DNA of 64,000 nucleotides from an uncultured Dehalococcoidia bacterium (GTDB taxonomy: Bacteria > Chloroflexota > Dehalococcoidia > Lucifugimonadales > Australimonadaceae). The stretch's first letter is position 1; every line of letters begins with the position of its first letter. The notes below the pieces were generated by a model that made no database searches, was not told where the DNA came from, and saw nothing but the letters and a program-made list of their open reading frames with translations. The stretch spans positions 7,365 through 71,364 of the forward strand of contig CAZLKC010000007.1 in assembly GCA_964560025.1 (NCBI GenBank), given 5' to 3'. A program made the translations under genes and the position numbers. This document shows, piece after piece, positions 1 through 64,000 of the stretch.

Positions 1-1187
1 ACCTGGCCGAGCACGCGCAGGCGCGGCATCGCGGCGTCCGCCGGCGGGGGCGCGGGCTGAGGCGCGGCGGCAGGGCCTGCGGGCGCGAAAGGCAGCGGCG
101 GCGGGGTCGGCGAGGCGGCGACGGTGAAGGAGAAGGGGTTGGCCGCCGGGAGCGCGCCGTCGGGCGCGGCGGAGCGCTCGAAGGGGCGAGCGTCGACGAC
201 GGGAACGGCGGCGAGGAGGCTTTCGCGCACGCTGCGCTGGACGCTGGAGAAGGCGTCGCCTTCGCGGGCGAAGCGCACCTCGCGCTTGTTGGGGTGGACG
301 TTGGCGTCCACCTCGTGGGGCGGCGCCTCGACGTTGACGACGGCGATGGGGTAGCGCCCCTGCATCAGCAGCCCGGCGTAGGCCTCTTCGACCGCGACGG
401 AGAGGGCGCGGCTCTGCACCCACCGTCCGTTGACGAAGATGCGTATGGCGGCGCGGTTGGGGCGGCTGTGGGCAGGCGGCGAGATGAGGCCGGTGGCGCG
501 GAAGGGCGCGGCGGGCGAGGGCGCGAGGTCGAGCATCGCCTCGGCCAGTTCGGCGCCGTGAGCGGCGGTGAAGGCGTCGCGCAGCGCTCCGCCGGGCGTG
601 CGGAGGAGCGTCTTGCCGTCGGCGGAGAAGGTGAGCGCGACGGCGGGATAGGCGAGGGCGAGGTTCTCGACGGCTTGGCGGACGCGCCCCGTCTCGGCGC
701 CGGTGGAGCGCAGGAATTTGAGGCGCGCAGGCAGCGCCGAGAAGAGCGCCTCCACGCTCACCGTAACGCCTGGGGGCGCGCTTGCGGCGCCATTGGAGAG
801 CACCCTGCCCGCCTCCAACTCGATGGCGGCGCCCTCGCCGTCGGCCTGGCGGCTGACCAGGCGGACGCGGGCGGCGGCGGCGATGCTAGGCAGCGCCTCG
901 CCCCGGAAGCCGAGCGTGTGGAGCGCGTCCAGATCGTCCAGCGTGCGCAGTTTGGAGGTGGCGTGGCGCTGGAACGCCGTCTCGAGGTCGCCGGGGGCGA
1001 TGCCCGCGCCGTCGTCGGCGACGCGGATGCGCTTCAGCCCGCCCTGCTCGATCTCGACCGTAACCCGCGAGGCGCCCGCGTCGATGGAGTTTTCGACCAG
1101 CTCCTTGACGACAGAGGCGGGGCGTTCGATGACCTCGCCCGCGGCGATGGCGGAGGCGACGGCAGGTTCGAGGATGCGGATGCTCAC
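1..1187 (-). CDS. mutL: DNA mismatch repair protein MutL, N-terminal part (3' end runs off the window)
   Basis: Absent from the ORF track because there is no stop in the window. Reverse-strand translation from GTG at 1187 reads VSIRILEPAVASAIAAGEVIERPASVVKELVENSIDAG...GFRGEALPSIAAAARV...DANVHPNKREVRF, which are the GHKL-ATPase motifs of MutL. Confidence 0.9.
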   Translation of the reverse strand, partial: MSIRILEPAVASAIAAGEVIERPASVVKELVENSIDAGASRVTVEIEQGGLKRIRVADDGAGIAPGDLETAFQRHATSKLRTLDDLDALHTLGFRGEALPSIAAAARVRLVSRQADGEGAAIELEAGRVLSNGAASAPPGVTVSVEALFSALPARLKFLRSTGAETGRVRQAVENLALAYPAVALTFSADGKTLLRTPGGALRDAFTAAHGAELAEAMLDLAPSPAAPFRATGLISPPAHSRPNRAAIRIFVNGRWVQSRALSVAVEEAYAGLLMQGRYPIAVVNVEAPPHEVDANVHPNKREVRFAREGDAFSSVQRSVRESLLAAVPVVDARPFERSAAPDGALPAANPFSFTVAASPTPPPLPFAPAGPAAAPQPAPPPADAAMPRLRVLGQ

Positions 1188-1242
1188 GGCGTGCGGGGCA
1201 GTCCGCAGCGCGGCCGGTGCATGCTGCTCGAACGCAAAAACA

Positions 1243-1590
1243 TCACAGCGCCTCCGCCAGAACCTTCTCGACGGCGCCTGGGATGAGGCGTCCGTTGACC
1301 ACTGCGACGGGGCGTTTGAAGTAGCGCGGCTCCCGGGCGAGGAGGTCTAGCAGGTCGTCGTCGGAGAGCGCGTCGGCATCCAGGCCTGACGCCTTGAAGG
1401 TTTGCGACTTGAAGTTGAAGAGGGCGCGTGGCGACTCTCCCGCCAGCAGGTCGAGCGTCTCCTGCTTGGAGAGGGGCTGCTTGAAGAACTCGCGCTCGGT
1501 TACTCGCGCGTCCGCTTGCGAGAGAAACTCCCTCGCTCGTCGGCAGGCGGTTCACTTGGCGTAGTACAGGAACGTGACCTCGGCGGTCAT
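1243..1590 (-). CDS. ArsC/Spx-family (arsenate reductase/YffB-like) protein with in-frame UGA at the catalytic Cys position; candidate selenoprotein
   Basis: ATG at 1590 is preceded by GGGGAGG with 5-nt spacing. Translation: MTAEVTFLYYAK-[TGA 1552-1554]-TACRRAREFLSQADARVTEREFFKQPLSKQETLDLLAGESPRALFNFKSQTFKASGLDADALSDDDLLDLLAREPRYFKRPVAVVNGRLIPG...AL*. The layout matches the ArsC/YffB pattern (LYG..C.TC.KA..WL ... KRP). Frame and sequence were cross-checked against the overlapping track ORF 1184..1708. Confidence 0.7.
1518..1536 (-). promoter_or_regulatory. SECIS-like hairpin 15 nt downstream of the in-frame UGA
   Basis: The mRNA reads UGA-N15-GCGAGGG-AGUUU-CUCUCGC. This is a 7-bp stem including one G-U pair, with a 5-nt apical loop carrying G at position 2. 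An outer CCGC/GCGG pairing is possible. Confidence 0.45.
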
Positions 1591-1752
1591 AGGCGCCTCC
1601 CCGTGCAGTTCGGCCGATGCATCCGATTGTAGGGAGCGTCCCGCGCGGCTTGCAACGTCTACGCGGCGAGAGGAGCAGCCGTGGACGCCTGGCATAGACT
1701 ACGCTCATCTGTCCTACCTAAGGGCAGCAAGTCGTGAAGCGCGGGGTAGCGC

Positions 1753-2214
1753 TTGCGGAGAAAGGTTCTGCCAATGGCCCTTCCATTTCACGCCCAGACC
1801 GTCTACGTGTACCTGATTAGCAAAGTGGTGGATTCGAAGCAGGTGGTGACGTATGGGGAAGTAAGCGAAGCCACCGGGGTGCCGTTGGGGGAAGGCGGCG
1901 GCGCTGTGAAACACGCGTTGGCAAAGATTTTCCACGCCTGCGACGAGCAGCGCCTGCCGCCGCTCACCTCCATCGTGGTGCAAGAAGCCACCTGCTACGA
2001 CCCAACCCTCAGGCACGGCATGCCTGGCGGAGGCTATCTAGTAGCGGCGGCAGAAAGCCCTAACCAGGCCAGGCGGCGTGAGGACCCAGGCCTCGCGGCC
2101 TGGCAACGCAAACCTCGACCGGACGATGTGGACACATGGAAAATGCAGGGAATGATTGAGGCGCACCAGGACTCCGTGTGGGAATTTAACGGCGCCTGGC
2201 CAGACGTACTGTAA
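1753..2214 (+). CDS. Hypothetical protein, possible MGMT/ATL-like winged-helix domain without the acceptor Cys
   Basis: 153-aa ORF with normal amino-acid composition and visibly lower GC than its flanks. The stretch FHAQTVYVYL...VVTYGEVSEATG...LPPLTSIVV loosely resembles the MGMT DNA-binding domain, but no PCHR motif is present. The start may be the internal Met (MALPF). Confidence 0.5.
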   Translation: MRRKVLPMALPFHAQTVYVYLISKVVDSKQVVTYGEVSEATGVPLGEGGGAVKHALAKIFHACDEQRLPPLTSIVVQEATCYDPTLRHGMPGGGYLVAAAESPNQARRREDPGLAAWQRKPRPDDVDTWKMQGMIEAHQDSVWEFNGAWPDVL

Positions 2215-2307
2215 GCAGCACGTGGCGGCGGCGCCCGCAAGCGGAGGGCGGTAGGCGGCGGCGTGGACGCGGGCGGAGGGTTGCACTAGCATCGCGGCGG
2301 GCTTCTT

Positions 2308-2778
2308 ATGGCCGCCGACTACTTCCTGCTCGTCATACGCTGGATGCACGCCGTGGCTGCGGTCGCGTGGGTTGGCGGCGCGCTGTTCTACTGGCTCGCG
2401 CTGCGTCCCGCGCTACGGAGCGAGGCGGACTCGGGCGGGGTCGCACAACGGGCGGGGCGGGAGTTCGGGCAGGTGGTGCTGCTGTCGATGTGGGTGCTGG
2501 TCGTAACGGGCGGCATCCTCGCCGTGCAGCGGCTGTCGGAGGAGTCGGGCACGTTGGCCTACGCCGCCGTGCTGACCGTCAAGGTCGCGCTGGCGGCGTG
2601 GATGTTCTTGCTGGCGCTGTCGCGCGTCTCGCGGCGGCGGGAGGCGGACGCGGGGCGGCGCGGACGCCTGGGTATGGCGATGAACGCGCTGGGCCACGTG
2701 CATATGACCGCCGCGCTCGGCTTGGTCGTCATCTTCCTCTCGCTCGCGCTGCGCTTTCTGGTGGATGAAGGGGCTTAG
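2308..2778 (+). CDS. Integral membrane protein (CopD-like/DUF-type, about 4 TM)
   Basis: 156-aa ORF with hydrophobic helices (HAVAAVAWVGGALFYWLALRP, VLLSMWVLVVTGGILAV, ...). The alternative frames are Arg/Gly-rich artefacts. Confidence 0.7.
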   Translation: MAADYFLLVIRWMHAVAAVAWVGGALFYWLALRPALRSEADSGGVAQRAGREFGQVVLLSMWVLVVTGGILAVQRLSEESGTLAYAAVLTVKVALAAWMFLLALSRVSRRREADAGRRGRLGMAMNALGHVHMTAALGLVVIFLSLALRFLVDEGA

Positions 2779-2795
2779 GCTGGTAGACTGGGGCT

Positions 2796-2978
2796 ATGCG
2801 CCGCGACTTGCTGGACATCCTCGCCTGCCCGGACGATAAGGCTGCGCTGACGCTGTCGGCGGAGCAGGAGGCGGACGGCGAGGTGGCGAGCGGCGCGCTG
2901 ACCTGTGCCGCGTGCGGGGCGATCTACCCCATCGAGGACGGAATCCCCAACCTGCTGCCGCGGTCGATGCGGGGGTAA
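2796..2978 (+). CDS. Trm112-family small zinc-ribbon-like protein (UPF0434)
   Basis: 60 aa: LLDILACPDDKAALT...LTCAACGAIYPIEDGIPNLLP is the characteristic Trm112/YcaR signature. Confidence 0.8.
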   Translation: MRRDLLDILACPDDKAALTLSAEQEADGEVASGALTCAACGAIYPIEDGIPNLLPRSMRG

Positions 2979-2990
2979 GGGGGAGGACAC

Positions 2991-3195
2991 GCGCCCTTCG
3001 AGTTCCCTCAGGCGAACGGGTTGGGCACCCAGGACGAGCGGGGTGCGCGCGAACACCGCCCATCGCGCCCTAGTGTCGTTGGGGTGTGTCTTGGGGATGC
3101 GGGGCGCCCCGCGTCGAGGTTCTCGCCTCCGCGAGAACGGCGGAGTGGGGGCGCAGGAACGGCGGAGAAGAGAGGGCGGCAACGATGGGCTGGGG
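2991..3195 (+). repeat. Composite intergenic repeat: module A, module D, module B hairpin (TC/GA variant), then 2-3 GGAACGGCGG tail units
   Basis: A = gcgcccttcgagttccctcaggcgaacgg (2991-3019). B = gcgtcgaggttctcgcctccgcgagaacggcgg (3111-3143). The same modules recur through the window. Confidence 0.85.
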
Positions 3196-3199
3196 CGCC

Positions 3200-4015
3200 C
3201 TACCCACCCCAGTTGAAGAGTTGGGCGCGGCGGTAGCCCAAGTAGCGCTCGGCCACGAAGGTTAGGGGTTTCTTCGCCTCGGCTACGTGGGCGCTGAGGC
3301 GGTCGAAGAGCGGCGCCAGCGCGGCGGGCGCGTCCGGATGCGACGCGGCGGCGGCGTAGGCTTGCTGCGCGGTCGTCTCGTATTCCTCGGTGGTCAAACG
3401 TCCTGAAAGGCGCGGGCGCAGCGCGCCGGAGCCGGGGTAGCGCGCGGCAAGCGCCGGGTAGTCGGGGAGGACGCCGAGGATGAAGAGGCACGCGTCCGCC
3501 GTGCGCTTGTAGAGCGGCAGGCGCTCCTCGTCCGTTGCATCCTCGGCTCGGCGCACGAGGCTGCGCACGTCGAGGTCGTTGTAGCGGCTCTTGCGCCAGA
3601 CGCCTCGGCGGACGCGTACGCGCACCGTGCGCCCCTCGATGCGGGTGAAGGAGGCGAGCAGGTGGGCGAGGTAGCCGACGACGCCGGGAGCTGACGCGAA
3701 GGAGGCGACGCCGGGGGCGTCGAAGACGGGGACGCGGCCGGCGCCGTCGCGCTCGATGGTGTAGCGCGCCCGCGCCATCTCGCGCACGGCGCGCAGCAGC
3801 AACGCCTCGAAGAAGAGGCGCGGGGTTACGTAGACGAAGGGTTCGTCGCCCGATAGGAGCGCGTCGAACAGGCGCGGATCGGCGAGCATCGCCTCGCGGC
3901 CGTCGCCCGCGAGGCGCGTGCGCACGACGTCGGCGTCGTCAAGGCCGAGCGCCCCGGCGACGAAGGCGGCGTCCTTCTCGCTCACGACATGCTGAAAGAG
4001 GCGCGTTTCGACCAC
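3200..4015 (-). CDS. Hypothetical protein (271 aa), no recognisable domain
   Basis: Long ORF with balanced composition (F, Y, K, E present), lying 40 nt downstream of the RraA-like gene on the same strand. Confidence 0.6.
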   Translation of the reverse strand: MVETRLFQHVVSEKDAAFVAGALGLDDADVVRTRLAGDGREAMLADPRLFDALLSGDEPFVYVTPRLFFEALLLRAVREMARARYTIERDGAGRVPVFDAPGVASFASAPGVVGYLAHLLASFTRIEGRTVRVRVRRGVWRKSRYNDLDVRSLVRRAEDATDEERLPLYKRTADACLFILGVLPDYPALAARYPGSGALRPRLSGRLTTEEYETTAQQAYAAAASHPDAPAALAPLFDRLSAHVAEAKKPLTFVAERYLGYRRAQLFNWGG

Positions 4016-4054
4016 GTTGGCGCTCCGGCGGGCGGCGCTCAGGGGCGCCCTGCC

Positions 4055-4765
4055 CTACTCTTTCGCCTCCCGCTCGCGGCGGAGCAGGTCTCTTGCGGCG
4101 TCGTTGAAGGGGTAGTACTTGCCGGGGGAGACGTCTTCGGTGAGGAGTTGGCGCTTGACGGCGGCCTCGAGCGCCTCGTGCTCGCGGGCCTGCTCGATCA
4201 CCTGGGCGGCGAGTTGGCGGGGCACGACCACGACGCCTCCGTCGTCGGCGGTGATGTAGTCGCCGGGGCGGACGAGGACGCCGCCGCACTGGACGGGCAG
4301 TTGCGCGTCGCAGGGGAGCATATGGGACGGCATCGTCATATTGGTCTCGCGAGCGGCGAATACGCCGATGCCGTAGGAGCGGAGCGTCGCCAGGTCGCGC
4401 ACGCCGCCGTCGGTAACGACGCCCTCGGCGCCGCGCTGCTTGAGGCGCCACAGTTTGATGTCGCCTGCGGAGGACGCCCACCCGCCGCGCATAGCGTCCA
4501 TCACCAGCACGTCGCCGGAGCCGCAGGCCTCCATCGCGCGGTACTCGGCGCTGCCGGGGCCGCCGACGACCTCGGCGCGCAGGTCGGGCCTGCTGGGGAC
4601 GAAGCGCATCGTTACGGCGCGGCCCGCGGTCTTTTGGCCGGGGATGAGGGAGGCGACGCCTTGCATCTGGACGTTGACGTAGCCCATGCCGTCGAGCACG
4701 TCGAGGCAGGCGGCGGCGGGAAGTTCGCGGAGGGCTTGGAGGATGGCGTCGTCGTCGGGGGGCAT
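4055..4765 (-). CDS. RraA-family protein (HMG/CHA aldolase / oxaloacetate decarboxylase-like)
   Basis: 236 aa with the pattern GRAVT..F.P...GDVLV.D......A..G......L...G..G.V.DG.VRD typical of the RraA/LigK-like fold. It is longer than E. coli RraA. Confidence 0.8.
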   Translation of the reverse strand: MPPDDDAILQALRELPAAACLDVLDGMGYVNVQMQGVASLIPGQKTAGRAVTMRFVPSRPDLRAEVVGGPGSAEYRAMEACGSGDVLVMDAMRGGWASSAGDIKLWRLKQRGAEGVVTDGGVRDLATLRSYGIGVFAARETNMTMPSHMLPCDAQLPVQCGGVLVRPGDYITADDGGVVVVPRQLAAQVIEQAREHEALEAAVKRQLLTEDVSPGKYYPFNDAARDLLRREREAKE

Positions 4766-4821
4766 AGGCGGCGGCCTCTGGGGCGGGCGGCATGATAGCG
4801 CCCCGCCGTTAGCGCGTGTGC

Positions 4822-4968
4822 GGCGCCCTTCGAGTTCCCTCAGGGCGAGCGGAGAGGAGCGGGGCGCGTCTCGGCGGAACAGGTATTGGGGATACGGGGA
4901 GTTGCGCGTCGAGGTTCCTGCCTACATAGGAACAACGGATAAGGCGCAGGAATGACAGATAAGAGGGG
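4822..4968 (+). repeat. Composite intergenic repeat: module A, D-like segment, decayed module B hairpin, two tail units
   Basis: ggcgcccttcgagttccctcagggcgagcgg (4822-4852); gcgtcgaggttcctgcctacataggaacaacgg (about 4905-4937); tail ggataaggcgcaggaatgacagataagaggggg. Confidence 0.8.
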
Positions 4969-5111
4969 GCGGCGTTTACAGGCGGGGCGGGCTTTGCTAT
5001 TTTGGCGTGGAGCCGGGTGGTTCGCGCGGGCAAGACGGGCTTCGTCCGGCGGCGGAAATCAGGGCGGGCAAGGACGAGGCGGCCCGGCGCCGCCGGGGAG
5101 AGTTCGACGCC

Positions 5112-5588
5112 GTGCGCATCGTCATCGGGTCCGACCACGCGGGGCTGCCGCTGAAGAAAGAGGCGGGGGAGTGGCTGCGGGAGTGGGGGTTCGAGGTGGA
5201 CGACGTGGGCGCACACGCCTACGACCCGGACGACGACTACCCCGACTTCTCCTTCGCGGTCGCCGAGGCGGTGGCGGGCGGGCGCGCCGACCGGGGCGTC
5301 ATCTTCTGCGGAAGCGGCGTGGGCGCGAGCATCGCGGCGAACAAGATGCCGGGGGTGCGCGCGGCGACGTGCCACGATTCCTACTCCGCGCACCAGGGCG
5401 TCGAGCACGACGATATGAACGTGCTGTGCTTGGGCGCGCGGGTGATCGGTCTGGAGCCAGCGCGCGAGGCGCTGCAAGCGTTCGTGGGGGCGTGGTTCAG
5501 CGGAGAGGAGCGGCACGCGCGGCGCCTCGCCAAGGTCAAGGCGGCGGAGGCGGCCTATCTGCGCGCGGGAGCGGAGGGGGCGACGTGA
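5112..5588 (+). CDS. rpiB: Ribose-5-phosphate isomerase B
   Basis: VRIVIGSDHAG...VIFCGSGVGASIAANKMPGVRAA.CHD..SA...VEHDDMNVLCLG is the RpiB/LacAB signature. GTG at 5112 is preceded by GGGGAGAG. The track ORF starts further upstream at 5007. Confidence 0.9.
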   Translation: MRIVIGSDHAGLPLKKEAGEWLREWGFEVDDVGAHAYDPDDDYPDFSFAVAEAVAGGRADRGVIFCGSGVGASIAANKMPGVRAATCHDSYSAHQGVEHDDMNVLCLGARVIGLEPAREALQAFVGAWFSGEERHARRLAKVKAAEAAYLRAGAEGAT

Positions 5589-8359
5589 CGGACAACGCGA
5601 TCCTCCAAGCGCAGAGGCTGGGGCAATCGGTCTGGTACGACAACATCCGGCGCGATTTCTTCGCGTCGGGGCGGTTCGACGAGCTGCTGCGCAACGGGAT
5701 AACGGGCGTAACGTCGAACCCGACCATCTTCGAGAAGGCGCTGGCGTCGACGAACGAGTACGACGCGCAGTTGGCGGAGGTGTGGGCGCGGGGCGCGTCC
5801 GCCGCCGAGGCGTTCGAGGAGCTGGCCGTTCACGACATCCGCCTGGCCGCCGACGCGCTGCACGGCGTCTACGAGCGCACGGAGGGGCGGGACGGGTTCG
5901 CGTCCTACGAACTGCCGCCGGAGTTGTCGCACGACGAGGAGGGTTCGGTGCGGGAGGCGGTTCGCCTGTTCGGCAAGCTGGACAGGCCGAACGTGATGAT
6001 CAAGGTTCCGGCGACGGAGGCGGGCGTCCGCGCGGTGCGGCGCCTCATCGGGGCGGGCGTAAACGTGAACGTTACGCTCATCTTCTCGCTCGCGGCCTAT
6101 GACAGCGTGATGGAGGCCTACCTGGGCGGGCTGGAAGAACTGGCGGCGAACGGGGGCGAGGTTGGACACGTCGCGTCGGTGGCGTCGTTCTTCGTGAGCC
6201 GGGTGGACACGGCGGTGGACGCGCAGTTGCGGGAGGCGGCCTCGCGGGGCGACGCGGCGGCGGAGACGCTGACGGGCAAGGCGGCGGTGGCGAACGCGAG
6301 CGCGGCATACGCGCGGTTCCGGGCGGCGTTCGGCGGCGAGCGGTTCGCGGCGTTGGAGCGCAAGGGGGCGCGTCCGCAGCGTCCGCTGTGGGCGAGCACC
6401 TCCACCAAAGACCCCGCACTGTCCGACACGCTGTACTTCGACGAATTGGTCGGGCCGGGGACGGTCAACACGATGCCGGACGCAACGGTGGAGGCGGCGC
6501 TCGACCACGGGCGCGCGGAGGTTCGCCTCGACGACCGCGCCACGGGGGCAAAGGGCACGCTCACGGCGCTCGCGAGCGCCGGAGTGGACATGGAGGCGGT
6601 TACGGCCAAACTACTGGCGGACGGGGTGGAGGCGTTCGCCGCCTCCTATCGCGCGGTGATGGCGACCATCGAGCGCAAATGCGCGGGGCTGCCGCAGCCC
6701 ATCGCCGGTGGCGCGGACGCAGCGCCGATGGCGGGGGCGGAGATGCGGCTGGGCGAGCACGAGGCGGCGTTCGCTGAGGCGTTGGCGCGGCTGGACGCGG
6801 AGCGTGTAGTGGAGCGCGTTTGGGCCAAAGACCACACGCTGTGGAATCCCGACCCGGCGGAGATTGTCGATCGGTTGGGGTGGCTAAGGGTGGCCGACGC
6901 GATGCGCCCGTGCCTGGCCGAGTTGGAGGCGTTCGCGGCTGAGGTGAAGGCGGCGGGCTACGGCAAGGCGGTGCTGCTGGCGATGGGGGGAAGCGCGTTC
7001 GCGCCGGAGCTCTACCGCAGCGTGTTCGGCTGCGCCGAGGGGTGCCCCGACTTCGAGATGCTGGACTCCACTACGCCGGGGCGCGTGCGGGAGGTGACCG
7101 GCGACCTCGACCCGGCGCGGACGCTGTTCATCGTCTCGTCCAAATCGGGCGGGACGGTCGAAGTGGTTTCGTTCTACCGCCACTTCCGTGCGCTGGCGGA
7201 CGCGGCGCTGGGGCGCGAGCGGGCGGGAGCGAACTTCATCGCCATCACAGACGCGGGCACCGCGTTGGAGCGTATGGCGCGGGAGGAGGGGTTCCGCCGC
7301 GCGTTCTTGAACCCGGCGGACATCGGCGGGCGCTTCTCGGGACAGTCGCTGTTCGGGCTCGTCCCCGCCGCAGTCATCGGGATGGACGTGGGGCGGTTCA
7401 CGGCGTCGGTGGACTCGATGCGCCTCCACTGCGAGCAGCCCCGGGCGGCCGAAAACCCCGGCGCGCGGCTGGGCGCGGCGCTTGCGGCGCTTGCGGAATG
7501 CGGCGCGGACAAGGTGGAGTTGGTTACGTCGCCGTCGCTGGAGGCGCTGGGGCTGTGGACGGAGCAGTTGCTGGCGGAAAGCCTGGGCAAGGACGGCAAG
7601 GGCGTCGTGCCCATTGCGGGCGAGCCGCCCGTCGCGCCGCACGTCTACAACGCCGACCGCCTCTTCGCCTACATCCGCCTCGCGGGCGACGACAACGGCG
7701 CCGCGGACGAGCGCGTGGACGCGCTGGCGGCGGCGGGCAAGCCGGTCGTGCGCCTCGGCCTGGAGGACGCCTACGACCTGGGCGGCGAGTTGTACCGCTG
7801 GGAGTTCGCAACGGCGATAGCGGGCGCGCTGCTGGGCGTTCATCCCTTCGACCAGCCGAACGTGCAGGAGGCGAAGGACATCGCCTCGGCGGCGGTGGAG
7901 GCGTACGAGCAGACGGGCGCCCTGCCCGACCCGGGCGAGACGCCGAACGCGGAGGCGCTGCTGCGGTTGATCGAGCAGGGCGACTACGTTGCATTCCAGG
8001 TCTATCAGCCGCAGTCGGCGGAGTTGGACGCGGCGCTGGACAGGGCGCGGCGCGCCGTCGTGGAGCGGTTCGGCGCGGCGGCGGCGGCGGGCTACGGGCC
8101 GCGCTACCTGCATTCCACGGGGCAACTGCACAAGGCGGGGCCGAACACGGGCGTGTTCTTCCAGGTGGTCGGCGGCGATGACGCCGACTTGCCTATCCCG
8201 GGGCGCGGGTACTCGTTCGGCGTGCTGGCGCGGGCGCAGGCGGACGGCGACCTGCGGTCGCTGCTGCAGCGGGGACGGCGGGCGGCGCGCATCGACGCGA
8301 GCGGTGGAGCGGCGGCGGCGCTGGACGCGTTCGCGGAGCGCGTGCGGCGCTTCGCCTAG
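5585..8359 (+). CDS. tal-pgi: Bifunctional transaldolase / glucose-6-phosphate isomerase
   Basis: Real part of track ORF 4952..8359. From GTG 5585 (GTGA overlap with the rpiB stop) it reads VTDNAILQAQRLGQSVWYDNIRRD...GVTSNPTIFEKA...MIKVPAT (transaldolase). This is followed by a PGI-like SIS half (LLAMGGSAFAPE...FIVSSKSGGTVE). Confidence 0.88.
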   Translation: MTDNAILQAQRLGQSVWYDNIRRDFFASGRFDELLRNGITGVTSNPTIFEKALASTNEYDAQLAEVWARGASAAEAFEELAVHDIRLAADALHGVYERTEGRDGFASYELPPELSHDEEGSVREAVRLFGKLDRPNVMIKVPATEAGVRAVRRLIGAGVNVNVTLIFSLAAYDSVMEAYLGGLEELAANGGEVGHVASVASFFVSRVDTAVDAQLREAASRGDAAAETLTGKAAVANASAAYARFRAAFGGERFAALERKGARPQRPLWASTSTKDPALSDTLYFDELVGPGTVNTMPDATVEAALDHGRAEVRLDDRATGAKGTLTALASAGVDMEAVTAKLLADGVEAFAASYRAVMATIERKCAGLPQPIAGGADAAPMAGAEMRLGEHEAAFAEALARLDAERVVERVWAKDHTLWNPDPAEIVDRLGWLRVADAMRPCLAELEAFAAEVKAAGYGKAVLLAMGGSAFAPELYRSVFGCAEGCPDFEMLDSTTPGRVREVTGDLDPARTLFIVSSKSGGTVEVVSFYRHFRALADAALGRERAGANFIAITDAGTALERMAREEGFRRAFLNPADIGGRFSGQSLFGLVPAAVIGMDVGRFTASVDSMRLHCEQPRAAENPGARLGAALAALAECGADKVELVTSPSLEALGLWTEQLLAESLGKDGKGVVPIAGEPPVAPHVYNADRLFAYIRLAGDDNGAADERVDALAAAGKPVVRLGLEDAYDLGGELYRWEFATAIAGALLGVHPFDQPNVQEAKDIASAAVEAYEQTGALPDPGETPNAEALLRLIEQGDYVAFQVYQPQSAELDAALDRARRAVVERFGAAAAAGYGPRYLHSTGQLHKAGPNTGVFFQVVGGDDADLPIPGRGYSFGVLARAQADGDLRSLLQRGRRAARIDASGGAAAALDAFAERVRRFA

Positions 8360-8394
8360 GGCGCGCGCCGGGGCGGCGCAAGCAAGGGGACGTT

Positions 8395-9303
8395 ATGGAG
8401 ATTGGCATCGTCGGCCTGGGGCGGATGGGGGGCAACATGGCGCTGCGCCTGCACGAGGGCGGGCACCGCGTGGCAGCCTACGACCGCGACCCCGACCAGC
8501 GCGATTCGTTCGGTAGCCGGGGGATGGCGCCGGTAGCGGCACTGGAGGACTTCCTCACCGAGTTGAAGCCGCCGCGCGTCGTGTGGGTGATGGTGCCGTC
8601 GGGCGCGCCGACGGAGAGCACAATCGCGGCGCTGGCCGAGGCGCTCGACCCGGGCGACCTGATCATCGACGGGGGCAACTCCAACTACAAAGACTCGCAG
8701 CGGCGGGGTCACGAGCTGCAAGCGGCGGGCATCCGCTTCGTGGACGCGGGCGTGAGCGGCGGCGTGTGGGGACTGGCCGAGGGATTCTGCCTGATGGTGG
8801 GGGGCGACGCAGACGCGGTGGCGCTCGCCGAACCGGCGTTCCGCACGCTTGCGCCGTCACCGACGGAGGGCTACGCGCACGTGGGGCCGCTGGGCGCGGG
8901 GCACTTCGTGAAGATGGTGCACAACGGCATCGAGTACGGCTTGATGCAGGCGTACGCCGAGGGGTTCGAACTGATGAGCGCGAAGGAGCAGTTCGGCCTC
9001 GACCTGCCGCAGATCGCGCAGTTGTGGCGGCACGGGAGCGTCGTCCGCTCGTGGTTGCTTGACCTGACGGCGCGCGCGCTGGAGGAAGACCCCGCCCTCT
9101 CGGGGTTGGAGCCTTACGTAGAGGATTCAGGCGAGGGGCGTTGGACGGTGGAGGAGTCGGTGGAGTTGGCGGTGCCGCTGCCCGTCATCTCGATAGCGTT
9201 GCAGGCGCGCTTCCAGTCGCGGCAGCAGGATCCGTTCGGGTTCAAGATGCTGGCGGCGATGCGGAACCAGTTCGGCGGTCACGCGGTGCGGCGGCGTCCG
9301 TGA
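8395..9303 (+). CDS. gnd: 6-phosphogluconate dehydrogenase (decarboxylating), short form
   Basis: MEIGIVGLGRMGGNMALRL...IIDGGNSNYKDS..R...L...GI.FVD.GVSGG..G...G...MVGG...HFVKMVHNGIEYG. Confidence 0.9.
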   Translation: MEIGIVGLGRMGGNMALRLHEGGHRVAAYDRDPDQRDSFGSRGMAPVAALEDFLTELKPPRVVWVMVPSGAPTESTIAALAEALDPGDLIIDGGNSNYKDSQRRGHELQAAGIRFVDAGVSGGVWGLAEGFCLMVGGDADAVALAEPAFRTLAPSPTEGYAHVGPLGAGHFVKMVHNGIEYGLMQAYAEGFELMSAKEQFGLDLPQIAQLWRHGSVVRSWLLDLTARALEEDPALSGLEPYVEDSGEGRWTVEESVELAVPLPVISIALQARFQSRQQDPFGFKMLAAMRNQFGGHAVRRRP

Positions 9304-10760
9304 GCGCGGCGCTCGTCATCTTCGGCGCCACCGGCGACCTCGCGCGGCGCAAGCTGCTTCCCGCCCTCTTCACGCTCCACTGCAAGCGCCTGCTGCCGGA
9401 CGACCTGCGCATCGTGGGTTTCGCGCGGGGCGAACTGACGCACGCGGACTATTGCGCCAACCTGTGGACGGGGATGGACGGCTACGCCGACCTGACGTGC
9501 CGGGGCGACGTTTGGCCGTCGTTCGCGGAGCGCGTCACGTTCGTCCAGGGCGACCTGGCGCGCGCGGAGGACGTGGCGCGGTTGGAGCGCACGCTCGCCG
9601 ACGCGGAGCGCGGCCAACGGGAGGCCAATCGCCTCTACTACCTCTCGATCGCGCCGCAGTTGTACGCGCCCGCCATCGCCGGCCTGCGCGCCAACGGGAT
9701 GCACGAGGAGCGCGGCGGCTGGCGGCGCGTCGTCGTCGAGAAGCCGTTCGGGCGCGACGGGGCGTCCGCCGCCGGGTTGGACGCGGCGCTGCACGCAGCG
9801 TTCGACGAGGAGCGCGTCTACCGCATCGACCACTACCTGGGGAAGGAGACGGTGCAGAACCTGCTGGTGCTGCGGTTCGCCAACGCCATCTTCGAGCCGG
9901 TGTGGGACAAGGCGCACGTCGACAACGTGCAGATAACGGTTGCGGAGCAGGTGGACGTGGGGACGCGGGCGGGCTACTACGACGCCTCGGGCGCGCTGCG
10001 CGATATGGCGCAGAACCACCTGTTGCAGTTGCTGACGCTCGTGGCGATGGAGCCTCCTGCCTCTATGGACGCGGGCGACCTGCACCGCGAGAAGGCGCGG
10101 ACGCTCGCGGCAGTGCGGCGTTGGCGCACGCCGGGCGAGGCCGCCGCGAACGCCGTCGCCGGGCAGTACGACGGCTACGTGGAGGCGGAGGGGGTGGCGG
10201 CGGGTTCGAAGACGCCGACGTTCGCGGCGCTGCGCCTGTGCGTGGACACGCCGCGGTGGCAGGGCGTGCCCTTCCTTCTGCGGACGGGCAAGGCGATGGC
10301 GGTCAAGTCCACCGAGATAGCCGTGCAGTTCCGCGCTCCGCCGCGCTCGCTCGTCAACCTCGGCGGCGGCGCGCCGCAGGCGAACCGCCTGGGCCTGTGC
10401 ATTCAGCCGCACGAGGGCGTGCACCTGCGCTTTCAGGTCAAGACGCCGGGGCCGGGCGCGGAGGCGAGCGCGCGCGACCTCGAGTTCCACTACGCGCGGG
10501 CGTTCCCGGATCAGAGCATCCCGGAGGCGTACGAGCGGCTGCTGCAAGACGCGCTGGCGGGCGACCGCGCGTTGTTCATCCCCGCCGAGCAGATACGCGA
10601 GGCGTGGGAGATTGTGGATCCGCTGCTGGCCGCGTGGGAGGCGCCGGACGCGGCGCGTCCTCACCCCTACCCTCGCGGCTCGTGGGGCCCTGAGGCGGCG
10701 GACGCGCTCGCCGCCGAGACGGGGCACGCGTGGCTGACCACCTGCGGCGAGCACGAATAG
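9300..10760 (+). CDS. zwf: Glucose-6-phosphate 1-dehydrogenase
   Basis: GTG 9300 overlaps the gnd stop (GTGA). Motifs: LVIFGATGDLARRKLLPALF, RIDHYLGKE.VQNLLVLRFAN, and the C-terminal PYPRGSWGP. Confidence 0.92.
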   Translation: MSAALVIFGATGDLARRKLLPALFTLHCKRLLPDDLRIVGFARGELTHADYCANLWTGMDGYADLTCRGDVWPSFAERVTFVQGDLARAEDVARLERTLADAERGQREANRLYYLSIAPQLYAPAIAGLRANGMHEERGGWRRVVVEKPFGRDGASAAGLDAALHAAFDEERVYRIDHYLGKETVQNLLVLRFANAIFEPVWDKAHVDNVQITVAEQVDVGTRAGYYDASGALRDMAQNHLLQLLTLVAMEPPASMDAGDLHREKARTLAAVRRWRTPGEAAANAVAGQYDGYVEAEGVAAGSKTPTFAALRLCVDTPRWQGVPFLLRTGKAMAVKSTEIAVQFRAPPRSLVNLGGGAPQANRLGLCIQPHEGVHLRFQVKTPGPGAEASARDLEFHYARAFPDQSIPEAYERLLQDALAGDRALFIPAEQIREAWEIVDPLLAAWEAPDAARPHPYPRGSWGPEAADALAAETGHAWLTTCGEHE

Positions 10761-10786
10761 GGGACAAAGTCCGCCCCACCTACGCC

Positions 10787-10860
10787 GCCGTGCCGTAGGG
10801 GGCTGGTCTTGCGGTTGCGGGGCATTGCGCGTCGAGGTTCCTGCCGCCGCAGGAACGACG
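10787..10860 (+). repeat. Intergenic repeat: module D plus module B hairpin
   Basis: ...ggctggtcttgcggttgcggggcattgcgcgtcgaggttcctgccgccgcaggaacgacg; 8-bp stem gttcctgc/gcaggaac with loop cgcc. Confidence 0.8.
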
Positions 10861-10869
10861 ATATATGGC

Positions 10870-11193
10870 CTAGCCGCTCTCCTCGACGAGGACGGCGGTG
10901 CCGTAGGCGAGGAGTTCGGAGGCGCCGTTCATCACGCTGGAGGTTACGTAGCGGAGGCCGACGACGGCGTTGGCGCCGAGTTGCTCGGCCTGGGCCTCCA
11001 TGCGGCCGGTGGCCTCGGTGCGCGCCTCGGTGAGCAGGTTGGTGTACTCGGTGATCTCGCCGCCGATGATGTTCTTGAATCCGGCCATGAAGTCGCGGCC
11101 GATGTTGCGGGCGCGCACGGTGTTGCCTCGCACGAGGCCGAGGGTCTTGGTGATGCGCATCCCGTCGATCTGGTCGCTGGTCGCAAGCAGCAT
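10870..11193 (-). CDS. YbjQ-family (UPF0145) heavy-metal-binding-domain protein
   Basis: 107 aa: ...GLVRGNTVRARNIGRDFMAGFKNIIGGEI.EYT.LL.EAR.EA..RM...A..LGANAVVGLRY is the typical UPF0145 pattern. Confidence 0.85.
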   Translation of the reverse strand: MLLATSDQIDGMRITKTLGLVRGNTVRARNIGRDFMAGFKNIIGGEITEYTNLLTEARTEATGRMEAQAEQLGANAVVGLRYVTSSVMNGASELLAYGTAVLVEESG

Positions 11194-11263
11194 GGCTGCC
11201 TCCTCGTCGGTCTTGGGTGGTCGGAGCGCTGCCTACCATAGCACCCCACGCGGGGGCGGGAGC

Positions 11264-11345
11264 GTTCGACCTTCGATTTCCCTCAGGCCGAACGGGGTGG
11301 GGCGCCCTCTCCGTCGTTCTCGCGGAGGCGAGAACCTCGACGGCG
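11264..11345. repeat. Intergenic repeat: module A (forward) followed by the only reverse-oriented module B copy (TC/GA variant)
   Basis: gttcgaccttcgatttccctcaggccgaacgg (11264-11295); ccgtcgttctcgcggaggcgagaacctcgacgg (11311-11343) is the reverse complement of the 3111-3143 variant. Confidence 0.8.
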
Positions 11346-11475
11346 CAGTTCCCGAATTCGCCCGGGACTACCGGCGACAACCTCGCTCGTCTTCCCGCCC
11401 CCTCTGTGTGAACGGCGATCGCCTTTTCCCCGCGCCTGCATGCGTCGGGGTCGGTATTGCTGTCGCGGGCACCGA

Positions 11476-11590
11476 GCGTCGAGGTTCCTGCCTCCGCAGG
11501 AACGACGGAGAGGGGAGCAGGAACGACGGATAGAGGGCGGAACGACGGATAAGGGGCGGAACGACGGATAAGGGGCGGAACGACGGGCTA
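11476..11590 (+). repeat. Module B hairpin followed by five tandem ~19-21-bp units with core GGAACGACGG
   Basis: Core copies start at about 11499, 11520, 11539, 11558 and 11577. Units resemble GGAACGACGGATAAGGGGC. Confidence 0.85.
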
Positions 11591-11653
11591 GCGCACGGGG
11601 AGCGGGGCGATGCAAGGTTGCCGCGCCGCCGCCGAGCCCCTACCCTTGCGTGC

Positions 11654-13072
11654 ATGCCGCCGCTGCCTACCGACCCGGTCCGCATGACTATCGCGCAGAT
11701 GTCGCGCGCGATCCGGCGGCGGGCGCTGTCGCCGGTGGAGTTGGCGCAGGCGCACTTGGCGCGCATCGCGCAGTTGAACCCGCGCCTCAATGCCTACGTC
11801 GCCGTAACCGGCGAGCGCGCGCTTGCCGAGGCGCGGACGGCGGAGTCGGAGATCGCGTCGGGCGGCTGGCGCGGGCCGATGCACGGCGTGCCGTTCGCAT
11901 TGAAGGACCTGTACGACACGGCGGGCATCGTTACGGCGGGCGGGACGAAGGTGCTGGCGGAGCGCGTCCCCGAGCGCGACGCGACGGTTACGCGCAAGTT
12001 GCGCGAGGCAGGCGCGGTGCTGCTGGGCAAGACGAACACGCACGAGGCGGCCTACGGCGTAACTACGGACAATCCGCACTACGGGCGGACGCACAACCCT
12101 TGGAGCGCAGAGCGCATCCCCGGCGGTTCGAGCGGCGGCTCGGGGGCGGCGGTCGCGGCGCGGATGGCGCCGATGGGGATGGGCACGGACACGGGCGGCA
12201 GCATCCGCGACCCTGCGGCGCTGAACGGAGTGGTCGGCCTCAAGCCGACGTTCGGGCGCGTGAGCAAGGCGGGCGTGCTGCCCCTGTCGTGGCGCAACGA
12301 CCACGCAGGGCCGCTGACGCGCACCGTCGAGGACACGGCAATCGCGCTCGAGGCCATCGCGGGCTACGACCCGGACGACGCGTCGACGGTTCGCACGCCC
12401 GTGCCGCGCTACTCGCGCCAACTGGGGCGCGGCGCCGCAAGGCTGCGGGTGGGCGTTGCGCGGGCGTTCTTCTTCGACCATCTGCACGATGGGGTGCGCG
12501 CGGCGCTGGAGGAGGCGATCGGCGTGCTGCGCGGGCTGGGCTGCACGGTGCGCGAGGTGCGCGTCGGAGGGATGGAGGCGGGAGCGCATCATCTCCACGA
12601 TATGGTGCTGGCGGACGCGCAGGAGATCTACGCGCCCTTCCTGCCGGAGCGCCTCGGCGACTTCGGGGCGGACGTTGCGGGGCACTTGGCGACGCCCCCG
12701 CCGGACGGCGTGACGCTCGCGCGGGCGATGCGCGGGGCGGACGAGGTTTCGACCGAACTGCGTCGCGCGCTGGAGCAGGTGGACGTGCTCATCACGCCGA
12801 CGCTGCCCATCCCCGCGCCGCGTTTCGGCGAGGACGTAGTGGCATACGGGGGAGTCGAGGAGCCGACGCTGTTCGCGTTGAGCCGCTGCACTATCCCGTT
12901 CAACCTGTCGGGATTGCCCGCGCTGTCCGTCCCGTGCGGCTTCACGGCGGAGGGCTTGCCCGTAGGCATGCAGATCGTAGCGCGCCCATTCGACGAGGCA
13001 ACCGCGCTGCGCCTAGGCCACGCGTATCAGCGCGAGACGGGGTGGCATAAGACGGAGGCGGATGGGGTGTGA
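11654..13072 (+). CDS. Amidase (amidase-signature family, GatA-like)
   Basis: GPMHGVPFALKDLYDTAG..T.GG....GGSSGGSGAAVAA....MGMGTDTGGSIR.PAA..GVVGLKPT.GR.S is the AS-family signature. The start is uncertain (ATG 11654 or ATG 11684, MTIAQMSRAI...). Confidence 0.88.
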   Translation: MPPLPTDPVRMTIAQMSRAIRRRALSPVELAQAHLARIAQLNPRLNAYVAVTGERALAEARTAESEIASGGWRGPMHGVPFALKDLYDTAGIVTAGGTKVLAERVPERDATVTRKLREAGAVLLGKTNTHEAAYGVTTDNPHYGRTHNPWSAERIPGGSSGGSGAAVAARMAPMGMGTDTGGSIRDPAALNGVVGLKPTFGRVSKAGVLPLSWRNDHAGPLTRTVEDTAIALEAIAGYDPDDASTVRTPVPRYSRQLGRGAARLRVGVARAFFFDHLHDGVRAALEEAIGVLRGLGCTVREVRVGGMEAGAHHLHDMVLADAQEIYAPFLPERLGDFGADVAGHLATPPPDGVTLARAMRGADEVSTELRRALEQVDVLITPTLPIPAPRFGEDVVAYGGVEEPTLFALSRCTIPFNLSGLPALSVPCGFTAEGLPVGMQIVARPFDEATALRLGHAYQRETGWHKTEADGV

Positions 13073-13085
13073 GGGGGAAGCGAGG

Positions 13086-13114
13086 TTGCTTTGTCATTCA
13101 GAACGGCATAGCAT
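13086..13114 (+). promoter_or_regulatory. Candidate sigma70-type promoter for the GmrSD-like gene
   Basis: TTGCTT-17 nt-TAGCAT, with the -10 element ending 30 nt before ATG 13145. It sits in the AT-richer junction at the left edge of the islet. Confidence 0.3.
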
Positions 13115-13144
13115 TGTGGGACCTGGCTCATACGAGAAAGCATT

Positions 13145-15094
13145 ATGGAAATCGCCGCCATCCTTGCGTTCATTGACAATGGCCAAATGGCCTTACCACA
13201 GTTCCAGCGGGGCTACGTTTGGAACCGCGAGCAGATGCGAGGGTTGTTCGAATCGTTGTACAGGCGACATCCCGTAGGGGGCCTATTGGTCTGGCATGCC
13301 GATTCGGCATCGACTGCCCACCGCGGGGACAGCCAATTGGCGCCAGGGACTGTCAGACTGCTACTAGACGGTCAGCAGCGAATGACAACGCTGTACGGGA
13401 TCGTGCGTGGCAAACCGCCTACTTTCTTCGAGGGGCAGCGCGATTTGTTCTCCGGCCTCATGTTTCACGTCGAACGTGAAGAGTTCGAATTCTATCAGCC
13501 TGTCAAGATGCAAAACGATCCGTTGTGGATTAATGTGACTAACCTCATTCAGAATGGTATTGCTGATGACTTCAATACGTTGCACAGTCTAGATTTACAG
13601 CCAGAAGACATGAGCAAGTACATCAATCGTCTCAACGCCCTTCACAATATTACGAAAATTGATTTGCATATCGAAGATGTTGTCGGCTCAGATAAGTCGT
13701 TGGATGTTGTTGTTGGCATTTTCAATCGCGTTAACAGCGGCGGTACTAAGCTGTCTAAGGGCGACCTTGCGTTGGCCAATATATGCGCAGAATGGCCCGA
13801 TGCGCGCAATGAGATGAAGCAGGCATTGTGTGAATGGGCTAAGAAAGACTACTATTTCAATCTCGACTGGTTGTTGCGTTCGGTGAATGTCGTTCTAACT
13901 GGTGAAGCGCAGTTCAGATATCTTCGCGGCAAGGGTGCGGCAGAAATACAAGACGCGCTGAAACGAGCAAAGGATGGCATCAATGCTGTTCTCAATATGA
14001 TTGACGGCAATCTGGGACTCGACCACGACAGGGTGTTCTTCGGGCGCTTTGCCGTGCCTGTCATGGCGTACTATCTCGACCGGCACAGCGGGCCGCTCTC
14101 AGCCGAGGAGCGCGACAAGCTACTCTTTTGGTATGTCCAGGCCGGAATGTGGGGGCGTTTTTCTAGTGGTACCGAAAGCACCATCGACCAAGACCTCGAA
14201 GCGGTGAAGGGATCGGATTCATCGCTCGATAGCCTACTGGAACAGCTGCGGCTCTCCCGCAACGGGCTCCAGGTAGAGCCTGGTCATTTCACCGGCTGGA
14301 GTCTGGGAGCGCGATTCTATCCTATTCTTTACATGCTGACCCGAATGGGGGAAGCCAAGGACTGGGGCACGGGCGATCCTCTCAAGAAAGGGTTGTTGGG
14401 CAAGATGAGCCAGTTAGAGGTGCATCACATCTTCCCAAAGTCCCGGCTTTACGACGCTGGCCACTATCGTGCGGATGTGAACGCGCTAGCCAATTTCTGC
14501 TTCCTCACAAAGGAGACAAATCTCTCGATTAGCAACCGCTTGCCGGAGGACTACTTCCCCGAGGTAGAGACAAAGCACCCCGGCGCTCTCGCGTCACAGT
14601 GGGTCCCGACCGACCCTGAATTGTGGAAGTTGGAGAATTACTCCAGATTCCTCGAAGCCCGGCGCGAACTCCTAGCGGCCGAAACCAATCGTCGCCTAGA
14701 GAGCCTGCTGCACGGCGACACTCGCTGGTTCGAGAGCAGGTCGGCACCTGAGCCGGAGGCCGAGCCTGCGCTAGCGCCGCCCGGCGGCATCGCGAGCGAG
14801 GATGAGGAGGCCGTGTGCGAGGAGTTGAATGGATGGGTCGAGGCGCAGGGGCTTCCGCGCGGAGAGGTGGCGTTTGACTACACGGACACCGACAGCGGTG
14901 AGCAGCTTGCGGTGTTCGACCTCGCTTGGCCGGAGGGCGTGCAGACGGAACTCAGCCAGCCGGTGGCCGTGCTCCTCAACGAGGGCGCTGAGGTTCTCGC
15001 CATTGCCGCCAAGGCTGGGTATCGCTGCTTCACGGACGCGCAGGACTTTCGCACTTACGTCGAGCGCGAAATCAACCCCACCCCAAGCGAGTAG
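13145..15094 (+). CDS. GmrSD-like type IV restriction/defence protein (DUF262 ParB-like NTPase + DUF1524 HNH-like nuclease) with extra C-terminal domain
   Basis: N-terminus: LPQFQRGYVW and LLDGQQRMTTL (DUF262). Then EVHHIFPKS...NALANFCFLTKETNLSISN (DUF1524 His-Me finger). An acidic/Pro linker follows, then about 110 aa (EELNGWVEAQGLP...LAVFDLAWPEG...VAVLLNEG...). Most of the gene is clearly less GC-rich than its flanks. Confidence 0.85.
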   Translation: MEIAAILAFIDNGQMALPQFQRGYVWNREQMRGLFESLYRRHPVGGLLVWHADSASTAHRGDSQLAPGTVRLLLDGQQRMTTLYGIVRGKPPTFFEGQRDLFSGLMFHVEREEFEFYQPVKMQNDPLWINVTNLIQNGIADDFNTLHSLDLQPEDMSKYINRLNALHNITKIDLHIEDVVGSDKSLDVVVGIFNRVNSGGTKLSKGDLALANICAEWPDARNEMKQALCEWAKKDYYFNLDWLLRSVNVVLTGEAQFRYLRGKGAAEIQDALKRAKDGINAVLNMIDGNLGLDHDRVFFGRFAVPVMAYYLDRHSGPLSAEERDKLLFWYVQAGMWGRFSSGTESTIDQDLEAVKGSDSSLDSLLEQLRLSRNGLQVEPGHFTGWSLGARFYPILYMLTRMGEAKDWGTGDPLKKGLLGKMSQLEVHHIFPKSRLYDAGHYRADVNALANFCFLTKETNLSISNRLPEDYFPEVETKHPGALASQWVPTDPELWKLENYSRFLEARRELLAAETNRRLESLLHGDTRWFESRSAPEPEAEPALAPPGGIASEDEEAVCEELNGWVEAQGLPRGEVAFDYTDTDSGEQLAVFDLAWPEGVQTELSQPVAVLLNEGAEVLAIAAKAGYRCFTDAQDFRTYVEREINPTPSE

Positions 15095-15115
15095 GTCTTC
15101 GCCCCTGCCCGTTCC

Positions 15116-16867
15116 CTACCTAATGCGCACGTCTAGGACGGCGGCTTGGCCTTGTTTGACGCGGGCTAGGGCGCGTTTGAGGGAGGGGAGGACTTGGGCG
15201 GGGTCTTCTACGCGCTCGCCGTAGGCGCGGCAGGCTTGGACTAGCACGTCGTAGTCGGGGGAGGGGTCGATGTCCACGGCGACGTAGTTGTCGTTGCGGG
15301 GGCCTGCGCCGTCGGGGTACCACTTGTTCCACGAGTTGCGCGTGGCGTTGTGGGAAGAGTTGTTGTAGATGACGGTGAGGAAGGGGAGGCTGTACTTCTC
15401 GGCGGCCCAGAAGGCGGAGGTGGGGCGGGCGAAGATGAAGGCGCCGTCGCCCTCGAGGCAGACAACCGTCTTGTCGGGCGCGGCGAGTTTGACGCCGACG
15501 GAGGCGCCGAGGCCGTAGCCGAGGCTGGAGCCGCCGCTGCCAAAGACGGAGCCGGGCGCGCAGCGGTCGGTGTAGGCGTTGAAGGGGGCGCCGCCGGACA
15601 TGCCCTCGTTGACGACGATGGTGTCGTCGTCGAGCACCTGCTCGAGGCAGGCGGCGACGTAGAGGGGGTCGATGGGGCGCACGTGGGCGAGGGACTCCAC
15701 GCGCTCGTCAATCTCTGCGCGGCGGCGGCCGGCGTTGGCGCGGTAGCGTTCGTTGCGAGCGGCTATGCGCTCGCGGGCGGCGGGGGTGAGGCGCTCGCGC
15801 ACGGCGTCGAGCAGGAGGGGCAGCGCCTTGCGGGAGGCGGCGTGGATGAGCAGGTCGGCGGGGAAGGTCCAGAGCGGGATGGTGTCCTTGGAGGGGTCGA
15901 TGTCGATCCACCCTACCCTTGCTCCGGGCTCGAGCGTCTCCTCGTCGGGCACCCAGGGCACGTCGTGGTCGAGCACGAGGATGACATCGGCCTCGGAGAC
16001 GCCGGGCGCGCCGCAGGCCATCGCGTTGAGGAAGTGGCGCGTGGGCAGGTTGAGGCGGGTGTGGACGGCGCCCGCGACGGGCGCGCCGAGCGTCTCGGCC
16101 AGCTCGGTCAGCGTTGCGACGGCCTCGGGATGGCGGCCGGGCGTGCCCGCGATGATGAGGGGGCGCTCCGCCTCGACCAGCCATTCGGCGAGGGTCGCGA
16201 CGGCGTCGGGGTCGGGCGCGGGGGCGACGGGCTTGGCGTGGCGGGCGGCGGGAGGCAGGCGCAGTTCGTCCATCTCGGTCATCAGCAGTTCGCGGGGGAG
16301 GGTGAGGTAGACGGGGCCTGCGGGCTCGCTGCTCGCGACTTGGAACGCCTTCTGCACCACCCAGTTGAGGCTGTCGACGGTGCGGAGTTCGTAGTCCCAC
16401 TTGACGAAGGTGCGGACGATGCCGTGCTGGTCGAGTTGCTCTTGACCCCAGTGGATGACCATGTCCTTGGAGCCGGGGCGGGCGCCGCCGATGGTGATGG
16501 GGGCGCGTCCGGCGCAGACGATGACGCCGGAGCGGTCGCGCTGCACGTCGTGGTAGGCGCCGCCGATCTGCGCCGTGCCCGCGTCCACGTGCACGAGGAC
16601 GACCTGGGGGCGTCCCGTGACCTGGAAGTAGCCTTGGGCGGCGAACATCGCGGTTACTTCGTCGATGCAGAGGATGAGTTTAGGCGTGGGGCGCTCCTGC
16701 TCCATCATGCGGGCGACGGCCTCTTGGACGGGGAAGGTGTCGGTGCCGGAGTTGATGAAGAGGTACTCGACGCCATTGTGGACGAGCATCTCGACGAACG
16801 CCTCGGCGGCGTTGGCGACGGGGACGGCGCGGAGCGAGCGCGCTGCTGCGTCGGCGGCGGTTGGCAT
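15116..16867 (-). CDS. Thiamine-pyrophosphate-dependent enzyme (acetolactate synthase large-subunit family)
   Basis: Real part of track ORF 15116..17122, from ATG 16867 preceded by AGGAGG. Motifs: EAFVEMLVHNGVEYLFINSGTD, GAYHDVQ, GSSLGYGLGASVGVKLA.PDK.VVCLEGDGAF (TPP-binding motif). Confidence 0.88.
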   Translation of the reverse strand: MPTAADAAARSLRAVPVANAAEAFVEMLVHNGVEYLFINSGTDTFPVQEAVARMMEQERPTPKLILCIDEVTAMFAAQGYFQVTGRPQVVLVHVDAGTAQIGGAYHDVQRDRSGVIVCAGRAPITIGGARPGSKDMVIHWGQEQLDQHGIVRTFVKWDYELRTVDSLNWVVQKAFQVASSEPAGPVYLTLPRELLMTEMDELRLPPAARHAKPVAPAPDPDAVATLAEWLVEAERPLIIAGTPGRHPEAVATLTELAETLGAPVAGAVHTRLNLPTRHFLNAMACGAPGVSEADVILVLDHDVPWVPDEETLEPGARVGWIDIDPSKDTIPLWTFPADLLIHAASRKALPLLLDAVRERLTPAARERIAARNERYRANAGRRRAEIDERVESLAHVRPIDPLYVAACLEQVLDDDTIVVNEGMSGGAPFNAYTDRCAPGSVFGSGGSSLGYGLGASVGVKLAAPDKTVVCLEGDGAFIFARPTSAFWAAEKYSLPFLTVIYNNSSHNATRNSWNKWYPDGAGPRNDNYVAVDIDPSPDYDVLVQACRAYGERVEDPAQVLPSLKRALARVKQGQAAVLDVRIR

Positions 16868-16934
16868 AGGGCGCCTCCTGGCGGTGGGCGGTGTTCGCGG
16901 GGGAACCTTACCAGCGCAGGGGGATGGGGCGCGC

Positions 16935-17090
16935 GGGGGCGACCAGCAGGTCGCCCCTACAAGGCCTGCTCCACTCCGTCCCTGTGTCGTCGGGAGTGGT
17001 CTTTGGGTTGCGAGGCGCCGTACGTCGAGGTTCCTGCCTCCGCAGGAACGACGGAAGGAGAAGGCGGGAACGGCGGATATAAGAGCGGGG
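16935..17090 (+). repeat. Composite intergenic repeat: module C hairpin, D, B hairpin, two tail units
   Basis: gggggcgaccagcaggtcgcccctacaagg; ccctgtgtcgtcgggagtggtctttgggttgcgagg; cgtacgtcgaggttcctgcctccgcaggaacgacgg; aaggagaaggcgggaacggcggatataagagcgggg. Confidence 0.85.
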
Positions 17091-17103
17091 TATGATGCGG
17101 GGC

Positions 17104-17670
17104 ATGGGGCGGGTGTACACATTGCCGTTGGAGTTGATGACGGCGGAGTCGTTCGCGCCGTTCGGGGAGGTGCTATAGGCGCCGGAGCGTCCCTCCGACC
17201 GGCGCGCGCTGTTCCCCGCCGACCTGTGGGTGGATGGCGCGCCGACGCTGCACGTCATCTGGCAGCCGGCGGCGGGGCTGCGGTTCACGAAGTTGGAGCG
17301 GCACTTCGGGGTTACGCAGACCTTCTTCCAGTTGGAGGGCTCGCCCGCAGTGGTGGCCGCCGCGCCGCCCACCGACATCGACGACCCCGCCGCCCTGCCC
17401 GACCCTAGCGCGGTGCGGGGGTTCATCATCGACCCGTCCAAGGGGTTCGCGTTCAAGCGCGGGACGTGGCACTCGCTCGACCGCTACCTGGCGCGTCCGC
17501 CGGGGGGCGTGTTCGTCATCCTCAACGTCGACCCGAACCCGACGCAGGTCGTGGACTACGCGGACGGCGTGTCGGTGCGCTACGCTGATCTGTGGACGGA
17601 GCGCGAGACGGGGCGGACGACGCTGCCAGGCGAGTGGGGCGTGGAGTTCGAGGTTCCGGCAGCGTTCTAG
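17104..17670 (+). pseudogene. Ureidoglycolate lyase/hydrolase (AllA, cupin) family gene interrupted by an in-frame TAG at 17176-17178
   Basis: ATG 17104: MGRVYTLPLELMTAESFAPFGEVL-*-APERPSDRRALFPADLWVDGAPTLHVIW...LERHFGVTQTFFQLEG... The conserved N-terminal L..E.F..(F/Y)G.V(I/L) motif lies before the stop. The track ORF 17230..17670 is the remainder, in the same frame. Confidence 0.6.
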
Positions 17671-17683
17671 GGGAGGTTTTCGG

Positions 17684-18751
17684 ATGGCGCAGCACCGCGT
17701 CGCGGTCATACGGGGCGACGGCATCGGGCCAGAGGTGATCGAGGAAGCGTTGAAGGCGCTGGCCGCCGCCGAGCGGCGCTTCGGGCTGTCGCTGACCTAC
17801 GCGGAGTTTGCGTGGGGTTCCGAGTACTACTTCAAGCACGGGCGGATGATGGACGCGGACGCGCTGGACGAGTTGGCGGGGTTCGACGCGATCCTGTTCG
17901 GCGCGGTGGGGCATCCCGACATCCAAGACCACGTTACGCTGAACGGCCTGCTACTGCCGATGCGGCGCGGGTTCGACCAGTACGTCTGCCACCGTCCGAG
18001 CGTGCTCTACGCGGGCGTGGAGTCGCCGTTGCGGGGCAAGGAGGCGGGCGACATCGACATGGTGGTGGTGCGCGAGAACACGGAGGGCGAGTACGCGAAC
18101 GTGGGCGGCTTCCAGTACGCCGGATTTCCCGACGAGGTGGCGCTGCAGACGGCGGTGTTCACGCGGCGGGGGATCGAGCGCGTCGTGCGCTACGCCTTCG
18201 AGTTGGCGCGGGAGAGGAACGGCAAGCGGCGCGTGGCGTCCATCACCAAGTCGAACGCGCAGGGCTACGGGATGGTGCTGTGGGACAGGGTGTTCGACGA
18301 GGTTGCGGCGGAGCATCCGGACATCGAGACGGAGTCGCTGCTGGTGGATGCGGCGTGCATGAACTTCATCCGCAGGCCGGAGTCGTTCGACGTGGTGGTT
18401 GGGAGCAACCTGTTCGGCGACATCCTGACGGACATCGCGGCCATCGTTACGGGCAGCATGGGCCTAGCAGCGAGCGGAAATATCAACCCTGAGCGGCGTT
18501 TCCCGTCGACGTTCGAGCCGGTGCACGGGAGCGCGCCGGACATCGTGGGACGCGGGATAGCGAATCCGTGCGCCGCCGCGTTCTCCGCCGCGATGATGCT
18601 GCGCCACCTCGGCGAGACGGAGGCGGGCGACGCTATCGACGCGGCGGCGCAGTCCGTCCTGCGCAATGGGACGGCGCTAACACCGGACTTGGGTGGGTCG
18701 GCGACGACGGCGCAGGTGGGCGACGCGATAGCGGCGGGGGTGAGGGGATAG
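17684..18751 (+). CDS. Tartrate dehydrogenase/decarboxylase / D-malate dehydrogenase (isopropylmalate/isocitrate DH family)
   Basis: ATG 17684 follows [18 protein letters not shown]..., [39 protein letters not shown] closely resemble TtuC-type enzymes. Confidence 0.88.
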
Positions 18752-18843
18752 GGGGCGGGGCGAGCACGTGCGTTGCACTCTGCCCGCTCAAATCGGTGAT
18801 ACGGTGGGGCGTACATCCGCTCCGGCGGTAAGGAGGCACGCAG

Positions 18844-19194
18844 ATGTGGGGTGCTGTGTTGGCGGCGGTTCCGTGGGTTGAGATCATCAAGGCCGCGCCC
18901 AAGATAGCGGAGGAGACCCGCAAGTGGTACGACAGCGCGAGGGGGCGGCAGCCAAGGCAACCATCGGAGGGTGCGCCTAAGGGCGACGGCATACCGGCGT
19001 TGCGCGCCGATTTGAAGGTAGTCCAGGAGCGTTTGGATGTCTCGGAGAGCAACGAGCAGGCGCAGGCCGAACTCATCACGCGGATGGCACGGCACCAAGC
19101 GGGGTTGGTGCGGTGGGTTATGGCGCTGACGGTGGTCGCGGTGCTGACGAGCGTGGCGGCGGTTGCGGCGCTCGTCATCGTCGTCGTGGGGTGA
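18844..19194 (+). CDS. Small hypothetical protein with C-terminal transmembrane anchor
   Basis: 116 aa. A strong SD (TAAGGAGG) lies 7 nt before the ATG. The hydrophilic, coiled-looking N-terminal part ends in ...[25 protein letters not shown]. Confidence 0.6.
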
Positions 19195-19197
19195 GGC

Positions 19198-19360
19198 GGG
19201 GGCAACCAGCAGGTCGCCCCTACAAGGCCCGCCCGGCCACGGCCCCGTGTCGTCGGGGCGGGTTTTGGGGTTGCGGAACGCCTAGCGCCGAGATTCCTGC
19301 CTCCGCAGAACGATGGATTGGGGAGGCGGTTCGCCCTTCGAGTTCTCTCAGGGTGAACGG
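19198..19360 (+). repeat. Composite intergenic repeat with all four modules: C, D, B (1-nt deletion in the stem), A
   Basis: gggggcaaccagcaggtcgcccctacaagg ... ccccgtgtcgtcggggcgggttttggggttgcgg ... gcgccgagattcctgcctccgcagaacgatgg ... gttcgcccttcgagttctctcagggtgaacgg. Confidence 0.85.
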
Positions 19361-19395
19361 GAGCAGGGGCGCGGAAAGGGTGGCGGTGGGAGGGG

Positions 19396-20310
19396 CTACG
19401 TCACCTTTTCGCCCATGATGAATTGGCGGACGGCTTCGTTGAACTCGGCGGGTTTCTCCCAGTGGGCCCAGAAGCCGGTTTGGGGGAGGAGTTTGAACTG
19501 GGCGCCGGGGATGAGGGAGGCGAGGCGCTCGCCCGCGTCGGGGCCGGTGCCCTCGCTGCCGTCGTTCCAGATGACGAGGACGGGGAGATCGATCTTGGAG
19601 ACCTGCTCCTCGGTGGCGAGGTATTGGGCGCCTTTGCCGGAGGCGTAGTAGTCGTAGACGCGGATCATGCCGTCGTTGGTGGAGGGGCGCAGGTAGTGGG
19701 CGAGGCGCACGTCGACCAGTTCGTCCGTTACCTGCTCGGGGTGGTCGCGGTGCATGACCATCAGCAGGCGGGCGCGGACGCCGTCCCAGGTGAGGTTGCG
19801 GAGCAGTTGCTTGCTGCGCTCGACCATCGAGATGCCGCCCGCGGGGGGCGCGGCGGGGGGCTTGACGGCGCCCTCTTCCCACTTGATGGCGATGCCCGAT
19901 TCGAAGATGACGCCCTTGAGGCGGTGGGGGTGCTCGAGCACTAGCGGGGTCATGCCGCTGGCGCCGCCCGCCTCGCCGTGGATCCACACCTTGTCGAGGC
20001 CGAGGGTGTCCATCAGGTCGAGCACCTCGTCGGTTACCTGGGCGTTCATGTGCTCCCACATCGGCGGCGCGTCGGTCATACCGTGCCACAGCATCTCGAC
20101 GCCGATGACGTGGAAGTGCTGCGCGAGTGGGACGAGGTTGCGGGAGAAGGTCTCGATGTGGCCGCCGCCGCCGTGGAGCATCAGGAGGGTTTCGGGGTTG
20201 CCCTGTCCCGCCTCGGCGATGCGGATGCGGTAGCGCTGCCCCTGCACGAAGCGGATGTCCGCGCCGAGGAAGTCCACCCAGATGCTGTTGGGGGTGTCAG
20301 GCCGGGGCAT
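19396..20310 (-). CDS. Alpha/beta-fold protein of the meta-cleavage-product (C-C) hydrolase family, apparently lacking the catalytic Ser and His
   Basis: 304 aa. LMLHGGGGH...; the nucleophile elbow reads IHGEAGGA where MhpC/BphD have GNSMGG. The C-terminal motif reads TGFWAHWEKPAEFN where they have CGHWAQWEHADEFN. Confidence 0.8.
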   Translation of the reverse strand: MPRPDTPNSIWVDFLGADIRFVQGQRYRIRIAEAGQGNPETLLMLHGGGGHIETFSRNLVPLAQHFHVIGVEMLWHGMTDAPPMWEHMNAQVTDEVLDLMDTLGLDKVWIHGEAGGASGMTPLVLEHPHRLKGVIFESGIAIKWEEGAVKPPAAPPAGGISMVERSKQLLRNLTWDGVRARLLMVMHRDHPEQVTDELVDVRLAHYLRPSTNDGMIRVYDYYASGKGAQYLATEEQVSKIDLPVLVIWNDGSEGTGPDAGERLASLIPGAQFKLLPQTGFWAHWEKPAEFNEAVRQFIMGEKVT

Positions 20311-20353
20311 ATGCGTCTCCTTGTCGTGTGCGGGCGAGGGTGCGGCTACCCTG

Positions 20354-21481
20354 CTACCACTGGACGAACATGGGCATTACTACGTGGACGTAGGCGGCGT
20401 CGTCTACTTGGCGGACTACGCCGGGGCTGGAGGGGGAGGTCATCTCTAGGGCGACCTTCTCTTTGTCGAGAACGGCTAGGACATCGGTGAGGTAGCGGGC
20501 GTTGAAGGCGATGCGCCCCTCGCCACCCTCGACCTGCGCCTCGAGCTGGCCCTCGCTGTCGCCGATCTCTTCGGCGCGGGAGGAGACGGTGAGGTGGCCG
20601 GGGGCATCCTCGCCGGGCTCCATGCGGAGGCGGATGATGCCGCTGCCGTCCTTGGCGAAGATGGAGGCGGTGCGGGTTACGCGGCGAAGTTCGGCGAGGT
20701 CGACGACGGCGCGAGTGTCGTGCGCGGTGGGGACGAGTTGCTCGTAGTTGGGGAAGGTTCCCTGGATGAGCTGGGAGACGATCTCGATGTCGCGCAGGCG
20801 GAAGAGGATTTGACTGCGCTGGGGGGTGATGACGAGGTCGATGGGCATGTCGCCTTCGATGAGGCGTTCGACCTCCTGCATGGTGCGGGCAGGGACGATA
20901 GCGGTCATCTCCTCTTCGACGGGCTCAAGGAGGAGTGCGTGGTGGACGGCGAGGCGGAAGCCGTCGGCGGCGGCGAGGGTGAGGCGTTCGCCCTGGAAGT
21001 GCATGTTGACGCCGGTGAGGACGGGGCGGGAGTCCTCGAAGGCGGATGCGAAGACGACTTGGCGGATGGCGTCGCGCAGCGCTTTGGCGGAGATGCGAGT
21101 TACGGATCCCTCGGTGGGAGTGGGGATGGGGGGGAATTCGCCCGCGTCGGCGCCGTGCATGGTGGCGTTGGTGCGGTCGCCCTTGATCTCGATGCCCGTG
21201 CCGGCCTCGAGCGTCTTGACGCTGATGGTCTGGGGTTCGAGCGAGTTGATGAAGTCGGTGAGCAGGCGGGCGGGGATGGTGATGCCACCCTCGGCTTCGA
21301 CCTCCGCGCCGATCCAGGTGCTTATGGCGATCTCGAGGTTGGTGGCGGAGAGCTTGATGCGGCCGGCGTCGGAGGCGATGAGGACGTGCTGGGTGATGGG
21401 CAGCGTGGTGCGGGTGGCGACGGCGCGTTGGACGATGCCGAGGCCTTGGCGGAGGTTCTCCTGAAGGCAGTTCAGGTGCAT
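20354..21481 (-). CDS. dnaN: DNA polymerase III subunit beta (sliding clamp)
   Basis: From ATG 21481: MHLNCLQENLRQGLGIVQRAV..RTTLPI..HVLI......IKLSATNLEI.I; about 375 aa with the three-domain clamp pattern. Confidence 0.92.
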   Translation of the reverse strand: MHLNCLQENLRQGLGIVQRAVATRTTLPITQHVLIASDAGRIKLSATNLEIAISTWIGAEVEAEGGITIPARLLTDFINSLEPQTISVKTLEAGTGIEIKGDRTNATMHGADAGEFPPIPTPTEGSVTRISAKALRDAIRQVVFASAFEDSRPVLTGVNMHFQGERLTLAAADGFRLAVHHALLLEPVEEEMTAIVPARTMQEVERLIEGDMPIDLVITPQRSQILFRLRDIEIVSQLIQGTFPNYEQLVPTAHDTRAVVDLAELRRVTRTASIFAKDGSGIIRLRMEPGEDAPGHLTVSSRAEEIGDSEGQLEAQVEGGEGRIAFNARYLTDVLAVLDKEKVALEMTSPSSPGVVRQVDDAAYVHVVMPMFVQW

Positions 21482-21585
21482 GGGACGTACCTCAATATGT
21501 TGTGGTTGTGGTTGCGGGCGGCGCAAGTATAGGCGGGAAGTGCAAGCGCCCGCAAGGCGAGGCGGCAGGGCGCGCAGAGCGCGGG

Positions 21586-21647
21586 GATGCCCTTCGAGTT
21601 CCCTCAGGGCGAACGTAGGAGGCGACCAGCAGGTCGCCCCTACAAGG
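21586..21647 (+). repeat. Intergenic repeat: module A directly followed by module C
   Basis: gatgcccttcgagttccctcagggcgaacg tagga ggcgaccagcaggtcgcccctacaagg. Confidence 0.85.
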
Positions 21648-21664
21648 GGGGATGGGGGCGCGGG

Positions 21665-22162
21665 CTACTGCCAGCCGGTGAGGAGCTCGACGAGCTGGTC
21701 AATCTGCTCGGGGGTGAGGGTCTCGCCGAAGTTCTGCGGCATCAGGTCGGGTTCGCAAGGGCCGGTGGGGCACTCGGCGGCGAGTTCGGCGTTAGGGTCG
21801 AGGATGGAGAGGCGGATGGCGTCGGCGTCGAGGCGGGCGCCGATGTCGGAGAGGTCGGGGCCGACCTGGCCGTTGGCCTGAGGGATGGCGGCGACGGCGT
21901 GGCAGGCGCCGCATCCGGCAATCTGGACGAAGACGCGGGCGCCGCCGGTGAGACTCGCGCCGCCGTTGCCCACCGGGCCGGAGGGGGTGGGCGTGGGGAC
22001 GGGGGTGACGCCGGGCGCCTCGCACGGGCTGGCGACGAGCACGCCGCCCTGCGCGACGAGGCATTCGTTGGCGGCGGGGTCGGACTCCGTTCCGCAGGCG
22101 GCGGCGAGCGCCAGCACGGCGACGGCAAGCAGCGCGGCGGCGAGGGTTTTGGAGTGGAGCAA
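21665..22162 (-). CDS. Lipoprotein c-type cytochrome (class I, single haem)
   Basis: Signal peptide plus lipobox (LALAAAC). Single CGACH haem-binding motif, with a distal Met candidate in ...PDLMPQNF. Confidence 0.85.
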   Translation of the reverse strand: MLHSKTLAAALLAVAVLALAAACGTESDPAANECLVAQGGVLVASPCEAPGVTPVPTPTPSGPVGNGGASLTGGARVFVQIAGCGACHAVAAIPQANGQVGPDLSDIGARLDADAIRLSILDPNAELAAECPTGPCEPDLMPQNFGETLTPEQIDQLVELLTGWQ

Positions 22163-22308
22163 GCGGTCTCTCAGCGGGAGGCCTTGCGCCGGCCTGCGCT
22201 CAGTGGACTAGGCGGGCGCGGGCGACACGGGAGTGTGGAGTGGTTCCCGCAATAGGTATCACCCGCCCGTGCGGCGTGTCAAGACGCGGGGGGCGCCGCC
22301 GACTCCCT

Positions 22309-22340
22309 GTTCGCCCTTCGAGTTCGCTCAGGGCGAACGG
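22309..22340 (+). repeat. Module A copy with an extended 9-bp stem
   Basis: gttcgccct-tcgagttcgctc-agggcgaac gg. Confidence 0.8.
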
Positions 22341-22348
22341 AGGGCGGG

Positions 22349-22573
22349 CTAGCCGGTGCGCTTGACTTCGAGCGACTCGCCGGGGGCGAGCGCGACTCGG
22401 CGGACGTTGATGCCGAGCTTGAGCAGCCAGTAGCCGAGCGTGGCCTTGCTGACGTCGAGCGTCTGCGCCGTGGCCGTGAGGCCGTGCTCGTTGATCATCT
22501 CCGGGAGGAGCCGCTCCAGCGGTTGGCGGTAGCGGTCCTCCACGTTCTGCATGAGACGGGTCTTACGCGCCAT
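22349..22573 (-). CDS. Small helix-turn-helix DNA-binding protein
   Basis: From ATG 22573: MARKTRLMQNVEDRYRQPLERLLPEMINEHGLTATAQTLDVSKATLGYWLLKLGI..., an HTH of the 'T..A..LGVS..TL..W' type. The upstream part of the track ORF is probably untranslated. Confidence 0.7.
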   Translation of the reverse strand: MARKTRLMQNVEDRYRQPLERLLPEMINEHGLTATAQTLDVSKATLGYWLLKLGINVRRVALAPGESLEVKRTG

Positions 22574-22807
22574 ACGTACCCCTCCCCTAGCGTTCGTGCG
22601 GACGTGCACAGGATTCGGTTGTATTTCCCCGGCGCGTATTTGACCGCATACTGAGCGGATAGTCAACCTGGCGCATAAGTGCGGGGCTAACCGGCGGGCT
22701 ATGCAGCGGTTTAGTCAAAGTATTAGAATCGTTTAGAACACGCCCGCGCAGCCTCACCGCGCCAGCGGCGGCAAGCGCAAGGCGGCCTTGCGGAGGCGCC
22801 CTAACCT

Positions 22808-23275
22808 ATGCCCGGAGAACTCGTCACGTTCCTCACCGCGATGGCGCCCATCGGCGAGTTGCGCGCCGCCGTGCCGCTGGGCGTCGTGCAGTACGGGCTG
22901 TCGTGGCAGGTGGTGCTGCCGCTGGCGGTGCTGGGCAATCTGGCTCCCGTTCCGTTCGTGCTGTTGGGGCTGCACGGCGTCGGTGAGCGCGTGGAGCGCA
23001 TGGACAACCCGTTGGGGGCGTTGCTGCGCTGGCGCACGCGGCGGCTGGAGGAGCGGTGGGGAGAGTTCGTGCGCCGCTACGAGTTCTGGGCGGTGATGCT
23101 GATGGTGGCGATTCCCCTACCCTTCACCGGGGCATGGACGGGGTGCCTGGCTGTGTGGTCGCTGCGCGTGCCGCTGCGGAAGGGGTTGCCGGCGATCGCG
23201 TTGGGGGTGGCTATCGCGGGTATCATCGTGGTTATCCTGGTGGAGGCGGGCGTCGAGGCGTTCAGGCACGTCTAG
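22808..23275 (+). CDS. Small multidrug-export-family membrane protein (COG2426-like)
   Basis: 155 aa, 4 TM. The APIGELRAAVPLG... N-terminus is characteristic of this family. Confidence 0.75.
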   Translation: MPGELVTFLTAMAPIGELRAAVPLGVVQYGLSWQVVLPLAVLGNLAPVPFVLLGLHGVGERVERMDNPLGALLRWRTRRLEERWGEFVRRYEFWAVMLMVAIPLPFTGAWTGCLAVWSLRVPLRKGLPAIALGVAIAGIIVVILVEAGVEAFRHV

Positions 23276-23294
23276 GGAGCAATCGAGGAGCGCT

Positions 23295-23783
23295 ATGCAG
23301 TTCTGGGAGAAGGTGCGGCGGAACCACGGGCTGGAGCACGCGGCGATCACGCTGATGCTGCCGCACGCGCGGCAGAACCGCGTCGTCGCGGGCTACTCGC
23401 TGCCCGGGGGATTTCTGGTGCTGGGCGACTTCGAGACGGGGCAGGTGGAACGGTTCGCGCAGGAGGGGTTGGAGCGGATGCAGCAGGGCCAGGCCGACCT
23501 GGCGGTGTCGCCCTTCTGCGGGACGAATATCGTGGTGGCGGCGGCGCTGGCGACGCTGGGCGCGGTGGTGGCGTTGCGGTTCGGCGGGTTCGGCCTTCGG
23601 GGGCTGAACCGCGCCTTCTCGAACGCGACGCTCGCGCTGGTGGCGTCGCGCCCCATCGGGCGGTTCGTGCAGGAGCGCTACACCACGTCGGCGGACGTGG
23701 GCGGGGCGAGCATCGAGCGCGTGAGGCGCTACGAGATCGGCGGCCTGACGGTGCACTGGGTGGCGACGCGGTTCGCGTCGTGA
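23295..23783 (+). CDS. Conserved-looking hypothetical protein (162 aa)
   Basis: Balanced composition, with an HGLEHAAITL motif and a hydrophobic central segment. It starts 19 nt after the preceding gene. Confidence 0.6.
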   Translation: MQFWEKVRRNHGLEHAAITLMLPHARQNRVVAGYSLPGGFLVLGDFETGQVERFAQEGLERMQQGQADLAVSPFCGTNIVVAAALATLGAVVALRFGGFGLRGLNRAFSNATLALVASRPIGRFVQERYTTSADVGGASIERVRRYEIGGLTVHWVATRFAS

Positions 23784-23794
23784 GGGCGGCGGGG

Positions 23795-23870
23795 TGGCAT
23801 CCCCGGACGGATTCGAACCGTCGGCCGTCTGCTTAGAAGGCAGCTGCTCTGTCCGCTGAGCTACGGGGAC
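23795..23870 (-). tRNA. tRNA-Arg (anticodon UCU), CCA encoded
   Basis: Reverse complement: GTCCCCGTAGCTCAGCGGACAGAGCAGCTGCCTTCTAAGCAGACGGCCGACGGTTCGAATCCGTCCGGGGATGCCA. It has a 7-bp acceptor stem, GCTC/GAGC D stem, CUUCUAA anticodon loop and GACGG-TTCGAAT-CCGTC T arm. Confidence 0.92.
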
Positions 23871-23959
23871 TTGCGCGGTTATAGTAGTAACGCCTCCGGC
23901 GGCGGTCAAGCGAAGTGCTTGGCCGCGCCGCGCGTTCGGGCATTCCACGAGGAGTCGCT

Positions 23960-24739
23960 ATGGCAGCCACGTTGACCTACGAGACGGCGGGCGGGGTCGC
24001 CGTCCTCACGCTGCGGCGCGAGGAGCGGCGCAACGCCATCAACCGCGCGATGATCGCCGACCTGACGGAGGCGGTGGAGGCGTTCGAGGGGGACGCGGCG
24101 GCGCGCGTGCTCATCGTAACGGGCGCGGGGAGCGCGTTCTCGGCCGGGGCGGACATCAAGGAGCGCGCCGAGAACGCGGGCGATATGTCCGTGCAGCGCA
24201 CGTCGCTCCACATCTCGCCCCTCTTCCGCCGCATCGAACTGGTGGACAAGGTGGTCATCGCGGCGATCAACGGCCCCGCCGTCGGGGGCGGGTGTGAGTT
24301 GGCGCTGGCGTGCGACTTGCGCGTGGCGGGGAGGAGCGCGGTGTTCGCGCTGCCCGAGGTGCGGCTGGGCATCCTGCCGGGGGCTGGGGGCACTCAACGT
24401 CTGCCGCGCGTCGTCGGCCCGGCCCGCGCCAAGGAGATGATGCTGCTCGCCCGCTACCTGGACGCAGAGGCCGCCCTCGCGTGGGGATTGGTGAATGAGG
24501 TGGTGGACGACGCCGAGTTGATGCCGCGCGCCCGTGCGCTCGCCGCCGAGGTCATCGAGATGGCGCCGGTCGCGCTCGGCGTCATCAAGTCCGCCGTGGA
24601 TAAGGCGCAAGACCTTGACTTGGACGCGGGCTTGGCCTTCGAGCAGGAGTGCTCGCAGGTGGTGGCGGCCACCGCCGACCGCGTCGAGGGCTATCAGGCG
24701 TTCGTGGAGAAGCGCAAGCCGCGCTTCACAGGACGGTAG
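23960..24739 (+). CDS. Enoyl-CoA hydratase/isomerase (crotonase) family protein
   Basis: From ATG 23960 (GAGGAG upstream): ...VLTLRREERRNAIN...VLIVTGAGSAFSAGADIKE...AAINGPAVGGGCELALACDLRVA. Confidence 0.9.
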   Translation: MAATLTYETAGGVAVLTLRREERRNAINRAMIADLTEAVEAFEGDAAARVLIVTGAGSAFSAGADIKERAENAGDMSVQRTSLHISPLFRRIELVDKVVIAAINGPAVGGGCELALACDLRVAGRSAVFALPEVRLGILPGAGGTQRLPRVVGPARAKEMMLLARYLDAEAALAWGLVNEVVDDAELMPRARALAAEVIEMAPVALGVIKSAVDKAQDLDLDAGLAFEQECSQVVAATADRVEGYQAFVEKRKPRFTGR

Positions 24740-24845
24740 GGCGCAGTAAATCGGGGAATCGAGGCTATTGCCGAGAAGCGGGGATGTGATACCCTGCGCA
24801 GCGAGACACCTTCACACTCTTTGGGATAGCGGGAGGAATGCATCG

Positions 24846-25916
24846 ATGGTCACCCCTAAGCGAATGCTCGCGCTCCTGGCGCTGCTGCTCGTTGCTCTCG
24901 CGGCGGCGGCATGCGGCGGGGACTCGGAAGAGGCGCGCGGGAACACACTGGACGACATACTGGATCGGGGCAACCTGATCTGCGGCATCAAGGCGGACAC
25001 GCCGGGCTTCGGCGTGCTGAACCCGGACGGCACCGCGGACGGGAACGACGTTGAGTACTGCCGTGCGCTGGCGGCGGCGGTGTTCGGCGACAAGGACAAG
25101 GTCGAGTTCAAGGAGGCCACCTCCGGGAACCGCTTCGAACTGCTGGCGGCGGAGGAGATCGACGTGCTAATTCGCACGACGACGTGGACGGCCAGCCGCG
25201 ACGCAGACTTGAACGTGGCGTTTGCGCCGACGACCTTCTACGACGGCGCGGGCGTAATGGTGAAGGCGAGCGCCAACGTGTCCAGCGTCAGGGACCTGGA
25301 CGGGGCGACCATCTGCATCCTAGACGGCACGAGCACGCAGGGCGCGGTGTCGGACTTCTTCTCCGAGAACGGAATCACCTACTCGGAGTTGACCTTCCAG
25401 GCCAACCCTGAGCTGCGCGCGTCGTTCATCAGCGACCAGTGCGACGGTTGGTCGTCCGACAAGTCGCAGCTGGGCGGCCACCAGTTCACGCTGAAGGCGG
25501 ACGACGGCGTCGACGCCGTGGTGCTGCCTGAGACGCTCTCGAAGGAGCCTCTGGGCCCGAGCGTGCGCGACTACGACTCCGAGTGGGAGGACGTGGTGCG
25601 CTGGGTGGTGAACGGGATGATCATCGCGGAGGAGCAGGGCGTCACGATGGGCAACGTTGGCCAGATGGCGTCCAACCCGCCGAACAACACGGTGGCGCGG
25701 CTGCTGGGCGTGGGCTTCCAGGGCGGCGCGCCGTCGAACCTGGGCGTCGGCCACGGCAAGATTCCGAGCACGTTCATGCAGGACGTGATCGCGCAGGTCG
25801 GCAACTACGGCGAGGCTTACGAGCGCACGCTGGAGCGGGTCGGCCTGACGCGGGCGGGGTCGCCGAACGCCTCCTACTTGGACGGTGGGCAGATCTACTC
25901 GCCGCCGATGCGCTAG
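24846..25916 (+). CDS. aapJ: General L-amino-acid ABC transporter substrate-binding lipoprotein (AapJ/BztA-like)
   Basis: ATG 24846 follows GGGAGG. Signal peptide with lipobox (LAAAACGG), and a family-3 SBP pattern of about 350 aa. Confidence 0.8.
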   Translation: MVTPKRMLALLALLLVALAAAACGGDSEEARGNTLDDILDRGNLICGIKADTPGFGVLNPDGTADGNDVEYCRALAAAVFGDKDKVEFKEATSGNRFELLAAEEIDVLIRTTTWTASRDADLNVAFAPTTFYDGAGVMVKASANVSSVRDLDGATICILDGTSTQGAVSDFFSENGITYSELTFQANPELRASFISDQCDGWSSDKSQLGGHQFTLKADDGVDAVVLPETLSKEPLGPSVRDYDSEWEDVVRWVVNGMIIAEEQGVTMGNVGQMASNPPNNTVARLLGVGFQGGAPSNLGVGHGKIPSTFMQDVIAQVGNYGEAYERTLERVGLTRAGSPNASYLDGGQIYSPPMR

Positions 25917-25946
25917 GCGACCAACGCCGAACCGAGCGGACACTGC

Positions 25947-25982
25947 GAGGGGCGGGCAGTATTGCCCGCCCCTCGTTCTTTG
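25947..25982 (+). terminator. Rho-independent terminator/attenuator hairpin after the SBP gene
   Basis: gaggggcgggca-gtat-tgcccgcccctc (12-bp perfect stem) followed by gttctttgg. It lies between aapJ and the permease genes. Confidence 0.6.
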
Positions 25983-25998
25983 GTAGGCTAGGGCCGCG

Positions 25999-27165
25999 AT
26001 GAAGCAGCGCCTGCAAGACATCTGGCACCACAAACGCTCCCGCTACACGGCCGTCAATCTGGCGGTGGGGGCACTGGGCGGCGTTGTCGCCGGATACGTC
26101 GCCTACTCCATCGCGGTCAACTTCTTCGACTTCGCTTTCCTGTCGGCGCCGTACGGGAGCCCCGACCGCAGCTCGATTTTCCAGGCGCTGAACATCGAGG
26201 GAAACGACCCGCGCTGGCTGGGGATGCTGAAGGGGGCGGGGAACACGCTGTCGGTGGTGGGGTTCGCCATCGTCTCGGCGTCGCTGCTGGGGCTGGCCAT
26301 CGGCGTGGCGCGGTTGACAGCGCATCCGCTGATGAACGCGCTGGGCAATCTGTACGTGCAGACGTTCAGGAATCTGCCCTTGCTGCTCATCATGTTCTTC
26401 TTCGCCTTCGCGGTGTTCCGGTCGCTGCCGCATATCGACGCGCGGTCGGGCGTGGGGGGCGTGGTCTACCTGAGCAACCGGGGATTGGCGCTGCCGTGGC
26501 TGGAGGCGGCGAGCTCGCTGTGGACGTTGTGGGTGCTGGCGCTGGCGGCGGGCGCGGCGCTGGCGTGGTTCGCGCGGCGTTGGCGCTTGCGGGAGGAGTT
26601 GCGCACGGGCCGGAGCCTGCACCCGAACACGTGGGGCGTCTGCGTCTTCCTGTTCGTTGCGGTCGCCGCCTACCTTGCGCTGGGGGCGCCGGTGCGGGTG
26701 ACGCTGCCTGAGGTAGCTCAGTCGGCCTCCGGCTTCTACACCTACGAGGGCGGGAACGTGCTGGGGCTGGGCTATATGAGCGCGTTCATCTCGTTGACGC
26801 TCTACTTCAGCGCGTTCATCGCGGAGATCGTGCGGGGGTCGATTCAGGCGGTGCCGCACGGGCAGGTGGAGGCAGGGGCATCGTTGGGGTTGTCTCCGTA
26901 TCAGCGCTTCACGCTGATCGTCCTGCCGCAGGCGCTGCGCATCATGATTCCGCTGCTGAACAACGAATACCAGAACACGAACAAAGACTCGACGCTGGCG
27001 CACGCGATCGCCTACGGCGAGATCGTGCTCATCTCCAACCGGATCGTGAACAACGCGGGCAACCTGCTGCAGACCTACATCTTCATCTTCTTCGTGTTCG
27101 TGCTGACGAATCTCATCATCTCTCTGGTGATGAACAGCATCAATAAGAGCGTGCGCATCCGATGA
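25999..27165 (+). CDS. aapQ: Amino-acid ABC transporter permease (AapQ-like)
   Basis: 388 aa polytopic membrane protein with the HisM/GlnP-type EAA loop region (...AEIVRGSIQAVPHGQVEAGASLGLS..Q...IVLPQALR). Confidence 0.85.
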   Translation: MKQRLQDIWHHKRSRYTAVNLAVGALGGVVAGYVAYSIAVNFFDFAFLSAPYGSPDRSSIFQALNIEGNDPRWLGMLKGAGNTLSVVGFAIVSASLLGLAIGVARLTAHPLMNALGNLYVQTFRNLPLLLIMFFFAFAVFRSLPHIDARSGVGGVVYLSNRGLALPWLEAASSLWTLWVLALAAGAALAWFARRWRLREELRTGRSLHPNTWGVCVFLFVAVAAYLALGAPVRVTLPEVAQSASGFYTYEGGNVLGLGYMSAFISLTLYFSAFIAEIVRGSIQAVPHGQVEAGASLGLSPYQRFTLIVLPQALRIMIPLLNNEYQNTNKDSTLAHAIAYGEIVLISNRIVNNAGNLLQTYIFIFFVFVLTNLIISLVMNSINKSVRIR

Positions 27166-28508
27166 TCGAGGCGCTGCCGAACGCCTCCGCCTTGTCGCGG
27201 CGCGCGGCCTACGCGCGGGCGCGGCTGTTCAACACGCGGATGAACACGGCGCTGAGCGTCGCGGCCATCGTCGTGGGAAGCGTGCTGGTGTTTCTGCTGG
27301 CGCGGTTCATCCTGTTCGAGGGTAACTGGGGCCTGGTGGCCATCAACCGCAAGCTGTTCTTCGTTGGCAGCTACCCGCCGGACGAGGCGTTCCGCATCTG
27401 GATAGCGGTGTTCATGACCGCCGTGCTGGCGTCGGTGTCCTACGGGCTTTGGGGCGGCAAGCTGCGCCCCTACGCGATAGCCATCGGCATCGTGGCGCTG
27501 CTGATCCTCACCTTGGGGCTCGGGACGGAGTTGCGCATCGAGGAGCGCCCATACTCGGAGGAGATTCAGTCGTCGTCGGGGGAGACGACGGTGGTGAGCG
27601 GAGTGGAGCGGGAGTTGGTGTTCGACCGGGGTTGGGCGCCGGCGTGGCTCTACGCGGTGTCGCTCGGGCTGGCGCTGCCCTTCGGGACGCCGTGGGTGCT
27701 GCTGGCGGCGGTGTTCGCGGTGCTCGTCCTGGGCGCGATGGCGGGGCGGCGGCTGACGCGGTGGAAGACGAACCCCATCCTGCTCCAATCGATGGGCGCA
27801 GCGTGGGTGCTGCTGGTGCCGGTGGTGGTGCTGCTGCAGACGGGCGTGGGCGCCGACAAGTGGGAGAGCGCCTTCCTCGACCTGCTGGTGTTCGCAATCG
27901 GGGGGTTCTTCTCTTTCATCATCGGGGTGTTCCTTGCGCTGGGGCGGCGGTCGCCCTACCGAGCGATCAGCGTGGCATCGGTCACCTACATCGAGGTGGT
28001 GCGGGCGGCGCCGCTGCTGGTGTGGCTGCTGTTCGCCACCTTCTTGGAAGACGAGTTGGGGCCCGTAGGCGAGGCGTTCAGCAATATCTCGCTGGCCTAC
28101 CGAATGATGGTCGTGTTCGCCTTCTTCGGCGGGGCGTACATCGCCGAGGTGGTGCGCGGCGGCTTGCAGTCGATACCGCGCGGGCAGTACGAGGCGGCGG
28201 ACGCGATGGGCCTTTCGCCGGTGCAGAAGTACGCGCTGATCATCCTGCCGCAGGCGATCCGGGCGGTGGTGCCGGCCATCATCGGGCGGTTCATCGCGCT
28301 GTGGAAGGACACCGCGCTGCTGGCGGCGGTGTCGCTGGTGAACACGTTGGAGAAGGCGAAGAAGGTGCTGGGCGGGCAGACGGACATCGCCGAGGGCGCA
28401 TTCTTCGAAATCTACATCATCGTGGGGCTTGTCTACTGGCTCGTCTCCTACCTGCTCTCGCGCCTGGGCGGGGCGGCGGAGTCGCGCCTGCGGGGGGGCG
28501 CGCGGTAG
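27162..28508 (+). CDS. aapM: Amino-acid ABC transporter permease (AapM-like, long N-terminal membrane extension)
   Basis: ATGA overlap with the aapQ stop. Motif: ...[40 protein letters not shown]. Confidence 0.85.
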
Positions 28509-28536
28509 GGGCGAACGGGGGAGCAGGAGCGGAGCA

Positions 28537-29289
28537 ATGGCAATCGACAGCAAGCGGGAGATCGTGCGGCTGGAGAAGGTTACGAAGCGGTTCGGCGACT
28601 TCACGGCGCTGAACGGCGTGGACATCTCGGTTGCGGAGGGCGAGGTGGTGGCCATCATCGGGCCGTCCGGCTCGGGCAAGTCGACGCTGCTGCGCACCAT
28701 CAACCAGCTGGAGCCGCATGACGAGGGGCGCATCTTCTTCGACGGGACGGAGTTGACGGACGACGGCCGGACGCTGGCGAAGATACGCGCGGAGACGGGG
28801 ATGGTGTTCCAGCAGTTCAACCTGTTCCCGCACCTGACGGTGCTGCGCAATATCACGCTCGCGCCGCAGAAGGTGCGCCACCTGCCGGAGAAGGAGGCGG
28901 AGGAGCGCGCGCGCCAGTTGCTCGACCGCGTGGGCATCACGGAGCAGGCGGATAAGTACCCCGGCCAGCTGTCGGGCGGGCAGCAGCAGCGCGTGGCCAT
29001 CGCGCGGGCGCTGGCGATGGGCCCGAAGTTGATGATGTTCGACGAGCCGACCTCGGCGCTCGACCCGGAGATGATCAACGAGGTGCTGAAGGTGATGACG
29101 GAGTTGGCGGCGTCGGGCATGACGATGATCTGCGTAACGCACGAGATGGGCTTCGCGCGCAACGCAGCCAACCGCGTCATCTTCATGGACGAGGGCGAGA
29201 TCGTGGAGATCGGGACGTCGGCGGAGTTCTTCACGACTCCGCGCGAGCCGCGGACGAAGTTGTTCCTGGATCAGATACTGACGCACTAG
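28537..29289 (+). CDS. aapP: Amino-acid ABC transporter ATP-binding protein (AapP/GlnQ-like)
   Basis: From ATG 28537: Walker [10 protein letters not shown], signature [15 protein letters not shown], Walker [13 protein letters not shown]. Confidence 0.92.
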
Positions 29290-29310
29290 GGCGCCCTGCC
29301 CTGCCCTAGC

Positions 29311-29342
29311 GTCAGCCCTTCGATCTTCCTCAGGGCGGACGG
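29311..29342 (+). repeat. Module A copy (diverged)
   Basis: gtcagcccttcgatcttcctcagggcggacgg. Confidence 0.7.
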
Positions 29343-29484
29343 GGGGAAGCGATAGGGCAACGGGGAGAGCGGTCAGGCACGCGCCTTGTTCTGAGCGGGG
29401 GCGGGGCGGGTAGTCCATAATGGGGGCTTGCGGCCTTGCGCGGGCGTTTCGGCGGCGGAGCGCGGGGCGGCGGAGGCTAACCCG

Positions 29485-30273
29485 ATGGCGGCGACGGCGC
29501 CTATCCTTCAGGTGCAGGACGTGGTGAAGGACTTCGACGGCTTGCGCGCCGTCGATCACTGCACGTTCGACGTTTGGCCCGACGCGATAACGGGGCTGAT
29601 TGGGCCGAACGGCGCGGGCAAGACGACGCTCTTCAATCTGTTGTCCGGGGCGCTCGCGCCGACCGGCGGGCGTATCATCTTCGATGGGCGGCGCATCGAT
29701 GGGATGGGGATGCACGAGACGTTCGGGCTGGGCCTGGTGCGGACGTTTCAGATACCGCGCGAGATGGCGCGGATGACGGTGCTGGAGAACCTGATGCTGG
29801 TTCCGGCGCCGCAGGTGGGCGAGCGGCTGTGGGCTTCGTGGCTGACGCCGTGGCGCGTGGCGCGGCAGGAGCGCCGCATCGAGGCGCAGGCGCTGGAGGC
29901 GCTGGAGTCGGTCTCGCTTTCGCACTTGGCCAATGAGTACGCGGGGAATCTGTCGGGCGGCCAGAAGAAGCTGCTGGAGTTGGCGCGGACGCTGATGGCG
30001 GAGCCGAAGTTGGTGCTGCTGGACGAGCCGGGGGCGGGAGTGAACCGCACGCTGTTGCGGAGCATCGCGTCGAACATCCTGCGGGCGAGCGCAGAGCGCG
30101 GGGTGGGGTTCATCATCATCGAGCACGACATGCAGTTGGTGATGGCGCTGTGCGACCCCATCGTAGTGATGGCCAACGGCTCAGTGATAGCGCAAGGGAC
30201 GCCGTTGCAGGTGCAGCAGGACGCGCGCGTGCTGGAAGCCTACTTGGGGGGCCAGGTTCATGGCGCTGCTTGA
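29485..30273 (+). CDS. livG: Branched-chain amino-acid ABC transporter ATP-binding protein (LivG-like)
   Basis: From ATG 29485: ILQVQDVVKDFDGLRAV, GPNGAGKTT, LSGGQKKLLELARTLM, LVLLDEPGAGV. Confidence 0.9.
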   Translation: MAATAPILQVQDVVKDFDGLRAVDHCTFDVWPDAITGLIGPNGAGKTTLFNLLSGALAPTGGRIIFDGRRIDGMGMHETFGLGLVRTFQIPREMARMTVLENLMLVPAPQVGERLWASWLTPWRVARQERRIEAQALEALESVSLSHLANEYAGNLSGGQKKLLELARTLMAEPKLVLLDEPGAGVNRTLLRSIASNILRASAERGVGFIIIEHDMQLVMALCDPIVVMANGSVIAQGTPLQVQQDARVLEAYLGGQVHGAA

Positions 30274-30973
30274 GGCGTCGGAGGTGGTGGCGGGCTACGG
30301 CGAGACGGAGGTGCTGCACGGCGTGTCCATAGCGGTGGACGAGGGAGAGGTGGTCACCATCATCGGGCCGAACGGCTGCGGCAAGTCGACGCTGATGAAG
30401 GCATTGGTGGGGCTGGTGCGCGTGCGGTCGGGCGGCGTCGCCTTCCGGGGCGCGTCCATCGCGGGGCTGCCGCCGGAGCGGATCGTGCGGACGGGCCTGT
30501 GCTACGTGCCGCAGACGAACAACGTGTTCCCGTCGCTGACGATTCGGGAGAACCTGGAGATGGGCGCATTCGTGCGGGAGGGCGGCTACCGCGAGCGTAT
30601 GGAGGAGATGTTCGCGCTCTTTCCCGACCTGACGCTCCAGCCGAACCGTAGGGCGGGCAGCCTGTCCGGGGGGCAGCGGCAGATGCTGGCTATCGCCCGC
30701 GCGTTGATGCTGGACCCCGTGTTGCTGCTGCTGGACGAGCCGTCGGCGGGGCTGGCGCCGGCGATGGTGAGCACGGTGTTCGAGCGCATCCGCGAGGTGA
30801 ACCGCGCGGGCGTGGCGGTGCTGCTGGTGGAGCAGAACGCGCGGGAGGCGCTGCGGATGTCCGACCGTGGCTATCTGCTGGTGGCGGGGGAGAACCGCCT
30901 CGAGGCGGCGGGGCGCGAGTTGCTGGACGACCCCGACGTGGCGCGGTTGTACCTGGGGGGCAGGGCGACGTGA
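30260..30973 (+). CDS. livF: Branched-chain amino-acid ABC transporter ATP-binding protein (LivF-like)
   Basis: GPNGCGKST, LSGGQRQMLAIARALM, LLLLDEPSAGLAP. It overlaps the livG end. Confidence 0.9.
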   Translation: MALLEASEVVAGYGETEVLHGVSIAVDEGEVVTIIGPNGCGKSTLMKALVGLVRVRSGGVAFRGASIAGLPPERIVRTGLCYVPQTNNVFPSLTIRENLEMGAFVREGGYRERMEEMFALFPDLTLQPNRRAGSLSGGQRQMLAIARALMLDPVLLLLDEPSAGLAPAMVSTVFERIREVNRAGVAVLLVEQNAREALRMSDRGYLLVAGENRLEAAGRELLDDPDVARLYLGGRAT

Positions 30974-32001
30974 GGGCGGCGGCTCTGCGGGAGGCGGCGC
31001 GGCGCGTCCGCCCGTCGTGGTGGTCGCCGCTGCACACGGTGGCGTTGATCGTGCTCGTGGCGCTGCTGGCGGGGCTGCTCCCGTTCGTGAAGATGAGCCT
31101 GGTGGTGAACGGGTTGGTGCTGGCGAGCATCATCGGCTTGGGCGCAATCGGCCTGACGCTCATCTACGGCATCCTGAACATGGCCAACGTGGCCCACGGC
31201 GACTATATGACGCTGGGCGCGTACGTCGCGCTCTTCTTCGCGGGAACGCTGATTCCCGCGCTGGGCGCGGAGGGCGGCGGGATAGGCCCGTTCACCTTCG
31301 GCTACCCGCTGCTGGTGGCGATGCCGTTGTCCATCGCCGCGGTGGCCGCGTTCGCGGTGGCGGTCGACCGCCTCATCTACCGTCGGCTGCGCGAACGCGG
31401 CGTGAATGTCGTGCTGGTGTCTATGGCGTCGCTGGGGGTCGCCATCGCCTTGCGCGGACTGGTGCAATTGATCTGGAGCGGCGACGTGCAGCGCCTGCCT
31501 CGGGAGTCGCGCGAGGTGTGGCATCTGCCGATGGACGTGCGCGTGCCGCCCGATTCGCTCTTCATCGCCATCGTGGCCATCGCGCTGGTTGCAGCGACCT
31601 ACCTGGTGCTGAGCCGCACGAAGATGGGGAAGGCGATGCGCGCGACAGCGGACAACCCCAGCCTGGCGTTGGTGAGCGGCATCAGCACGCAGCGGGTGAT
31701 CCGGTGGACGTGGGTGATGGGCGCGGCGCTGGCGGCGACGGCGGGCGTGCTGCTGGCGGTATTCCAGGCCAACATCATCCCCATTATGGGGTGGAAGTTC
31801 CTGATTCCGTTGTTCGCGGCGGTCATCCTGGGGGGCATCGGCAGTCCCTACGGCGCATTGGCGGGGGCGCTCATCATCGGCGTTACGATGGAGGTCTCGA
31901 CGCAGTGGATCAATCCGAGTTACAAGCCGGCGGCGGCGTTCGCGCTGATGCTGCTGGTGCTGCTCGTGCGCCCGCGCGGACTGTTCGGGCCTAGGCAGTA
32001 G
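30970..32001 (+). CDS. livH: Branched-chain amino-acid ABC transporter permease (LivH-like)
   Basis: 343 aa polytopic protein. GTGA-type overlap with livF; the motif ...NMANVAHGDYMTLGAY... is typical of LivH. Confidence 0.85.
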   Translation: MRAAALREAARRVRPSWWSPLHTVALIVLVALLAGLLPFVKMSLVVNGLVLASIIGLGAIGLTLIYGILNMANVAHGDYMTLGAYVALFFAGTLIPALGAEGGGIGPFTFGYPLLVAMPLSIAAVAAFAVAVDRLIYRRLRERGVNVVLVSMASLGVAIALRGLVQLIWSGDVQRLPRESREVWHLPMDVRVPPDSLFIAIVAIALVAATYLVLSRTKMGKAMRATADNPSLALVSGISTQRVIRWTWVMGAALAATAGVLLAVFQANIIPIMGWKFLIPLFAAVILGGIGSPYGALAGALIIGVTMEVSTQWINPSYKPAAAFALMLLVLLVRPRGLFGPRQ

Positions 32002-32019
32002 CGGAGTAAGGAGGCGGGC

Positions 32020-33021
32020 GTGGAGTTGCTGGGCATCGTGGACTACATGGTGGGGTTCGCCATTATGGCGGGCATCTACGCCGTGTTCGCGCTGGGGCTG
32101 AACGTCCACTGGGGATTCACGGGCCTGTTCAACATCGGCATCGCGGGGTTCTTCGCGCTGGGGGCGTACACCGCCGCGCTGCTGACGACCTCGTCGCCCG
32201 ACCCGGCGCAGTTCGAGGACTTCGCGTTCGCGGGGAACTGGTCAAACCTGCCTTTCTTGGACTGGGGAGTGGACGCGTGGTACGTGATGGGGCTCGTAGC
32301 GGCGGCGTTGTGCTGCGGGCTGGTGGCGCTGCCGATAGGGTACGTGACGCTGCGCCTGCGCGACGACTACTTGGCGATAGCGACGCTGGGCATCGCAGAG
32401 ACGGTGCGGCTGGTGTTTCTGAACGAGAAATGGCTCGCCAACGGCTCGAAGGGGCTGTACCGCATTCCCGAGTTCCTGGGCGACGTCGTATCCCCCGGCG
32501 CCTACGACTACCTGTACTTGCCTGTGGTGCTGGTCGTGTTAGCTGTGGTGTTCGCGGCGGTGCAGACGGCGGTGCGCTCGCCGTGGGGGCGCGTGCTGCG
32601 TGCGATACGGGAGGACGAGACGGCGGCGGCGGCCAGCGGGAAGGACGTGTTCCGCTTCAAACTGCAGGCGTTCGTGCTGGGGGCGATGATTATGGGCGTT
32701 GGCGGGGCGCTGTTCGCGCACCACGTGCGCTTTCTCGCGCCCATCACGTTCGACCCGTTGCTGGCGACGTTCGTGATATGGGCGATGCTGATGGTGGGCG
32801 GTTCGGGGAACAACCGGGGCGCGGTGCTGGGCGCGTTCGTAGTGTGGGGGATATGGAGCGGGACGCAGTTCCTGCCCGGCCCGTTGGGCGAGCCGAGCTT
32901 CCGCCTCTTGATGATCGGCGTGCTGATCGTAGGCGTGATCGTGCTGCGGCCGGGGGGCATGCTGGGCGAGGAGCGGCGCACTGCGCGGACCGCGCAGCCG
33001 GGGGCGGCGGGCGAGGGGTAG
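32020..33021 (+). CDS. livM: Branched-chain amino-acid ABC transporter permease (LivM-like)
   Basis: 333 aa polytopic protein with ...GFTGLFNIGIAGFFALGAYTAA... and ...REDE.AAAA.G.DVF..K... patterns. Confidence 0.85.
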   Translation: MELLGIVDYMVGFAIMAGIYAVFALGLNVHWGFTGLFNIGIAGFFALGAYTAALLTTSSPDPAQFEDFAFAGNWSNLPFLDWGVDAWYVMGLVAAALCCGLVALPIGYVTLRLRDDYLAIATLGIAETVRLVFLNEKWLANGSKGLYRIPEFLGDVVSPGAYDYLYLPVVLVVLAVVFAAVQTAVRSPWGRVLRAIREDETAAAASGKDVFRFKLQAFVLGAMIMGVGGALFAHHVRFLAPITFDPLLATFVIWAMLMVGGSGNNRGAVLGAFVVWGIWSGTQFLPGPLGEPSFRLLMIGVLIVGVIVLRPGGMLGEERRTARTAQPGAAGEG

Positions 33022-33029
33022 AGGAGAAC

Positions 33030-33063
33030 GGGGCGGCCTCTTGGGAGGCCGCCCCGCTTTGGT
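33030..33063. terminator. Bidirectional intrinsic terminator between convergent livM and the SBP gene
   Basis: ggggcggcctc-ttgg-gaggccgcccc (11-bp perfect stem) followed by gctttggtt. Confidence 0.65.
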
Positions 33064-33088
33064 TCGGCTGTGGCGCGCGCTTGGGGTG

Positions 33089-34414
33089 CTAGGGCAGTTC
33101 GAACCTACCGGTGGATTGGATCTGGCCGTCGAGGACGGCCCAAATCTCGATGGTGCCGGTGACGTCGCCGTTCTCGTCGAACTCGATCTCGCCGCCGACG
33201 CCGTTGTAGTTGATGTCTTCGCCGTCGGCGATGAGTTGGAGCGCCTTGGCGATCTGGTCGCGGCCGGGGCCGATGACCTCGCCGGGGGCGTTGGCGACGG
33301 CGCGGAGGGAGTCGCGGATCTTGGCGGCGTCGGTGTTGGTTCCGGCGTGCGCGGCGGCGAGCGCCATCAGGACGGCGGCGTCGTAGTGCTCGCCCATAAA
33401 GGGGTGGGACGGCGGGAAGCCGTAGTTCTCGATGTAGGAGTCCGTGAAGGCGGACTTCTGCGGCGTGTCGGGGCCTCCCTGAGCGGTGCCGAGGGTTCCG
33501 TCCAACGCCTCCCACGCGTTGATGCCGTCGATCCACTCGGCGCCCTTGACGCCGTCGACGAAGAGGAAGGTGTCGGCGTAGCCGCCTTCGAGCGCCTCGC
33601 GGACGTAGACCTCGGCGTGGCCGGTGTAGCTCATAGCGGCAAGGGCGTCGGGGTTGCCTTCGGTGGCGCGAGTGAGTTCGGAGGCGTAGGTGGGCTGGGC
33701 GTCCTCGTGCGGGACGGAGGCGGACACCGTGCCGCCGAGCTCCTCGAACGACTTGGTGAACTGGGCGGCGAGGCCCTCGCCGTAGGCGTTGTTGACGTAG
33801 AGGATGCCGACGGTGTCGTAGCCCTGCTCGCGGGCGACGCGCGCCAGCACGACGCCTTGGGAGGCGTCGGAGGGGGTGGTGCGGAAGAGGAGGTCGTTGT
33901 CGTCGAGCACGGTGATGCTGGGGGCAGTGGAGGCGCCGGAGATGAGCAGCACGCCTCGCGGGATGGTTACGGCTTGGGCGGCGGCGATGGTTACGCCGCT
34001 GGAGAGGGCGCCGACGATGCCGACGACGTTCTCCACGTCAACGAGGGCGCGGGCGGCGTCGACGCCCATCGTGGGGTTGACGCCGGTGTCGCGGCTGACA
34101 ATGCGCATAGGCTGGCCGTTGACGCCGCCAGCGTCGTTCACGTGATCCGCCGCCAACTGGACGGAGTTGCGCAGGGGCTGGCCAAACTCGGCGAGGGCGC
34201 CGGTGAAGGCGTTGAGGTTGCCGACGATGAGCGGCTGGTCTTCCTCGCTGGGGCCGGGCGGAGTGGCAGGGGTCGCAGTCGGCGTCGCTGTCGCTATCGG
34301 CGCAGGGGTGGGCGTGGGCGTCGGGTCGGGGTCGCCGCAAGAGAGGGCAGCGGCGGCGATGAGCGCCAAGGCAATGGTCAAGGCGACGGCGGTTAGTCGA
34401 GAGCGGCGGCCCAT
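33089..34414 (-). CDS. Branched-chain/hydrophobic amino-acid ABC transporter substrate-binding lipoprotein (LivK/LivJ family)
   Basis: 441 aa. Lipobox (AAALSCG), Pro/Thr-rich linker, then a type-I periplasmic binding fold pattern (IVGALSSGVT..., GYDTVGILYVNNAYGEGL). Confidence 0.85.
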   Translation of the reverse strand: MGRRSRLTAVALTIALALIAAAALSCGDPDPTPTPTPAPIATATPTATPATPPGPSEEDQPLIVGNLNAFTGALAEFGQPLRNSVQLAADHVNDAGGVNGQPMRIVSRDTGVNPTMGVDAARALVDVENVVGIVGALSSGVTIAAAQAVTIPRGVLLISGASTAPSITVLDDNDLLFRTTPSDASQGVVLARVAREQGYDTVGILYVNNAYGEGLAAQFTKSFEELGGTVSASVPHEDAQPTYASELTRATEGNPDALAAMSYTGHAEVYVREALEGGYADTFLFVDGVKGAEWIDGINAWEALDGTLGTAQGGPDTPQKSAFTDSYIENYGFPPSHPFMGEHYDAAVLMALAAAHAGTNTDAAKIRDSLRAVANAPGEVIGPGRDQIAKALQLIADGEDINYNGVGGEIEFDENGDVTGTIEIWAVLDGQIQSTGRFELP

Positions 34415-34525
34415 TCGTTCCTCCCGTAGGCGGACGGCGTGAGGCCTGTCCGCGCTGCTATTGGCATTATACGCAGCGGCGCAAGGCGCGCCCAGCGCGC
34501 CAGTTCTGCAAAGACCGCGCAGGAC

Positions 34526-34645
34526 GTCCCATTGTGTCTCATTTTGTCCGATTTACGGCGGAGACGTTCGGGGTTTTCAGGACGAAATGGGACGATTCGC
34601 GTCCGAGGTGGGACAATTCGAGACGACAATGGGACATTTGGGGAC
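34526..34645. promoter_or_regulatory. Two divergent arrays of AATGGGAC-like boxes upstream of the Liv SBP gene
   Basis: Plus strand: GTCCCATT / GTCTCATT / GTCCGATT at 34526, 34536 and 34546, with an exact 10-bp period (AATGGGAC-like on the minus strand). Then TGGGAC at 34588, 34609 and 34630, with an exact 21-bp period inside three 21-bp tandem units. A further GGGAC sits at 34641. Confidence 0.55.
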
Positions 34646-34761
34646 GGAAGGAGGGGGTGGCGCGGCGGGGGGCGGGTGCAGGTTCATCGTGTGCATGATA
34701 GCACGAATGTTCTGTATGGCAATGGACGGATGGCATAAGGAAGCGGCGGCGAGTCGCCCTG

Positions 34762-34866
34762 CCTTGTGCGCGTCGGGGCGGGTCTTGAGTTGTGGGGCGC
34801 CGTACGCCGAGATTCCTGCCTCCGCAGGAACGACGAAGAAAGAGGCGGGGACGGCGGATTGGGGGG
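34762..34866 (+). repeat. Intergenic repeat: module D, B hairpin, two tail units
   Basis: ...gcgcgtcggggcgggtcttgagttgtggggcgccgtacgccgagattcctgcctccgcaggaacgacgaagaaagaggcggggacggcggattgggggg. Confidence 0.8.
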
Positions 34867-34868
34867 CG

Positions 34869-36185
34869 TTAGGGCGAATGGGAGGCGGGGGCGAGTTGGG
34901 GGCGACGGGGTTGGGCGGCGGCTAGGAGGAAGAGGGCAGCGAGGGCGACCATAACGGCGGCTGTCCAGAAGGCGATGAGGTAGGCGCCGGTGGCGTCGAA
35001 GACGGCTCCGGCGAAGGGCGCGCCGAGCGCTTGGGCTATCACGATGCCGGGCACGATGTAGCCGCGGATGGCGCCGATGTGGGCGCGTCCGAAGTAGGTG
35101 GGCCAGATGTGCACCTGCACGACGGCGTTCGTCCCCTGCCCTATCCCCAAGGCGACGGCGCTAAGGAAGAGCACCCACGGCGCGTCGAGCAGGATGGTTG
35201 CGACGATGCCGCCGACGGCGATGAGCATGGCGTAGGCGCCGACGAAGCGGACGTGGAAGCGCTCGACGAGAAATCCCGCCGAGAGGATGCCGACGAAGAA
35301 GAATCCGGCGTCGAGGGAGAAGGATGACGCGATGAGGCTGCGGTCGTAGCCTCGGTCTTCCCAGAAGGCGAAGCGGTGGACCTGGAGACCGCCCATGGCG
35401 AAGGAGATGAGGACGTAGGCGGCGAGGATCTGCCACAGGCGCACGGTGCGCAGCGCTTGGCGCTCCGTCCACGACACTTCGTCGTCCGCCGATCGCGCCG
35501 ACTCGGGCGCGCCCGAGTCGGCGTCGGGCGCGTCGTCGAGCGGCGGGTCGCCGTCGGGACGCAGGCCCATATCCTCGGGCTGGCGCTTGATGATGAACCA
35601 GGTGATGGGGACGACGAGGGCGATGACGAAGACGCCGGATGCGACCCATGCGGTGCGCCAGCCGAAGGCGTCGATGAGTTGCTGGTGGACGATGACGAAG
35701 GTCATGCCGCCGATGCCGAAGCCGGCGGTTACGAAGGAGGTGGCGCGTCCGCGTTGGCGCACGAACCATTTCTGCACGGGAACGGAGGTGAGCAGGTTGC
35801 CGGGCATCGTGATGCCGCTGAGGCCCACGAGCAGGAAGAGGGCGAGGAACTGCCATGCGTTCTGCACCCAGCCGAGGCCGATGACGGCCATGCCGGCCAG
35901 TGCGGCGGCGGCGGTGATGAGGGTGCGGCTGCCGTAGCGATCGATGAGCCTGCCGACGAGGAGGGATGCTAGGCCGGTAGCGAGGCGCCGTCCAGCGAGC
36001 ACCCAGCTGATGAGGCCGCGAGAGATGTTGAGGTCTTCGCTCATCGGCTTGAGGAAGACGGCGAAGGAGAAGATGGCCGTGGCCTCGACGGCGAAGTTGG
36101 TGAGGAAGAGGGAGCCGACGATCCACCAGCCGTAGAAGATGGGGGAGCGTTTCTTGCGGGAGCGGTCGGCGTTCTCGATGTTCAT
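34869..36185 (-). CDS. MFS transporter (12 TM, oxalate/formate-antiporter-like)
   Basis: Real C-terminal 438 aa of track ORF 34869..37286, from ATG 36185: MNIENADRSRKKRSPIFYGWWIVGSLFL... with a central acidic loop. Confidence 0.85.
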   Translation of the reverse strand: MNIENADRSRKKRSPIFYGWWIVGSLFLTNFAVEATAIFSFAVFLKPMSEDLNISRGLISWVLAGRRLATGLASLLVGRLIDRYGSRTLITAAAALAGMAVIGLGWVQNAWQFLALFLLVGLSGITMPGNLLTSVPVQKWFVRQRGRATSFVTAGFGIGGMTFVIVHQQLIDAFGWRTAWVASGVFVIALVVPITWFIIKRQPEDMGLRPDGDPPLDDAPDADSGAPESARSADDEVSWTERQALRTVRLWQILAAYVLISFAMGGLQVHRFAFWEDRGYDRSLIASSFSLDAGFFFVGILSAGFLVERFHVRFVGAYAMLIAVGGIVATILLDAPWVLFLSAVALGIGQGTNAVVQVHIWPTYFGRAHIGAIRGYIVPGIVIAQALGAPFAGAVFDATGAYLIAFWTAAVMVALAALFLLAAAQPRRPQLAPASHSP

Positions 36186-36228
36186 AGGCAAGGGGTCGGG
36201 CGCTTGCTCCGCGCGTCTCCTTTTGCGA

Positions 36229-36251
36229 GGGACAGGTTTGAAACCTGTCCC
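36229..36251. promoter_or_regulatory. Perfect 23-bp palindrome in the divergent MFS-MFS intergenic region (candidate operator or palindromic repeat element)
   Basis: GGGACAGGTTT-G-AAACCTGTCCC. A TATACT -10-like hexamer lies about 35 nt downstream, towards ATG 36312. Confidence 0.5.
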
Positions 36252-36311
36252 CACAGCGCACGGCGGGGAGGCGGCGTGGGCGCGAGTATACTTGGGCGCG
36301 CTCTCTACCTT

Positions 36312-37724
36312 ATGCAAGCAGCCATCGACCGCCGCCGCTACGCCGTCTTCGCCGTGGTGTCCGTTGCGCTGCTCATCTCCTCGATGAATCTGACGGTGGC
36401 GTTCGTGGTGCTGCCGCAGATGCAAGAGGGGCTCGGCGCGACGCTCACGTGGGTCGGGTGGACGGTCACGGCGTATCAGCTGGCGTCGGCCGTGTCGATG
36501 TCGTTGGCCGGGGGCATCGCCGACCGCTACGGACGGCGGCGGATATTCATCGCGTCGCTGGCGGTGTTCTGCGCAGGGTCGGTCGCGGCGGCGCTGGCAC
36601 CGAACATCGCCATCCATATCGTGATGCGGATGGCGGCGGCGCTGGGGGGCGGGGCGATCGTGCCTATCGCTGCGGCGGTGGTGAGCCGCGAGTTTCCGCA
36701 CAGCCGCGCGCGAGCGATCGGCCTGTTCACGAGCGTGCTGCCGTTGGGGTGGATCATTGGGCCGACGGTGGGCGGCTTTATCGCCGAGCACCTGACGTGG
36801 CGGGGAGCGTTCCTGCTGCCCGCGCCGCTCGCGGGGGCGGCGCTGGTTGCGGCAGTGTGGGTGATGCGGGAGAGCGCAGAGGGAGCGAAGGGGCGTTTGG
36901 ACGTGCAGGGGGCGCTGCTGCTGGCGGCGGCCATCGCGTCGTTCATGCTGGCGCTGTCGCTGTTCCGCGTGGAGGGGGGAGCGGCGTGGGCGGCGGCGTG
37001 GGCATTGCTGGCGCTGAGCGCTCCGTTGGGGGCGCTGTTCTGGCGGCACGAATCGCGCGCGGAGTCGCCCATCGTCGATCTGGCGCTGTTGCGGATGCGG
37101 CCTTTCGCGGCGGCGAACGCGTACAACGTGATATGGGGCGGCGTGTCCATTGGCTCGTCGGCGTTCATCCCGCTGTACGCGGCGCTGGAGTTCGACCTGG
37201 ACAGCGCGCGGGCAGGGTCGACGCTGGTGGGGCTGGAACTGGCGCTTATCGCGGGCTCGACGCTCACGAGCATCTGGCTGCTGCACCGGCTGGGCTATAG
37301 ACCACTGATCCTGGCGGGGGGCTTGCTGCTGGCGGCGGTGATGGTGAGCGTGGGGTTCGGCGTGATACGGGCGCTGCCCGCCGCGCTGCCGCCGTTCTGG
37401 GCGCTGTTCGGCGTGCTGACTATCGGCGGGTTCGCCATGGGCATACAGGCGCCCGCGTCGAACAACGCGGGGATCGAACTGATGCCGTCGCGCGTGTCGT
37501 CCATCGTGGGGCTGCGGGGGACATTCCGGTTCGCGGGGAGCGTCATCACCACGACGGTCATCTTCTTCTTGCTGGCGGGATTCGAGGACGCGGCGCGCGG
37601 GGTGGAGGTCATCTACCTGGGGCTAGGCGCGATTATGCTCATCGCCGCGCCGCTCGTCCTCCTGATGCCGACGGGGCGCGAGCGGCGCATCGACGCGCCC
37701 GCGGAGGCGGGGGCGGGCCGGTAG
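36312..37724 (+). CDS. MFS transporter (DHA2/EmrB-like, 14 TM)
   Basis: From ATG 36312: MQAAIDRRRYAVFAVVSVALLISSMNLTVAFVVLP...GGIADRYGRRRIF (MFS motif A). Confidence 0.85.
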   Translation: MQAAIDRRRYAVFAVVSVALLISSMNLTVAFVVLPQMQEGLGATLTWVGWTVTAYQLASAVSMSLAGGIADRYGRRRIFIASLAVFCAGSVAAALAPNIAIHIVMRMAAALGGGAIVPIAAAVVSREFPHSRARAIGLFTSVLPLGWIIGPTVGGFIAEHLTWRGAFLLPAPLAGAALVAAVWVMRESAEGAKGRLDVQGALLLAAAIASFMLALSLFRVEGGAAWAAAWALLALSAPLGALFWRHESRAESPIVDLALLRMRPFAAANAYNVIWGGVSIGSSAFIPLYAALEFDLDSARAGSTLVGLELALIAGSTLTSIWLLHRLGYRPLILAGGLLLAAVMVSVGFGVIRALPAALPPFWALFGVLTIGGFAMGIQAPASNNAGIELMPSRVSSIVGLRGTFRFAGSVITTTVIFFLLAGFEDAARGVEVIYLGLGAIMLIAAPLVLLMPTGRERRIDAPAEAGAGR

Positions 37725-37942
37725 GGGCTACGGCCAATCTTCGAGGGCGCGGTAGACATCCTCGCTGGTGGTGGGCGGTGCGTCGGGCCGGACAGCGAAG
37801 ACGGGGCGTGGGGGTTGCTGCGCGTCGGCAGGGGCACCGTCGTCGGGGTTTAGCGTGGCGTCCATAGCGGCGTGATAGCGCGGGGCGCCGGGGGGCGAGG
37901 CTCCTGCTTTCGGAGAGTGCCTGCGTAACACCCCTCCCCTCG

Positions 37943-38018
37943 CCCCCGTGTCGTCGGGGCGGGTTTTGTAGATGCGGGGCACCGCGCGTCGAGGTTCCTG
38001 CCTCCGCAGGAACGACGG
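37943..38018 (+). repeat. Intergenic repeat: module D plus B hairpin (near-identical to the 59783-59859 copy)
   Basis: cccccgtgtcgtcggggcgggttttgtagatgcggggcaccgcgcgtcgaggttcctgcctccgcaggaacgacgg. Confidence 0.85.
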
Positions 38019-38035
38019 AAAAGAAGGCTGCGCCC

Positions 38036-38770
38036 TTAGGCGCCGCGGTTGGAGCGCCAGGTTACGCCTTGGATGCGGCGGAGGACGCGGCGAAAGGCGG
38101 GCTCCTGCTCGGCGGCGGAGGCGGCGTGGGCGGGGTAGCGCTCGTTCCACGCCTGCTGCGCCTCCTCCACGCTCATCGGGCCGTGGTTCGTTAGCACGTG
38201 GACGGCCCAGGTGCGCACGAGGTCGGGCGCGGCGCCGTCCAGGGGGCGGTCGTAGGCGAGCGGGGGCAGCTCCGTCCGCTCGCGCAGGCCGTCGTAGAAG
38301 CGCTTGATGTCTTCGCCGGTAACGGCGGAGGAGAGGACGCGTATCTCGATGGCGGGGTCGGCGTCGGCGCCGTCGCGGACGATGACGCGGAGGGGGGAGA
38401 GTTGGGGGGTGTTGCCGAAGAAGATGTAGTGGTCGACCGTCCATCGGGGGAGGTTGTACTCCTCGCTGAGGCGCTTGAGTTCGCCGTAGTACTGGGCGCG
38501 GCGCTCCTCGTACTGGGCGGGCGGAATCGCCTTGAGGTGCCAGTCGAAGTTCTGGATCCAGCGTCCGCGCGCGGCGCGGCCCTCGGCGTCGTCGGCGTAG
38601 GGTGGCTCGGGTGCGCCGAAGAGGTTCTGGCGGAGACGCTCGACGCTCTCGACGAAGCCGCGCTCGTGGAGCGCGAAGCTGAAGGCGCTGTCGATGGCGA
38701 GCGGGTCGGCGGTCTTGCCGAGCACGCTGTCCACCGTCGCCCACACCTGTTCCGCCGTTACGTCGGCCAT
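38036..38770 (-). CDS. Hypothetical protein (244 aa), no recognisable domain
   Basis: Balanced composition (W, Y, F, K, N present). It sits in tandem, 84 nt downstream of the deacetylase-family gene. Confidence 0.6.
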   Translation of the reverse strand: MADVTAEQVWATVDSVLGKTADPLAIDSAFSFALHERGFVESVERLRQNLFGAPEPPYADDAEGRAARGRWIQNFDWHLKAIPPAQYEERRAQYYGELKRLSEEYNLPRWTVDHYIFFGNTPQLSPLRVIVRDGADADPAIEIRVLSSAVTGEDIKRFYDGLRERTELPPLAYDRPLDGAAPDLVRTWAVHVLTNHGPMSVEEAQQAWNERYPAHAASAAEQEPAFRRVLRRIQGVTWRSNRGA

Positions 38771-38854
38771 CGATCGCCCTCCTGGGATAAGTCCGCGGCG
38801 CGCTCTATGCTAGGGGAAGGGATGGGGTTGCGGCAACACGGGGGCGGCGCTCCC

Positions 38855-39724
38855 CTACCCTTGCGCCTCGCGCCACCAGTCTAGGACTTGCTCGGCTTTC
38901 CAGAAGAGGACGCCTTCATGCTCGGCCATATAGGCGTAGGCCTCTTCGAGGTAGCGGATGCGGTGAGGAACGCCGGTTACGTAGGGATGGAGCGCGATGG
39001 TCATCACGCGGGCGGACTCGGCGCCCTCGTGGTAGAGGCGATCGAACTGGTCTTTGACGCGGCGCAGCATCTCCGCCGCGTCGTGGTGCTGGACGAGCAT
39101 CATCGGCACGTCGTTTAGTTCCACGGAGTAGGGCACGGAGACCAACGGCCCGGCCGCCGTGCGCATCTCGAAGGGTTGATCGTCGGCCACCCAGTCGCAG
39201 ACGTACTCGATGCCGTGCTCCACCAGCAACTCGGGCGTTTGCGCCGTCTCGCCGAGGGCGGGGCCTAGCCAGCCGCGCGGTCCGGCGCCGGTGAACTCGC
39301 GGATGGTCTCGACCGCCTTGGCGAGCATCATGCGCTCGTCCTCGACGACGGGGGCGGCTACCTGGGTGAAGCCGTGGCCCATAAACTCCCAGCCGGCGTC
39401 GCGGATAGCGCGGGCGAGTTGGGGGTAGGCGAGGCAGACAGAGGCGTTGAGCGCGCAGGTTACAGGGACGGCGCGGCGGTCGAACAGCTCCATCAGCCGC
39501 CACAGGCCGACGCGCATGCCGTATTCGTGCCACGCCCAGTTGGGCACGTCGGGGACGGGCGGCGCGCCGCCGTGAGGCGGGATGATGGCGCGGGGCATAG
39601 GGCGCTCGTCGTCCCAGTGCTCGACGTTGACGACGGAGACGACGGCGACGCGCGCGCCGCCGGGGAGGCGCAAGGGCGGGCGTCCGCGCATCGGGGAGTA
39701 GTCGAAGCGTTCGCTCGGCCTCAT
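38855..39724 (-). CDS. Polysaccharide deacetylase / PuuE-allantoinase-like (NodB-fold) family protein
   Basis: From ATG 39724: MRPSERFDYSPM.GRP.L.LPGGARVAV....VEHW......P........P.VPD...W.EYG.RVG.WR... and ...IALHPYV.G.PHRIRYLE... resemble the PuuE-type family. Confidence 0.75.
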   Translation of the reverse strand: MRPSERFDYSPMRGRPPLRLPGGARVAVVSVVNVEHWDDERPMPRAIIPPHGGAPPVPDVPNWAWHEYGMRVGLWRLMELFDRRAVPVTCALNASVCLAYPQLARAIRDAGWEFMGHGFTQVAAPVVEDERMMLAKAVETIREFTGAGPRGWLGPALGETAQTPELLVEHGIEYVCDWVADDQPFEMRTAAGPLVSVPYSVELNDVPMMLVQHHDAAEMLRRVKDQFDRLYHEGAESARVMTIALHPYVTGVPHRIRYLEEAYAYMAEHEGVLFWKAEQVLDWWREAQG

Positions 39725-39828
39725 AGGCGTGCCTCCCGGGGCTTGTTTTTGCGTTTGGTGCAGAACCAGCACAACTGGTCGGAACGTGGTTGAAGCGAGA
39801 TTCCCGCTTTCGAAGACTGTTGCGTCAT

Positions 39829-40320
39829 CTAGGCTTCCCCATGCGGGGGCGCCGAGGGGCGGTAGCTCCTCGGCAGCAACCACTTCCCTCCCCACCCAAA
39901 CCGCGTCGGGCCTTGCTGTGGCGCAACCGCGCTGCCGCTGCACGCCGGACAGACGTTTTCAACCACACTCTCCCTGATTCGCTGCCCTGCAGCCGCGATC
40001 TCGTCATCGGTCGTCCCCTCGGGAAGTGGGTATCCCCACCCATGCGCGCACCGGTGGATGACCGTTGCGTCGGTTATGGGAGCGCGAGGCCTGCCCTCGA
40101 CCTGGTCGATACGCCACTCGCACCTCGGGCAGACGGTGAGCCCGCCGCCCACTTCCCAAAGCACCATGTGTTCCCCGCATACGATGTGGCGGCAGCCGTC
40201 ACACTTGTAGAGGGGTTCGCGGGGCTGAGGACAGATGGGGCAGGCAGGAGAGCGCCTCCCCAAGACCTTCGCAAGAAGCCCCCTCGACTTCCTGACATCG
40301 ACGATGTGGTACGCGTTCAT
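39829..40320 (-). CDS. Cys-rich hypothetical protein with multiple CxxC zinc-ribbon motifs
   Basis: From ATG 40320: ...CPICPQ...CDGCRH..C...CPRCEW...CPACSG. GC is lower than the flanks, and the C-terminal extent is uncertain. Confidence 0.45.
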   Translation of the reverse strand: MNAYHIVDVRKSRGLLAKVLGRRSPACPICPQPREPLYKCDGCRHIVCGEHMVLWEVGGGLTVCPRCEWRIDQVEGRPRAPITDATVIHRCAHGWGYPLPEGTTDDEIAAAGQRIRESVVENVCPACSGSAVAPQQGPTRFGWGGKWLLPRSYRPSAPPHGEA

Positions 40321-40459
40321 CCTTCTCTCCCATTCCCTGCGAAAATGAGGGATGGGCGACACGGGTCGCATGCGGCCCACGCCCGCGCGCAGTGTAGCAG
40401 GCAAAGCGGGCGAAACTCTGCGACAATCGGGCCGGGCCATTCGCCCAGGAGTCTGCGAC

Positions 40460-41608
40460 GTGACCGACCTCGACCCGACCGGATTGTACGAAGAGCTGGG
40501 CGCGACGCCCGTCATCAACGCGATCGGCAGCCTGACACTGCTGGGCGGCTCGACGCCGCCGCGAGAGGTGAAGGAGGCGATGGACGCCGCCGAGTCGGCC
40601 TACGTGTCGATGACGGAACTGCAGGAGCGGGCGGGGGCGTTCATCGCGCGGCTGGTGGGCGCGCCCGCCGCCTACGTAACCTCGGGGGCGGGGTCGGCGC
40701 TGACGCTGGCGACCGCCGCGCTGATGGCGGGCGACGACGACGACAAGATTCAGCAGCTGCCGAACACAGCGGGGATGAAGGACGAGATCCTCATCCAGCG
40801 GCGGGGGCGCTACTGGTACGACCGCTGCTTGGAGTTGGCGGGGGCGAAGCTGGTCGAGTTCGGCTCGCCCGACGGCGCGACGGCGGACGACCTCGCCCGC
40901 GCCATCGGCCCCAAGACGGCGGCAGTCCATTGCCTCGTCCAAGAGGAGCTGTCCGACCCGATGGCGCTGCCGTTGGAGGAGGTGCTCCGCGTGGCGGGAG
41001 AAGCGGGCGTTCCGGTTACGGTGGACGCGGCGGGACAGATATACCCGTTGGAGAACATCGGCAAGTACGTGCGGATGGGGGCGGCGTTCCAGTGCGTAGC
41101 GACCAAGTACATCGGCGCGCCGCAGTCGACCGGCCTTGCGTTGGGCACGGAGGAGATGATCCGCAAACTGTCGCTGCAAACCTTCGCCAGTTACGAGGGG
41201 CGGCGCGTGCGCGGCGTAGGGCGTCCGCAGAAGGTGGACCGACAGGAGGTGCTGGGCGCCGTCGCGGCGGTGAAGCGGTGGATGTCGCTCAACCACGAGG
41301 ACAGGCTGGCGGACGACGAGCAGCGCAGCCGCGTCATCCTCGGCTGGGTGGCCGATCTGGCGGGGGTGGAGGCGGCGCTCATCGACAACGTGGTCGGCCA
41401 CAACGCGTTCGGCGTGCGCATCCGCGCCGACGCGGCGGTTACGGGCGTGTCGCTGCCGGAGGTGGTCAACCGGCTGAAGGCGGGCGAGCCGTCCATCTGG
41501 ACGCGCGTGCGCCCCGGCGAGGACTGGATGGACGTGCACGTCTTCGGCCTCGCGCCCGGCCAAGAGGCGATTGTGGGCGAGCGCCTGGCGCGGGAGCTGG
41601 GGGGATAG
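40460..41608 (+). CDS. SelA-like (COG1921) fold-type-I PLP-dependent enzyme (DgaE-like), not bona fide SelA
   Basis: GTG 40460 follows AGGAG. ...VINAIGSLTLLGGS....V..AM..A...YV.M.EL....G...A.L.GA.AA.VTSGAGSAL... The putative PLP-Lys motif is VATKYIGAPQSTG. Confidence 0.75.
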   Translation: MTDLDPTGLYEELGATPVINAIGSLTLLGGSTPPREVKEAMDAAESAYVSMTELQERAGAFIARLVGAPAAYVTSGAGSALTLATAALMAGDDDDKIQQLPNTAGMKDEILIQRRGRYWYDRCLELAGAKLVEFGSPDGATADDLARAIGPKTAAVHCLVQEELSDPMALPLEEVLRVAGEAGVPVTVDAAGQIYPLENIGKYVRMGAAFQCVATKYIGAPQSTGLALGTEEMIRKLSLQTFASYEGRRVRGVGRPQKVDRQEVLGAVAAVKRWMSLNHEDRLADDEQRSRVILGWVADLAGVEAALIDNVVGHNAFGVRIRADAAVTGVSLPEVVNRLKAGEPSIWTRVRPGEDWMDVHVFGLAPGQEAIVGERLARELGG

Positions 41609-41758
41609 GGTCCGGGCACCGCCGCCCTACCCTGCTAGCGGCGGGAACGGAGGCGCGCCAAACGCCACTTGGCCGCCGGGCGTTCGTTGCGTACGCTTGC
41701 CGACGCTGAGGGCGGCGCCGTCTCGCCGCCCCGTGAGATGCCTGAGGAGCCGCGCGCT

Positions 41759-43405
41759 ATGACCGACTGGAAGAACCGGCTGTATTTCGGCGACAACCTG
41801 CCCATCCTGCGGGAGCGCGTGGCGAGCGAGAGCGTCGACCTCATCTACCTCGACCCGCCGTTCAACTCGAACGCGACGTACAACGTGCTGTTCCGCGAGA
41901 CGAGCGGGGAGGCGTCGGCGGCGCAGATCCGGGCGTTCGACGACACGTGGCATTGGGACATCGAGTCGGAGGCGGCGTACGAAGACGTGGTGCGCGACGG
42001 CCCGCCTGAGTTGGCGAATATGCTCCAGGCGATGCGGGGATTCCTGGGCCGCAACGACATGATGGCCTACCTGACGATGATGGCGCAGCGGATAATCGAG
42101 CTGCATCGGGTGTTGAAGCCGACGGGCAGCATCTACCTGCACTGCGACCTGACGGCCAATCACTATCTGAAGTTGCTGATGGACGCGACGTTCGGGGCAG
42201 CCAACTTCTTAAACCAGGTCACTTGGAAGCGCACGAGCGCGCACAGCGACGCGAAGGCTATGGGGCGCATCCAAGACACTATCCTGCTCTACGCCAAAGA
42301 CAGCGCCTTGTTCCTCTGGAACGACCAATATCAAGCCCACGACTCCGAGTACGTCAGGACTCACTACCGCTATAAGACGGACGATGGCCGCCTGTATCGC
42401 ACGGACAATCTGACCGCAGGAGGCTTGAGCGGCGGCGGGTACGAGTACGAATGGAACGGGGTAACGCGCGTGTGGCGCGCCCCGCGCGAGACTATGGAGC
42501 GTCTGCACAACGAGGGACGCATACGCTACACCCGCAACGGCGTGGCGGAGTACATCCGCTACCTCGACGAGATGCCGGGCATGCCCCTGCAAGATATCTG
42601 GACGGACATTCCGCCCGTCAATGCTCAGGCCAAGGAGCGCCTGGGCTACCCCACGCAGAAGCCGGAGGCGCTGCTGGAGCGCATCATCAAGGCGAGCAGC
42701 AACGAGGGCGACGTGGTGCTCGACCCGTTCTGCGGGTGCGGGACGGCCATCGCGGTGGCGGAGCGGCTGAGGCGGCGCTGGATCGGCATCGACATCACCC
42801 ACCTCGCCATCTCGCTGATGAAGGGGCGGCTGCGCGACGCGTTCGGCAGGAACTTGCGCCCCTACGACGTGGTGGGCGCGCCGGAAGACCTGGCGAGCGC
42901 GCGGGCGCTCGCTACGGAGAGCGAGCACGACGGGCGCTACCAGTTCGAGTATTGGGCGCTCGGCCTGGTGGAGGCGCGGCCTGCGAACCGAGGGCGCAAG
43001 GGCGCGGACGCGGGCGTGGACGGCTACATCAACTTCTTCGACGACAGGTCGGGGAAGGCCAAGCGGGTGCTGGTGCAGGTGAAGAGCGGCAAGGTGCAGC
43101 GTGGCGTGGTGGCGACGCTGCGGGGCGACATGGAGCGAGAGAAGGCGGAGATGGGGGTGCTGATCACGTTGGAGCCGCCTACGGAGCCGATGCTGCGGGA
43201 GACAGTGGCGGCGGGGTTCTACACGCCGGAGCACTTCCCCGACCGGCGTTTCCCGCGCGTGCAGATCGTAACCATCGCGGAGTTGCTGGAGGGGCGGCAG
43301 CCGGAGTTGCCGCGTTTGGGGTTGTCGTACGCGCCTACGTTCCGGCGCGCGCCGCGCAGCCAGCAGGTGGAGGAGCAGCCGGCGCTGTACGGGGCGCGCG
43401 GCTAG
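41759..43405 (+). CDS. Beta-class N6A/N4C DNA methyltransferase fused to a C-terminal Mrr-like (PD-(D/E)xK) restriction-endonuclease domain
   Basis: From ATG 41759: motif IV DLIYLDPPFNSN comes before motif I VLDPFCGCGTAIAVAE...WIGIDI. The C-terminus reads YQFEYWALGLV...GADAGVDGYINFF...KRVLVQVKSGKV....V..L.G.......GVLITL (Mrr_cat-like). The central part is AT-richer. Confidence 0.85.
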   Translation: MTDWKNRLYFGDNLPILRERVASESVDLIYLDPPFNSNATYNVLFRETSGEASAAQIRAFDDTWHWDIESEAAYEDVVRDGPPELANMLQAMRGFLGRNDMMAYLTMMAQRIIELHRVLKPTGSIYLHCDLTANHYLKLLMDATFGAANFLNQVTWKRTSAHSDAKAMGRIQDTILLYAKDSALFLWNDQYQAHDSEYVRTHYRYKTDDGRLYRTDNLTAGGLSGGGYEYEWNGVTRVWRAPRETMERLHNEGRIRYTRNGVAEYIRYLDEMPGMPLQDIWTDIPPVNAQAKERLGYPTQKPEALLERIIKASSNEGDVVLDPFCGCGTAIAVAERLRRRWIGIDITHLAISLMKGRLRDAFGRNLRPYDVVGAPEDLASARALATESEHDGRYQFEYWALGLVEARPANRGRKGADAGVDGYINFFDDRSGKAKRVLVQVKSGKVQRGVVATLRGDMEREKAEMGVLITLEPPTEPMLRETVAAGFYTPEHFPDRRFPRVQIVTIAELLEGRQPELPRLGLSYAPTFRRAPRSQQVEEQPALYGARG

Positions 43406-44271
43406 CGGACGCCTTGCGCGGCTAGCGCGTCGTGCAGGATCCGGAGCGTCTCGCTGTTCTCGTCGAGGGGGAAGCCGTCGACGGAGGCGATGGGCTTGCC
43501 GCTGGAGCCGTCCACGCCGCCGAGGTCTACGCACGTCCGCACCCACTGCGCCTCGCGCTCGACGCTGGGCAGCAGGTTGCGTCCGGCGAGTTTGGAGAGA
43601 GAGGCGACGAGGCCGTAGCCGCCCCAGTTGGAGACGCTGCTGATGACGAGTCGGCTGCACGCCGTCGCCGACGGGTCGTCGGGCAGCGCCTCCACGCCGC
43701 GAATCTGCTCGGCCAAGGCGCCCATGCCTATCTCGTTGCCGCCGTCGCCGATTCCGACGGAGTCCTGCACTAGGTCGAAGATGGGGTCGACCTTGGCGGT
43801 GTAGGCGGAGATGTCGAGGGAGCGCATATTGCGGTAGAGGCCCTGCTGGGTGATGCTGCACCGCTCGATGGCCACGGCGACGGCGGGGCGGACGCGCTCC
43901 ACCAGTTCGCGGGCGAAGGCGCGGCTCTCTTCCATATCGGCGATGGGGAACTCGACGACCTCGGCGTGGGGGGCGAGACCGTGCATAATGGCGCCGCCGT
44001 GGATGTCGGTGACGTAGACGACTTGGCGGCCGAGCGCCTCCAGCGCCTCGCCAATGGCGGCGGCGCCGGGCGGGCCGTCCGTCTCCACTGCGCCGCCGGA
44101 GAGGATGTAGAAGCCGGTTGCGACGAGCGCGGGGCCGGGGCGTTCGTAGAGGAAGCGGGCCGCGTCGTCGCAGAAGTCGGGGCGCAGATGGGGCCGCAGC
44201 GCGTGCATGCTGCGTCCGTCGCGGCGCAGGATGATGTCCTCGATGGTCTGGGCAGCGGCTTGGCCGGCCAT
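43402..44271 (-). CDS. DUF4392 (D-glutamate cyclase-like C-terminal domain) protein
   Basis: Real C-terminal 289 aa of track ORF 43402..45036, from ATG 44271: ...ATGFYILSGGAVETDGPPGAAAIGEAL...GIGDGGNEIGMG...SNWGGYGL. Confidence 0.75.
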   Translation of the reverse strand: MAGQAAAQTIEDIILRRDGRSMHALRPHLRPDFCDDAARFLYERPGPALVATGFYILSGGAVETDGPPGAAAIGEALEALGRQVVYVTDIHGGAIMHGLAPHAEVVEFPIADMEESRAFARELVERVRPAVAVAIERCSITQQGLYRNMRSLDISAYTAKVDPIFDLVQDSVGIGDGGNEIGMGALAEQIRGVEALPDDPSATACSRLVISSVSNWGGYGLVASLSKLAGRNLLPSVEREAQWVRTCVDLGGVDGSSGKPIASVDGFPLDENSETLRILHDALAAQGVR

Positions 44272-44273
44272 CG

Positions 44274-45011
44274 CTAGCCCGCGCTGACGGCGCCGGGCTC
44301 CAGGCGCAGGAGCGCGCCGAATCCGTCCACCGGCGCCGTGCGGCCCACGGCGCGCAGCGACGCCCAGATGGTGGCCTGGTTGGAGGTCACCACCGGCTTG
44401 CCCAGTTCGCGCTCTAACTCCTCCACCGCCTCCATCGCGCGCCAGTTGGTGCAGGAGAGGAAGAAGCCGTCCACGTCGCGCGCCATATGCTGCTTGGCGA
44501 AGGCGGCTATCTGCTCCGGCGTCTGGTCGCCGATGTCGAGGTTGGCGACCAGTTGTTGTCCCGCCATGCTGGCGATGTCGAAGCCCTTGTCCTCGAAGAA
44601 GGCGGCGAGGCGCTCGTTGATGGAGTTGATGTACGGGGTAACGACGGCGACGCGGCGCAAGCCCATAGCATGGAGCGCGTCGATGACGGCGGGAGTCGTG
44701 CCGACGGCGTTGGTTCCGCGCGCGGCGTCGGAGACGCGGGCGAGGAGGGAGTCGTCGTAGCCGGGGCCGCCGAGGAAGCTGCCGCTGGTGCAGGCGTAGG
44801 CGATGACGTCGACGCCCGCCGATTCGAGGGAGCGAGCGGCCTCCTCCGCGTCCTGGTTCATACGCTCGAGCATCTCGATGGTGGTGTCCACCAGGAAGAC
44901 GCGGGCGGTGTGGAGCGAGGTTTCGGCGTCGAGGACGCGCTGGTAGTCGTACTCGGCAGTCGAGTTGGACGACGGCACGATGAGTCCGATGCGCGTGCGG
45001 CGGCTGCTCAT
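44274..45011 (-). CDS. Asp/Glu/hydantoin-racemase superfamily protein (maleate isomerase / arylmalonate decarboxylase-like)
   Basis: RIGLIVPSSNSTAEYDY..., ...AYACTSGSF..., ...FLSCTNWRAMEAV..LE..LGKPVVTSNQA..W show two active-site Cys motifs. Confidence 0.85.
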   Translation of the reverse strand: MSSRRTRIGLIVPSSNSTAEYDYQRVLDAETSLHTARVFLVDTTIEMLERMNQDAEEAARSLESAGVDVIAYACTSGSFLGGPGYDDSLLARVSDAARGTNAVGTTPAVIDALHAMGLRRVAVVTPYINSINERLAAFFEDKGFDIASMAGQQLVANLDIGDQTPEQIAAFAKQHMARDVDGFFLSCTNWRAMEAVEELERELGKPVVTSNQATIWASLRAVGRTAPVDGFGALLRLEPGAVSAG

Positions 45012-45139
45012 AGGGGCACCTCCTGTTGGGGCGCACTATACGCTACGCGGCGCTTTGACGCTCCCTCTGCGCGTGCCGTAACCTTGCGGCGCGCCGGGGG
45101 CTCCCTACCCGCCCGGCGACACGGAGCAGAGCGACGCCT

Positions 45140-45478
45140 ATGACCATCCGCAAGACGCCCTACGTCGACCCGACCGAGATATCGGTGGACTACTACAAGG
45201 TGCTGGCCTGGCAAGAGGCGCGGCGCATGCTGGAGTGGCGGCTGCCTGCGGGGAAGTCGGACCGGCGCCACTCGCACCCCAACGCGCTGGTCTACTTCGT
45301 GAAGGGCGCGAAACTCCAGTTCTCCTACGACGATGGCTCGACGGTCGAGGAGGAGTACGCCGACGGAGCGGTGGCGGCGTGGGGCGACGTTACGCACAAG
45401 GTGCGGAACGTGGGCGAGAGCGACCTGCACGCGATCGTGTTCGAGTTGATGACGATCCGGTCGTCCGCCGGGGGATAG
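45140..45478 (+). CDS. Cupin-domain protein
   Basis: 112 aa: ...HSHPNALVYFVKG...W.DV.HKV.N.G....H.I.FE is the cupin two-motif pattern. Confidence 0.75.
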   Translation: MTIRKTPYVDPTEISVDYYKVLAWQEARRMLEWRLPAGKSDRRHSHPNALVYFVKGAKLQFSYDDGSTVEEEYADGAVAAWGDVTHKVRNVGESDLHAIVFELMTIRSSAGG

Positions 45479-45530
45479 CGGCGCCTCGCCTCCATCGTTC
45501 CGGTTTTCGGAGACCGCTCCGCAACGTGTA

Positions 45531-45560
45531 AGGGGCGACCGGCTGGTCGCCCCTACAAGG
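45531..45560 (+). repeat. Module C copy with an altered loop (ggct instead of agca)
   Basis: aggggcgacc-ggct-ggtcgcccctacaagg. Confidence 0.8.
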
Positions 45561-45580
45561 AGCGCCGCAGCCAGGGCTCC

Positions 45581-46507
45581 TTAGGTGGGGCGGAGGCGCT
45601 GCTCGGCGGCGCGGACTAGTTCGTCGGCGTCTACGCGCCACTCGATGCGCGGATCGTCGCGGCGAAACCATGCGGCTTGGCGGCGCAGCAGCGCGTGGTG
45701 GGCCGTCCGCGCGTGCTCAACGGCCTCGGGGAGCGTGAGGTCGCCCGCGAGGTGGCCGGCGAGCACGCGGTAACCGGCGGAGGAGAAGGCGGGCGATTCG
45801 GGGGAGCAGCCCGCCGCCAGGAGCGCGGCCACCTCCTCCAGCCAGCCGCCGGCCAGCATCCGTTCCACGCGCGCGTCGACGCGGCGGCGGAGTTCGTCGC
45901 GGGAGCGCCATAGACCGGTGAGGTGCGCCTCGAACGGCGGCGCTTGCTTGACGCGCTGAGCGGAGAAGGGCTGCCCCGTTGCGTGGAAGACCTCGAGGGC
46001 GCGGACGACGCGGCGCACGTTCCTCGCGTCGATGGCAGCGGCGGACGCGGGGTCGACGCGGCGCAGCGCGTCGTGGAGCACCTCTGCGCCGTCTACGCGC
46101 GCTTGGCGCTCGAGGCGTTCGCGCACCTCCGGTTGGGCGGGGACGCGGGGCGTTCGCCAGCCCTCGGCGAGCGCCCAGACGTACTGTCCTGCGCCGCCCA
46201 CGACCACGGGAAGGCGGCGCCGTTCGAGCGCACCGTCGATGGCGGCGCGGGCGAGGTCGAGGTAGGCGGCGAGGTTGAAGCGCTCGTCCGGGTCGGCGAC
46301 GTCGAAGAGGTGGTGGGGGCAGACGGCGCGCTGCTCCGCCGTGGGCTTGGCCGCGCCGATGGAGAGGCGGCGGTAGACCTGGCGGCTGTCGGCGTTGATC
46401 ACCTCGATGGGGAGGCGTTCGGCCAGCAGCAGCGCGGCGTCCGTCTTGCCGGAGGCGGTGGGGCCGACGATGAAGAGGACGGGCGGCTTGGGCTGCGCGG
46501 TCGCCAC
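45581..46507 (-). CDS. miaA: tRNA dimethylallyltransferase
   Basis: From GTG 46507: ...PPVLFIVGPTASGKTDAALLLAERLP.EVINADSRQVYR.L.IG.AKP..E......PHHL. Confidence 0.9.
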   Translation of the reverse strand: MATAQPKPPVLFIVGPTASGKTDAALLLAERLPIEVINADSRQVYRRLSIGAAKPTAEQRAVCPHHLFDVADPDERFNLAAYLDLARAAIDGALERRRLPVVVGGAGQYVWALAEGWRTPRVPAQPEVRERLERQARVDGAEVLHDALRRVDPASAAAIDARNVRRVVRALEVFHATGQPFSAQRVKQAPPFEAHLTGLWRSRDELRRRVDARVERMLAGGWLEEVAALLAAGCSPESPAFSSAGYRVLAGHLAGDLTLPEAVEHARTAHHALLRRQAAWFRRDDPRIEWRVDADELVRAAEQRLRPT

Positions 46508-46517
46508 CGGGGAGCGG

Positions 46518-47288
46518 TCAGGAGGCGATGCCCGCTTGGGCGACGGAGGCGGCGATGGCGACGAATTGGCCGGCGCGGAGGCTCGCGCCGCCGACCAGGG
46601 CGCCGTCGATATCCGGCTCGGCGACGAAGGAGGCGATGTTGTCCGGGTTGACGCTGCCGCCGTAGAGCAGCGGCACGCGGACGGCGACAGGGGCGTTCGC
46701 GAGTTCGCCCAGTTCGCGGCGCAGGCCGCCCATCGCCTCTTGGGCGACGTCGGGCGTTGCGGCGCGGCCCGTGCCGATCGCCCACACCGGCTCGTAAGCG
46801 ACGGCGACGCGCGCGACCGCATCGGCATCGAGGCCGTCGAGGCCGCGGCGCAACTGCTCGCGGCAGACGGCGGCGGCGCGGCCCGCCTCGCGCTGCTCCA
46901 GCGTCTCGCCGAGGCAGAAGATGGGCGTGAGGCCCAGGCCGAGCGCGGCGTGCACCTTGCGGTTAATGAAGTCGTCCGTCTCGCCGAAGAGTTGGCGGCG
47001 CTCGGAGTGGCCAAGGATGACGTAGGCGCAGAGGTCGCGCACCATCGCGCCGGAGACCTCGCCGGTGAAGGCGCCGCTCGCCTCGGGGTGCATGTTCTGC
47101 GCGCCCACCTCCACGCCCGAGCCTCTCAGCGCGGCGGCGACGGCGGCGAGCGCGGTGAAGGGCGGGCAGACGACGCGCGTCGCGCCCGTGAGCGGGGCGA
47201 GACCGCCGCGCATCTCCTCGGCGAGGGCGGCGGCCTCGGCGACGGTGAGGTGCATCTTCCAGTTGGCGGCGGCGAAGGGGGTTGCCAT
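46518..47288 (-). CDS. tpiA: Triosephosphate isomerase
   Basis: From ATG 47288: PFAAANWKMH..., ILGHSERR, AYEPVWAIGTG, YGGSV. Confidence 0.93.
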   Translation of the reverse strand: MATPFAAANWKMHLTVAEAAALAEEMRGGLAPLTGATRVVCPPFTALAAVAAALRGSGVEVGAQNMHPEASGAFTGEVSGAMVRDLCAYVILGHSERRQLFGETDDFINRKVHAALGLGLTPIFCLGETLEQREAGRAAAVCREQLRRGLDGLDADAVARVAVAYEPVWAIGTGRAATPDVAQEAMGGLRRELGELANAPVAVRVPLLYGGSVNPDNIASFVAEPDIDGALVGGASLRAGQFVAIAASVAQAGIAS

Positions 47289-47293
47289 AGGCG

Positions 47294-48073
47294 TTACGCG
47301 GCGGGGAGGTCGGTGATGAACATATGGCCGGGGCTGTGGGTGATGACGAGGGGCAGGCGGACGCGCTCGGCGACGGCCTGCGGCGTAACGCCGCACGCCC
47401 AATAGACGGGCGTCTCGCCAGGGCGCACCTCCACCGGGTCGCCGTAGTCGGGGTGGTCGAGGTCGTCGATGCCAAGCGCGGCGGGGTCGCCGACATGGAC
47501 GGGCGCGCCGTGGGAGAGGGGCACGGAGCCGCTCACCTCGGCGGCTAGGGCAAGTTTGTCGTCCGCGACGGGGCGCATCGTTACGACGAGGGGGCCGTTG
47601 AAGACGCCCGCGGGCGTGGTCTCGACGCCGGTTACGTAGGTGGGCGCGGGCGCGCCGGTCTCCTGGTGGCGCATCGGGATGCCGACACGGACGAGGGAGT
47701 GCTCGAAGCCGAAACTGCATCCCAACAGGAAGGCGGTCAACCCTTCGGCCCATAGGTGGAGGATGTTGACCGGCTCCTCCTCCGCCTCGCCATAGCGGAA
47801 GACGCGGTAGCGGGAGAGGTCTTGGCGCACGTCGGCGCCGGGGGCGGAGCGCTTGGGCTCGGGGTCGCCGGGAGCGAGTTGCTCGATGAGGGGGCAGGGC
47901 TGCGGGTTGCGCTCGCAGTAGAGGCGGAAGTCGGCGGCCAACTCGTTGGGGAGGATGACGAGGTTGGCTTGGAGGTAGCCGGGGGCGTAGCCGGAGGTGA
48001 CGCCCGGCAGCAGGCCCTGGCGGATGCGGGCGCGGAGTTCGGCGGGGGTGTAGGGCGTTGCGGGCGCGGTCAT
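47294..48073 (-). CDS. DUF1445/UPF0317 putative hydro-lyase (D-glutamate cyclase-like N-terminal domain family)
   Basis: From ATG 48073: ...TSGYAPGYLQANLVILP...DF..YCERNPQPCPLIE...VYWACGVTPQ are family hallmarks. Confidence 0.8.
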   Translation of the reverse strand: MTAPATPYTPAELRARIRQGLLPGVTSGYAPGYLQANLVILPNELAADFRLYCERNPQPCPLIEQLAPGDPEPKRSAPGADVRQDLSRYRVFRYGEAEEEPVNILHLWAEGLTAFLLGCSFGFEHSLVRVGIPMRHQETGAPAPTYVTGVETTPAGVFNGPLVVTMRPVADDKLALAAEVSGSVPLSHGAPVHVGDPAALGIDDLDHPDYGDPVEVRPGETPVYWACGVTPQAVAERVRLPLVITHSPGHMFITDLPAA

Positions 48074-48083
48074 AGGCAGGTTC

Positions 48084-49289
48084 CTATGGTCCAAACTTGG
48101 CCAGCTTGCCCGCGTGAGCAAGGGCGAGGTTCATTATGTGCTTCGCCTCGAAGACGCCGAGCGGGCCGCGGCGCAGGTCGCGCTCGTTGAAGCGGTCCAC
48201 GCCCTCCCCTAGCGTCCATTGCGACCGGAGCAGGAAGGGGACGGGGTGCCACGAGTGGGCGGCCATGATGGCGGGGGTGGAGTGGTCGCCCGCCACCATC
48301 AGCACGTCGGGCTTGAGGTCGAGCAGGGCGGGGATGAAGTCGTCGAGGCTTTCGAGCGCTTTGCGCTTCTTGTCGAAGTCGCCGTCCTCGCCCGCCGCGT
48401 CGGTGTTCTTGTAGTGGAGGAAGAAGAAGTCGTGCTCGTCCCAGTGCTCGCGCAGCGTGCGCACTTCCGCCTCGAAGTCGCCGCCCGTCTCGAGTACGCG
48501 CATGCCGACGATGGAGGCGAGGCCCCGGTACATCGGATAGGCGGCGACGGCGGCGGGCGTCAGGGCGTAGGAATCGCCGAAGGAGGGCAGATCGGGCGCG
48601 ACCGACCAGCCGCGCAGCAGCACCATATTGGCGGCCTCTTGGTCGTGGAGCGCCTCGCGGGCGTGCTCAACGAATGCGTTCGCGGCGGCGGCAGTCGCGT
48701 CGGCGTCTTTGGCGCGCGGCTCTACCATAAGGGGCGGCACGCCCGTCAGTTGCGGGTCGGTCTCGGTGAGTTGGTCACTGAGGCCTTTGCCGCGCAGCCG
48801 CAGCACGAAGCGATAGTCCTTCACGTGCTCGACGGACACCCCGAGCCCGTTGAGGCTGATTTGGGCGAGGCGCTCGGCGAGCGGCGCGGCCAGTTCGGAG
48901 GCGATGCGCCCGGCGCGGCGGTCGACCAGGTTGCCGTCGGCGTCGACGGTGGCGAAGTTGCCGCGGGCGGCTACGTCGCCGGGGCGCAACTCCATCTCGA
49001 TGCCGATGGCCTCCAGCGCGCCGCGCCCGATGAGGTATCTGAGCGGGTCGTAGCCGAAGAGCGCGAGGTGGCCGGGGCCGGAGCCGGGCGCGACGCCTGG
49101 CGCGACGGGGATGGTGAGGCCTGCGGCGGACGCCTGGGCAAGGCGGTTCAGGTTCGGGATGCGGGCGGACTCCAGCTCGGAGCGGCGGGAGCCGGGCGCG
49201 GGCGCGCCGCCGAGGCCGTCGGCGACGAGCATCAGTATCTTCGAGTCGGTCTTGCGAACGATGTCGGACAGGTAGGGGAAGTCGATCAT
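48084..49289 (-). CDS. apgM: Cofactor-independent phosphoglycerate mutase, archaeal type
   Basis: 401 aa: ...ILMLVADGLGG...IP.TP.L..LA....G......GV.PGSG.GHLALFGYDP...VAGDHSTP. Confidence 0.85.
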   Translation of the reverse strand: MIDFPYLSDIVRKTDSKILMLVADGLGGAPAPGSRRSELESARIPNLNRLAQASAAGLTIPVAPGVAPGSGPGHLALFGYDPLRYLIGRGALEAIGIEMELRPGDVAARGNFATVDADGNLVDRRAGRIASELAAPLAERLAQISLNGLGVSVEHVKDYRFVLRLRGKGLSDQLTETDPQLTGVPPLMVEPRAKDADATAAAANAFVEHAREALHDQEAANMVLLRGWSVAPDLPSFGDSYALTPAAVAAYPMYRGLASIVGMRVLETGGDFEAEVRTLREHWDEHDFFFLHYKNTDAAGEDGDFDKKRKALESLDDFIPALLDLKPDVLMVAGDHSTPAIMAAHSWHPVPFLLRSQWTLGEGVDRFNERDLRRGPLGVFEAKHIMNLALAHAGKLAKFGP

Positions 49290-49298
49290 TCGCCGCTC

Positions 49299-50486
49299 CT
49301 AGCGATCGTCCAGCGCCGCCACGCCGGGCAGTTCGGCGCCTTCGAGGAACTCGAGGGACGCGCCGCCGCCGGTGGAGACGTGGGACATTCTATCGGCCAG
49401 GCCGAAGGCCGCCACCGCTTCTGCGGTGGAGCCGCCGCCGATGACGGTCGTGGCGCCGCTCTCGGCCAGCGCCTGGGCGACGGCGCGGGAGCCTTGGTCG
49501 AAGGGGGGAACCTCCGCCACGCCCATCGGGCCGTTCCACACGATGGTCTTCATCGTGCGCAGCGCGGCGGCGAAGGCGGCGGAGGCCTGGGGGCCGATGT
49601 CCAGGACCATCCAGCCGTCCGGCACGGCGGAGGCCGCCGTTATCTGCGTGGGCGCGCCGGGCTCGATGCGCTGGGCTATCGCCACGTCTTGCGGCAGATG
49701 GAGGGCTACGCCTGATTCCTCCACGCGGCGGAGGGCGGCGGCGCAGAAGTCGATGAGGTCTTCCTCCACGAGCGAATCGCCTACGCTGTGCCCCTGCGCC
49801 TTGAGAAAGGACGCGGCCATGCCGCCGCCGATGAAGACCGCGTCCGCCTGCAGCAGCAGGCGATCGAGCACCTTCACCTTGTCGCTGACCTTCGCGCCGC
49901 CGAACACGGCGGCTAGGGGACGTTCGGGCGATTCGAGCACGGCGCCGAGATAGGCTAGCTCCTTCTCCATAAGCAGTCCCGTGCAAGCGGGGAGATGGGC
50001 GGCGACGCGCTCGGTGGAGGCGTGAGCGCGGTGCGCCGTGCCGAAGGCGTCGTTGACGTAGGCGTCGGCCAGGCGCGCTAGGGCGGCGGCAAAGGCGTCG
50101 GAGTTGGCTTCCTCGCCGGGGTAGAAGCGAATGTTCTCCAGCAGCAGCACGTCGCCGGGGTTGAGCGCCTCGGCGCGAGCGCGGGCGTCGGTGCCGGGGG
50201 CGTCGTGGACGTAGGTTACGGGCGCGGCGAGCAGCTCGGACAGTCGCTCGGCGATGGGGCCGAGCTCGAGCGCGGGGTCGGGCTTGCCCTTCGGCCGCCC
50301 CAGGTGCGTAACGAGGATGACGGCGGCGCCCTGCCCTCGCAGATGCTCGATGGTGGGGAGCGCGGCGCGGATGCGGGCGTCGTCGGAGATGCGGTCGGCG
50401 CCGCGCTCGAAAGGCACGTTGAAGTCCACGCGCACGAGGGCGCGCTTGCCCCGCCACTCGACGTCGCGGACGCTCTTCTTGTTCAT
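49299..50486 (-). CDS. pgk: Phosphoglycerate kinase
   Basis: From ATG 50486: ...RVDFNVP...ILVTHLGRPKGK...LLENIRFYPGEE...VNDAFGTAHRAHAST...GGGDT-like GGGSTAEA. Confidence 0.93.
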   Translation of the reverse strand: MNKKSVRDVEWRGKRALVRVDFNVPFERGADRISDDARIRAALPTIEHLRGQGAAVILVTHLGRPKGKPDPALELGPIAERLSELLAAPVTYVHDAPGTDARARAEALNPGDVLLLENIRFYPGEEANSDAFAAALARLADAYVNDAFGTAHRAHASTERVAAHLPACTGLLMEKELAYLGAVLESPERPLAAVFGGAKVSDKVKVLDRLLLQADAVFIGGGMAASFLKAQGHSVGDSLVEEDLIDFCAAALRRVEESGVALHLPQDVAIAQRIEPGAPTQITAASAVPDGWMVLDIGPQASAAFAAALRTMKTIVWNGPMGVAEVPPFDQGSRAVAQALAESGATTVIGGGSTAEAVAAFGLADRMSHVSTGGGASLEFLEGAELPGVAALDDR

Positions 50487-51484
50487 TCTTCGCTCGCGAG
50501 GGCGGCGGCGACCTCGCGCCAGCGCTTGAGGCGCTTTGCGGGAAGTCCGGCGTCGGCGAGGGCGGCGAGCGCCTCTTGTGCGGCGCGACGCGCCTTCTCC
50601 TCGGCGTAGGCCTTGGAGCCCGTTTCGTCGAGGATGGAGCGGACGGCGTCCAGGTCGGCGGGGGTGAGGACGCGTTTGAAGTAGGCTTCGCCCAGGGCGC
50701 GCTTCTGAGGCAGCGGGGCATGTTCGAAGGCGTGGACGATTGGCAGGAGTTTGCTCTTGTTGAGGGCGCGGGGGCGGGCGACGGGCGACGGCGGCCACAG
50801 GTCGTTCACGTCGTCGCGCATCTGCGCGGCGAGACCCAACGCCTCGCCGAATGCTTGGAATGCCTGGACGGTCCCGGCGTCGCGCCCCACGGCGAGGGCG
50901 CCCATAGCGGCGGAGGCGCCGAACAGGGCGCCGCGCTTGGCGGACGCCATCGCTACGTACTGCGCTTCGGTTACGTCGAGGCGCTCCTGGTAGGCGAGGT
51001 CAAGGTAGTGGCCTTCGTAGTAGCGCAGCGCCGCCGCGTCTAGGATGGAGACCGCTTGCAGCGTCTGCCGCGAGGTCAGGCCGTGCGGGGCGTCGAGCAG
51101 GGCGAGGCGGGCGAGGGCGTGGAGGCCGTCGCCGACATTGATGGCTTGCGCGGGCCCCCAGAGCCACCAGACGGCGGGGCGCTCCCCGGCGGGGCCGTCG
51201 GCGGTCTGCATCTCCTCATGGACGAGGGCGGACTGGAAGACGAGTTCGGCGGCGGCGGCGGCGAGGCGAACGGGGGGCGCGTCGCGGCCTGCGGCCTCGA
51301 CGCACACCGCGCCGTACAACCTGTCCGGGGCGGGCGCAACCTCCGGCGCTCCGTCCTGCCCGATCCAGCCCATGTGGTAGCGCATCATGCGGTAGAGGGG
51401 CAGGTCGGACTGCGCGTCGAAGATGGCTCGAAGCGCCGCCTCGACTGGGCCGTGGTGGTCGAGCAGAAGGAGGGGCGCCCTCAC
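50483..51484 (-). CDS. Polyprenyl-synthase-like protein with a divergent first Asp-rich motif
   Basis: GTG 51484 (GTGA overlap with the tsaC stop) and ATGA overlap with the pgk start. The first motif reads LVHEEMQTAD where LIHDD..D is expected. The second motif, QMRDDVNDL, is retained. Confidence 0.7.
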   Translation of the reverse strand: MRAPLLLLDHHGPVEAALRAIFDAQSDLPLYRMMRYHMGWIGQDGAPEVAPAPDRLYGAVCVEAAGRDAPPVRLAAAAAELVFQSALVHEEMQTADGPAGERPAVWWLWGPAQAINVGDGLHALARLALLDAPHGLTSRQTLQAVSILDAAALRYYEGHYLDLAYQERLDVTEAQYVAMASAKRGALFGASAAMGALAVGRDAGTVQAFQAFGEALGLAAQMRDDVNDLWPPSPVARPRALNKSKLLPIVHAFEHAPLPQKRALGEAYFKRVLTPADLDAVRSILDETGSKAYAEEKARRAAQEALAALADAGLPAKRLKRWREVAAALASEE

Positions 51485-52119
51485 CTGCCCGTCTCCACCG
51501 CGTGGGCCACCTCGACGACGGCGCACAGCGCCTCGACGGAGACGGCGCCGCGCCGCAGCAGTCCCGCGGGAGCGCGGGTGAGGTCAAGGATGGTGGAGGG
51601 CGCGGCGGCGGGAGCGGGGCCGCCGTCCAGCAGCACGACGAGTTCAGTGCCCAGTTGGCGCTCCGCCTCGTCGGCGTCGGCAGGCGGCCGGCCGCCGTGC
51701 CGATTGGCGCTCGTGCCAGTGATGGGGCATCCGGCCAGGCGCGCGAGGGCGCGCGGCGTTGGGTGGTTCGGCAGACGCACGGCGACGGTGGGGCCGCCGG
51801 TGAGGTCGTCGGGCAGGCCGGGCGCGCGCTTGAGCACCAGAGTCAACGCGCCTGGCCAGAATCGCTCGGCGAGCAACCGCGCATCGGGCGGGATATCGGC
51901 GGCGACGCGCTCGAGGTCGTCGAGGTCGGCGATCAGCACGGGCATGCCCATAGCGGCGCCGCGCCCCTTGGCGGCGAGGGCGGCAGCGACGGCGCGCGGG
52001 TTGCGCGCGTCGGCGCCGAGGCCGTAGAGCGTGTCAGTTGGGTAGGCGACGAGGCCGCCGTCTCTGATAGCGGCGGCGGCGGCTTGCAAGCCCGCTTCGT
52101 TGTCGGCCAAACGCAACAT
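51481..52119 (-). CDS. tsaC: L-threonylcarbamoyladenylate synthase (TsaC/YrdC/Sua5 family, single domain)
   Basis: ...[22 protein letters not shown]...KGR....P..VL........FWPG.LTLVL....TVAVR.P.HP......L....P...TSAN. Confidence 0.88.
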
Positions 52120-52160
52120 CGAGGGTCTCGCCTCAGTATAGCAGCGCGGCAGGGGCGCCG

Positions 52161-52192
52161 GGGCGCCCTTCGAGTTCCCTCAGGGCGAACGG
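52161..52192 (+). repeat. Module A copy
   Basis: gggcgcccttcgagttccctcagggcgaacgg. Confidence 0.8.
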
Positions 52193-52271
52193 ATGGAGGG
52201 AGCGCGGGGGCAAGGCGCAGCGCCTTTGCCCTTGGCACGGGGGTGCATTACTATGCGGAGCAGGGAATAGG

Positions 52272-53953
<1,682 letters not shown>

Positions 53954-53971
53954 GGGGGCGGAGCCTAGCCC

Positions 53972-55264
53972 GTGCGCGCGCTGGTGCTGGGCGGCGGCGG
54001 GCGGGAGCACGCCATCTTGTGGAAGTTGGCGCAAAGCCCTCGCGCGCCCGAACTCTTCCAAGCCTCCGCCAACCTCGGCGCGCGCGGCCTGGCGCAGGCG
54101 GCGGGCGTCGCGCCGGAGGACGCGGTCGGCGTGGTCGACTTCGTCGAACGGAACGCGATTGACCTGACCATCGTCGGGCCGGAGGCGGTGTTGTTGGCGG
54201 GGGTTACGGACGCGCTGCGCGCTCGCGGCCACGCAGTGGTGGGACCGAGCCATGCGGCGGCGCGCATCGAGTGGAGCAAGACGTTCGCCAAGCAGGTTAT
54301 GGCGCAGGCGAGCGTGCCGACGGCGGTCTCCGAGACGTTCACCAATTCCGGCGCGGCCAAAGAGTACGTCCGCAGGCGGGGGGCGCCCATCGTCGTGAAG
54401 GCGGACGGCCTGGCCGCAGGGAAGGGCGTTACGGTCGCGGCGTCCGTGGAAGAGGCGGCGGCGGCTATCGACGCGGCTATGGCGGAGCGCGTCTTCGGCG
54501 ACGCAGGCGCAACGGTGGTGGTCGAGGATTGCCTGGCCGGCGAGGAGGTGAGCGTCTTCTGTTTCACGGACGGGGAGAGCGCGTCGCCGCTAATTGCGGC
54601 GCGCGATTACAAGCGCGTCTTCGAGGGCGACCAAGGCCCTAATACGGGCGGGATGGGCGGCTACAGCCCCCCGCCCTACTGGGACGCGGCGTTGGAGCGG
54701 CGCGTTCGCGAGAGGTGCATAGAGCCGGTGCTCCGCCAATTAGCCGCGATGGGCATCCCCTACGTGGGCGTGCTCTACGGCGGCCTGATGCTGACGGACG
54801 ACGGCCCGCAGGTCATCGAGTTCAACGCGCGCCTCGGCGATCCGGAGGCGCAGCTCATCCTGCCTCGCCTCGAGAATGACCTGCTCGACGTTGCGGAGGC
54901 GGTCGCGCACGGCGGCATGGGCGCGTTGGAACTGCGCTGGTCGCCGACGGCGACGGTGGGCGTAACGCTCGCGTCGGGCGGCTATCCCGGCGCATACGAG
55001 ACGGGCAAACCCATCCATGGACTGGACTCGCTGCCAAGCGGCGTAACCGCGTTCTACTCCGCAGTCGGCGAGGACGGCGGCGGCGCGCCCATCACGGACG
55101 GGGGGCGCGTGGTTACGCTGGTCGGCCAAGCCGTGACACACGCGGAGGCGCGCCGCCTCGCTTACGATGCGGCGGGGCAGGTGCGGTTCGAGGGCGCGCA
55201 CTACCGGCGAGACATCGCGGCGTTCGCGGGGGGATGGTCTCACCCTGATCTTCCATTCGCTTGA
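53972..55264 (+). CDS. purD: Phosphoribosylamine-glycine ligase
   Basis: MRALVLGGGGREHAILWKLAQSP..., ...VVKADGLAAGKGV.V..., NTGGMG.YSP, EFNARLGDPE. Confidence 0.93.
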   Translation: MRALVLGGGGREHAILWKLAQSPRAPELFQASANLGARGLAQAAGVAPEDAVGVVDFVERNAIDLTIVGPEAVLLAGVTDALRARGHAVVGPSHAAARIEWSKTFAKQVMAQASVPTAVSETFTNSGAAKEYVRRRGAPIVVKADGLAAGKGVTVAASVEEAAAAIDAAMAERVFGDAGATVVVEDCLAGEEVSVFCFTDGESASPLIAARDYKRVFEGDQGPNTGGMGGYSPPPYWDAALERRVRERCIEPVLRQLAAMGIPYVGVLYGGLMLTDDGPQVIEFNARLGDPEAQLILPRLENDLLDVAEAVAHGGMGALELRWSPTATVGVTLASGGYPGAYETGKPIHGLDSLPSGVTAFYSAVGEDGGGAPITDGGRVVTLVGQAVTHAEARRLAYDAAGQVRFEGAHYRRDIAAFAGGWSHPDLPFA

Positions 55265-55289
55265 CACCCGCGCGATGGCGACGTACAAT
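55261..55289 (+). promoter_or_regulatory. Near-consensus sigma70-type promoter of vapBC
   Basis: TTGACA-17 nt-TACAAT, overlapping the purD stop codon. It is followed by two CCGTAC boxes (55295-55300 and 55309-55314, the second inside the palindrome CCGTACGG) before GTG 55326. Confidence 0.55.
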
Positions 55290-55325
55290 CCTTTCCGTAC
55301 AAAATAATCCGTACGGAGAAGTGAA

Positions 55326-55577
55326 GTGGCGAGCAGGCTGGACGTGCGGCTCGATGCCGAGCATCGGCGGCGGCTTGAGGAGTTGGCCGAGACGGAGGAG
55401 CGTCCGATCTCCGAAGTGGTGCGCGACCTTATCGACAGCGGCTATGAGGACATCTTGCGGGAGCGGCGCAGGCAAGCGGTCGAACGCCTGGTGCAGTTGA
55501 GCGTGAACGACACGCCCGACCCGGACGCCCTCGCCCGCGAATTGGAGGCCGCCCATGAGCCAGGCGGTCTTCGTTGA
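55326..55577 (+). CDS. vapB: Ribbon-helix-helix (CopG-like) antitoxin
   Basis: 83 aa. The RLDVRLDAEHRRRLEELAETEERPISEVVRDLI pattern is RHH. It overlaps the downstream PIN gene by 23 nt. Confidence 0.8.
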   Translation: MASRLDVRLDAEHRRRLEELAETEERPISEVVRDLIDSGYEDILRERRRQAVERLVQLSVNDTPDPDALARELEAAHEPGGLR

Positions 55578-56013
55578 CGCGAACGTCCCCATCTACGCCG
55601 CCGGACGCGCGCACGCCTGCAAGCAGCCGTGCGCCCGGGTTCTCCGCCTAGCTGCGGAAGCGCCACAGGTTTTCGTAACCACTTCGGAAGTCCTCCAAGA
55701 ATTGGTGCATTTCTACCTGGCTCGAGGGCGCTGGGCGCTGGGAAGAGAGGTCGTGCATTCTTTCGGTGAGGTGCTCAGCGGGCAAGTCGAGTCCGTCCAT
55801 GCGGAGGACATCATCGCGGCAGCGAACTTGGCCGACCACCATCAGGGAATCAGCGCGCGCGACCTCGTCCATGCTGCGGTGATGCAGCGATTGGGGTTGA
55901 GCCGCATTGTCTCGACCGACGCCGACTTTGACCGCATTGAGGGCCTCGAGAGACTAGACCCCGTCCGCATCGATGAGTGGGAGGGTTCGCTGCTCCCCGG
56001 CCCTAGCGGCTAA
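55555..56013 (+). CDS. vapC: PIN-domain ribonuclease toxin
   Basis: 152 aa: VFVDANVPIYA...TSEVLQEL...ARDLVHAAVM......IVSTDADFDRI shows the PIN acidic residues. Confidence 0.85.
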   Translation: MSQAVFVDANVPIYAAGRAHACKQPCARVLRLAAEAPQVFVTTSEVLQELVHFYLARGRWALGREVVHSFGEVLSGQVESVHAEDIIAAANLADHHQGISARDLVHAAVMQRLGLSRIVSTDADFDRIEGLERLDPVRIDEWEGSLLPGPSG

Positions 56014-56022
56014 CGCGCCATC

Positions 56023-56050
56023 GGGGGCGACCAGCAGGTCGTCCCTGCAA
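56023..56050 (+). repeat. Decayed module C copy
   Basis: gggggcgaccagcaggtcgtccctgcaa. Confidence 0.6.
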
Positions 56051-56093
56051 TATGTCTCCTGCTGCCCGGTTGACCGCTCCGGCCTTCCCTGCC

Positions 56094-57050
56094 CTACGCG
56101 TCGATTACCTCGCGCTTCAGGAGGGCTAGTTGCTGCTGGCGGGCTTCGCCTCGGGCGAAGAGGAAGCAGTAGAGGCGCTCGACGCCCTCGCTGCGCAACC
56201 GGTTGACGCGCTCGACTACGGAGGCGGGTGTTCCTGCGATGGCGAGGTGGTCGACCAACTCCTTGGCGACGGCGGGGTCTACGGCGGCGGGGTCGGACTC
56301 CTCGGGGACGGAGAGGCCGACGGCTTGGAGGCCGTCGTTGAAGAAACCCATCTTGAGCCAGGTGAAGACGACGGGCCAGACGCGCGCGTGGGCGGCGTCG
56401 GGGTCGTCGGCGATGGAGACGGCGGCATTGTGGGTTACGGGGATGGAGGCGGGGTCGCGTCCAGCGACGGCGGCGCCCTCGGCGATGCGCTTGGCCGATT
56501 GGGCGCGGAAGGGCGCGCTGAGACCCGCGAGCAGCATCGCCTCGTCGCCCAACTCGCCCGCCGTGCGCAGGGCGCGCGGGCCGCTGGCGGTGACCATCAG
56601 CGGCGGGGGCGGCTCGGCGGGGTCTTCGATGCGGCCGTTGGGGTTCGTGCCGAACGGGACGGTCTCGCCGTGGAGCAGGGCTCGGATGGAGACGAGCGCG
56701 TCGCGGAAGGCCTGGACGGTGGCGGGGGTGGTGCCGAGGTTCTGAATCACGCTGTCGCCGGTGCCGATGCCCATCTTGGTGCGGCCGGGGTAGAGCTCAG
56801 CGAGCGTGTTGGCGACGACGGCGAGGTGGAAGGGGTGGCGCGACTTGGGGTTGGTTACGGCGGTGTAGAGGGAGATGGCGCTGGTGCGGGCGGCGGCAAG
56901 GCCGAGGATGACGAAAGCGTCCTTGCCGTCCTCCACGTGGTCGGCGACGCCGGTTCCGGCGAAGCCGAGTTGCTCGGCCTGCTCGATGGCGGCGATCTGG
57001 TCGGCGATGGAGCCGCCGGGGCCGGTGGCGAGGTGCAGTTCGAAGGGCAT
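56094..57050 (-). CDS. LLM-class (luciferase-like) flavin/F420-dependent oxidoreductase
   Basis: From ATG 57050: MPFELHLATGPG.......I..AE.LGF....VADH....DAF..L...A..T..I.L.T.V.NP..RHP. This is the real part of track ORF 56094..57221. Confidence 0.8.
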   Translation of the reverse strand: MPFELHLATGPGGSIADQIAAIEQAEQLGFAGTGVADHVEDGKDAFVILGLAAARTSAISLYTAVTNPKSRHPFHLAVVANTLAELYPGRTKMGIGTGDSVIQNLGTTPATVQAFRDALVSIRALLHGETVPFGTNPNGRIEDPAEPPPPLMVTASGPRALRTAGELGDEAMLLAGLSAPFRAQSAKRIAEGAAVAGRDPASIPVTHNAAVSIADDPDAAHARVWPVVFTWLKMGFFNDGLQAVGLSVPEESDPAAVDPAVAKELVDHLAIAGTPASVVERVNRLRSEGVERLYCFLFARGEARQQQLALLKREVIDA

Positions 57051-57051
57051 A

Positions 57052-59241
57052 TTAGGTGTCTCCTTGGGCGGTCGGGGTTGGTTCGAGCGTCGCCTGGGAC
57101 GCGGGGCGCAGCCTGCCGTAGATGATAGCCGCAGCGGCGAGCGCGATGGTGAGCACGGGCGCGATAAGCAGCGCGGCCTCGTTGCTGCGCAGCAGCGCGT
57201 AGAAGGATACCGCGCCCACAACGTAGAAGGGCGCGCGCGCCGCCGGATGCAGCATCGCGCCCACCCATCCGCCGCTGGCCATCTGTATGCCGACGAGCAC
57301 GATGGCTAGGGAGAGCACCACCGGCAGGGTGGCGAGGCCGTTGTCGGGGATGTCCCGCAGCAGCAGCAGGTCGTCCGGCGCGAGCAGCAGGACGATGGGG
57401 AAGACGTAGAAGGGCCACGCCATCTTCACCAGTTGCCACGAGACCTTGCCGTAGGTTGTTCCGGCGAGCGCCGCCGCCACCAGCGCGCTGCCGGCCACAG
57501 GGGGGACGATGAGGCTCAGTGAGCCCATGTAGAAGGCGACGAAGTGCGACGCGCGCACGTCCACCCCCATCCCGGCGAGGATGGGCACGAAGGTGACGGT
57601 AACCAGGAAGTAGATGGCAAGGTTGGGCAGTCCGGCGGCCATGATGACCGAAAGGACGATGAGCAGCGCTCCGGCCAAGGCGACGCTGCCGCCGCTCAGG
57701 TCTTCCACGATGCCGCCGAAGCGCGTCCCCACGCCGGTGTGCCCGATGGTGTCGGCGAGGATGGTTACGATGACCAGCACGACGGAGACGGCGCTGGCGT
57801 AGAAGGCGGCGTTCTTCATCCCGTTCGACCAGACCGACCATCGCGTTTCCACACGCAGAATCACGCCCAACATCAGCGTCGCCATCAGCGCGGCGGGCAC
57901 CGCCGTCCGCAGCGTGAACCCCTCCAGCACTAGGGCGATGATGACGCCCACGGGCACGGCGGCGATGGCCGCCGAGCGCACGTACATTCCCATCGGGCTG
58001 CGGGTGAGGAGCGCCAGCGCGACGGAGGCCAAGACGCCGCCCAAGACCATAACGAAGGCGGACATCAGCACGGGGAAGGCACCGTCGCCGAACAGCAGCC
58101 AGGGGAAGATGCGAATGGTGGTGAGGTTCAGCAGCAGGAGCAGGAGCGGGACGAAGACGATCAGCGCGTTGCGCACGTAGGGCCACGTTTCCTGGTCGGC
58201 CTGGGGCTGGGCGGCGACCTCCGCCGCCGTCGCCTCCACGCGCTTGATGCGGTGGGCGTTGCGCTTGGCGTGGCCGATGATGTAGGCCGCCGTACCGATG
58301 TACCACATCGCCGCGGGGATGATGGCCATGCGGATGACCTCGAGGTAGCTGATGCCCAAGAGGTTCGCCATAACGAAGGCGACGATGCCGAGGATGGGCG
58401 GCGTGATGGTGGAGGCGTTGGAGGCGACGCCCTCGATGCCGCCGCCCTCTTCCGGCGTGTAGCCGCCGCGCACCATCGCGGGGATGGTGATGGGGCCGGT
58501 GATGGCGACGTTGTTGGGGCCTGCGCCGACAAAGGAGCCGGCGATGCCGGACGCGATCAGCGCGCCCATCGCTGGGCCGCCCACCAGGCGGCGTGAGAAG
58601 GCGCGCGCCATGCCAACCACCACGAGGCTCGCCCCCGCCGCCGCCAGCATAATGCCCCAGAAGATGAGGAGCCACAGGAAGCGCGAGGCCTGGTCGACGA
58701 CGCCGGTGTGCTGCTTCTGGGCGATGCGCGTGAGCACCTCCTCTACCTCGAAGTCGGCGCCCCGCAGGAAGCCGGGCATGAACCCCGCCGTGAAGTGGTA
58801 GGTGATGAAGATCGCGCCCAAGATGGGGAACACCCACCCGAAGTACATATAGGAGACGGCGAGCACCGAGAGGAGGATCACCATCCCCAGCACCATGTCG
58901 GGCCAGGTGCCGAAGCGCGAGCGGTAGAAGAAGTCCTCCGCTACTTGGAAGAAGTAGATCTCGGCGATGGCGACGCCGATCATCAGCAGAACGGCGACCG
59001 CCCAGCGCGGCGTCGTGCGCTTGCGCATCACGAAGCCCAACAAGCCGATCCAGATGGCGAAGGCGAGGTGGGCGTTCTGGTAGGCCTGGACGGGCGGGTC
59101 CCATCGGAACTGGCCGAGGCCCATCGCCAGCATCGCCGCGAGCGAGAACCAGAACACGCCCGTCACGACGGAGTCGAGGCGGTCGGGCTTCCTCTCTTGT
59201 TGCGCGCCCCTGTCTTCTGCCATGCCTGTCTCCCGCGCCAA
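57052..59241 (-). CDS. TRAP transporter fused (4TM/12TM) permease, TAXI-type
   Basis: 729 aa polytopic protein. ...GGPAMGALIASGIAGSFVGAGPNNVAITGPITIPAMVRGGY.PEEGGGIEGVASNASTITPPILG is typical of fused TRAP permeases. Its stop lies 1 nt from the LLM start. Confidence 0.85.
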   Translation of the reverse strand: MARETGMAEDRGAQQERKPDRLDSVVTGVFWFSLAAMLAMGLGQFRWDPPVQAYQNAHLAFAIWIGLLGFVMRKRTTPRWAVAVLLMIGVAIAEIYFFQVAEDFFYRSRFGTWPDMVLGMVILLSVLAVSYMYFGWVFPILGAIFITYHFTAGFMPGFLRGADFEVEEVLTRIAQKQHTGVVDQASRFLWLLIFWGIMLAAAGASLVVVGMARAFSRRLVGGPAMGALIASGIAGSFVGAGPNNVAITGPITIPAMVRGGYTPEEGGGIEGVASNASTITPPILGIVAFVMANLLGISYLEVIRMAIIPAAMWYIGTAAYIIGHAKRNAHRIKRVEATAAEVAAQPQADQETWPYVRNALIVFVPLLLLLLNLTTIRIFPWLLFGDGAFPVLMSAFVMVLGGVLASVALALLTRSPMGMYVRSAAIAAVPVGVIIALVLEGFTLRTAVPAALMATLMLGVILRVETRWSVWSNGMKNAAFYASAVSVVLVIVTILADTIGHTGVGTRFGGIVEDLSGGSVALAGALLIVLSVIMAAGLPNLAIYFLVTVTFVPILAGMGVDVRASHFVAFYMGSLSLIVPPVAGSALVAAALAGTTYGKVSWQLVKMAWPFYVFPIVLLLAPDDLLLLRDIPDNGLATLPVVLSLAIVLVGIQMASGGWVGAMLHPAARAPFYVVGAVSFYALLRSNEAALLIAPVLTIALAAAAIIYGRLRPASQATLEPTPTAQGDT

Positions 59242-59314
59242 GCGCGGCCTCCCGGCGGCTAGCAGACGGCATTATAAGCAGGGGCGGCGCCGGGGGTGAA
59301 CAGGGAAGAGCGCC

Positions 59315-59548
59315 TTAGCGGTTTTCCCACATTGCCAGTTCGTCGGTCGGCAGCGATTCGGAGAACTCGCCGCCGACCGCGACCACGCCCTTCCACGCGC
59401 CCGGCTCCCGCTTGCCGGGCGGCTTGTAGGGCGTCAACAGGGCAACGGGCGCGCCATCCTGAGCGATGATCACTTCCTCACCCTGTTCCACTAGCGCTAG
59501 CAGCGCAGGCAGGTCGACCTCCGTCTTATGAACGTCTAGCGTAAGCAC
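59315..59548 (-). CDS. Phd/YefM-family type II antitoxin (no adjacent toxin gene)
   Basis: 77 aa from GTG 59548: ...DLPALLALVEQGEEVIIAQDGAPVALLTPY... plus the C-terminal ...LPTDELAMWE. Confidence 0.7.
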   Translation of the reverse strand: MLTLDVHKTEVDLPALLALVEQGEEVIIAQDGAPVALLTPYKPPGKREPGAWKGVVAVGGEFSESLPTDELAMWENR

Positions 59549-59662
59549 GACTGTCTCATTTCTTGCGGAATTCGTAACACTAGATTAGCACATCCGCGGG
59601 GCGGCACTGCGATTGCGGGGACCTTGCGTAACTAGCCGCCACGGGGTGCCGGAGATGGCGGC

Positions 59663-59692
59663 GGGGGCGACCAGCAGTTCGCTCCTACAGGG
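59663..59692 (+). repeat. Decayed module C copy
   Basis: gggggcgaccagcagttcgctcctacaggg. Confidence 0.6.
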
Positions 59693-59782
59693 AAGGCCGC
59701 CCACGCCATATCCGTCATTCCCGATATGCGAAGGGGTGGCTGGCGCATTCAGAGTAAGGTGTTCGGCGTTCGCGCCCCGCAG

Positions 59783-59859
59783 CCCCCGTGTCGTCGGGGC
59801 GGGTTTTGGGGGTTACGGGACGCCGCGCGTCGAGGTTCCTGCCTCCGCAGGAACGACGG
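59783..59859 (+). repeat. Intergenic repeat: module D plus B hairpin
   Basis: cccccgtgtcgtcggggcgggttttgggggttacgggacgccgcgcgtcgaggttcctgcctccgcaggaacgacgg. Confidence 0.85.
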
Positions 59860-59875
59860 AAAGGATGACCGCGCC

Positions 59876-61162
59876 TTATGCGGCGATCATGGCGGCTTCT
59901 CTGCCCTCTTGCGTAGCGACGTTAAGGCGGCGCAGGCGGGGGCTGAGGAGCCACATCGCGCTGGCGTTGAGGAAGACCACTGCACCGCCTAAGGCGAGCG
60001 CGGCGGGCGCGCCGATGAATCCGGCGACGTAGTTCAGCCCCGCCGCGCCGATGGTCGGCAGTATCCACGACAGCCCCCACAGGCTCATCACGCGCCCGCG
60101 CAAGCCGTCGGGGACAAGCGTCTGCATCGTCACCTCGACGGCCATCATATAGGCGAGGGAGCCCGCGCCGATGAGCACCTGGAGCGCGGCGCCTGTCCAC
60201 AAGTCTCTCGTGAAGGCGAAGGCGGTCAGCGAGGCGCCGAACAGCATCCCTTGCAGCGCCATCGCCTTGCCGGTCGGGACGCGGCGGAGGACGGCTGGCG
60301 TGGTCAGCACCGCGATGAAGGAGCCCGCACCGCCGCTCGCCCACAGCAGCGACAGGCCGGACGGCCCGGTCTCCAGCACCTCGCCCGCGAACACGGGCAG
60401 CACGAAGATGTAGCCGAGGCCGGACAGGGAGCTGACGTAGGTCATGCCGATGACGATGCGGAAGAGGGGTTGGCGGCGGACGTAGCCGACGCCCTCGGCG
60501 AGGTTGCGCAGCACGCTCGCGCGGCCGTCGGCCGCGCCCGGCGCGACGGAGACGCGCAGGATGAGGGCGGACATCACGAGGAAGGTTGCGGCGCTGAGCG
60601 CGAAGGCCGGCCCTGCGCCCTGGTTCGGCCCTGCCCCGGCGTAGGCGACCACGGCGCCGCCGATGGCGGGCGCGATAGGCCGGGCGAACTGCCACGTCAT
60701 CGCGTTCAGGGGCACGGCTTGCGCGAGCAGCGAACGGTCGGGCAGCAGGCGCGGATAGAGCGCCTGGCGGCTCGGTTGGTCGAACGACTGCGCGACGCCC
60801 GTAAGGAAGGCGGCCAACAACAGATGCCACGGCTCGACCCTGCCCATGATGGTCAGAGCGGCGAGGCCGCCTACCACGACCGCCGCGCACGCCTGCGACC
60901 CGGCGATGACGCGCCGTTGGTCGAGCCGGTCGGCGAATACGCCGCCGAACAGCGCCACCAGCAACTGCGGCAGGCCGATGAATAGGGTTACGGAGCCGAC
61001 GAAGGCGGGCGATTCGGTCAGGTGGAAGGAGAGCCAGCCGATGGTGAACCACATCATCTGCTGGCCAATCACCTGCGCCAGCAGCCCCGCCCAGTAGAGG
61101 CGAAAGTCTCGGTTGCGCAGCACGGCGAACAGGCGGAACTGAGCGGCTACGGCGGAGAGCAT
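59876..61162 (-). CDS. MFS transporter (EntS/MFS_3-like)
   Basis: 428 aa: ...LRNRDFRLYWAGLLAQVIGQQMMWFTIGWL..., 12 TM. Confidence 0.85.
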   Translation of the reverse strand: MLSAVAAQFRLFAVLRNRDFRLYWAGLLAQVIGQQMMWFTIGWLSFHLTESPAFVGSVTLFIGLPQLLVALFGGVFADRLDQRRVIAGSQACAAVVVGGLAALTIMGRVEPWHLLLAAFLTGVAQSFDQPSRQALYPRLLPDRSLLAQAVPLNAMTWQFARPIAPAIGGAVVAYAGAGPNQGAGPAFALSAATFLVMSALILRVSVAPGAADGRASVLRNLAEGVGYVRRQPLFRIVIGMTYVSSLSGLGYIFVLPVFAGEVLETGPSGLSLLWASGGAGSFIAVLTTPAVLRRVPTGKAMALQGMLFGASLTAFAFTRDLWTGAALQVLIGAGSLAYMMAVEVTMQTLVPDGLRGRVMSLWGLSWILPTIGAAGLNYVAGFIGAPAALALGGAVVFLNASAMWLLSPRLRRLNVATQEGREAAMIAA

Positions 61163-61265
61163 AAGGCTGCTAGTGTATATGCGGCGGTTGACGATGAGGC
61201 GGCGCGCGCCTACGCTAGCCGTGCGCGGGGCGCCGCCCCGAAACGCCCCTCAGGAGAATCGCGAT

Positions 61266-61724
61266 ATGCCACTGGTCGGCGTGCTCGTTGGAAGCGCCAG
61301 CGACAAAGAGACCGTTCAGCACACGATGGACACGTTGGAGCAGTTCGGCGTGGAGGCGGAGTTGACGGTCGCGTCGGCGCACCGCAACCCCGACGCGGTG
61401 CGCGCCTACGTTGAGGAGGCGCCCGCACGCGGGGTGGAGGTGTTCATCGCGGCGGCGGGCGGGGCGGCGGCGCTGCCGGGCGTCGTGGCGTCGCTCACCA
61501 CGCTGCCGGTCATCGGCGTGCCGCTGGCGTCGTCGGAGTTGGGGGGCGTGGACGCGCTCCATTCGATCGTGCAGATGCCGCCGGGGATACCGGTGGCGAC
61601 GGTGGCGGTGGGGTCGTGGGGAGCGCGCAACGCCGCCATCCTGGCCACGCAGATGCTGGCGCTCAAGTATGGTAGCCTGCGCGAGGCGCTCGAGGCGCAC
61701 AGACGGCGCCTGCGCGAGCGCTGA
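61266..61724 (+). CDS. purE: 5-(carboxyamino)imidazole ribonucleotide mutase
   Basis: From ATG 61266 (CAGGAG upstream): [10 protein letters not shown]...SAHR.P........[28 protein letters not shown]. Confidence 0.92.
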
Positions 61725-61839
61725 GCGTCTCGACGATGGGCCGACACTTCCGCCTCCGAACAACCGCTCCCCTGCCCTTGCGTCTCTACGCCATCCCCGT
61801 CTCGTCCAGCCGCGCGCCCGCGCGCCAGGAGCGCCGCTC

Positions 61840-63156
61840 GTGATCCCGCGCTACTCGCGCTCCGAGATGGCCGCTGTCTGGTCGGACGCGGGGATGTACG
61901 ACCGCTGGCTGGCGGTGGAGATAGCGGTGTGCGAGGCGTGGACGACGGAGGGCACGATCCCGCCGGAGGACATGGAGAAGATTCGCGGCGCGCGCTACGA
62001 CTTCGCACTGATGGAGGCGGAGCTGGCGCGCACCAAGCACGACGTCAACTCCTTCCTCTGGTCGATCGCGCCGAGCCTGGGCGCCGAAGGGCGCTGGATC
62101 CACCTCGGCCTCACTTCGAACGACGTGAAGGACACGGCGCTCGGCATGCAGTTGCGCGACGCGGGCGGGATTCTGCTGGCGGACGTGGATAGGCTCATCG
62201 AGGTGCTGGGCGAGCGGGCGGTCGAGTTCAAGCACACGCTCCAGATGGGGCGCACGCACGGCGTGCACGCGGAGCCAATCACCTTCGGGCTGAAGTTGGC
62301 GCTGTGGCGGGAGGAGATGCTGCGCAACCGCGCGCGCCTCGCCGACGCGCAGGCGCAGGTCGCCGTTGGCAAGGCGTCGGGCGCGGTGGGCAGCCACGCC
62401 ACCATCCCGCCGCAGGTGGAGGAGGACGCGTGCGCCGCCTTGGGCCTCGCCGTCGCGCCGCTGTCCAACCAGGTGGTGCAGCGCGACCGCCACGCCCAAT
62501 TCGTAACGGCGCTGGCCATCGTCGCGGCGTCGTTGGAGAAGTTCGCCACGGAGATACGCGGCTTGCAGCGGACGGAGGTGCGGGAAGTCGAGGAATTCTT
62601 CGGCGAGGGGCAAATGGGATCGTCGGCGATGCCCCACAAGCGCAACCCCGAGTTGTCGGAGCGCGTGTGCGGCCTGGCGCGCCTTATCCGCGGCCACGCC
62701 GTAACCGCGTTGGAGAACGTGGCGCTGTGGCACGAGCGCGACATCAGCCACTCGTCCGCCGAGCGCGTCATTTTGCCCGACGCCTGCCTTGCGCTGGACT
62801 ACGCGCTCGACCTGTTCACGGGGGTTATGGCCGAACTGCGCGTCTTCCCGGAGCGTATGCTTGCGAACGTGGAATCGACGCGCGGGCTGGTTTTCACGCA
62901 GCGCGTTATGCTTGCGCTGGTGGAGCGCGGGATGGGGCGGCAAGAGGCGTACCGCCTCCAACAGGCCCACGCCCACGCCGCATGGGACGAGGGCGCGGAC
63001 TTCCGCGAGTTGGCGCGCGCCGACCCCGAGGTGCGCGAGCGCTTCACGCCGGAGGAGCTGGACGCGCTGTTCGACTACGCCTACTACACTCGCCACGTGG
63101 GCGCGCTGTTCGCCCGCGTCGGCCTAGGGGAACGCTTTGGAGCCGCTACTCGATAG
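61840..63156 (+). CDS. purB: Adenylosuccinate lyase
   Basis: From GTG 61840: [16 protein letters not shown]...W..VE......W...G.I..., [24 protein letters not shown]. Confidence 0.92.
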
Positions 63157-64000
63157 CGCCCTGCCCGATCGGCGGTACCGGGGCAAGGTGCGCGACACCT
63201 ACGAGATTGACGACCGCCACTTCCTGATGGTCGCCACCGACCGCATCTCCGCGTTCGACGTGGTGCTGCCCAACGGCGTGCCCGACAAGGGCTACGTGCT
63301 CAGCCGTCTCTCGCGCTTCTGGTTCGACCGCACGCGCCACATCGTGCCCAATCACCTCGTCGGCCTGGCGGACGACGCGGCGGCGTTGAATGGGTTGGCG
63401 GCGCATCCGCGGCTCGCCGACCTGCCCGCGCAGGTCGCGCGGCAGGCGATGGTGGTGCGCCGCGCCGAACGCATCGACGTCGAGTGCGTCGTGCGCGCCT
63501 ACCTGACCGGTTCCGCCCTCGCCGAGTACCGCCGCAGCGGGACCATCTTCGGCCTGCCCGCGCCCTCCGGCCTCACAGACGGCGACCGCCTGCCGGAGTT
63601 GATGTTCACGCCCACGACCAAGGCTGAGACGGGTCACGACGAGCCGATGTCGATGGCGGAGGTTGAAGCGATGACGGGCGCGGAGACAGCGCGGCGCCTG
63701 CGCGACGCCTCCTTCGCCGTGTTTCAGTGGGCTCACGACCACGCGCGCGAGATGGGCATCATCATCGCCGACACCAAGTTCGAGTTCGGCTGGGTGGACG
63801 GCGAGCTGACGCTCATCGACGAGGTGCTCACGCCCGATTCGAGCCGCTTCTGGGACGCGGAGGGCTACGCGCCGGGCAAGTCACAGCCGAACTTCGACAA
63901 GCAGTTCGTGCGCGACTGGCTGATCGAGGCAGGTTGGAACCGCGAGCCTCCTGCGCCCGCGCTGCCGGACGACGTGGTCGCCAAGACGCGCGAGCGCTAC
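63137..64000 (+). CDS. purC: Phosphoribosylaminoimidazole-succinocarboxamide synthase (long form), 3' end runs off the window
   Basis: Not in the track because there is no stop in the window. TTG 63137 is the first start after the frame's stop at 63125-63127 and overlaps the purB end. YRGKVRDTYEIDDRHFLMVATDRISAFDVVLPNGVPDKG.VLS.LS.FWF... and ...NFDKQFVRDWL. Confidence 0.88.
   Translation, partial: MEPLLDSALPDRRYRGKVRDTYEIDDRHFLMVATDRISAFDVVLPNGVPDKGYVLSRLSRFWFDRTRHIVPNHLVGLADDAAALNGLAAHPRLADLPAQVARQAMVVRRAERIDVECVVRAYLTGSALAEYRRSGTIFGLPAPSGLTDGDRLPELMFTPTTKAETGHDEPMSMAEVEAMTGAETARRLRDASFAVFQWAHDHAREMGIIIADTKFEFGWVDGELTLIDEVLTPDSSRFWDAEGYAPGKSQPNFDKQFVRDWLIEAGWNREPPAPALPDDVVAKTRERY

What the first reader, a model, noticed from the sequence alone, without database searches (positions are those of the whole stretch)
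1243..1590. ArsC/Spx-family gene with an in-frame UGA at the catalytic Cys and a SECIS-like hairpin: candidate selenoprotein missed by ORF calling
- **Start signal:** on the minus strand an ATG (1590) sits 5 nt after a strong SD (GGGGAGG). It opens a frame that stops after only 12 codons at TGA (1552-1554).
- **Frame past the UGA:** the same frame then stays open for 102 more codons to TGA at 1243.
- **Family match:** the joined product is MTAEVTFLYYAK-U-TACRRAREFL...REPRYFKRPVAVVNG. It matches the ArsC/Spx/YffB thioredoxin-fold layout, and the UGA falls where the family has its N-terminal redox Cys (C-x-x-C becomes U-x-x-C).
- **Hairpin:** 15 nt after the UGA the mRNA can form GCGAGGG-AGUUU-CUCUCGC. 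The apical loop begins 22 nt from the UGA and has G at position 2, which fits the general bacterial SECIS geometry.
- **Why it was missed:** the downstream part has no ATG/GTG/TTG giving 60 aa or more, which explains its absence from the ORF track.
- **Prior knowledge:** as far as I recall, ArsC-like selenoproteins have been predicted from marine metagenomes. The family may therefore not be new, but this locus would be unannotated.
Basis: partly seen in the sequence, partly recalled or inferred. Interest (0 to 1): 0.7.

Follow-up and report, generated by a model that had tools for sequence, protein, structure and literature searches.

The report
Uncalled Spx-like selenoprotein gene with SECIS
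A small redox-protein gene upstream of mutL almost certainly uses its internal "stop" codon UGA to insert selenocysteine, guided by a conserved RNA hairpin; it is real and missed by gene callers, but it belongs to a kind of selenoprotein already described from marine metagenomes.

Summary
On the minus strand, a Shine-Dalgarno sequence and ATG 1590 open a 115-codon frame with one in-frame TGA (1552-1554). The product is an ArsC/Spx-family protein, and the UGA sits on the first Cys of the Spx CxxC redox motif. I recovered 101 related loci. Of 81 distinct sequences, 78 have TGA at this position and 3 have Cys, across Dehalococcoidia/SAR202, Latescibacterota, Syntrophaceae and Thermoflexus, at 27-97% identity. 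The hairpin 15 nt after the UGA is conserved and covaries: 90% of cells are paired against 31-63% in slid controls, 6 of 8 pairs show compensatory changes, and 0 of 500 shuffles match. Some covarying partners are synonymous third-codon positions. The first loop base is G in 74 of 77. The Cys forms lack the hairpin. This is a bacterial SECIS. Databases hold the family as truncated ORFs, as TGA-to-Trp mistranslations, or uncalled. An Spx-type UxxC "Arsenate reductase 2" (cd03032) selenoprotein family was reported from the GOS survey in 2008, so this is a new member of a known kind. Sec machinery was not found in the window, which is too short for that to mean anything. The protein's biochemical function is unknown.

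The parts
1626..1655 (-). Sigma-70-like promoter TTGCAA-18 nt-TACAAT
   Evidence: 1 site found against 0.0 expected in shuffles. The TACAAT is invariant in the five-locus alignment A1, including the Cys-form locus. A consensus match only; function is inferred.
1596..1602 (-). Shine-Dalgarno GGGGAGG, 5 nt before the ATG
   Evidence: Read from the sequence. GGAGG is kept upstream of the ATG in most family members.
1243..1590 (-). Full selenoprotein CDS: 115 codons (Met1 to Leu115, Sec13) plus the stop TGA at 1243-1245
   Evidence: Pfam ArsC PF03960 at 47.1 bits, cutoff 24. GC profile by codon position 0.67/0.43/0.84. Family members are 112-123 aa with the same layout.
1555..1590 (-). N-terminal 12 codons (beta-1 strand, MTAEVTFLYYAK) before the Sec codon
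   Evidence: GC3 = 1.0. Across 77 sequences entropy is highest at third positions; the Trp codon at -8 is kept in 66/77 and the Tyr codon at -14 in 65/77. So this stretch is translated in the same frame as the downstream part.
1552..1554 (-). In-frame UGA = predicted selenocysteine codon (U13)
   Evidence: TGA in 77/77 aligned Sec-form sequences. Cys sits at this position in 3 distinct DNA-level homologues and in many database proteins. It aligns to Spx Cys10.
1543..1545 (-). Resolving Cys codon (C16) of the U-x-x-C motif
   Evidence: TGC or TGT in 77/77. Invariant C16 in alignment A4. Aligns to Spx Cys13.
1518..1536 (-). SECIS stem-loop: 5' arm 1536-1529, loop 1528-1526 (GUU), 3' arm 1525-1518. 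The stem starts 15 nt after the UGA.
   Evidence: 90.3% of cells paired against 31-63% in slid controls; 6/8 pairs with changes on both sides; 76 compensated cells against 27.6 +/- 4.2 in shuffles (0/500). RNAalifold predicts the core on its own. The first loop base is G in 74/77 although it is a third-codon position. The hairpin is absent in Cys forms.

Best explanation
Window 1590-1243 (minus strand) is one gene for a 115-residue selenoprotein of the ArsC/Spx thioredoxin-fold family. It is transcribed from its own sigma-70-like promoter and lies 56 nt upstream of mutL. During translation the UGA at codon 13 is not read as stop. The mRNA stem-loop that starts 15 nt downstream (8 bp, with a loop beginning in G) acts as a bacterial SECIS element. 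It recruits SelB-GTP-Sec-tRNA(Sec) to the ribosome, and selenocysteine is inserted. The product carries a U13-x-x-C16 redox centre at the position of the Spx C10-x-x-C13 switch and the ArsC catalytic Cys12. It most likely cycles between a selenol/thiol form and a selenenylsulfide form, acting as a small oxidoreductase or redox sensor. Shown here: the gene structure, family membership, conservation of the UGA, the Cys-for-Sec homologues, and an RNA-level constraint on the hairpin. Inferred: SelB dependence, actual Sec insertion, and the redox chemistry. The physiological substrate is unknown.
For: Sequence and frame. Family: Pfam ArsC E = 3e-12; best NCBIfam model TIGR01617 Spx/MgsR; best solved structures are Spx, with CxxC aligned on UxxC. 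UGA conservation: 78 of 81 distinct related sequences from at least three phyla have TGA at the aligned codon, at 27-97% identity. UGA is 77/77 and the downstream Cys codon 77/77, with coding periodicity upstream. Cys homologues: P0003, L055, L069 and many CxxC proteins. SECIS: covariation, independent RNAalifold prediction, covarying synonymous third positions and a fixed loop G, and no hairpin in Cys forms. UGA is still a stop in these organisms: this gene and about a third of its relatives end in TGA. Sec decoding is documented in the class: Dehalococcoidia MAGs with 46-49 selenoprotein genes (PMC13326102).
Against: No selA, selB, selD or tRNA-Sec in the 64-kb window, and no second read-through candidate there. 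So Sec decoding in this particular genome is not shown. No Rfam family matched the hairpin. Single-sequence folding energies are not significant. The hairpin overlaps conserved codons (A-R-E-F-L-S-Q), so part of its conservation is protein-level. About 11 of 77 Sec forms have 6 or fewer of the 8 consensus pairs, with shifted or bulged variants. There is no experimental evidence for Sec insertion or for any activity.
Confidence: 0.88

Rival explanations
1. Pseudogene: an ArsC/Spx-like gene inactivated by a nonsense mutation at the catalytic Cys codon (TGC/TGT to TGA).
For: A single base change turns a Cys codon into TGA. Gene callers treat the locus as broken or empty.
Against: TGA sits at exactly this codon in 77/77 aligned Sec-form sequences from several phyla, down to 27% identity. 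Both flanks are under purifying selection, and start codon, Shine-Dalgarno sequence and length are all kept. Independent identical inactivations on this scale are not credible.
Confidence: 0.01
2. Two separate products: UGA terminates a 12-residue leader peptide, and a truncated protein is made from a downstream start. This is how public gene calls model it (86- or 68-aa products).
For: Public calls P0001, P0002 and P0004 start at downstream GTG/ATG codons.
Against: In the window the codon used as the start in P0001/P0002 is GTA, not a start codon, and no ORF of 40 aa or more exists downstream of the UGA. A truncated product would lack beta-1, the redox motif and most of alpha-1 of the thioredoxin fold. 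The 12 upstream codons are conserved as the protein's beta-1 strand across the family. The xxC and alpha-1 codons between the UGA and the putative downstream starts are conserved as protein too.
Confidence: 0.03
3. UGA is read through, but as a standard amino acid: Trp or Gly by code reassignment, or Cys/Trp by near-cognate suppression. The hairpin would only slow termination.
For: Many database entries show W at this position. Sec machinery was not seen in the window.
Against: The W entries are TGA codons translated with an alternative code by gene callers; this was verified for P0012. TGA ends this very gene and about a third of family members, so the codon is not reassigned. The position is the catalytic Cys of a CxxC motif, where Trp or Gly would abolish the redox centre. 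The fixed distance and the fixed loop G fit SelB recognition (the bSECIS rules are recalled from Zhang and Gladyshev). The class is rich in selenoproteins (PMC13326102).
Confidence: 0.04
4. The hairpin is a by-product of the conserved peptide A-R-E-F-L-S-Q and has no RNA function.
For: It lies wholly inside conserved codons. Its folding energy is not unusual for this GC-rich sequence.
Against: Pairing partners include synonymous third positions. Column 36 (third position of Ser/Leu) tracks column 20 (Ala/Val), and column 33 (CUC/CUU) tracks column 23 (Arg/Lys). Column 27 is G in 74/77 against 37% G at third positions elsewhere in the gene, over loci of 39-71% GC. Cys-form homologues with similar alpha-1 helices pair at only 5, 1 and 3 of the 8 positions.
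Confidence: 0.03

Closest known systems
GOS 'Arsenate reductase 2' selenoprotein family (CDD cd03032 ArsC_Spx, motif UxxC; Zhang and Gladyshev 2008, PMC2398784), and the 'ArsC-like' selenoproteins of Desulfotalea and Desulfuromonas (PMC1794560)
   Same: ArsC-superfamily thioredoxin fold. Spx-type subfamily: the best models and structures for this protein are Spx/MgsR, and cd03032 is ArsC_Spx. UxxC motif with many Cys homologues. Marine and deltaproteobacterial members; my set includes Syntrophaceae and Smithella.
   Different: I could not compare sequences directly with the GOS or Desulfotalea entries, so identity of the families is inferred from shared descriptors. Those papers do not, in the text I read, describe the Dehalococcoidia/SAR202 and Latescibacterota clades or the mutL linkage.
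NCBIfam NF041106 'ArsC family (seleno)protein' (listed as 'Arsenate reductase-like protein', UxxC, in PMC13188914)
   Same: ArsC-family selenoprotein with a UxxC motif at the N-terminal redox site.
   Different: The window protein scores 21.1 bits and ten diverse relatives at most 42.8 bits, against a cutoff of 85. This is a different clade, which that model would not name.
Spx (Bacillus/Streptococcus redox-sensing RNA-polymerase-binding regulator; PDB 3l78, 1z3e, 6ghb)
   Same: Closest solved structures (E = 1.7e-12). The CxxC switch position equals UxxC. The R-S and R-P motifs are shared.
   Different: 115 aa instead of about 131, so it lacks the Spx C-terminal tail. Sec replaces Cys10. It is found in Chloroflexota, Latescibacterota and Desulfobacterota rather than Firmicutes. 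The TIGR01617 cutoff is not reached by the window protein (57.8 against 75). RNAP binding is untested.
Sargasso Sea/GOS 'Arsenate reductase (ArsC) 1' selenoproteins (TIGR00014/pfam03960, motif UxxS)
   Same: Same superfamily, with Sec at the same N-terminal catalytic position (PMC1088965, PMC2398784).
   Different: Their motif is UxxS, here it is UxxC. TIGR00014 scores 34.6 against a cutoff of 106.
Escherichia coli fdhF-type bacterial SECIS (SelB-binding stem-loop just downstream of UGA)
   Same: A hairpin inside the coding sequence a fixed short distance after the UGA, with a conserved G (mostly GU) in the apical loop.
   Different: The loop G lies 23 nt after the UGA. From memory that is about 4 nt further than in fdhF. 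The consensus has no conserved bulged U. No Rfam model matched.

Membership tests
Bacterial SelB/SECIS-dependent selenoprotein gene | In-frame UGA conserved at the same codon in orthologues, with coding conservation on both sides | tested here: met
   TGA in 77/77 aligned Sec-form sequences at 27-97% identity. Codon periodicity and conserved Trp/Tyr codons upstream; an invariant Cys codon downstream.
Bacterial SelB/SECIS-dependent selenoprotein gene | Homologues with Cys aligned to the Sec position | tested here: met
   P0003/L004, L055 and L069 at DNA level. At least 19 CxxC proteins among the top profile hits. Spx C10 aligns there too.
Bacterial SelB/SECIS-dependent selenoprotein gene | Stem-loop immediately downstream of the UGA, with the apical loop about 16-37 nt from the UGA and a G among the first two loop bases (bSECISearch criteria, recalled from memory) | tested here: met
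   Stem at +16 to +23 and +27 to +34 nt after the UGA; loop G in 74/77; covariation 0/500 shuffles; 90% paired against 31-63% slid.
Bacterial SelB/SECIS-dependent selenoprotein gene | selA, selB, selC (tRNA-Sec) and selD present in the same genome | not testable with these tools
   None in the 64-kb window. The contigs found for the same strain are 6 kb or shorter. There is only class-level literature support (PMC13326102).
Bacterial SelB/SECIS-dependent selenoprotein gene | Selenium actually incorporated at the UGA position | not testable with these tools
   Needs 75Se labelling or mass spectrometry.
ArsC/Spx/YffB superfamily (Pfam PF03960) | Score above the Pfam gathering threshold | tested here: met
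   47.1 bits against 24; residues 10-105.
Spx/MgsR subfamily (NCBIfam TIGR01617; CDD cd03032) | Score at or above the curated cutoff of 75.05 | tested here: not met
   The window protein scores 57.8 bits. Among 10 diverse relatives 3 pass (80.4, 80.0, 79.9) and 7 do not. It is the best-scoring model for the window protein and for 8 of the 10 relatives; for the other two the best is NF002459 (transcriptional regulator Spx).
Spx/MgsR subfamily (NCBIfam TIGR01617; CDD cd03032) | N-terminal CxxC redox switch at residues about 10-13 | tested here: met
   U13xxC16 aligns on Spx C10xxC13.
Spx/MgsR subfamily (NCBIfam TIGR01617; CDD cd03032) | Binding to the RNA polymerase alpha C-terminal domain, and a C-terminal tail of about 15 residues used for regulated proteolysis | tested here: inconclusive
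   The protein ends at residue 115, where Spx runs to about 131, so the tail is absent. RNAP binding cannot be tested here.
NCBIfam NF041106 ArsC family (seleno)protein | Score at or above the curated cutoff of 85 | tested here: not met
   21.1 bits for the window protein. Relatives: 28.9-42.8 bits for 8 of 10; the other two (proteins 3 and 6) have no NF041106 match at E <= 0.001.
Glutaredoxin-dependent arsenate reductase ArsC (TIGR00014), including the UxxS selenoprotein form | Score at or above the cutoff of 106.05, and a C/U-x-x-S motif | tested here: not met
   34.6 bits. The motif is UxxC in 77/77.
GOS 'Arsenate reductase 2' selenoprotein family (cd03032, UxxC) | Spx-type ArsC domain with a UxxC motif and Cys homologues | tested here: met
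   The descriptors match. A direct sequence comparison with GOS members was not possible.

The most novel reading that the evidence does not exclude
This clade is a selenium-dependent Spx-like redox sensor rather than a plain reductase. In Dehalococcoidia/SAR202 it would be functionally coupled to the mismatch-repair gene mutL, which it precedes on the same strand. It would also be a clade in which Sec, not Cys, is the ancestral and overwhelmingly dominant state (78 Sec to 3 Cys at DNA level), and one that no current curated selenoprotein model names.
Probability: 0.1. Interest if true: 0.6.

Novelty: new member of a known kind. Interest (0 to 1): 0.35.

Why it matters
Three practical points follow.

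- **Annotation gap.** This is a genuine protein-coding gene that automated annotation loses. An identical public copy has no gene call. Close relatives are called as 68-86 aa fragments. Many metagenome entries carry a false Trp at the active site.
- **No curated model covers it.** The clade is large: 1,967 database proteins at E <= 1e-10 and 78 distinct UGA-containing genes at DNA level, across at least three phyla. NCBIfam's ArsC selenoprotein model NF041106 does not capture it, so a dedicated model would fix many annotations in SAR202/Dehalococcoidia, Latescibacterota and Syntrophaceae.
- **A clean SECIS example.** The SECIS alignment shows RNA structure imprinted on coding sequence. Synonymous sites covary with amino-acid-changing sites, which is useful for training bacterial SECIS predictors.

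Biologically it adds one more thiol/selenol oxidoreductase to an already selenoprotein-rich class. It does not overturn anything.

Tried and rejected
- **Exhaustive HMMER search (search of protein representatives).** I used the search for homologous proteins and DNA-level locus scans instead.
- **Rfam.** Neither the gathering-threshold run nor the permissive run found a SECIS family. The only hit near the site is a chance-level COG3860 RNA match (14.8 bits against a gathering score of 42.5, E = 0.37).
- **Single-sequence folding energies.** They are not significant against shuffles in this GC-rich sequence, so I dropped them as evidence in favour of covariation. The extended lower stem predicted for the window sequence is not conserved; RNAalifold keeps only the upper helix.
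- **Sec machinery in the window.**
  - ARAGORN found only tRNA-Arg.
  - Motif screens for SelA, SelB and SelD found nothing.
  - Pfam on 19 window ORFs found nothing: every ORF of 300 aa or more in 31-64 kb, the cut 287-aa ORF at the window's end, and three short ORFs next to the gene.
  - The first 30 kb was read by eye only, from the translations.
  - This says nothing either way for a 64-kb slice.
- **Walking beyond the window.** Contigs holding identical proteins are only 1-6 kb long.
- **Other UGA read-through genes in the window.** Only the target passes the scan; three other hits are ordinary stops next to in-frame ORFs.
- **mutL linkage as a family-wide functional clue.** Rejected: it is limited to Dehalococcoidia/SAR202.
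- **The 174-aa overlapping ORF (1184-1708) and the ATG at 1695.** Rejected on codon-position GC profile and because the promoter lies inside that stretch.
- **Not run.** No structure prediction, because the sequence match to solved Spx structures already fixes the fold and the motif position. No covariance-model search, because a model of a coding hairpin would mostly score coding homology.

Full report
**1. Observation**

On the minus strand the sequence reads GGGGAGG (1602-1596), a 5-nt spacer, then ATG (1590-1588). Twelve codons follow (MTAEVTFLYYAK), then TGA (1554-1552), then 102 open codons to TGA (1245-1243).

No ORF of 40 aa or more with a canonical start exists after the internal TGA. 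That explains why an ORF track misses the gene.

The frame's GC content by codon position is 0.67/0.43/0.84, typical of real genes in this 69% GC window. GC3 is 1.0 in the 12 codons before the UGA. The overlapping 174-aa ORF at 1184-1708 (0.75/0.69/0.52) and the in-frame extension to ATG 1695 (0.77/0.63/0.66) look non-coding.

A sigma-70-like promoter, TTGCAA-18-TACAAT, lies at 1655-1626, inside that extension. Its -10 box is invariant in related loci. ATG 1590 is therefore the start.

**2. Family**

With U replaced by C, the product hits several models and structures:

| Library | Best match | Score | Cutoff |
|---|---|---|---|
| Pfam | ArsC PF03960 | 47.1 bits, E = 3e-12 | 24 |
| NCBIfam | TIGR01617 Spx/MgsR | 57.8 bits | 75 |
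| NCBIfam | NF041106 ArsC family (seleno)protein | 21.1 bits | 85 |
| NCBIfam | TIGR00014 arsenate reductase | 34.6 bits | 106 |
| PDB | Spx 3l78 | E = 1.7e-12 | - |

. In the Spx alignments, U13-x-x-C16 lies exactly on the Spx C10-x-x-C13 redox switch.

**3. Close relatives**

The first protein search returned four hits. Three are N-terminally truncated calls of 86, 86 and 68 aa. The fourth is a full-length SAR202 protein (P0003, 55% identity) that reads WWPG-C-GTC-R where the window reads YYAK-U-TAC-R.

The DNA upstream of the truncated calls keeps the Shine-Dalgarno sequence, the ATG, the 12 codons and the TGA. Synonymous differences occur on both sides of the TGA.

**4. The wider family**

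DNA-level scans of GTDB species genomes and JGI metagenomes gave 94 more loci. I translated each in the frame of its match.

- Of 81 distinct sequences, 78 carry TGA at the aligned codon, in a W-x-[RK]-U-x-x-C-[RK] motif. Three carry Cys (the L004 group, L055, L069).
- The lineages are Dehalococcoidia/SAR202, other Chloroflexota including Thermoflexus, Latescibacterota, and Syntrophaceae/Smithella. Identity to the window protein runs from 27 to 97%.
- All have an ATG (rarely GTG or TTG) 9-14 codons before the TGA, usually with GGAGG upstream. Total length is 112-123 aa.
- Upstream of the TGA, entropy is highest at third codon positions. The Trp codon at -8 is kept in 66/77 and the Tyr codon at -14 in 65/77. 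TGA is 77/77, and the Cys codon three codons later is 77/77.
- This gene and about a third of its relatives end in TGA, so UGA remains a stop codon in these organisms.

Together these results exclude a pseudogene, a leader-peptide-plus-truncated-protein model, and a reassigned genetic code.

**5. The SECIS**

The 63 nt from the UGA onward align without gaps in 77 distinct Sec-form sequences (A3).

| Measure | Observed | Control |
|---|---|---|
| Cells forming a standard pair | 90.3% | 31-63% with the 3' arm slid by 1-3 columns |
| Pairs with changes on both sides | 6 of 8 | - |
| Compensated cells | 76 | 27.6 +/- 4.2 in shuffles (0/500 reach 76) |

- RNAalifold predicts the six core pairs on its own.
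- The covariation cannot come from protein selection. Column 36 is a third position of a Ser/Leu codon and follows column 20, which switches Ala and Val. Column 33 (CUC/CUU, synonymous) follows column 23 (Arg/Lys).
- Column 27 is the first loop base and a third-codon position. It is G in 74/77, while G makes up 37% of third positions elsewhere in these genes, across loci of 39-71% GC.
- 66 of 77 Sec forms have at least 7 of the 8 pairs. The three Cys forms have 5, 1 and 3 and do not fold into the hairpin.
- A few Sec forms (the L031-33 group, L049, L052, L056, L062) have bulged or shifted variants.
- Single-sequence folding energies are not significant, and Rfam has no matching model. The case rests on comparative data.

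The geometry is a stem starting 15 nt after the UGA and a loop G 23 nt after it. This fits the published bacterial SECIS rules as I recall them (loop 16-37 nt from the UGA, G in the first two loop positions).

**6. How databases treat the family**

A profile of 29 diverse members finds 1,967 proteins at E <= 1e-10.

- genuine CxxC proteins;
- truncated calls of 97-106 aa;
- entries reading WxxC.

P0012, one of the WxxC entries, has TGA in its DNA, followed by the same hairpin. The Trp is therefore an artefact of gene calling with an alternative code.

Source names are "Spx/MgsR family transcriptional regulator", "regulatory protein spx" or "arsenate reductase". None says selenoprotein.

A public assembly (L103) contains an identical 418-nt copy of the window's promoter and gene, and no gene is called over it.

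**7. Sec machinery**

I found none in the window.

- The only tRNA is tRNA-Arg(TCT).
- Motif screens for SelA, SelB and SelD found nothing.
- Pfam on 19 window ORFs, covering every ORF of 300 aa or more in 31-64 kb, found nothing.
- The first 30 kb I read by eye from the translations. It appears to hold MutL, a transaldolase-PGI fusion, 6PGD, G6PD, an amidase, DnaN and ABC transporters.
- No second read-through candidate exists in the window.

This says nothing either way for 64 kb of a genome. At class level, BSepDB lists two Dehalococcoidia MAGs with 49 and 46 selenoprotein genes among the ten richest bacteria (PMC13326102).

**8. Context**

The gene lies 56 nt upstream of mutL on the same strand. 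The same order holds in many Dehalococcoidia/SAR202 loci, sometimes with one gene in between. It does not hold in Latescibacterota or Syntrophaceae. This is lineage synteny and not a family-wide functional link.

**9. Comparison with what is known**

- ArsC-type selenoproteins are established predictions. "Arsenate reductase" with UxxS came from the Sargasso Sea (PMC1088965).
- "ArsC-like" selenoproteins were found in Desulfotalea and Desulfuromonas (PMC1794560).
- The present family is Spx-type, UxxC and partly marine, so it fits "Arsenate reductase 2". I could not compare sequences directly.
- A 2026 review lists only TIGR00014 (UxxS) and NF041106 (UxxC) for ArsC-type selenoproteins (PMC13188914).
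- Eight of ten diverse members score 28.9-42.8 bits on NF041106 (cutoff 85), and the other two have no match at E <= 0.001. Three of the ten pass TIGR01617.
- The clade therefore has no dedicated curated model.

**10. Verdict**

The locus is a real, unannotated selenoprotein gene with a SECIS element supported by covariation.

It is a new member, and a poorly catalogued clade, of a known kind of selenoprotein. The biochemical role (reductase or Spx-like sensor) and Sec decoding in this particular genome remain untested.

Noticed in passing
window 3-1187 (-), and L001, L002, L004, L011-L019, L021, L022, L026, L030, L034, L036, L038, L040 and others: mutL starts (GTG 1187) 56 nt downstream of the selenoprotein gene on the same strand. 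This gene order, sometimes with one gene in between, is kept across Dehalococcoidia/SAR202 down to about 35% identity of the ArsC-like protein. It is absent in Latescibacterota and Syntrophaceae.
   Followed up: partly
P0007, P0012, P0014, P0015 and at least 17 more proteins; L102 145-147: Public metagenome protein sets contain many family members with Trp at the Sec position (WxxC). For P0012 the DNA codon is TGA, so these are mistranslations, presumably from gene calling with genetic code 4.
   Followed up: partly
window 1753-2214 (+): A 153-aa ORF with lower GC3 (0.71, against about 0.9 for its neighbours) and no Pfam hit. It sits between the selenoprotein gene and the CopD-like gene. It is absent at this position in close relatives L002 and L008, where the CopD-like gene lies about 110 nt away. 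In the same-strain assemblies L103 and L104 a 146-aa gene is called at this position, between the selenoprotein gene and the CopD-like gene. Possibly a recent insertion.
   Followed up: no
L031-L033, L049, L052, L056, L062 (columns 19-37 of alignment A3): A minority of Sec-form genes do not fit the consensus 8-bp hairpin register. The L031-33 group forms it with a bulged A. Others appear to use shifted or different stems. This is SECIS variation within one protein family.
   Followed up: no
window 41669-43405 (+); L001 939-2592: A single 578-aa ORF combines an N6/N4 DNA methylase with an Mrr-type restriction endonuclease domain. In relative L001 the two domains are called as two overlapping genes of 375 and 191 aa. 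Either a fusion or a frameshift difference in a restriction-modification module.
   Followed up: no
window 4952-8359 (+): The 1135-aa ORF begins with about 200 residues of Arg/Gly-rich low-complexity sequence before what reads as a transaldolase-glucose-6-phosphate isomerase fusion (seen by eye, not tested). The true start is probably well downstream of ATG 4952.
   Followed up: no
window 1246-1259 (-): A weak terminator-like stem with a T-run overlaps the stop codon of the selenoprotein gene (1 found against 0.5 expected by chance). It is not significant, so co-transcription with mutL remains open.
   Followed up: no
window 23795-23870 (-): tRNA-Arg(TCT), the only tRNA in the window. There is no tRNA-Sec.
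   Followed up: yes

What the first reader, a model, noticed from the sequence alone, without database searches (positions are those of the whole stretch)
2991..59859. Modular family of intergenic hairpin repeats (modules A, B, C, D) with near-uniform strand orientation
At least 15 intergenic gaps carry combinations of four conserved modules:
- **Module A:** GCCCTTCGAGTTCCCTCAGGGCGAACGG, 8 copies at about 2991, 4822, 11264, 19329, 21586, 22309, 29311 and 52161.
- **Module B:** GCGTCGAGGTTCCTGC-CTCC-GCAGGAACGACGG, a perfect 8-bp hairpin, 10 copies at about 3111, 4905, 10828, 11311, 11476, 17019, 19285, 34805, 37984 and 59825.
- **Module C:** GGGCGACC-AGCA-GGTCGCCCCTACAAGG, 6 copies at about 16935, 19198, 21618, 45531, 56023 and 59663.
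- **Module D:** CCCGTGTCGTCGGGGCGGGTTTTG..., which always sits immediately 5' of module B.

The modules combine in variable orders: C-D-B-A at 19198, A-D-B at 2991 and 4822, A-C at 21586.

By my count 23 of 24 placed copies have the same orientation on the + strand, even though flanking genes are on both strands. Only 11311-11343 is inverted.

This orientation bias over 57 kb argues against passive terminators. It points to a strand-specific process, such as ssDNA-hairpin mobilisation by a RAYT/IS200-like enzyme or a replication-strand-linked function.
Basis: seen in the sequence. Interest (0 to 1): 0.65.

Follow-up and report, generated by a model that had tools for sequence, protein, structure and literature searches.

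The report
Strand-locked REP hairpin repeats, Dehalococcoidia
The gaps between genes of this uncultured Dehalococcoidia bacterium hold several families of short mobile hairpin repeats (REP-type) that almost all point the same way along the DNA strand, following the strand asymmetry left by replication and not gene direction; no known REP-moving enzyme is encoded.

Summary

**Genome-wide counts.** The 1.93 Mb genome (58 contigs) carries 137 A, 93 B, 52 C and 46 D copies; 98% of the A, B and C copies are intergenic.

**What the modules are.** Read on the opposite strand:
- Module B is a CGTC-tagged REP (CGTC-1/NTS type). Eleven copies lie within 2 mismatches of the Neisseria NTS 28-mer.
- Module C is a GTAG-tagged REP.
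- A and D match no described family.

**Orientation.**
- It follows codon-third-position GC skew in 237 of 282 copies (84%), and in 94% where skew is strong.
- Where skew and transcription direction disagree, 66 copies follow skew and 9 follow transcription.
- A sister species repeats the rule in 10 of 10 contig regions.
- Two complete relatives show two-domain, replichore-like orientation maps. One of them has the opposite sign.

**Mobility.** A and B are expanded only in this genus. Sister genomes show empty orthologous sites, so the elements are gained and lost as modules or clusters.

**Enzymes.** No Y1/RAYT transposase was found in this genome, in either sister genome, or in 30 of 31 genomes searched (this genome plus 30 relatives). 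The tagged strand lies on the C-rich strand, opposite to IS200/IS605 polarity. The RAYT idea is not supported; a replication-strand-linked process is.

The parts
2994..3019 (+). Module A copy. Shared with sister species G002 at the orthologous site.
3068..3143 (+). D-B unit (B stem variant TTCTCGC). Absent from G002, where the site is empty.
4825..4940 (+). A-D-B cluster. Absent from G002 (gap 172 bp here, 15 bp there).
10803..10861 (+). Partial D plus module B. Absent from G001 and G002.
11268..11295 (+). Module A copy (diverged).
11312..11342 (-). The one inverted module B. It forms a head-out (HH) dimer with the B at 11476.
11438..11508 (+). D-like stretch plus module B.
11499..11590 (+). 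Tandem array repeating the 3' arm of B (core GGAACGACGG, period about 20).
16935..17054 (+). C-D-B cluster. The site is empty in G001 and filled differently in G002.
19198..19360 (+). C-D-B-A cluster.
21589..21647 (+). A-C pair.
22313..22340 (+). Module A copy.
29317..29345 (+). Diverged module A copy (AGCCCTTCGATCTTCCTCAGGGCGGACGG).
34805..34835 (+). Module B copy.
37943..38018 (+). D-B unit between two minus-strand genes.
45532..45561 (+). Module C copy.
52165..52192 (+). Module A copy, exact consensus.
56023..56050 (+). Module C copy (diverged).
59663..59692 (+). Module C copy.
59783..59859 (+). D-B unit.

Best explanation
These are REP-class, non-autonomous hairpin repeats.
- Module B is a CGTC-1/NTS-type REP: on the minus strand it reads CGTC + 8-bp stem + 4-nt loop + stem + C.
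- Module C is a GTAG-tagged REP.
- Modules A and D match no described family.

They expanded within this Dehalococcoidia genus and are gained or lost in intergenic spacers as single modules or as composite clusters of 150-290 bp.

Their orientation is set by the DNA strand relative to replication, not by transcription. The copies accumulate through a process at the replication fork that acts on single-stranded DNA and preserves polarity relative to the fork. The enzyme is unidentified and is not a Y1/RAYT.

**Shown:** family identity, intergenic location, lineage-specific expansion, empty sites in sister species, coupling to strand skew, independence from transcription, absence of Y1 genes.

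**Inferred:** that the skew marks the replication strand in this fragmented genome; that the bias arises at insertion and not by later purging; and the nature of the enzyme.
For: **Skew coupling**
- Orientation agrees with strand-corrected third-position skew in 237 of 282 copies, and in 118 of 125 where |skew| > 0.25.
- The skew is strand-wide: it appears in genes on both strands.
- Where skew and transcription disagree, 66 copies follow skew and 9 follow transcription.

**Replication**
- Both ribosomal-protein clusters, dnaK and groEL lie on the G-rich strand.
- G and T are enriched together on that strand.

**Replication of the result in relatives**
- Sister species G002: orientation matches the skew sign in 10 of 10 contig regions, covering 33 copies.
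- All 8 repeat copies in G002's syntenic region (7 of them G002-specific) have the same polarity as in this genome.
- Complete chromosomes G033 and G031 show two-domain orientation maps whose boundaries lie near dnaA and the skew switches.

**Mobility**
- Module A has 143, 39 and 101 copies and module B 77, 4 and 16 copies in the three genomes of the genus, and about 0 elsewhere.
- About 20 of 24 assessable copies are absent at the orthologous G002 site. Some of those sites are nearly empty.

**Bias at insertion**
- Copies closest to the consensus are as biased as diverged ones.

**Family identity**
-, with PMC3733652 and PMC11893778.
Against: - No origin or terminus could be located in this genome. 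dnaA (C4:82-83.6 kb) does not sit at a skew switch, and there is no DnaA-box cluster.
- Skew changes sign several times within contigs C1 and C2, so rearrangements must be assumed.
- Skew magnitude varies from 0 to 0.3 between regions, and repeat density rises with it from 4 to 34 per 100 kb. Purging of wrongly oriented copies would explain this at least as well as biased insertion.
- In complete relative G031 the module A orientation has the opposite sign relative to dnaA and raw skew. No fixed rule links the sequence to one strand.
- No candidate enzyme was found.
- No target-site duplication or target motif was visible at the four junctions examined.
Confidence: 0.55

Rival explanations
1. 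Survivorship, not biased insertion. Copies insert in either orientation. Those whose enzyme-recognised strand (CGTC- or GTAG-tagged) lies on the lagging-strand template, which is single-stranded at the fork, are cut, excised or deleted. Only copies with the tagged strand on the leading-strand template persist. Chromosomal integron attC sites behave in a comparable way (from my own knowledge, not checked here). A single-strand nuclease of the Ssn type would be the agent.
For: - The tagged strand of B and C lies on the C-rich strand, inferred to be the leading-strand template.
- Repeat density is 8-fold lower in weak-skew regions, as expected if inversions expose copies to purging.
- SsnA cuts only the tagged strand of NTS single-stranded DNA (PMC11893778).
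- One small GIY-YIG gene exists at C4:89124-89705.
Against: - The copies closest to consensus, taken as youngest, are as biased as old ones.
- The GIY-YIG protein is 193 aa and most resembles UPF0213 structures. It has no NCBIfam match, is not flanked by B copies, and was not found in G001 or G002.
- Most B copies fail the published SRM pattern at the first stem base: 24 regex hits against 8 in the control.
- G031 shows the opposite sign.
Confidence: 0.25
2. The repeats are host-function sites read in a replication-oriented way. Possibilities include polar sequences for chromosome segregation or recombination (KOPS- or Chi-like), or binding sites for a nucleoid or gyrase-type factor. On this view selection for function keeps them on one strand.
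For: - Orientation is coupled to strand skew in several unrelated families at once.
- G-rich purine tails flank the modules on the G-rich strand.
- The hairpin is kept through compensatory stem changes.
Against: - Copies turn over fast: most are species-specific, the same spacer holds different modules in three species, and empty sites exist.
- Density is very uneven, 4 to 34 per 100 kb.
- The families are confined to one genus.
- The sign differs in G031.
- Known polar motifs are 8-mers inside genes, not 30-nt intergenic hairpins (from my own knowledge).
Confidence: 0.08
3. Orientation follows transcription. The repeats would act as RNA elements (terminators or mRNA stabilisers) in 3' untranslated regions, and the apparent strand bias would reflect operon direction.
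For: - The repeats are enriched in convergent spacers: 21% occupied, against 7% of co-directional spacers.
- Module D looks like a hairpin followed by a T-run.
Against: - With co-directional flanks, only 53 of 133 copies match the transcription direction, whereas 110 of 133 match skew.
- When the two predictors disagree, 66 copies follow skew and 9 follow transcription.
- The four flank configurations are all common.
- No Rfam family matches.
Confidence: 0.03

Closest known systems
CGTC-1 REPs (Di Nocera, De Gregorio & Rocco 2013, PMC3733652), also known as Neisseria dRS3/NTS and Ssn-related motifs (Chenal et al. 2025, PMC11893778)
   Same: - The reverse complement of module B has the same layout: CGTC, an 8-bp stem, a 4-nt loop (GGAG, GAAG or GCAG), the stem, then C.
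- The ATTCCCGC subfamily matches the 28-nt Neisseria NTS within 1-2 mismatches in 11 copies.
- All nine inverted pairs are head-out (HH) dimers; no tail-to-tail pair was found.
- The copies are intergenic.
- No dedicated transposase is present.
   Different: - Most stems start with G, not A/T, so they fail the published SRM pattern.
- About 80% of copies are single units in one orientation, not dimers.
- Many copies carry a fixed 5' partner (module D) and a tandem array of the 3' arm.
- No clear Ssn gene is present.
- The strand-locked orientation was not found described in the papers read.
GTAG-tagged REPs / REPINs mobilised by RAYT (TnpA-REP, Y1 HUH)
   Same: - The reverse complement of module C reads GTAG + GGGCGACC + 4 nt + GGTCGCCC.
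- The copies are intergenic and show lineage-specific copy numbers.
- GTAG REPs are already reported in Chloroflexi (PMC3733652).
   Different: - No Y1/RAYT gene in the genus, nor in 30 of 31 genomes searched (this genome plus 30 relatives).
- Copies are single units, not REPIN doublets.
- All copies are co-oriented with strand skew.
IS200/IS605 single-strand transposition coupled to replication (Ton-Hoang 2010, as cited in PMC6006769 and PMC3971601)
   Same: - Hairpin-bearing elements whose orientation is sorted by replication strand.
- It offers a model in which polarity relative to the fork is preserved.
   Different: - IS200 elements point with the fork. Here the tagged strand is on the opposite (C-rich) strand.
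- No transposase gene is present.
- The elements are 30-290 bp and carry no coding capacity.

Membership tests
CGTC-1 REP / NTS / SRM | CGTC tetranucleotide directly 5' of an 8-bp stem with a 4-nt loop, and an unpaired tail that starts with C | tested here: met
   Among CGTC-N8-N4-N8-C hairpins, the stems GTTCCTGC (22), GCTCCCGC (20), GTTCTCGC (19) and ATTCCCGC (10) dominate. The reversed-genome control gives 65 hairpins against 246 observed.
CGTC-1 REP / NTS / SRM | Match to the published SRM search pattern HGTCWYN(0-2)YYVSBRHN(0-5)WNVSBRGN(0-2)RNCYNB | tested here: not met
   Only 24 hits against 8 in the control. The hits come from the ATTCCCGC subfamily. The main subfamilies have G at the W position.
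CGTC-1 REP / NTS / SRM | Near-identity to the Neisseria NTS 28-mer | tested here: met
   Eleven copies lie within 2 substitutions, for example CGTCATTCCCGCGAAGGCGGGAATCTCG. This holds for a minority subfamily only.
CGTC-1 REP / NTS / SRM | An ssn gene (GIY-YIG, cd10448, about 94 aa) in the genome, flanked by the repeats | tested here: inconclusive
   - One small GIY-YIG protein of 193 aa is present. Its closest solved structures are UPF0213 proteins.
- It has no flanking B copy within 900 bp and was not found in G001 or G002.
- The CDD model cd10448 is not available in these tools.
CGTC-1 REP / NTS / SRM | Predominantly organised as HH dimers | tested here: not met
   There are 9 HH pairs (18 copies) and 75 single copies. 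No TT pair was found.
GTAG REP / REPIN-RAYT | GTAG directly flanking a palindrome of 20-40 bp | tested here: met
   The consensus GGGCGACCNGCNGGTCGCCCCTAC is the reverse complement of GTAG-GGGCGACC...; 52 copies.
GTAG REP / REPIN-RAYT | A RAYT (Y1 HUH transposase) gene, usually flanked by the REPs | tested here: not met
   PF01797 was not found in G000, G001 or G002. One weak hit appeared among the 31 genomes searched (this genome plus 30 relatives). The positive controls were detected.
GTAG REP / REPIN-RAYT | REPIN doublets (inverted pairs) as the mobile unit | tested here: not met
   The C copies in the window are single, and all are in one orientation.
Rfam RNA families | Match to any curated covariance model | tested here: not met
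   (gathering threshold, whole window) found only a tRNA. One search (E <= 1, window 19150-19420) found nothing.

The most novel reading that the evidence does not exclude
In Dehalococcoidia, REP-type hairpins of several unrelated families (CGTC-tagged, GTAG-tagged and untagged) would spread by a replication-fork-coupled single-strand copy process that needs no Y1 transposase and keeps each element's polarity relative to the fork. Every copy would then be a readable arrow of replication direction.

The sign of the polarity would be set by founder copies, or by the lineage's enzyme, and not by the sequence. This is suggested by the opposite sign in one complete relative.

Repeat density together with skew strength would record how long a segment has kept its orientation.
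Probability: 0.3. Interest if true: 0.8.

Novelty: new variant of a known kind. Interest (0 to 1): 0.6.

Why it matters
- How REPs move is poorly understood, and CGTC REPs have no known mobilising enzyme.
- A lineage with abundant single-unit REPs, no RAYT, and an orientation locked to the replication strand argues for a fork-coupled single-strand mechanism.
- This gives a concrete system in which to look for the enzyme.
- The repeats could also serve as markers of replication direction and of past inversions in fragmented metagenome assemblies.

Tried and rejected
1. **Fuzzy regex with BESTMATCH** undercounted copies. It was replaced by iterative nhmmer.
2. **First gene caller.** It was biased towards shadow ORFs on the C-rich strand and produced a false result, 'genes prefer the C-rich strand / inverted skew'. 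After retraining (10 of 10 calls confirmed by Pfam) 46% of genes lie on the G-rich strand, so that claim was dropped.
3. **Skew 'halo' around repeats.**
   - The pooled decay with distance largely reflects differences between regions.
   - In dense contigs the skew is flat out to 15 kb.
   - Around 18 isolated clusters there is only a weak rise within 500 bp, with wide confidence intervals.
4. **Strand difference in hairpin stability:** none found.
5. **Origin search:** no DnaA-box cluster, and dnaA is not at a skew switch.
6. **Ssn link:** the GIY-YIG candidate is unconvincing.
7. **Replichore test in complete close relatives** failed because they lack these families. More distant complete chromosomes were found through an exact-match scan.
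9. **The look-up of encoding contigs** gave no usable gene map.
10. **Loci from other genomes** were mostly not available to Python. Sixty kilobases were imported through an alignment file.
Full report
**Setting**

The window is C7:7365-71364 of a 1.93 Mb, 58-contig, 69% GC assembly. It is 93.7% complete with 1.8% contamination. Public records that carry the same repeats are labelled Dehalococcoidia/Chloroflexota MAGs.

**Observation**

- Pattern searches recover modules A, B and C on the + strand, with zero matches expected by chance.
- Twenty-three of the 24 copies share one orientation. The exception is 11312-11342.
- Genome-wide there are 137 A, 93 B and 52 C copies and 46 D copies.
- With a retrained gene caller, confirmed by Pfam on 10 of 10 tested calls, 277 of the 282 A, B and C copies are intergenic.
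- Spacer occupancy is 21% for convergent, 15% for divergent and 7% for co-directional spacers.

**What the modules are**

*Module B.* Read on the other strand, it is CGTC + 8-bp stem + 4-nt loop + stem + C. This is the layout of CGTC-1 REPs (PMC3733652) and of the Neisseria NTS (PMC11893778).
- The stem subfamilies are GTTCCTGC, GCTCCCGC, GTTCTCGC and ATTCCCGC.
- Eleven copies lie within two substitutions of the 28-nt NTS consensus.
- The variable stem positions stay complementary: 98 of 106 for the inner pair and 89 of 106 for the outer pair, against shuffled means of 37 and 43.
- Most copies fail the published SRM pattern because the first stem base is G.

*Module C.* Its reverse complement is a GTAG-tagged REP.

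*Modules A and D.* They match no described family and no Rfam model. D is a 6-bp GC hairpin followed by a T-run, and it precedes 34 of the 93 B copies.

*Inverted B pairs.* There are nine, all head-out, with spacers of 98-151 bp. They account for half of the discordant B copies.

**Orientation**

- Per contig the bias is extreme: C3 has 3+/39-, C7 has 26+/2- and C11 has 33+/0-.
- The GC skew is strand-wide. It appears in genes on both strands and at third codon positions.
This rises to 118 of 125 where |skew| > 0.25.
- Among copies with co-directional flanking genes, 110 of 133 follow skew and 53 of 133 follow transcription. Where the two predictors disagree, the split is 66 to 9 in favour of skew.
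- The refutation test 'orientation simply follows transcription' therefore fails. The test 'about 50:50 with no replichore correlation' also fails.

**Which strand**

- G and T are enriched together on that strand, which is the usual leading-strand signature, including in Chloroflexi (PMC5291525).
- The rpsL-S10-spc-alpha cluster of about 36 genes, the tuf-L7/L12 cluster, dnaK and groEL all lie on the G-rich strand. atpD, recA and dnaA do not.
- I take the G-rich strand to be the leading strand, with roughly 80% confidence.
- The tagged strand of B and C then lies on the leading-strand template. That is opposite to IS200/IS605, which point with the fork (PMC3971601).
- I could not locate an origin. 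dnaA is not at a skew switch, and there is no DnaA-box cluster.

**An error corrected**

My first gene caller suggested that genes prefer the C-rich strand. That was an artefact of shadow ORFs and vanished after retraining.

**Mobility**

- Modules A and B are abundant only in the three genomes of this genus: A has 143, 39 and 101 copies, and B has 77, 4 and 16.
- Sister contig G002:C31 is collinear with C7 and joins it to the end of C11. Together they give 136 kb of one polarity.
- Of 24 copies that could be assessed, about 20 have no same-family counterpart at the orthologous G002 site. Several of those sites are nearly empty: -3 to 15 bp, against 172-290 bp here.
- One spacer is empty in G001, holds C-D-B here, and holds an A-type module plus other sequence in G002.
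- No target duplication was visible at the junctions examined.
- Copies closest to the consensus are as biased as diverged ones.

**The rule in other genomes**

- All 8 repeat copies in G002's syntenic region (7 of them G002-specific) share the polarity seen here.
- In ten other G002 contig regions, the orientation of 33 A copies matches the sign of raw skew in all ten.
- An exact-match scan found module A in three complete chromosomes of other Dehalococcoidia.
- G033 has two orientation domains. The skew switches near dnaA at 1.15 Mb, and the sign relation is the same as here (39 of 55 copies).
- G031 also has two clean domains with boundaries near dnaA, but the sign is opposite. Its raw skews are weak and were not corrected for gene strand, so this remains unexplained.

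**Enzymes**

- PF01797 (Y1_Tnp) was not found in this genome, in G001 or in G002. Across the 31 genomes searched there is one weak hit, and the positive controls were detected.
- The only small GIY-YIG protein is 193 aa and resembles UPF0213 structures. It has no NCBIfam hit, is not flanked by B copies, and was not found in the sister genomes.

**Other features**

- Skew strength differs greatly between regions, from 0 to about 0.3.
- Repeat density rises with skew strength, from 4 to 34 per 100 kb.
- Skew is flat with distance from repeats inside the dense contigs.
- Hairpin stability does not differ between the two strands.

**Interpretation**

The best reading is REP-class mobile hairpins whose gain, or retention, is coupled to the replication strand through a single-strand process run by an unknown enzyme.
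- Insertion bias and purging of wrongly oriented copies cannot yet be separated.
- The lack of an age trend favours insertion bias.
- The link between repeat density and skew strength favours purging.
- The opposite sign in G031 fits a polarity-preserving copy process with a founder effect better than a fixed rule tying the enzyme to one strand.

**Literature**

I found no paper in the searchable library that describes REP orientation sorted by replication strand. Earlier notes of this scan report the same pattern in other Chloroflexota genomes. I treated those notes as leads and tested them here.

Noticed in passing
window 13070-15116: The GmrSD-like (DUF262) gene is missing at the orthologous site in both sister genomes. 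The gap there is 220 bp in G002 and 32 bp in G001. It is a single-gene presence/absence polymorphism of a defence gene.
   Followed up: partly
window 11260-11618: G001 and G002 carry a gene of about 130 codons here. G000 has a repeat cluster in its place (A, inverted B, D-B, tandem array). A copy with 81-84% identity exists at C9:33808-34205. G001 has a module A in the opposite orientation at this site.
   Followed up: partly
whole genome (for example C3:120-130 kb, C11, C7 versus C5, C8): GC-skew strength is very uneven: third-position skew is about 0 in some contigs and 0.2-0.3 in others. Raw skew reaches -0.32 in C3:120-130 kb. The sign changes several times within C1 and C2.
   Followed up: partly
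window 11499-11590 and 17055-17080: The 3' arm of module B (GGAACGACGG) is repeated in tandem with a period of about 20 bp. The number of units varies between copies.
   Followed up: no
window about 20322-20346: Synteny with G002 breaks here, jumping from C31:991 to C55:3799, between two minus-strand genes. This is a rearrangement breakpoint between the species.
   Followed up: no
C4:82092-83600 (outside the window): dnaA-dnaN lie in a region of uniform positive skew and uniform repeat orientation. The origin may not be next to dnaA in this genome, unlike in the complete relatives G031 and G033.
   Followed up: partly
G031 (OY760073.1), 1.866-1.882 Mb: A dense local array of about 20 module-A-type copies in both orientations lies within 16 kb. 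G033 has regular arrays with a 61-bp or 239-bp period at 349 kb and 377 kb.
   Followed up: no
isolated repeat clusters genome-wide: Within 500 bp of 18 isolated clusters, third-position GC and TA skews are higher (0.14 and 0.20) than further away (about 0.06 and 0.03). The confidence intervals are wide. This is a possible local mutational footprint.
   Followed up: partly
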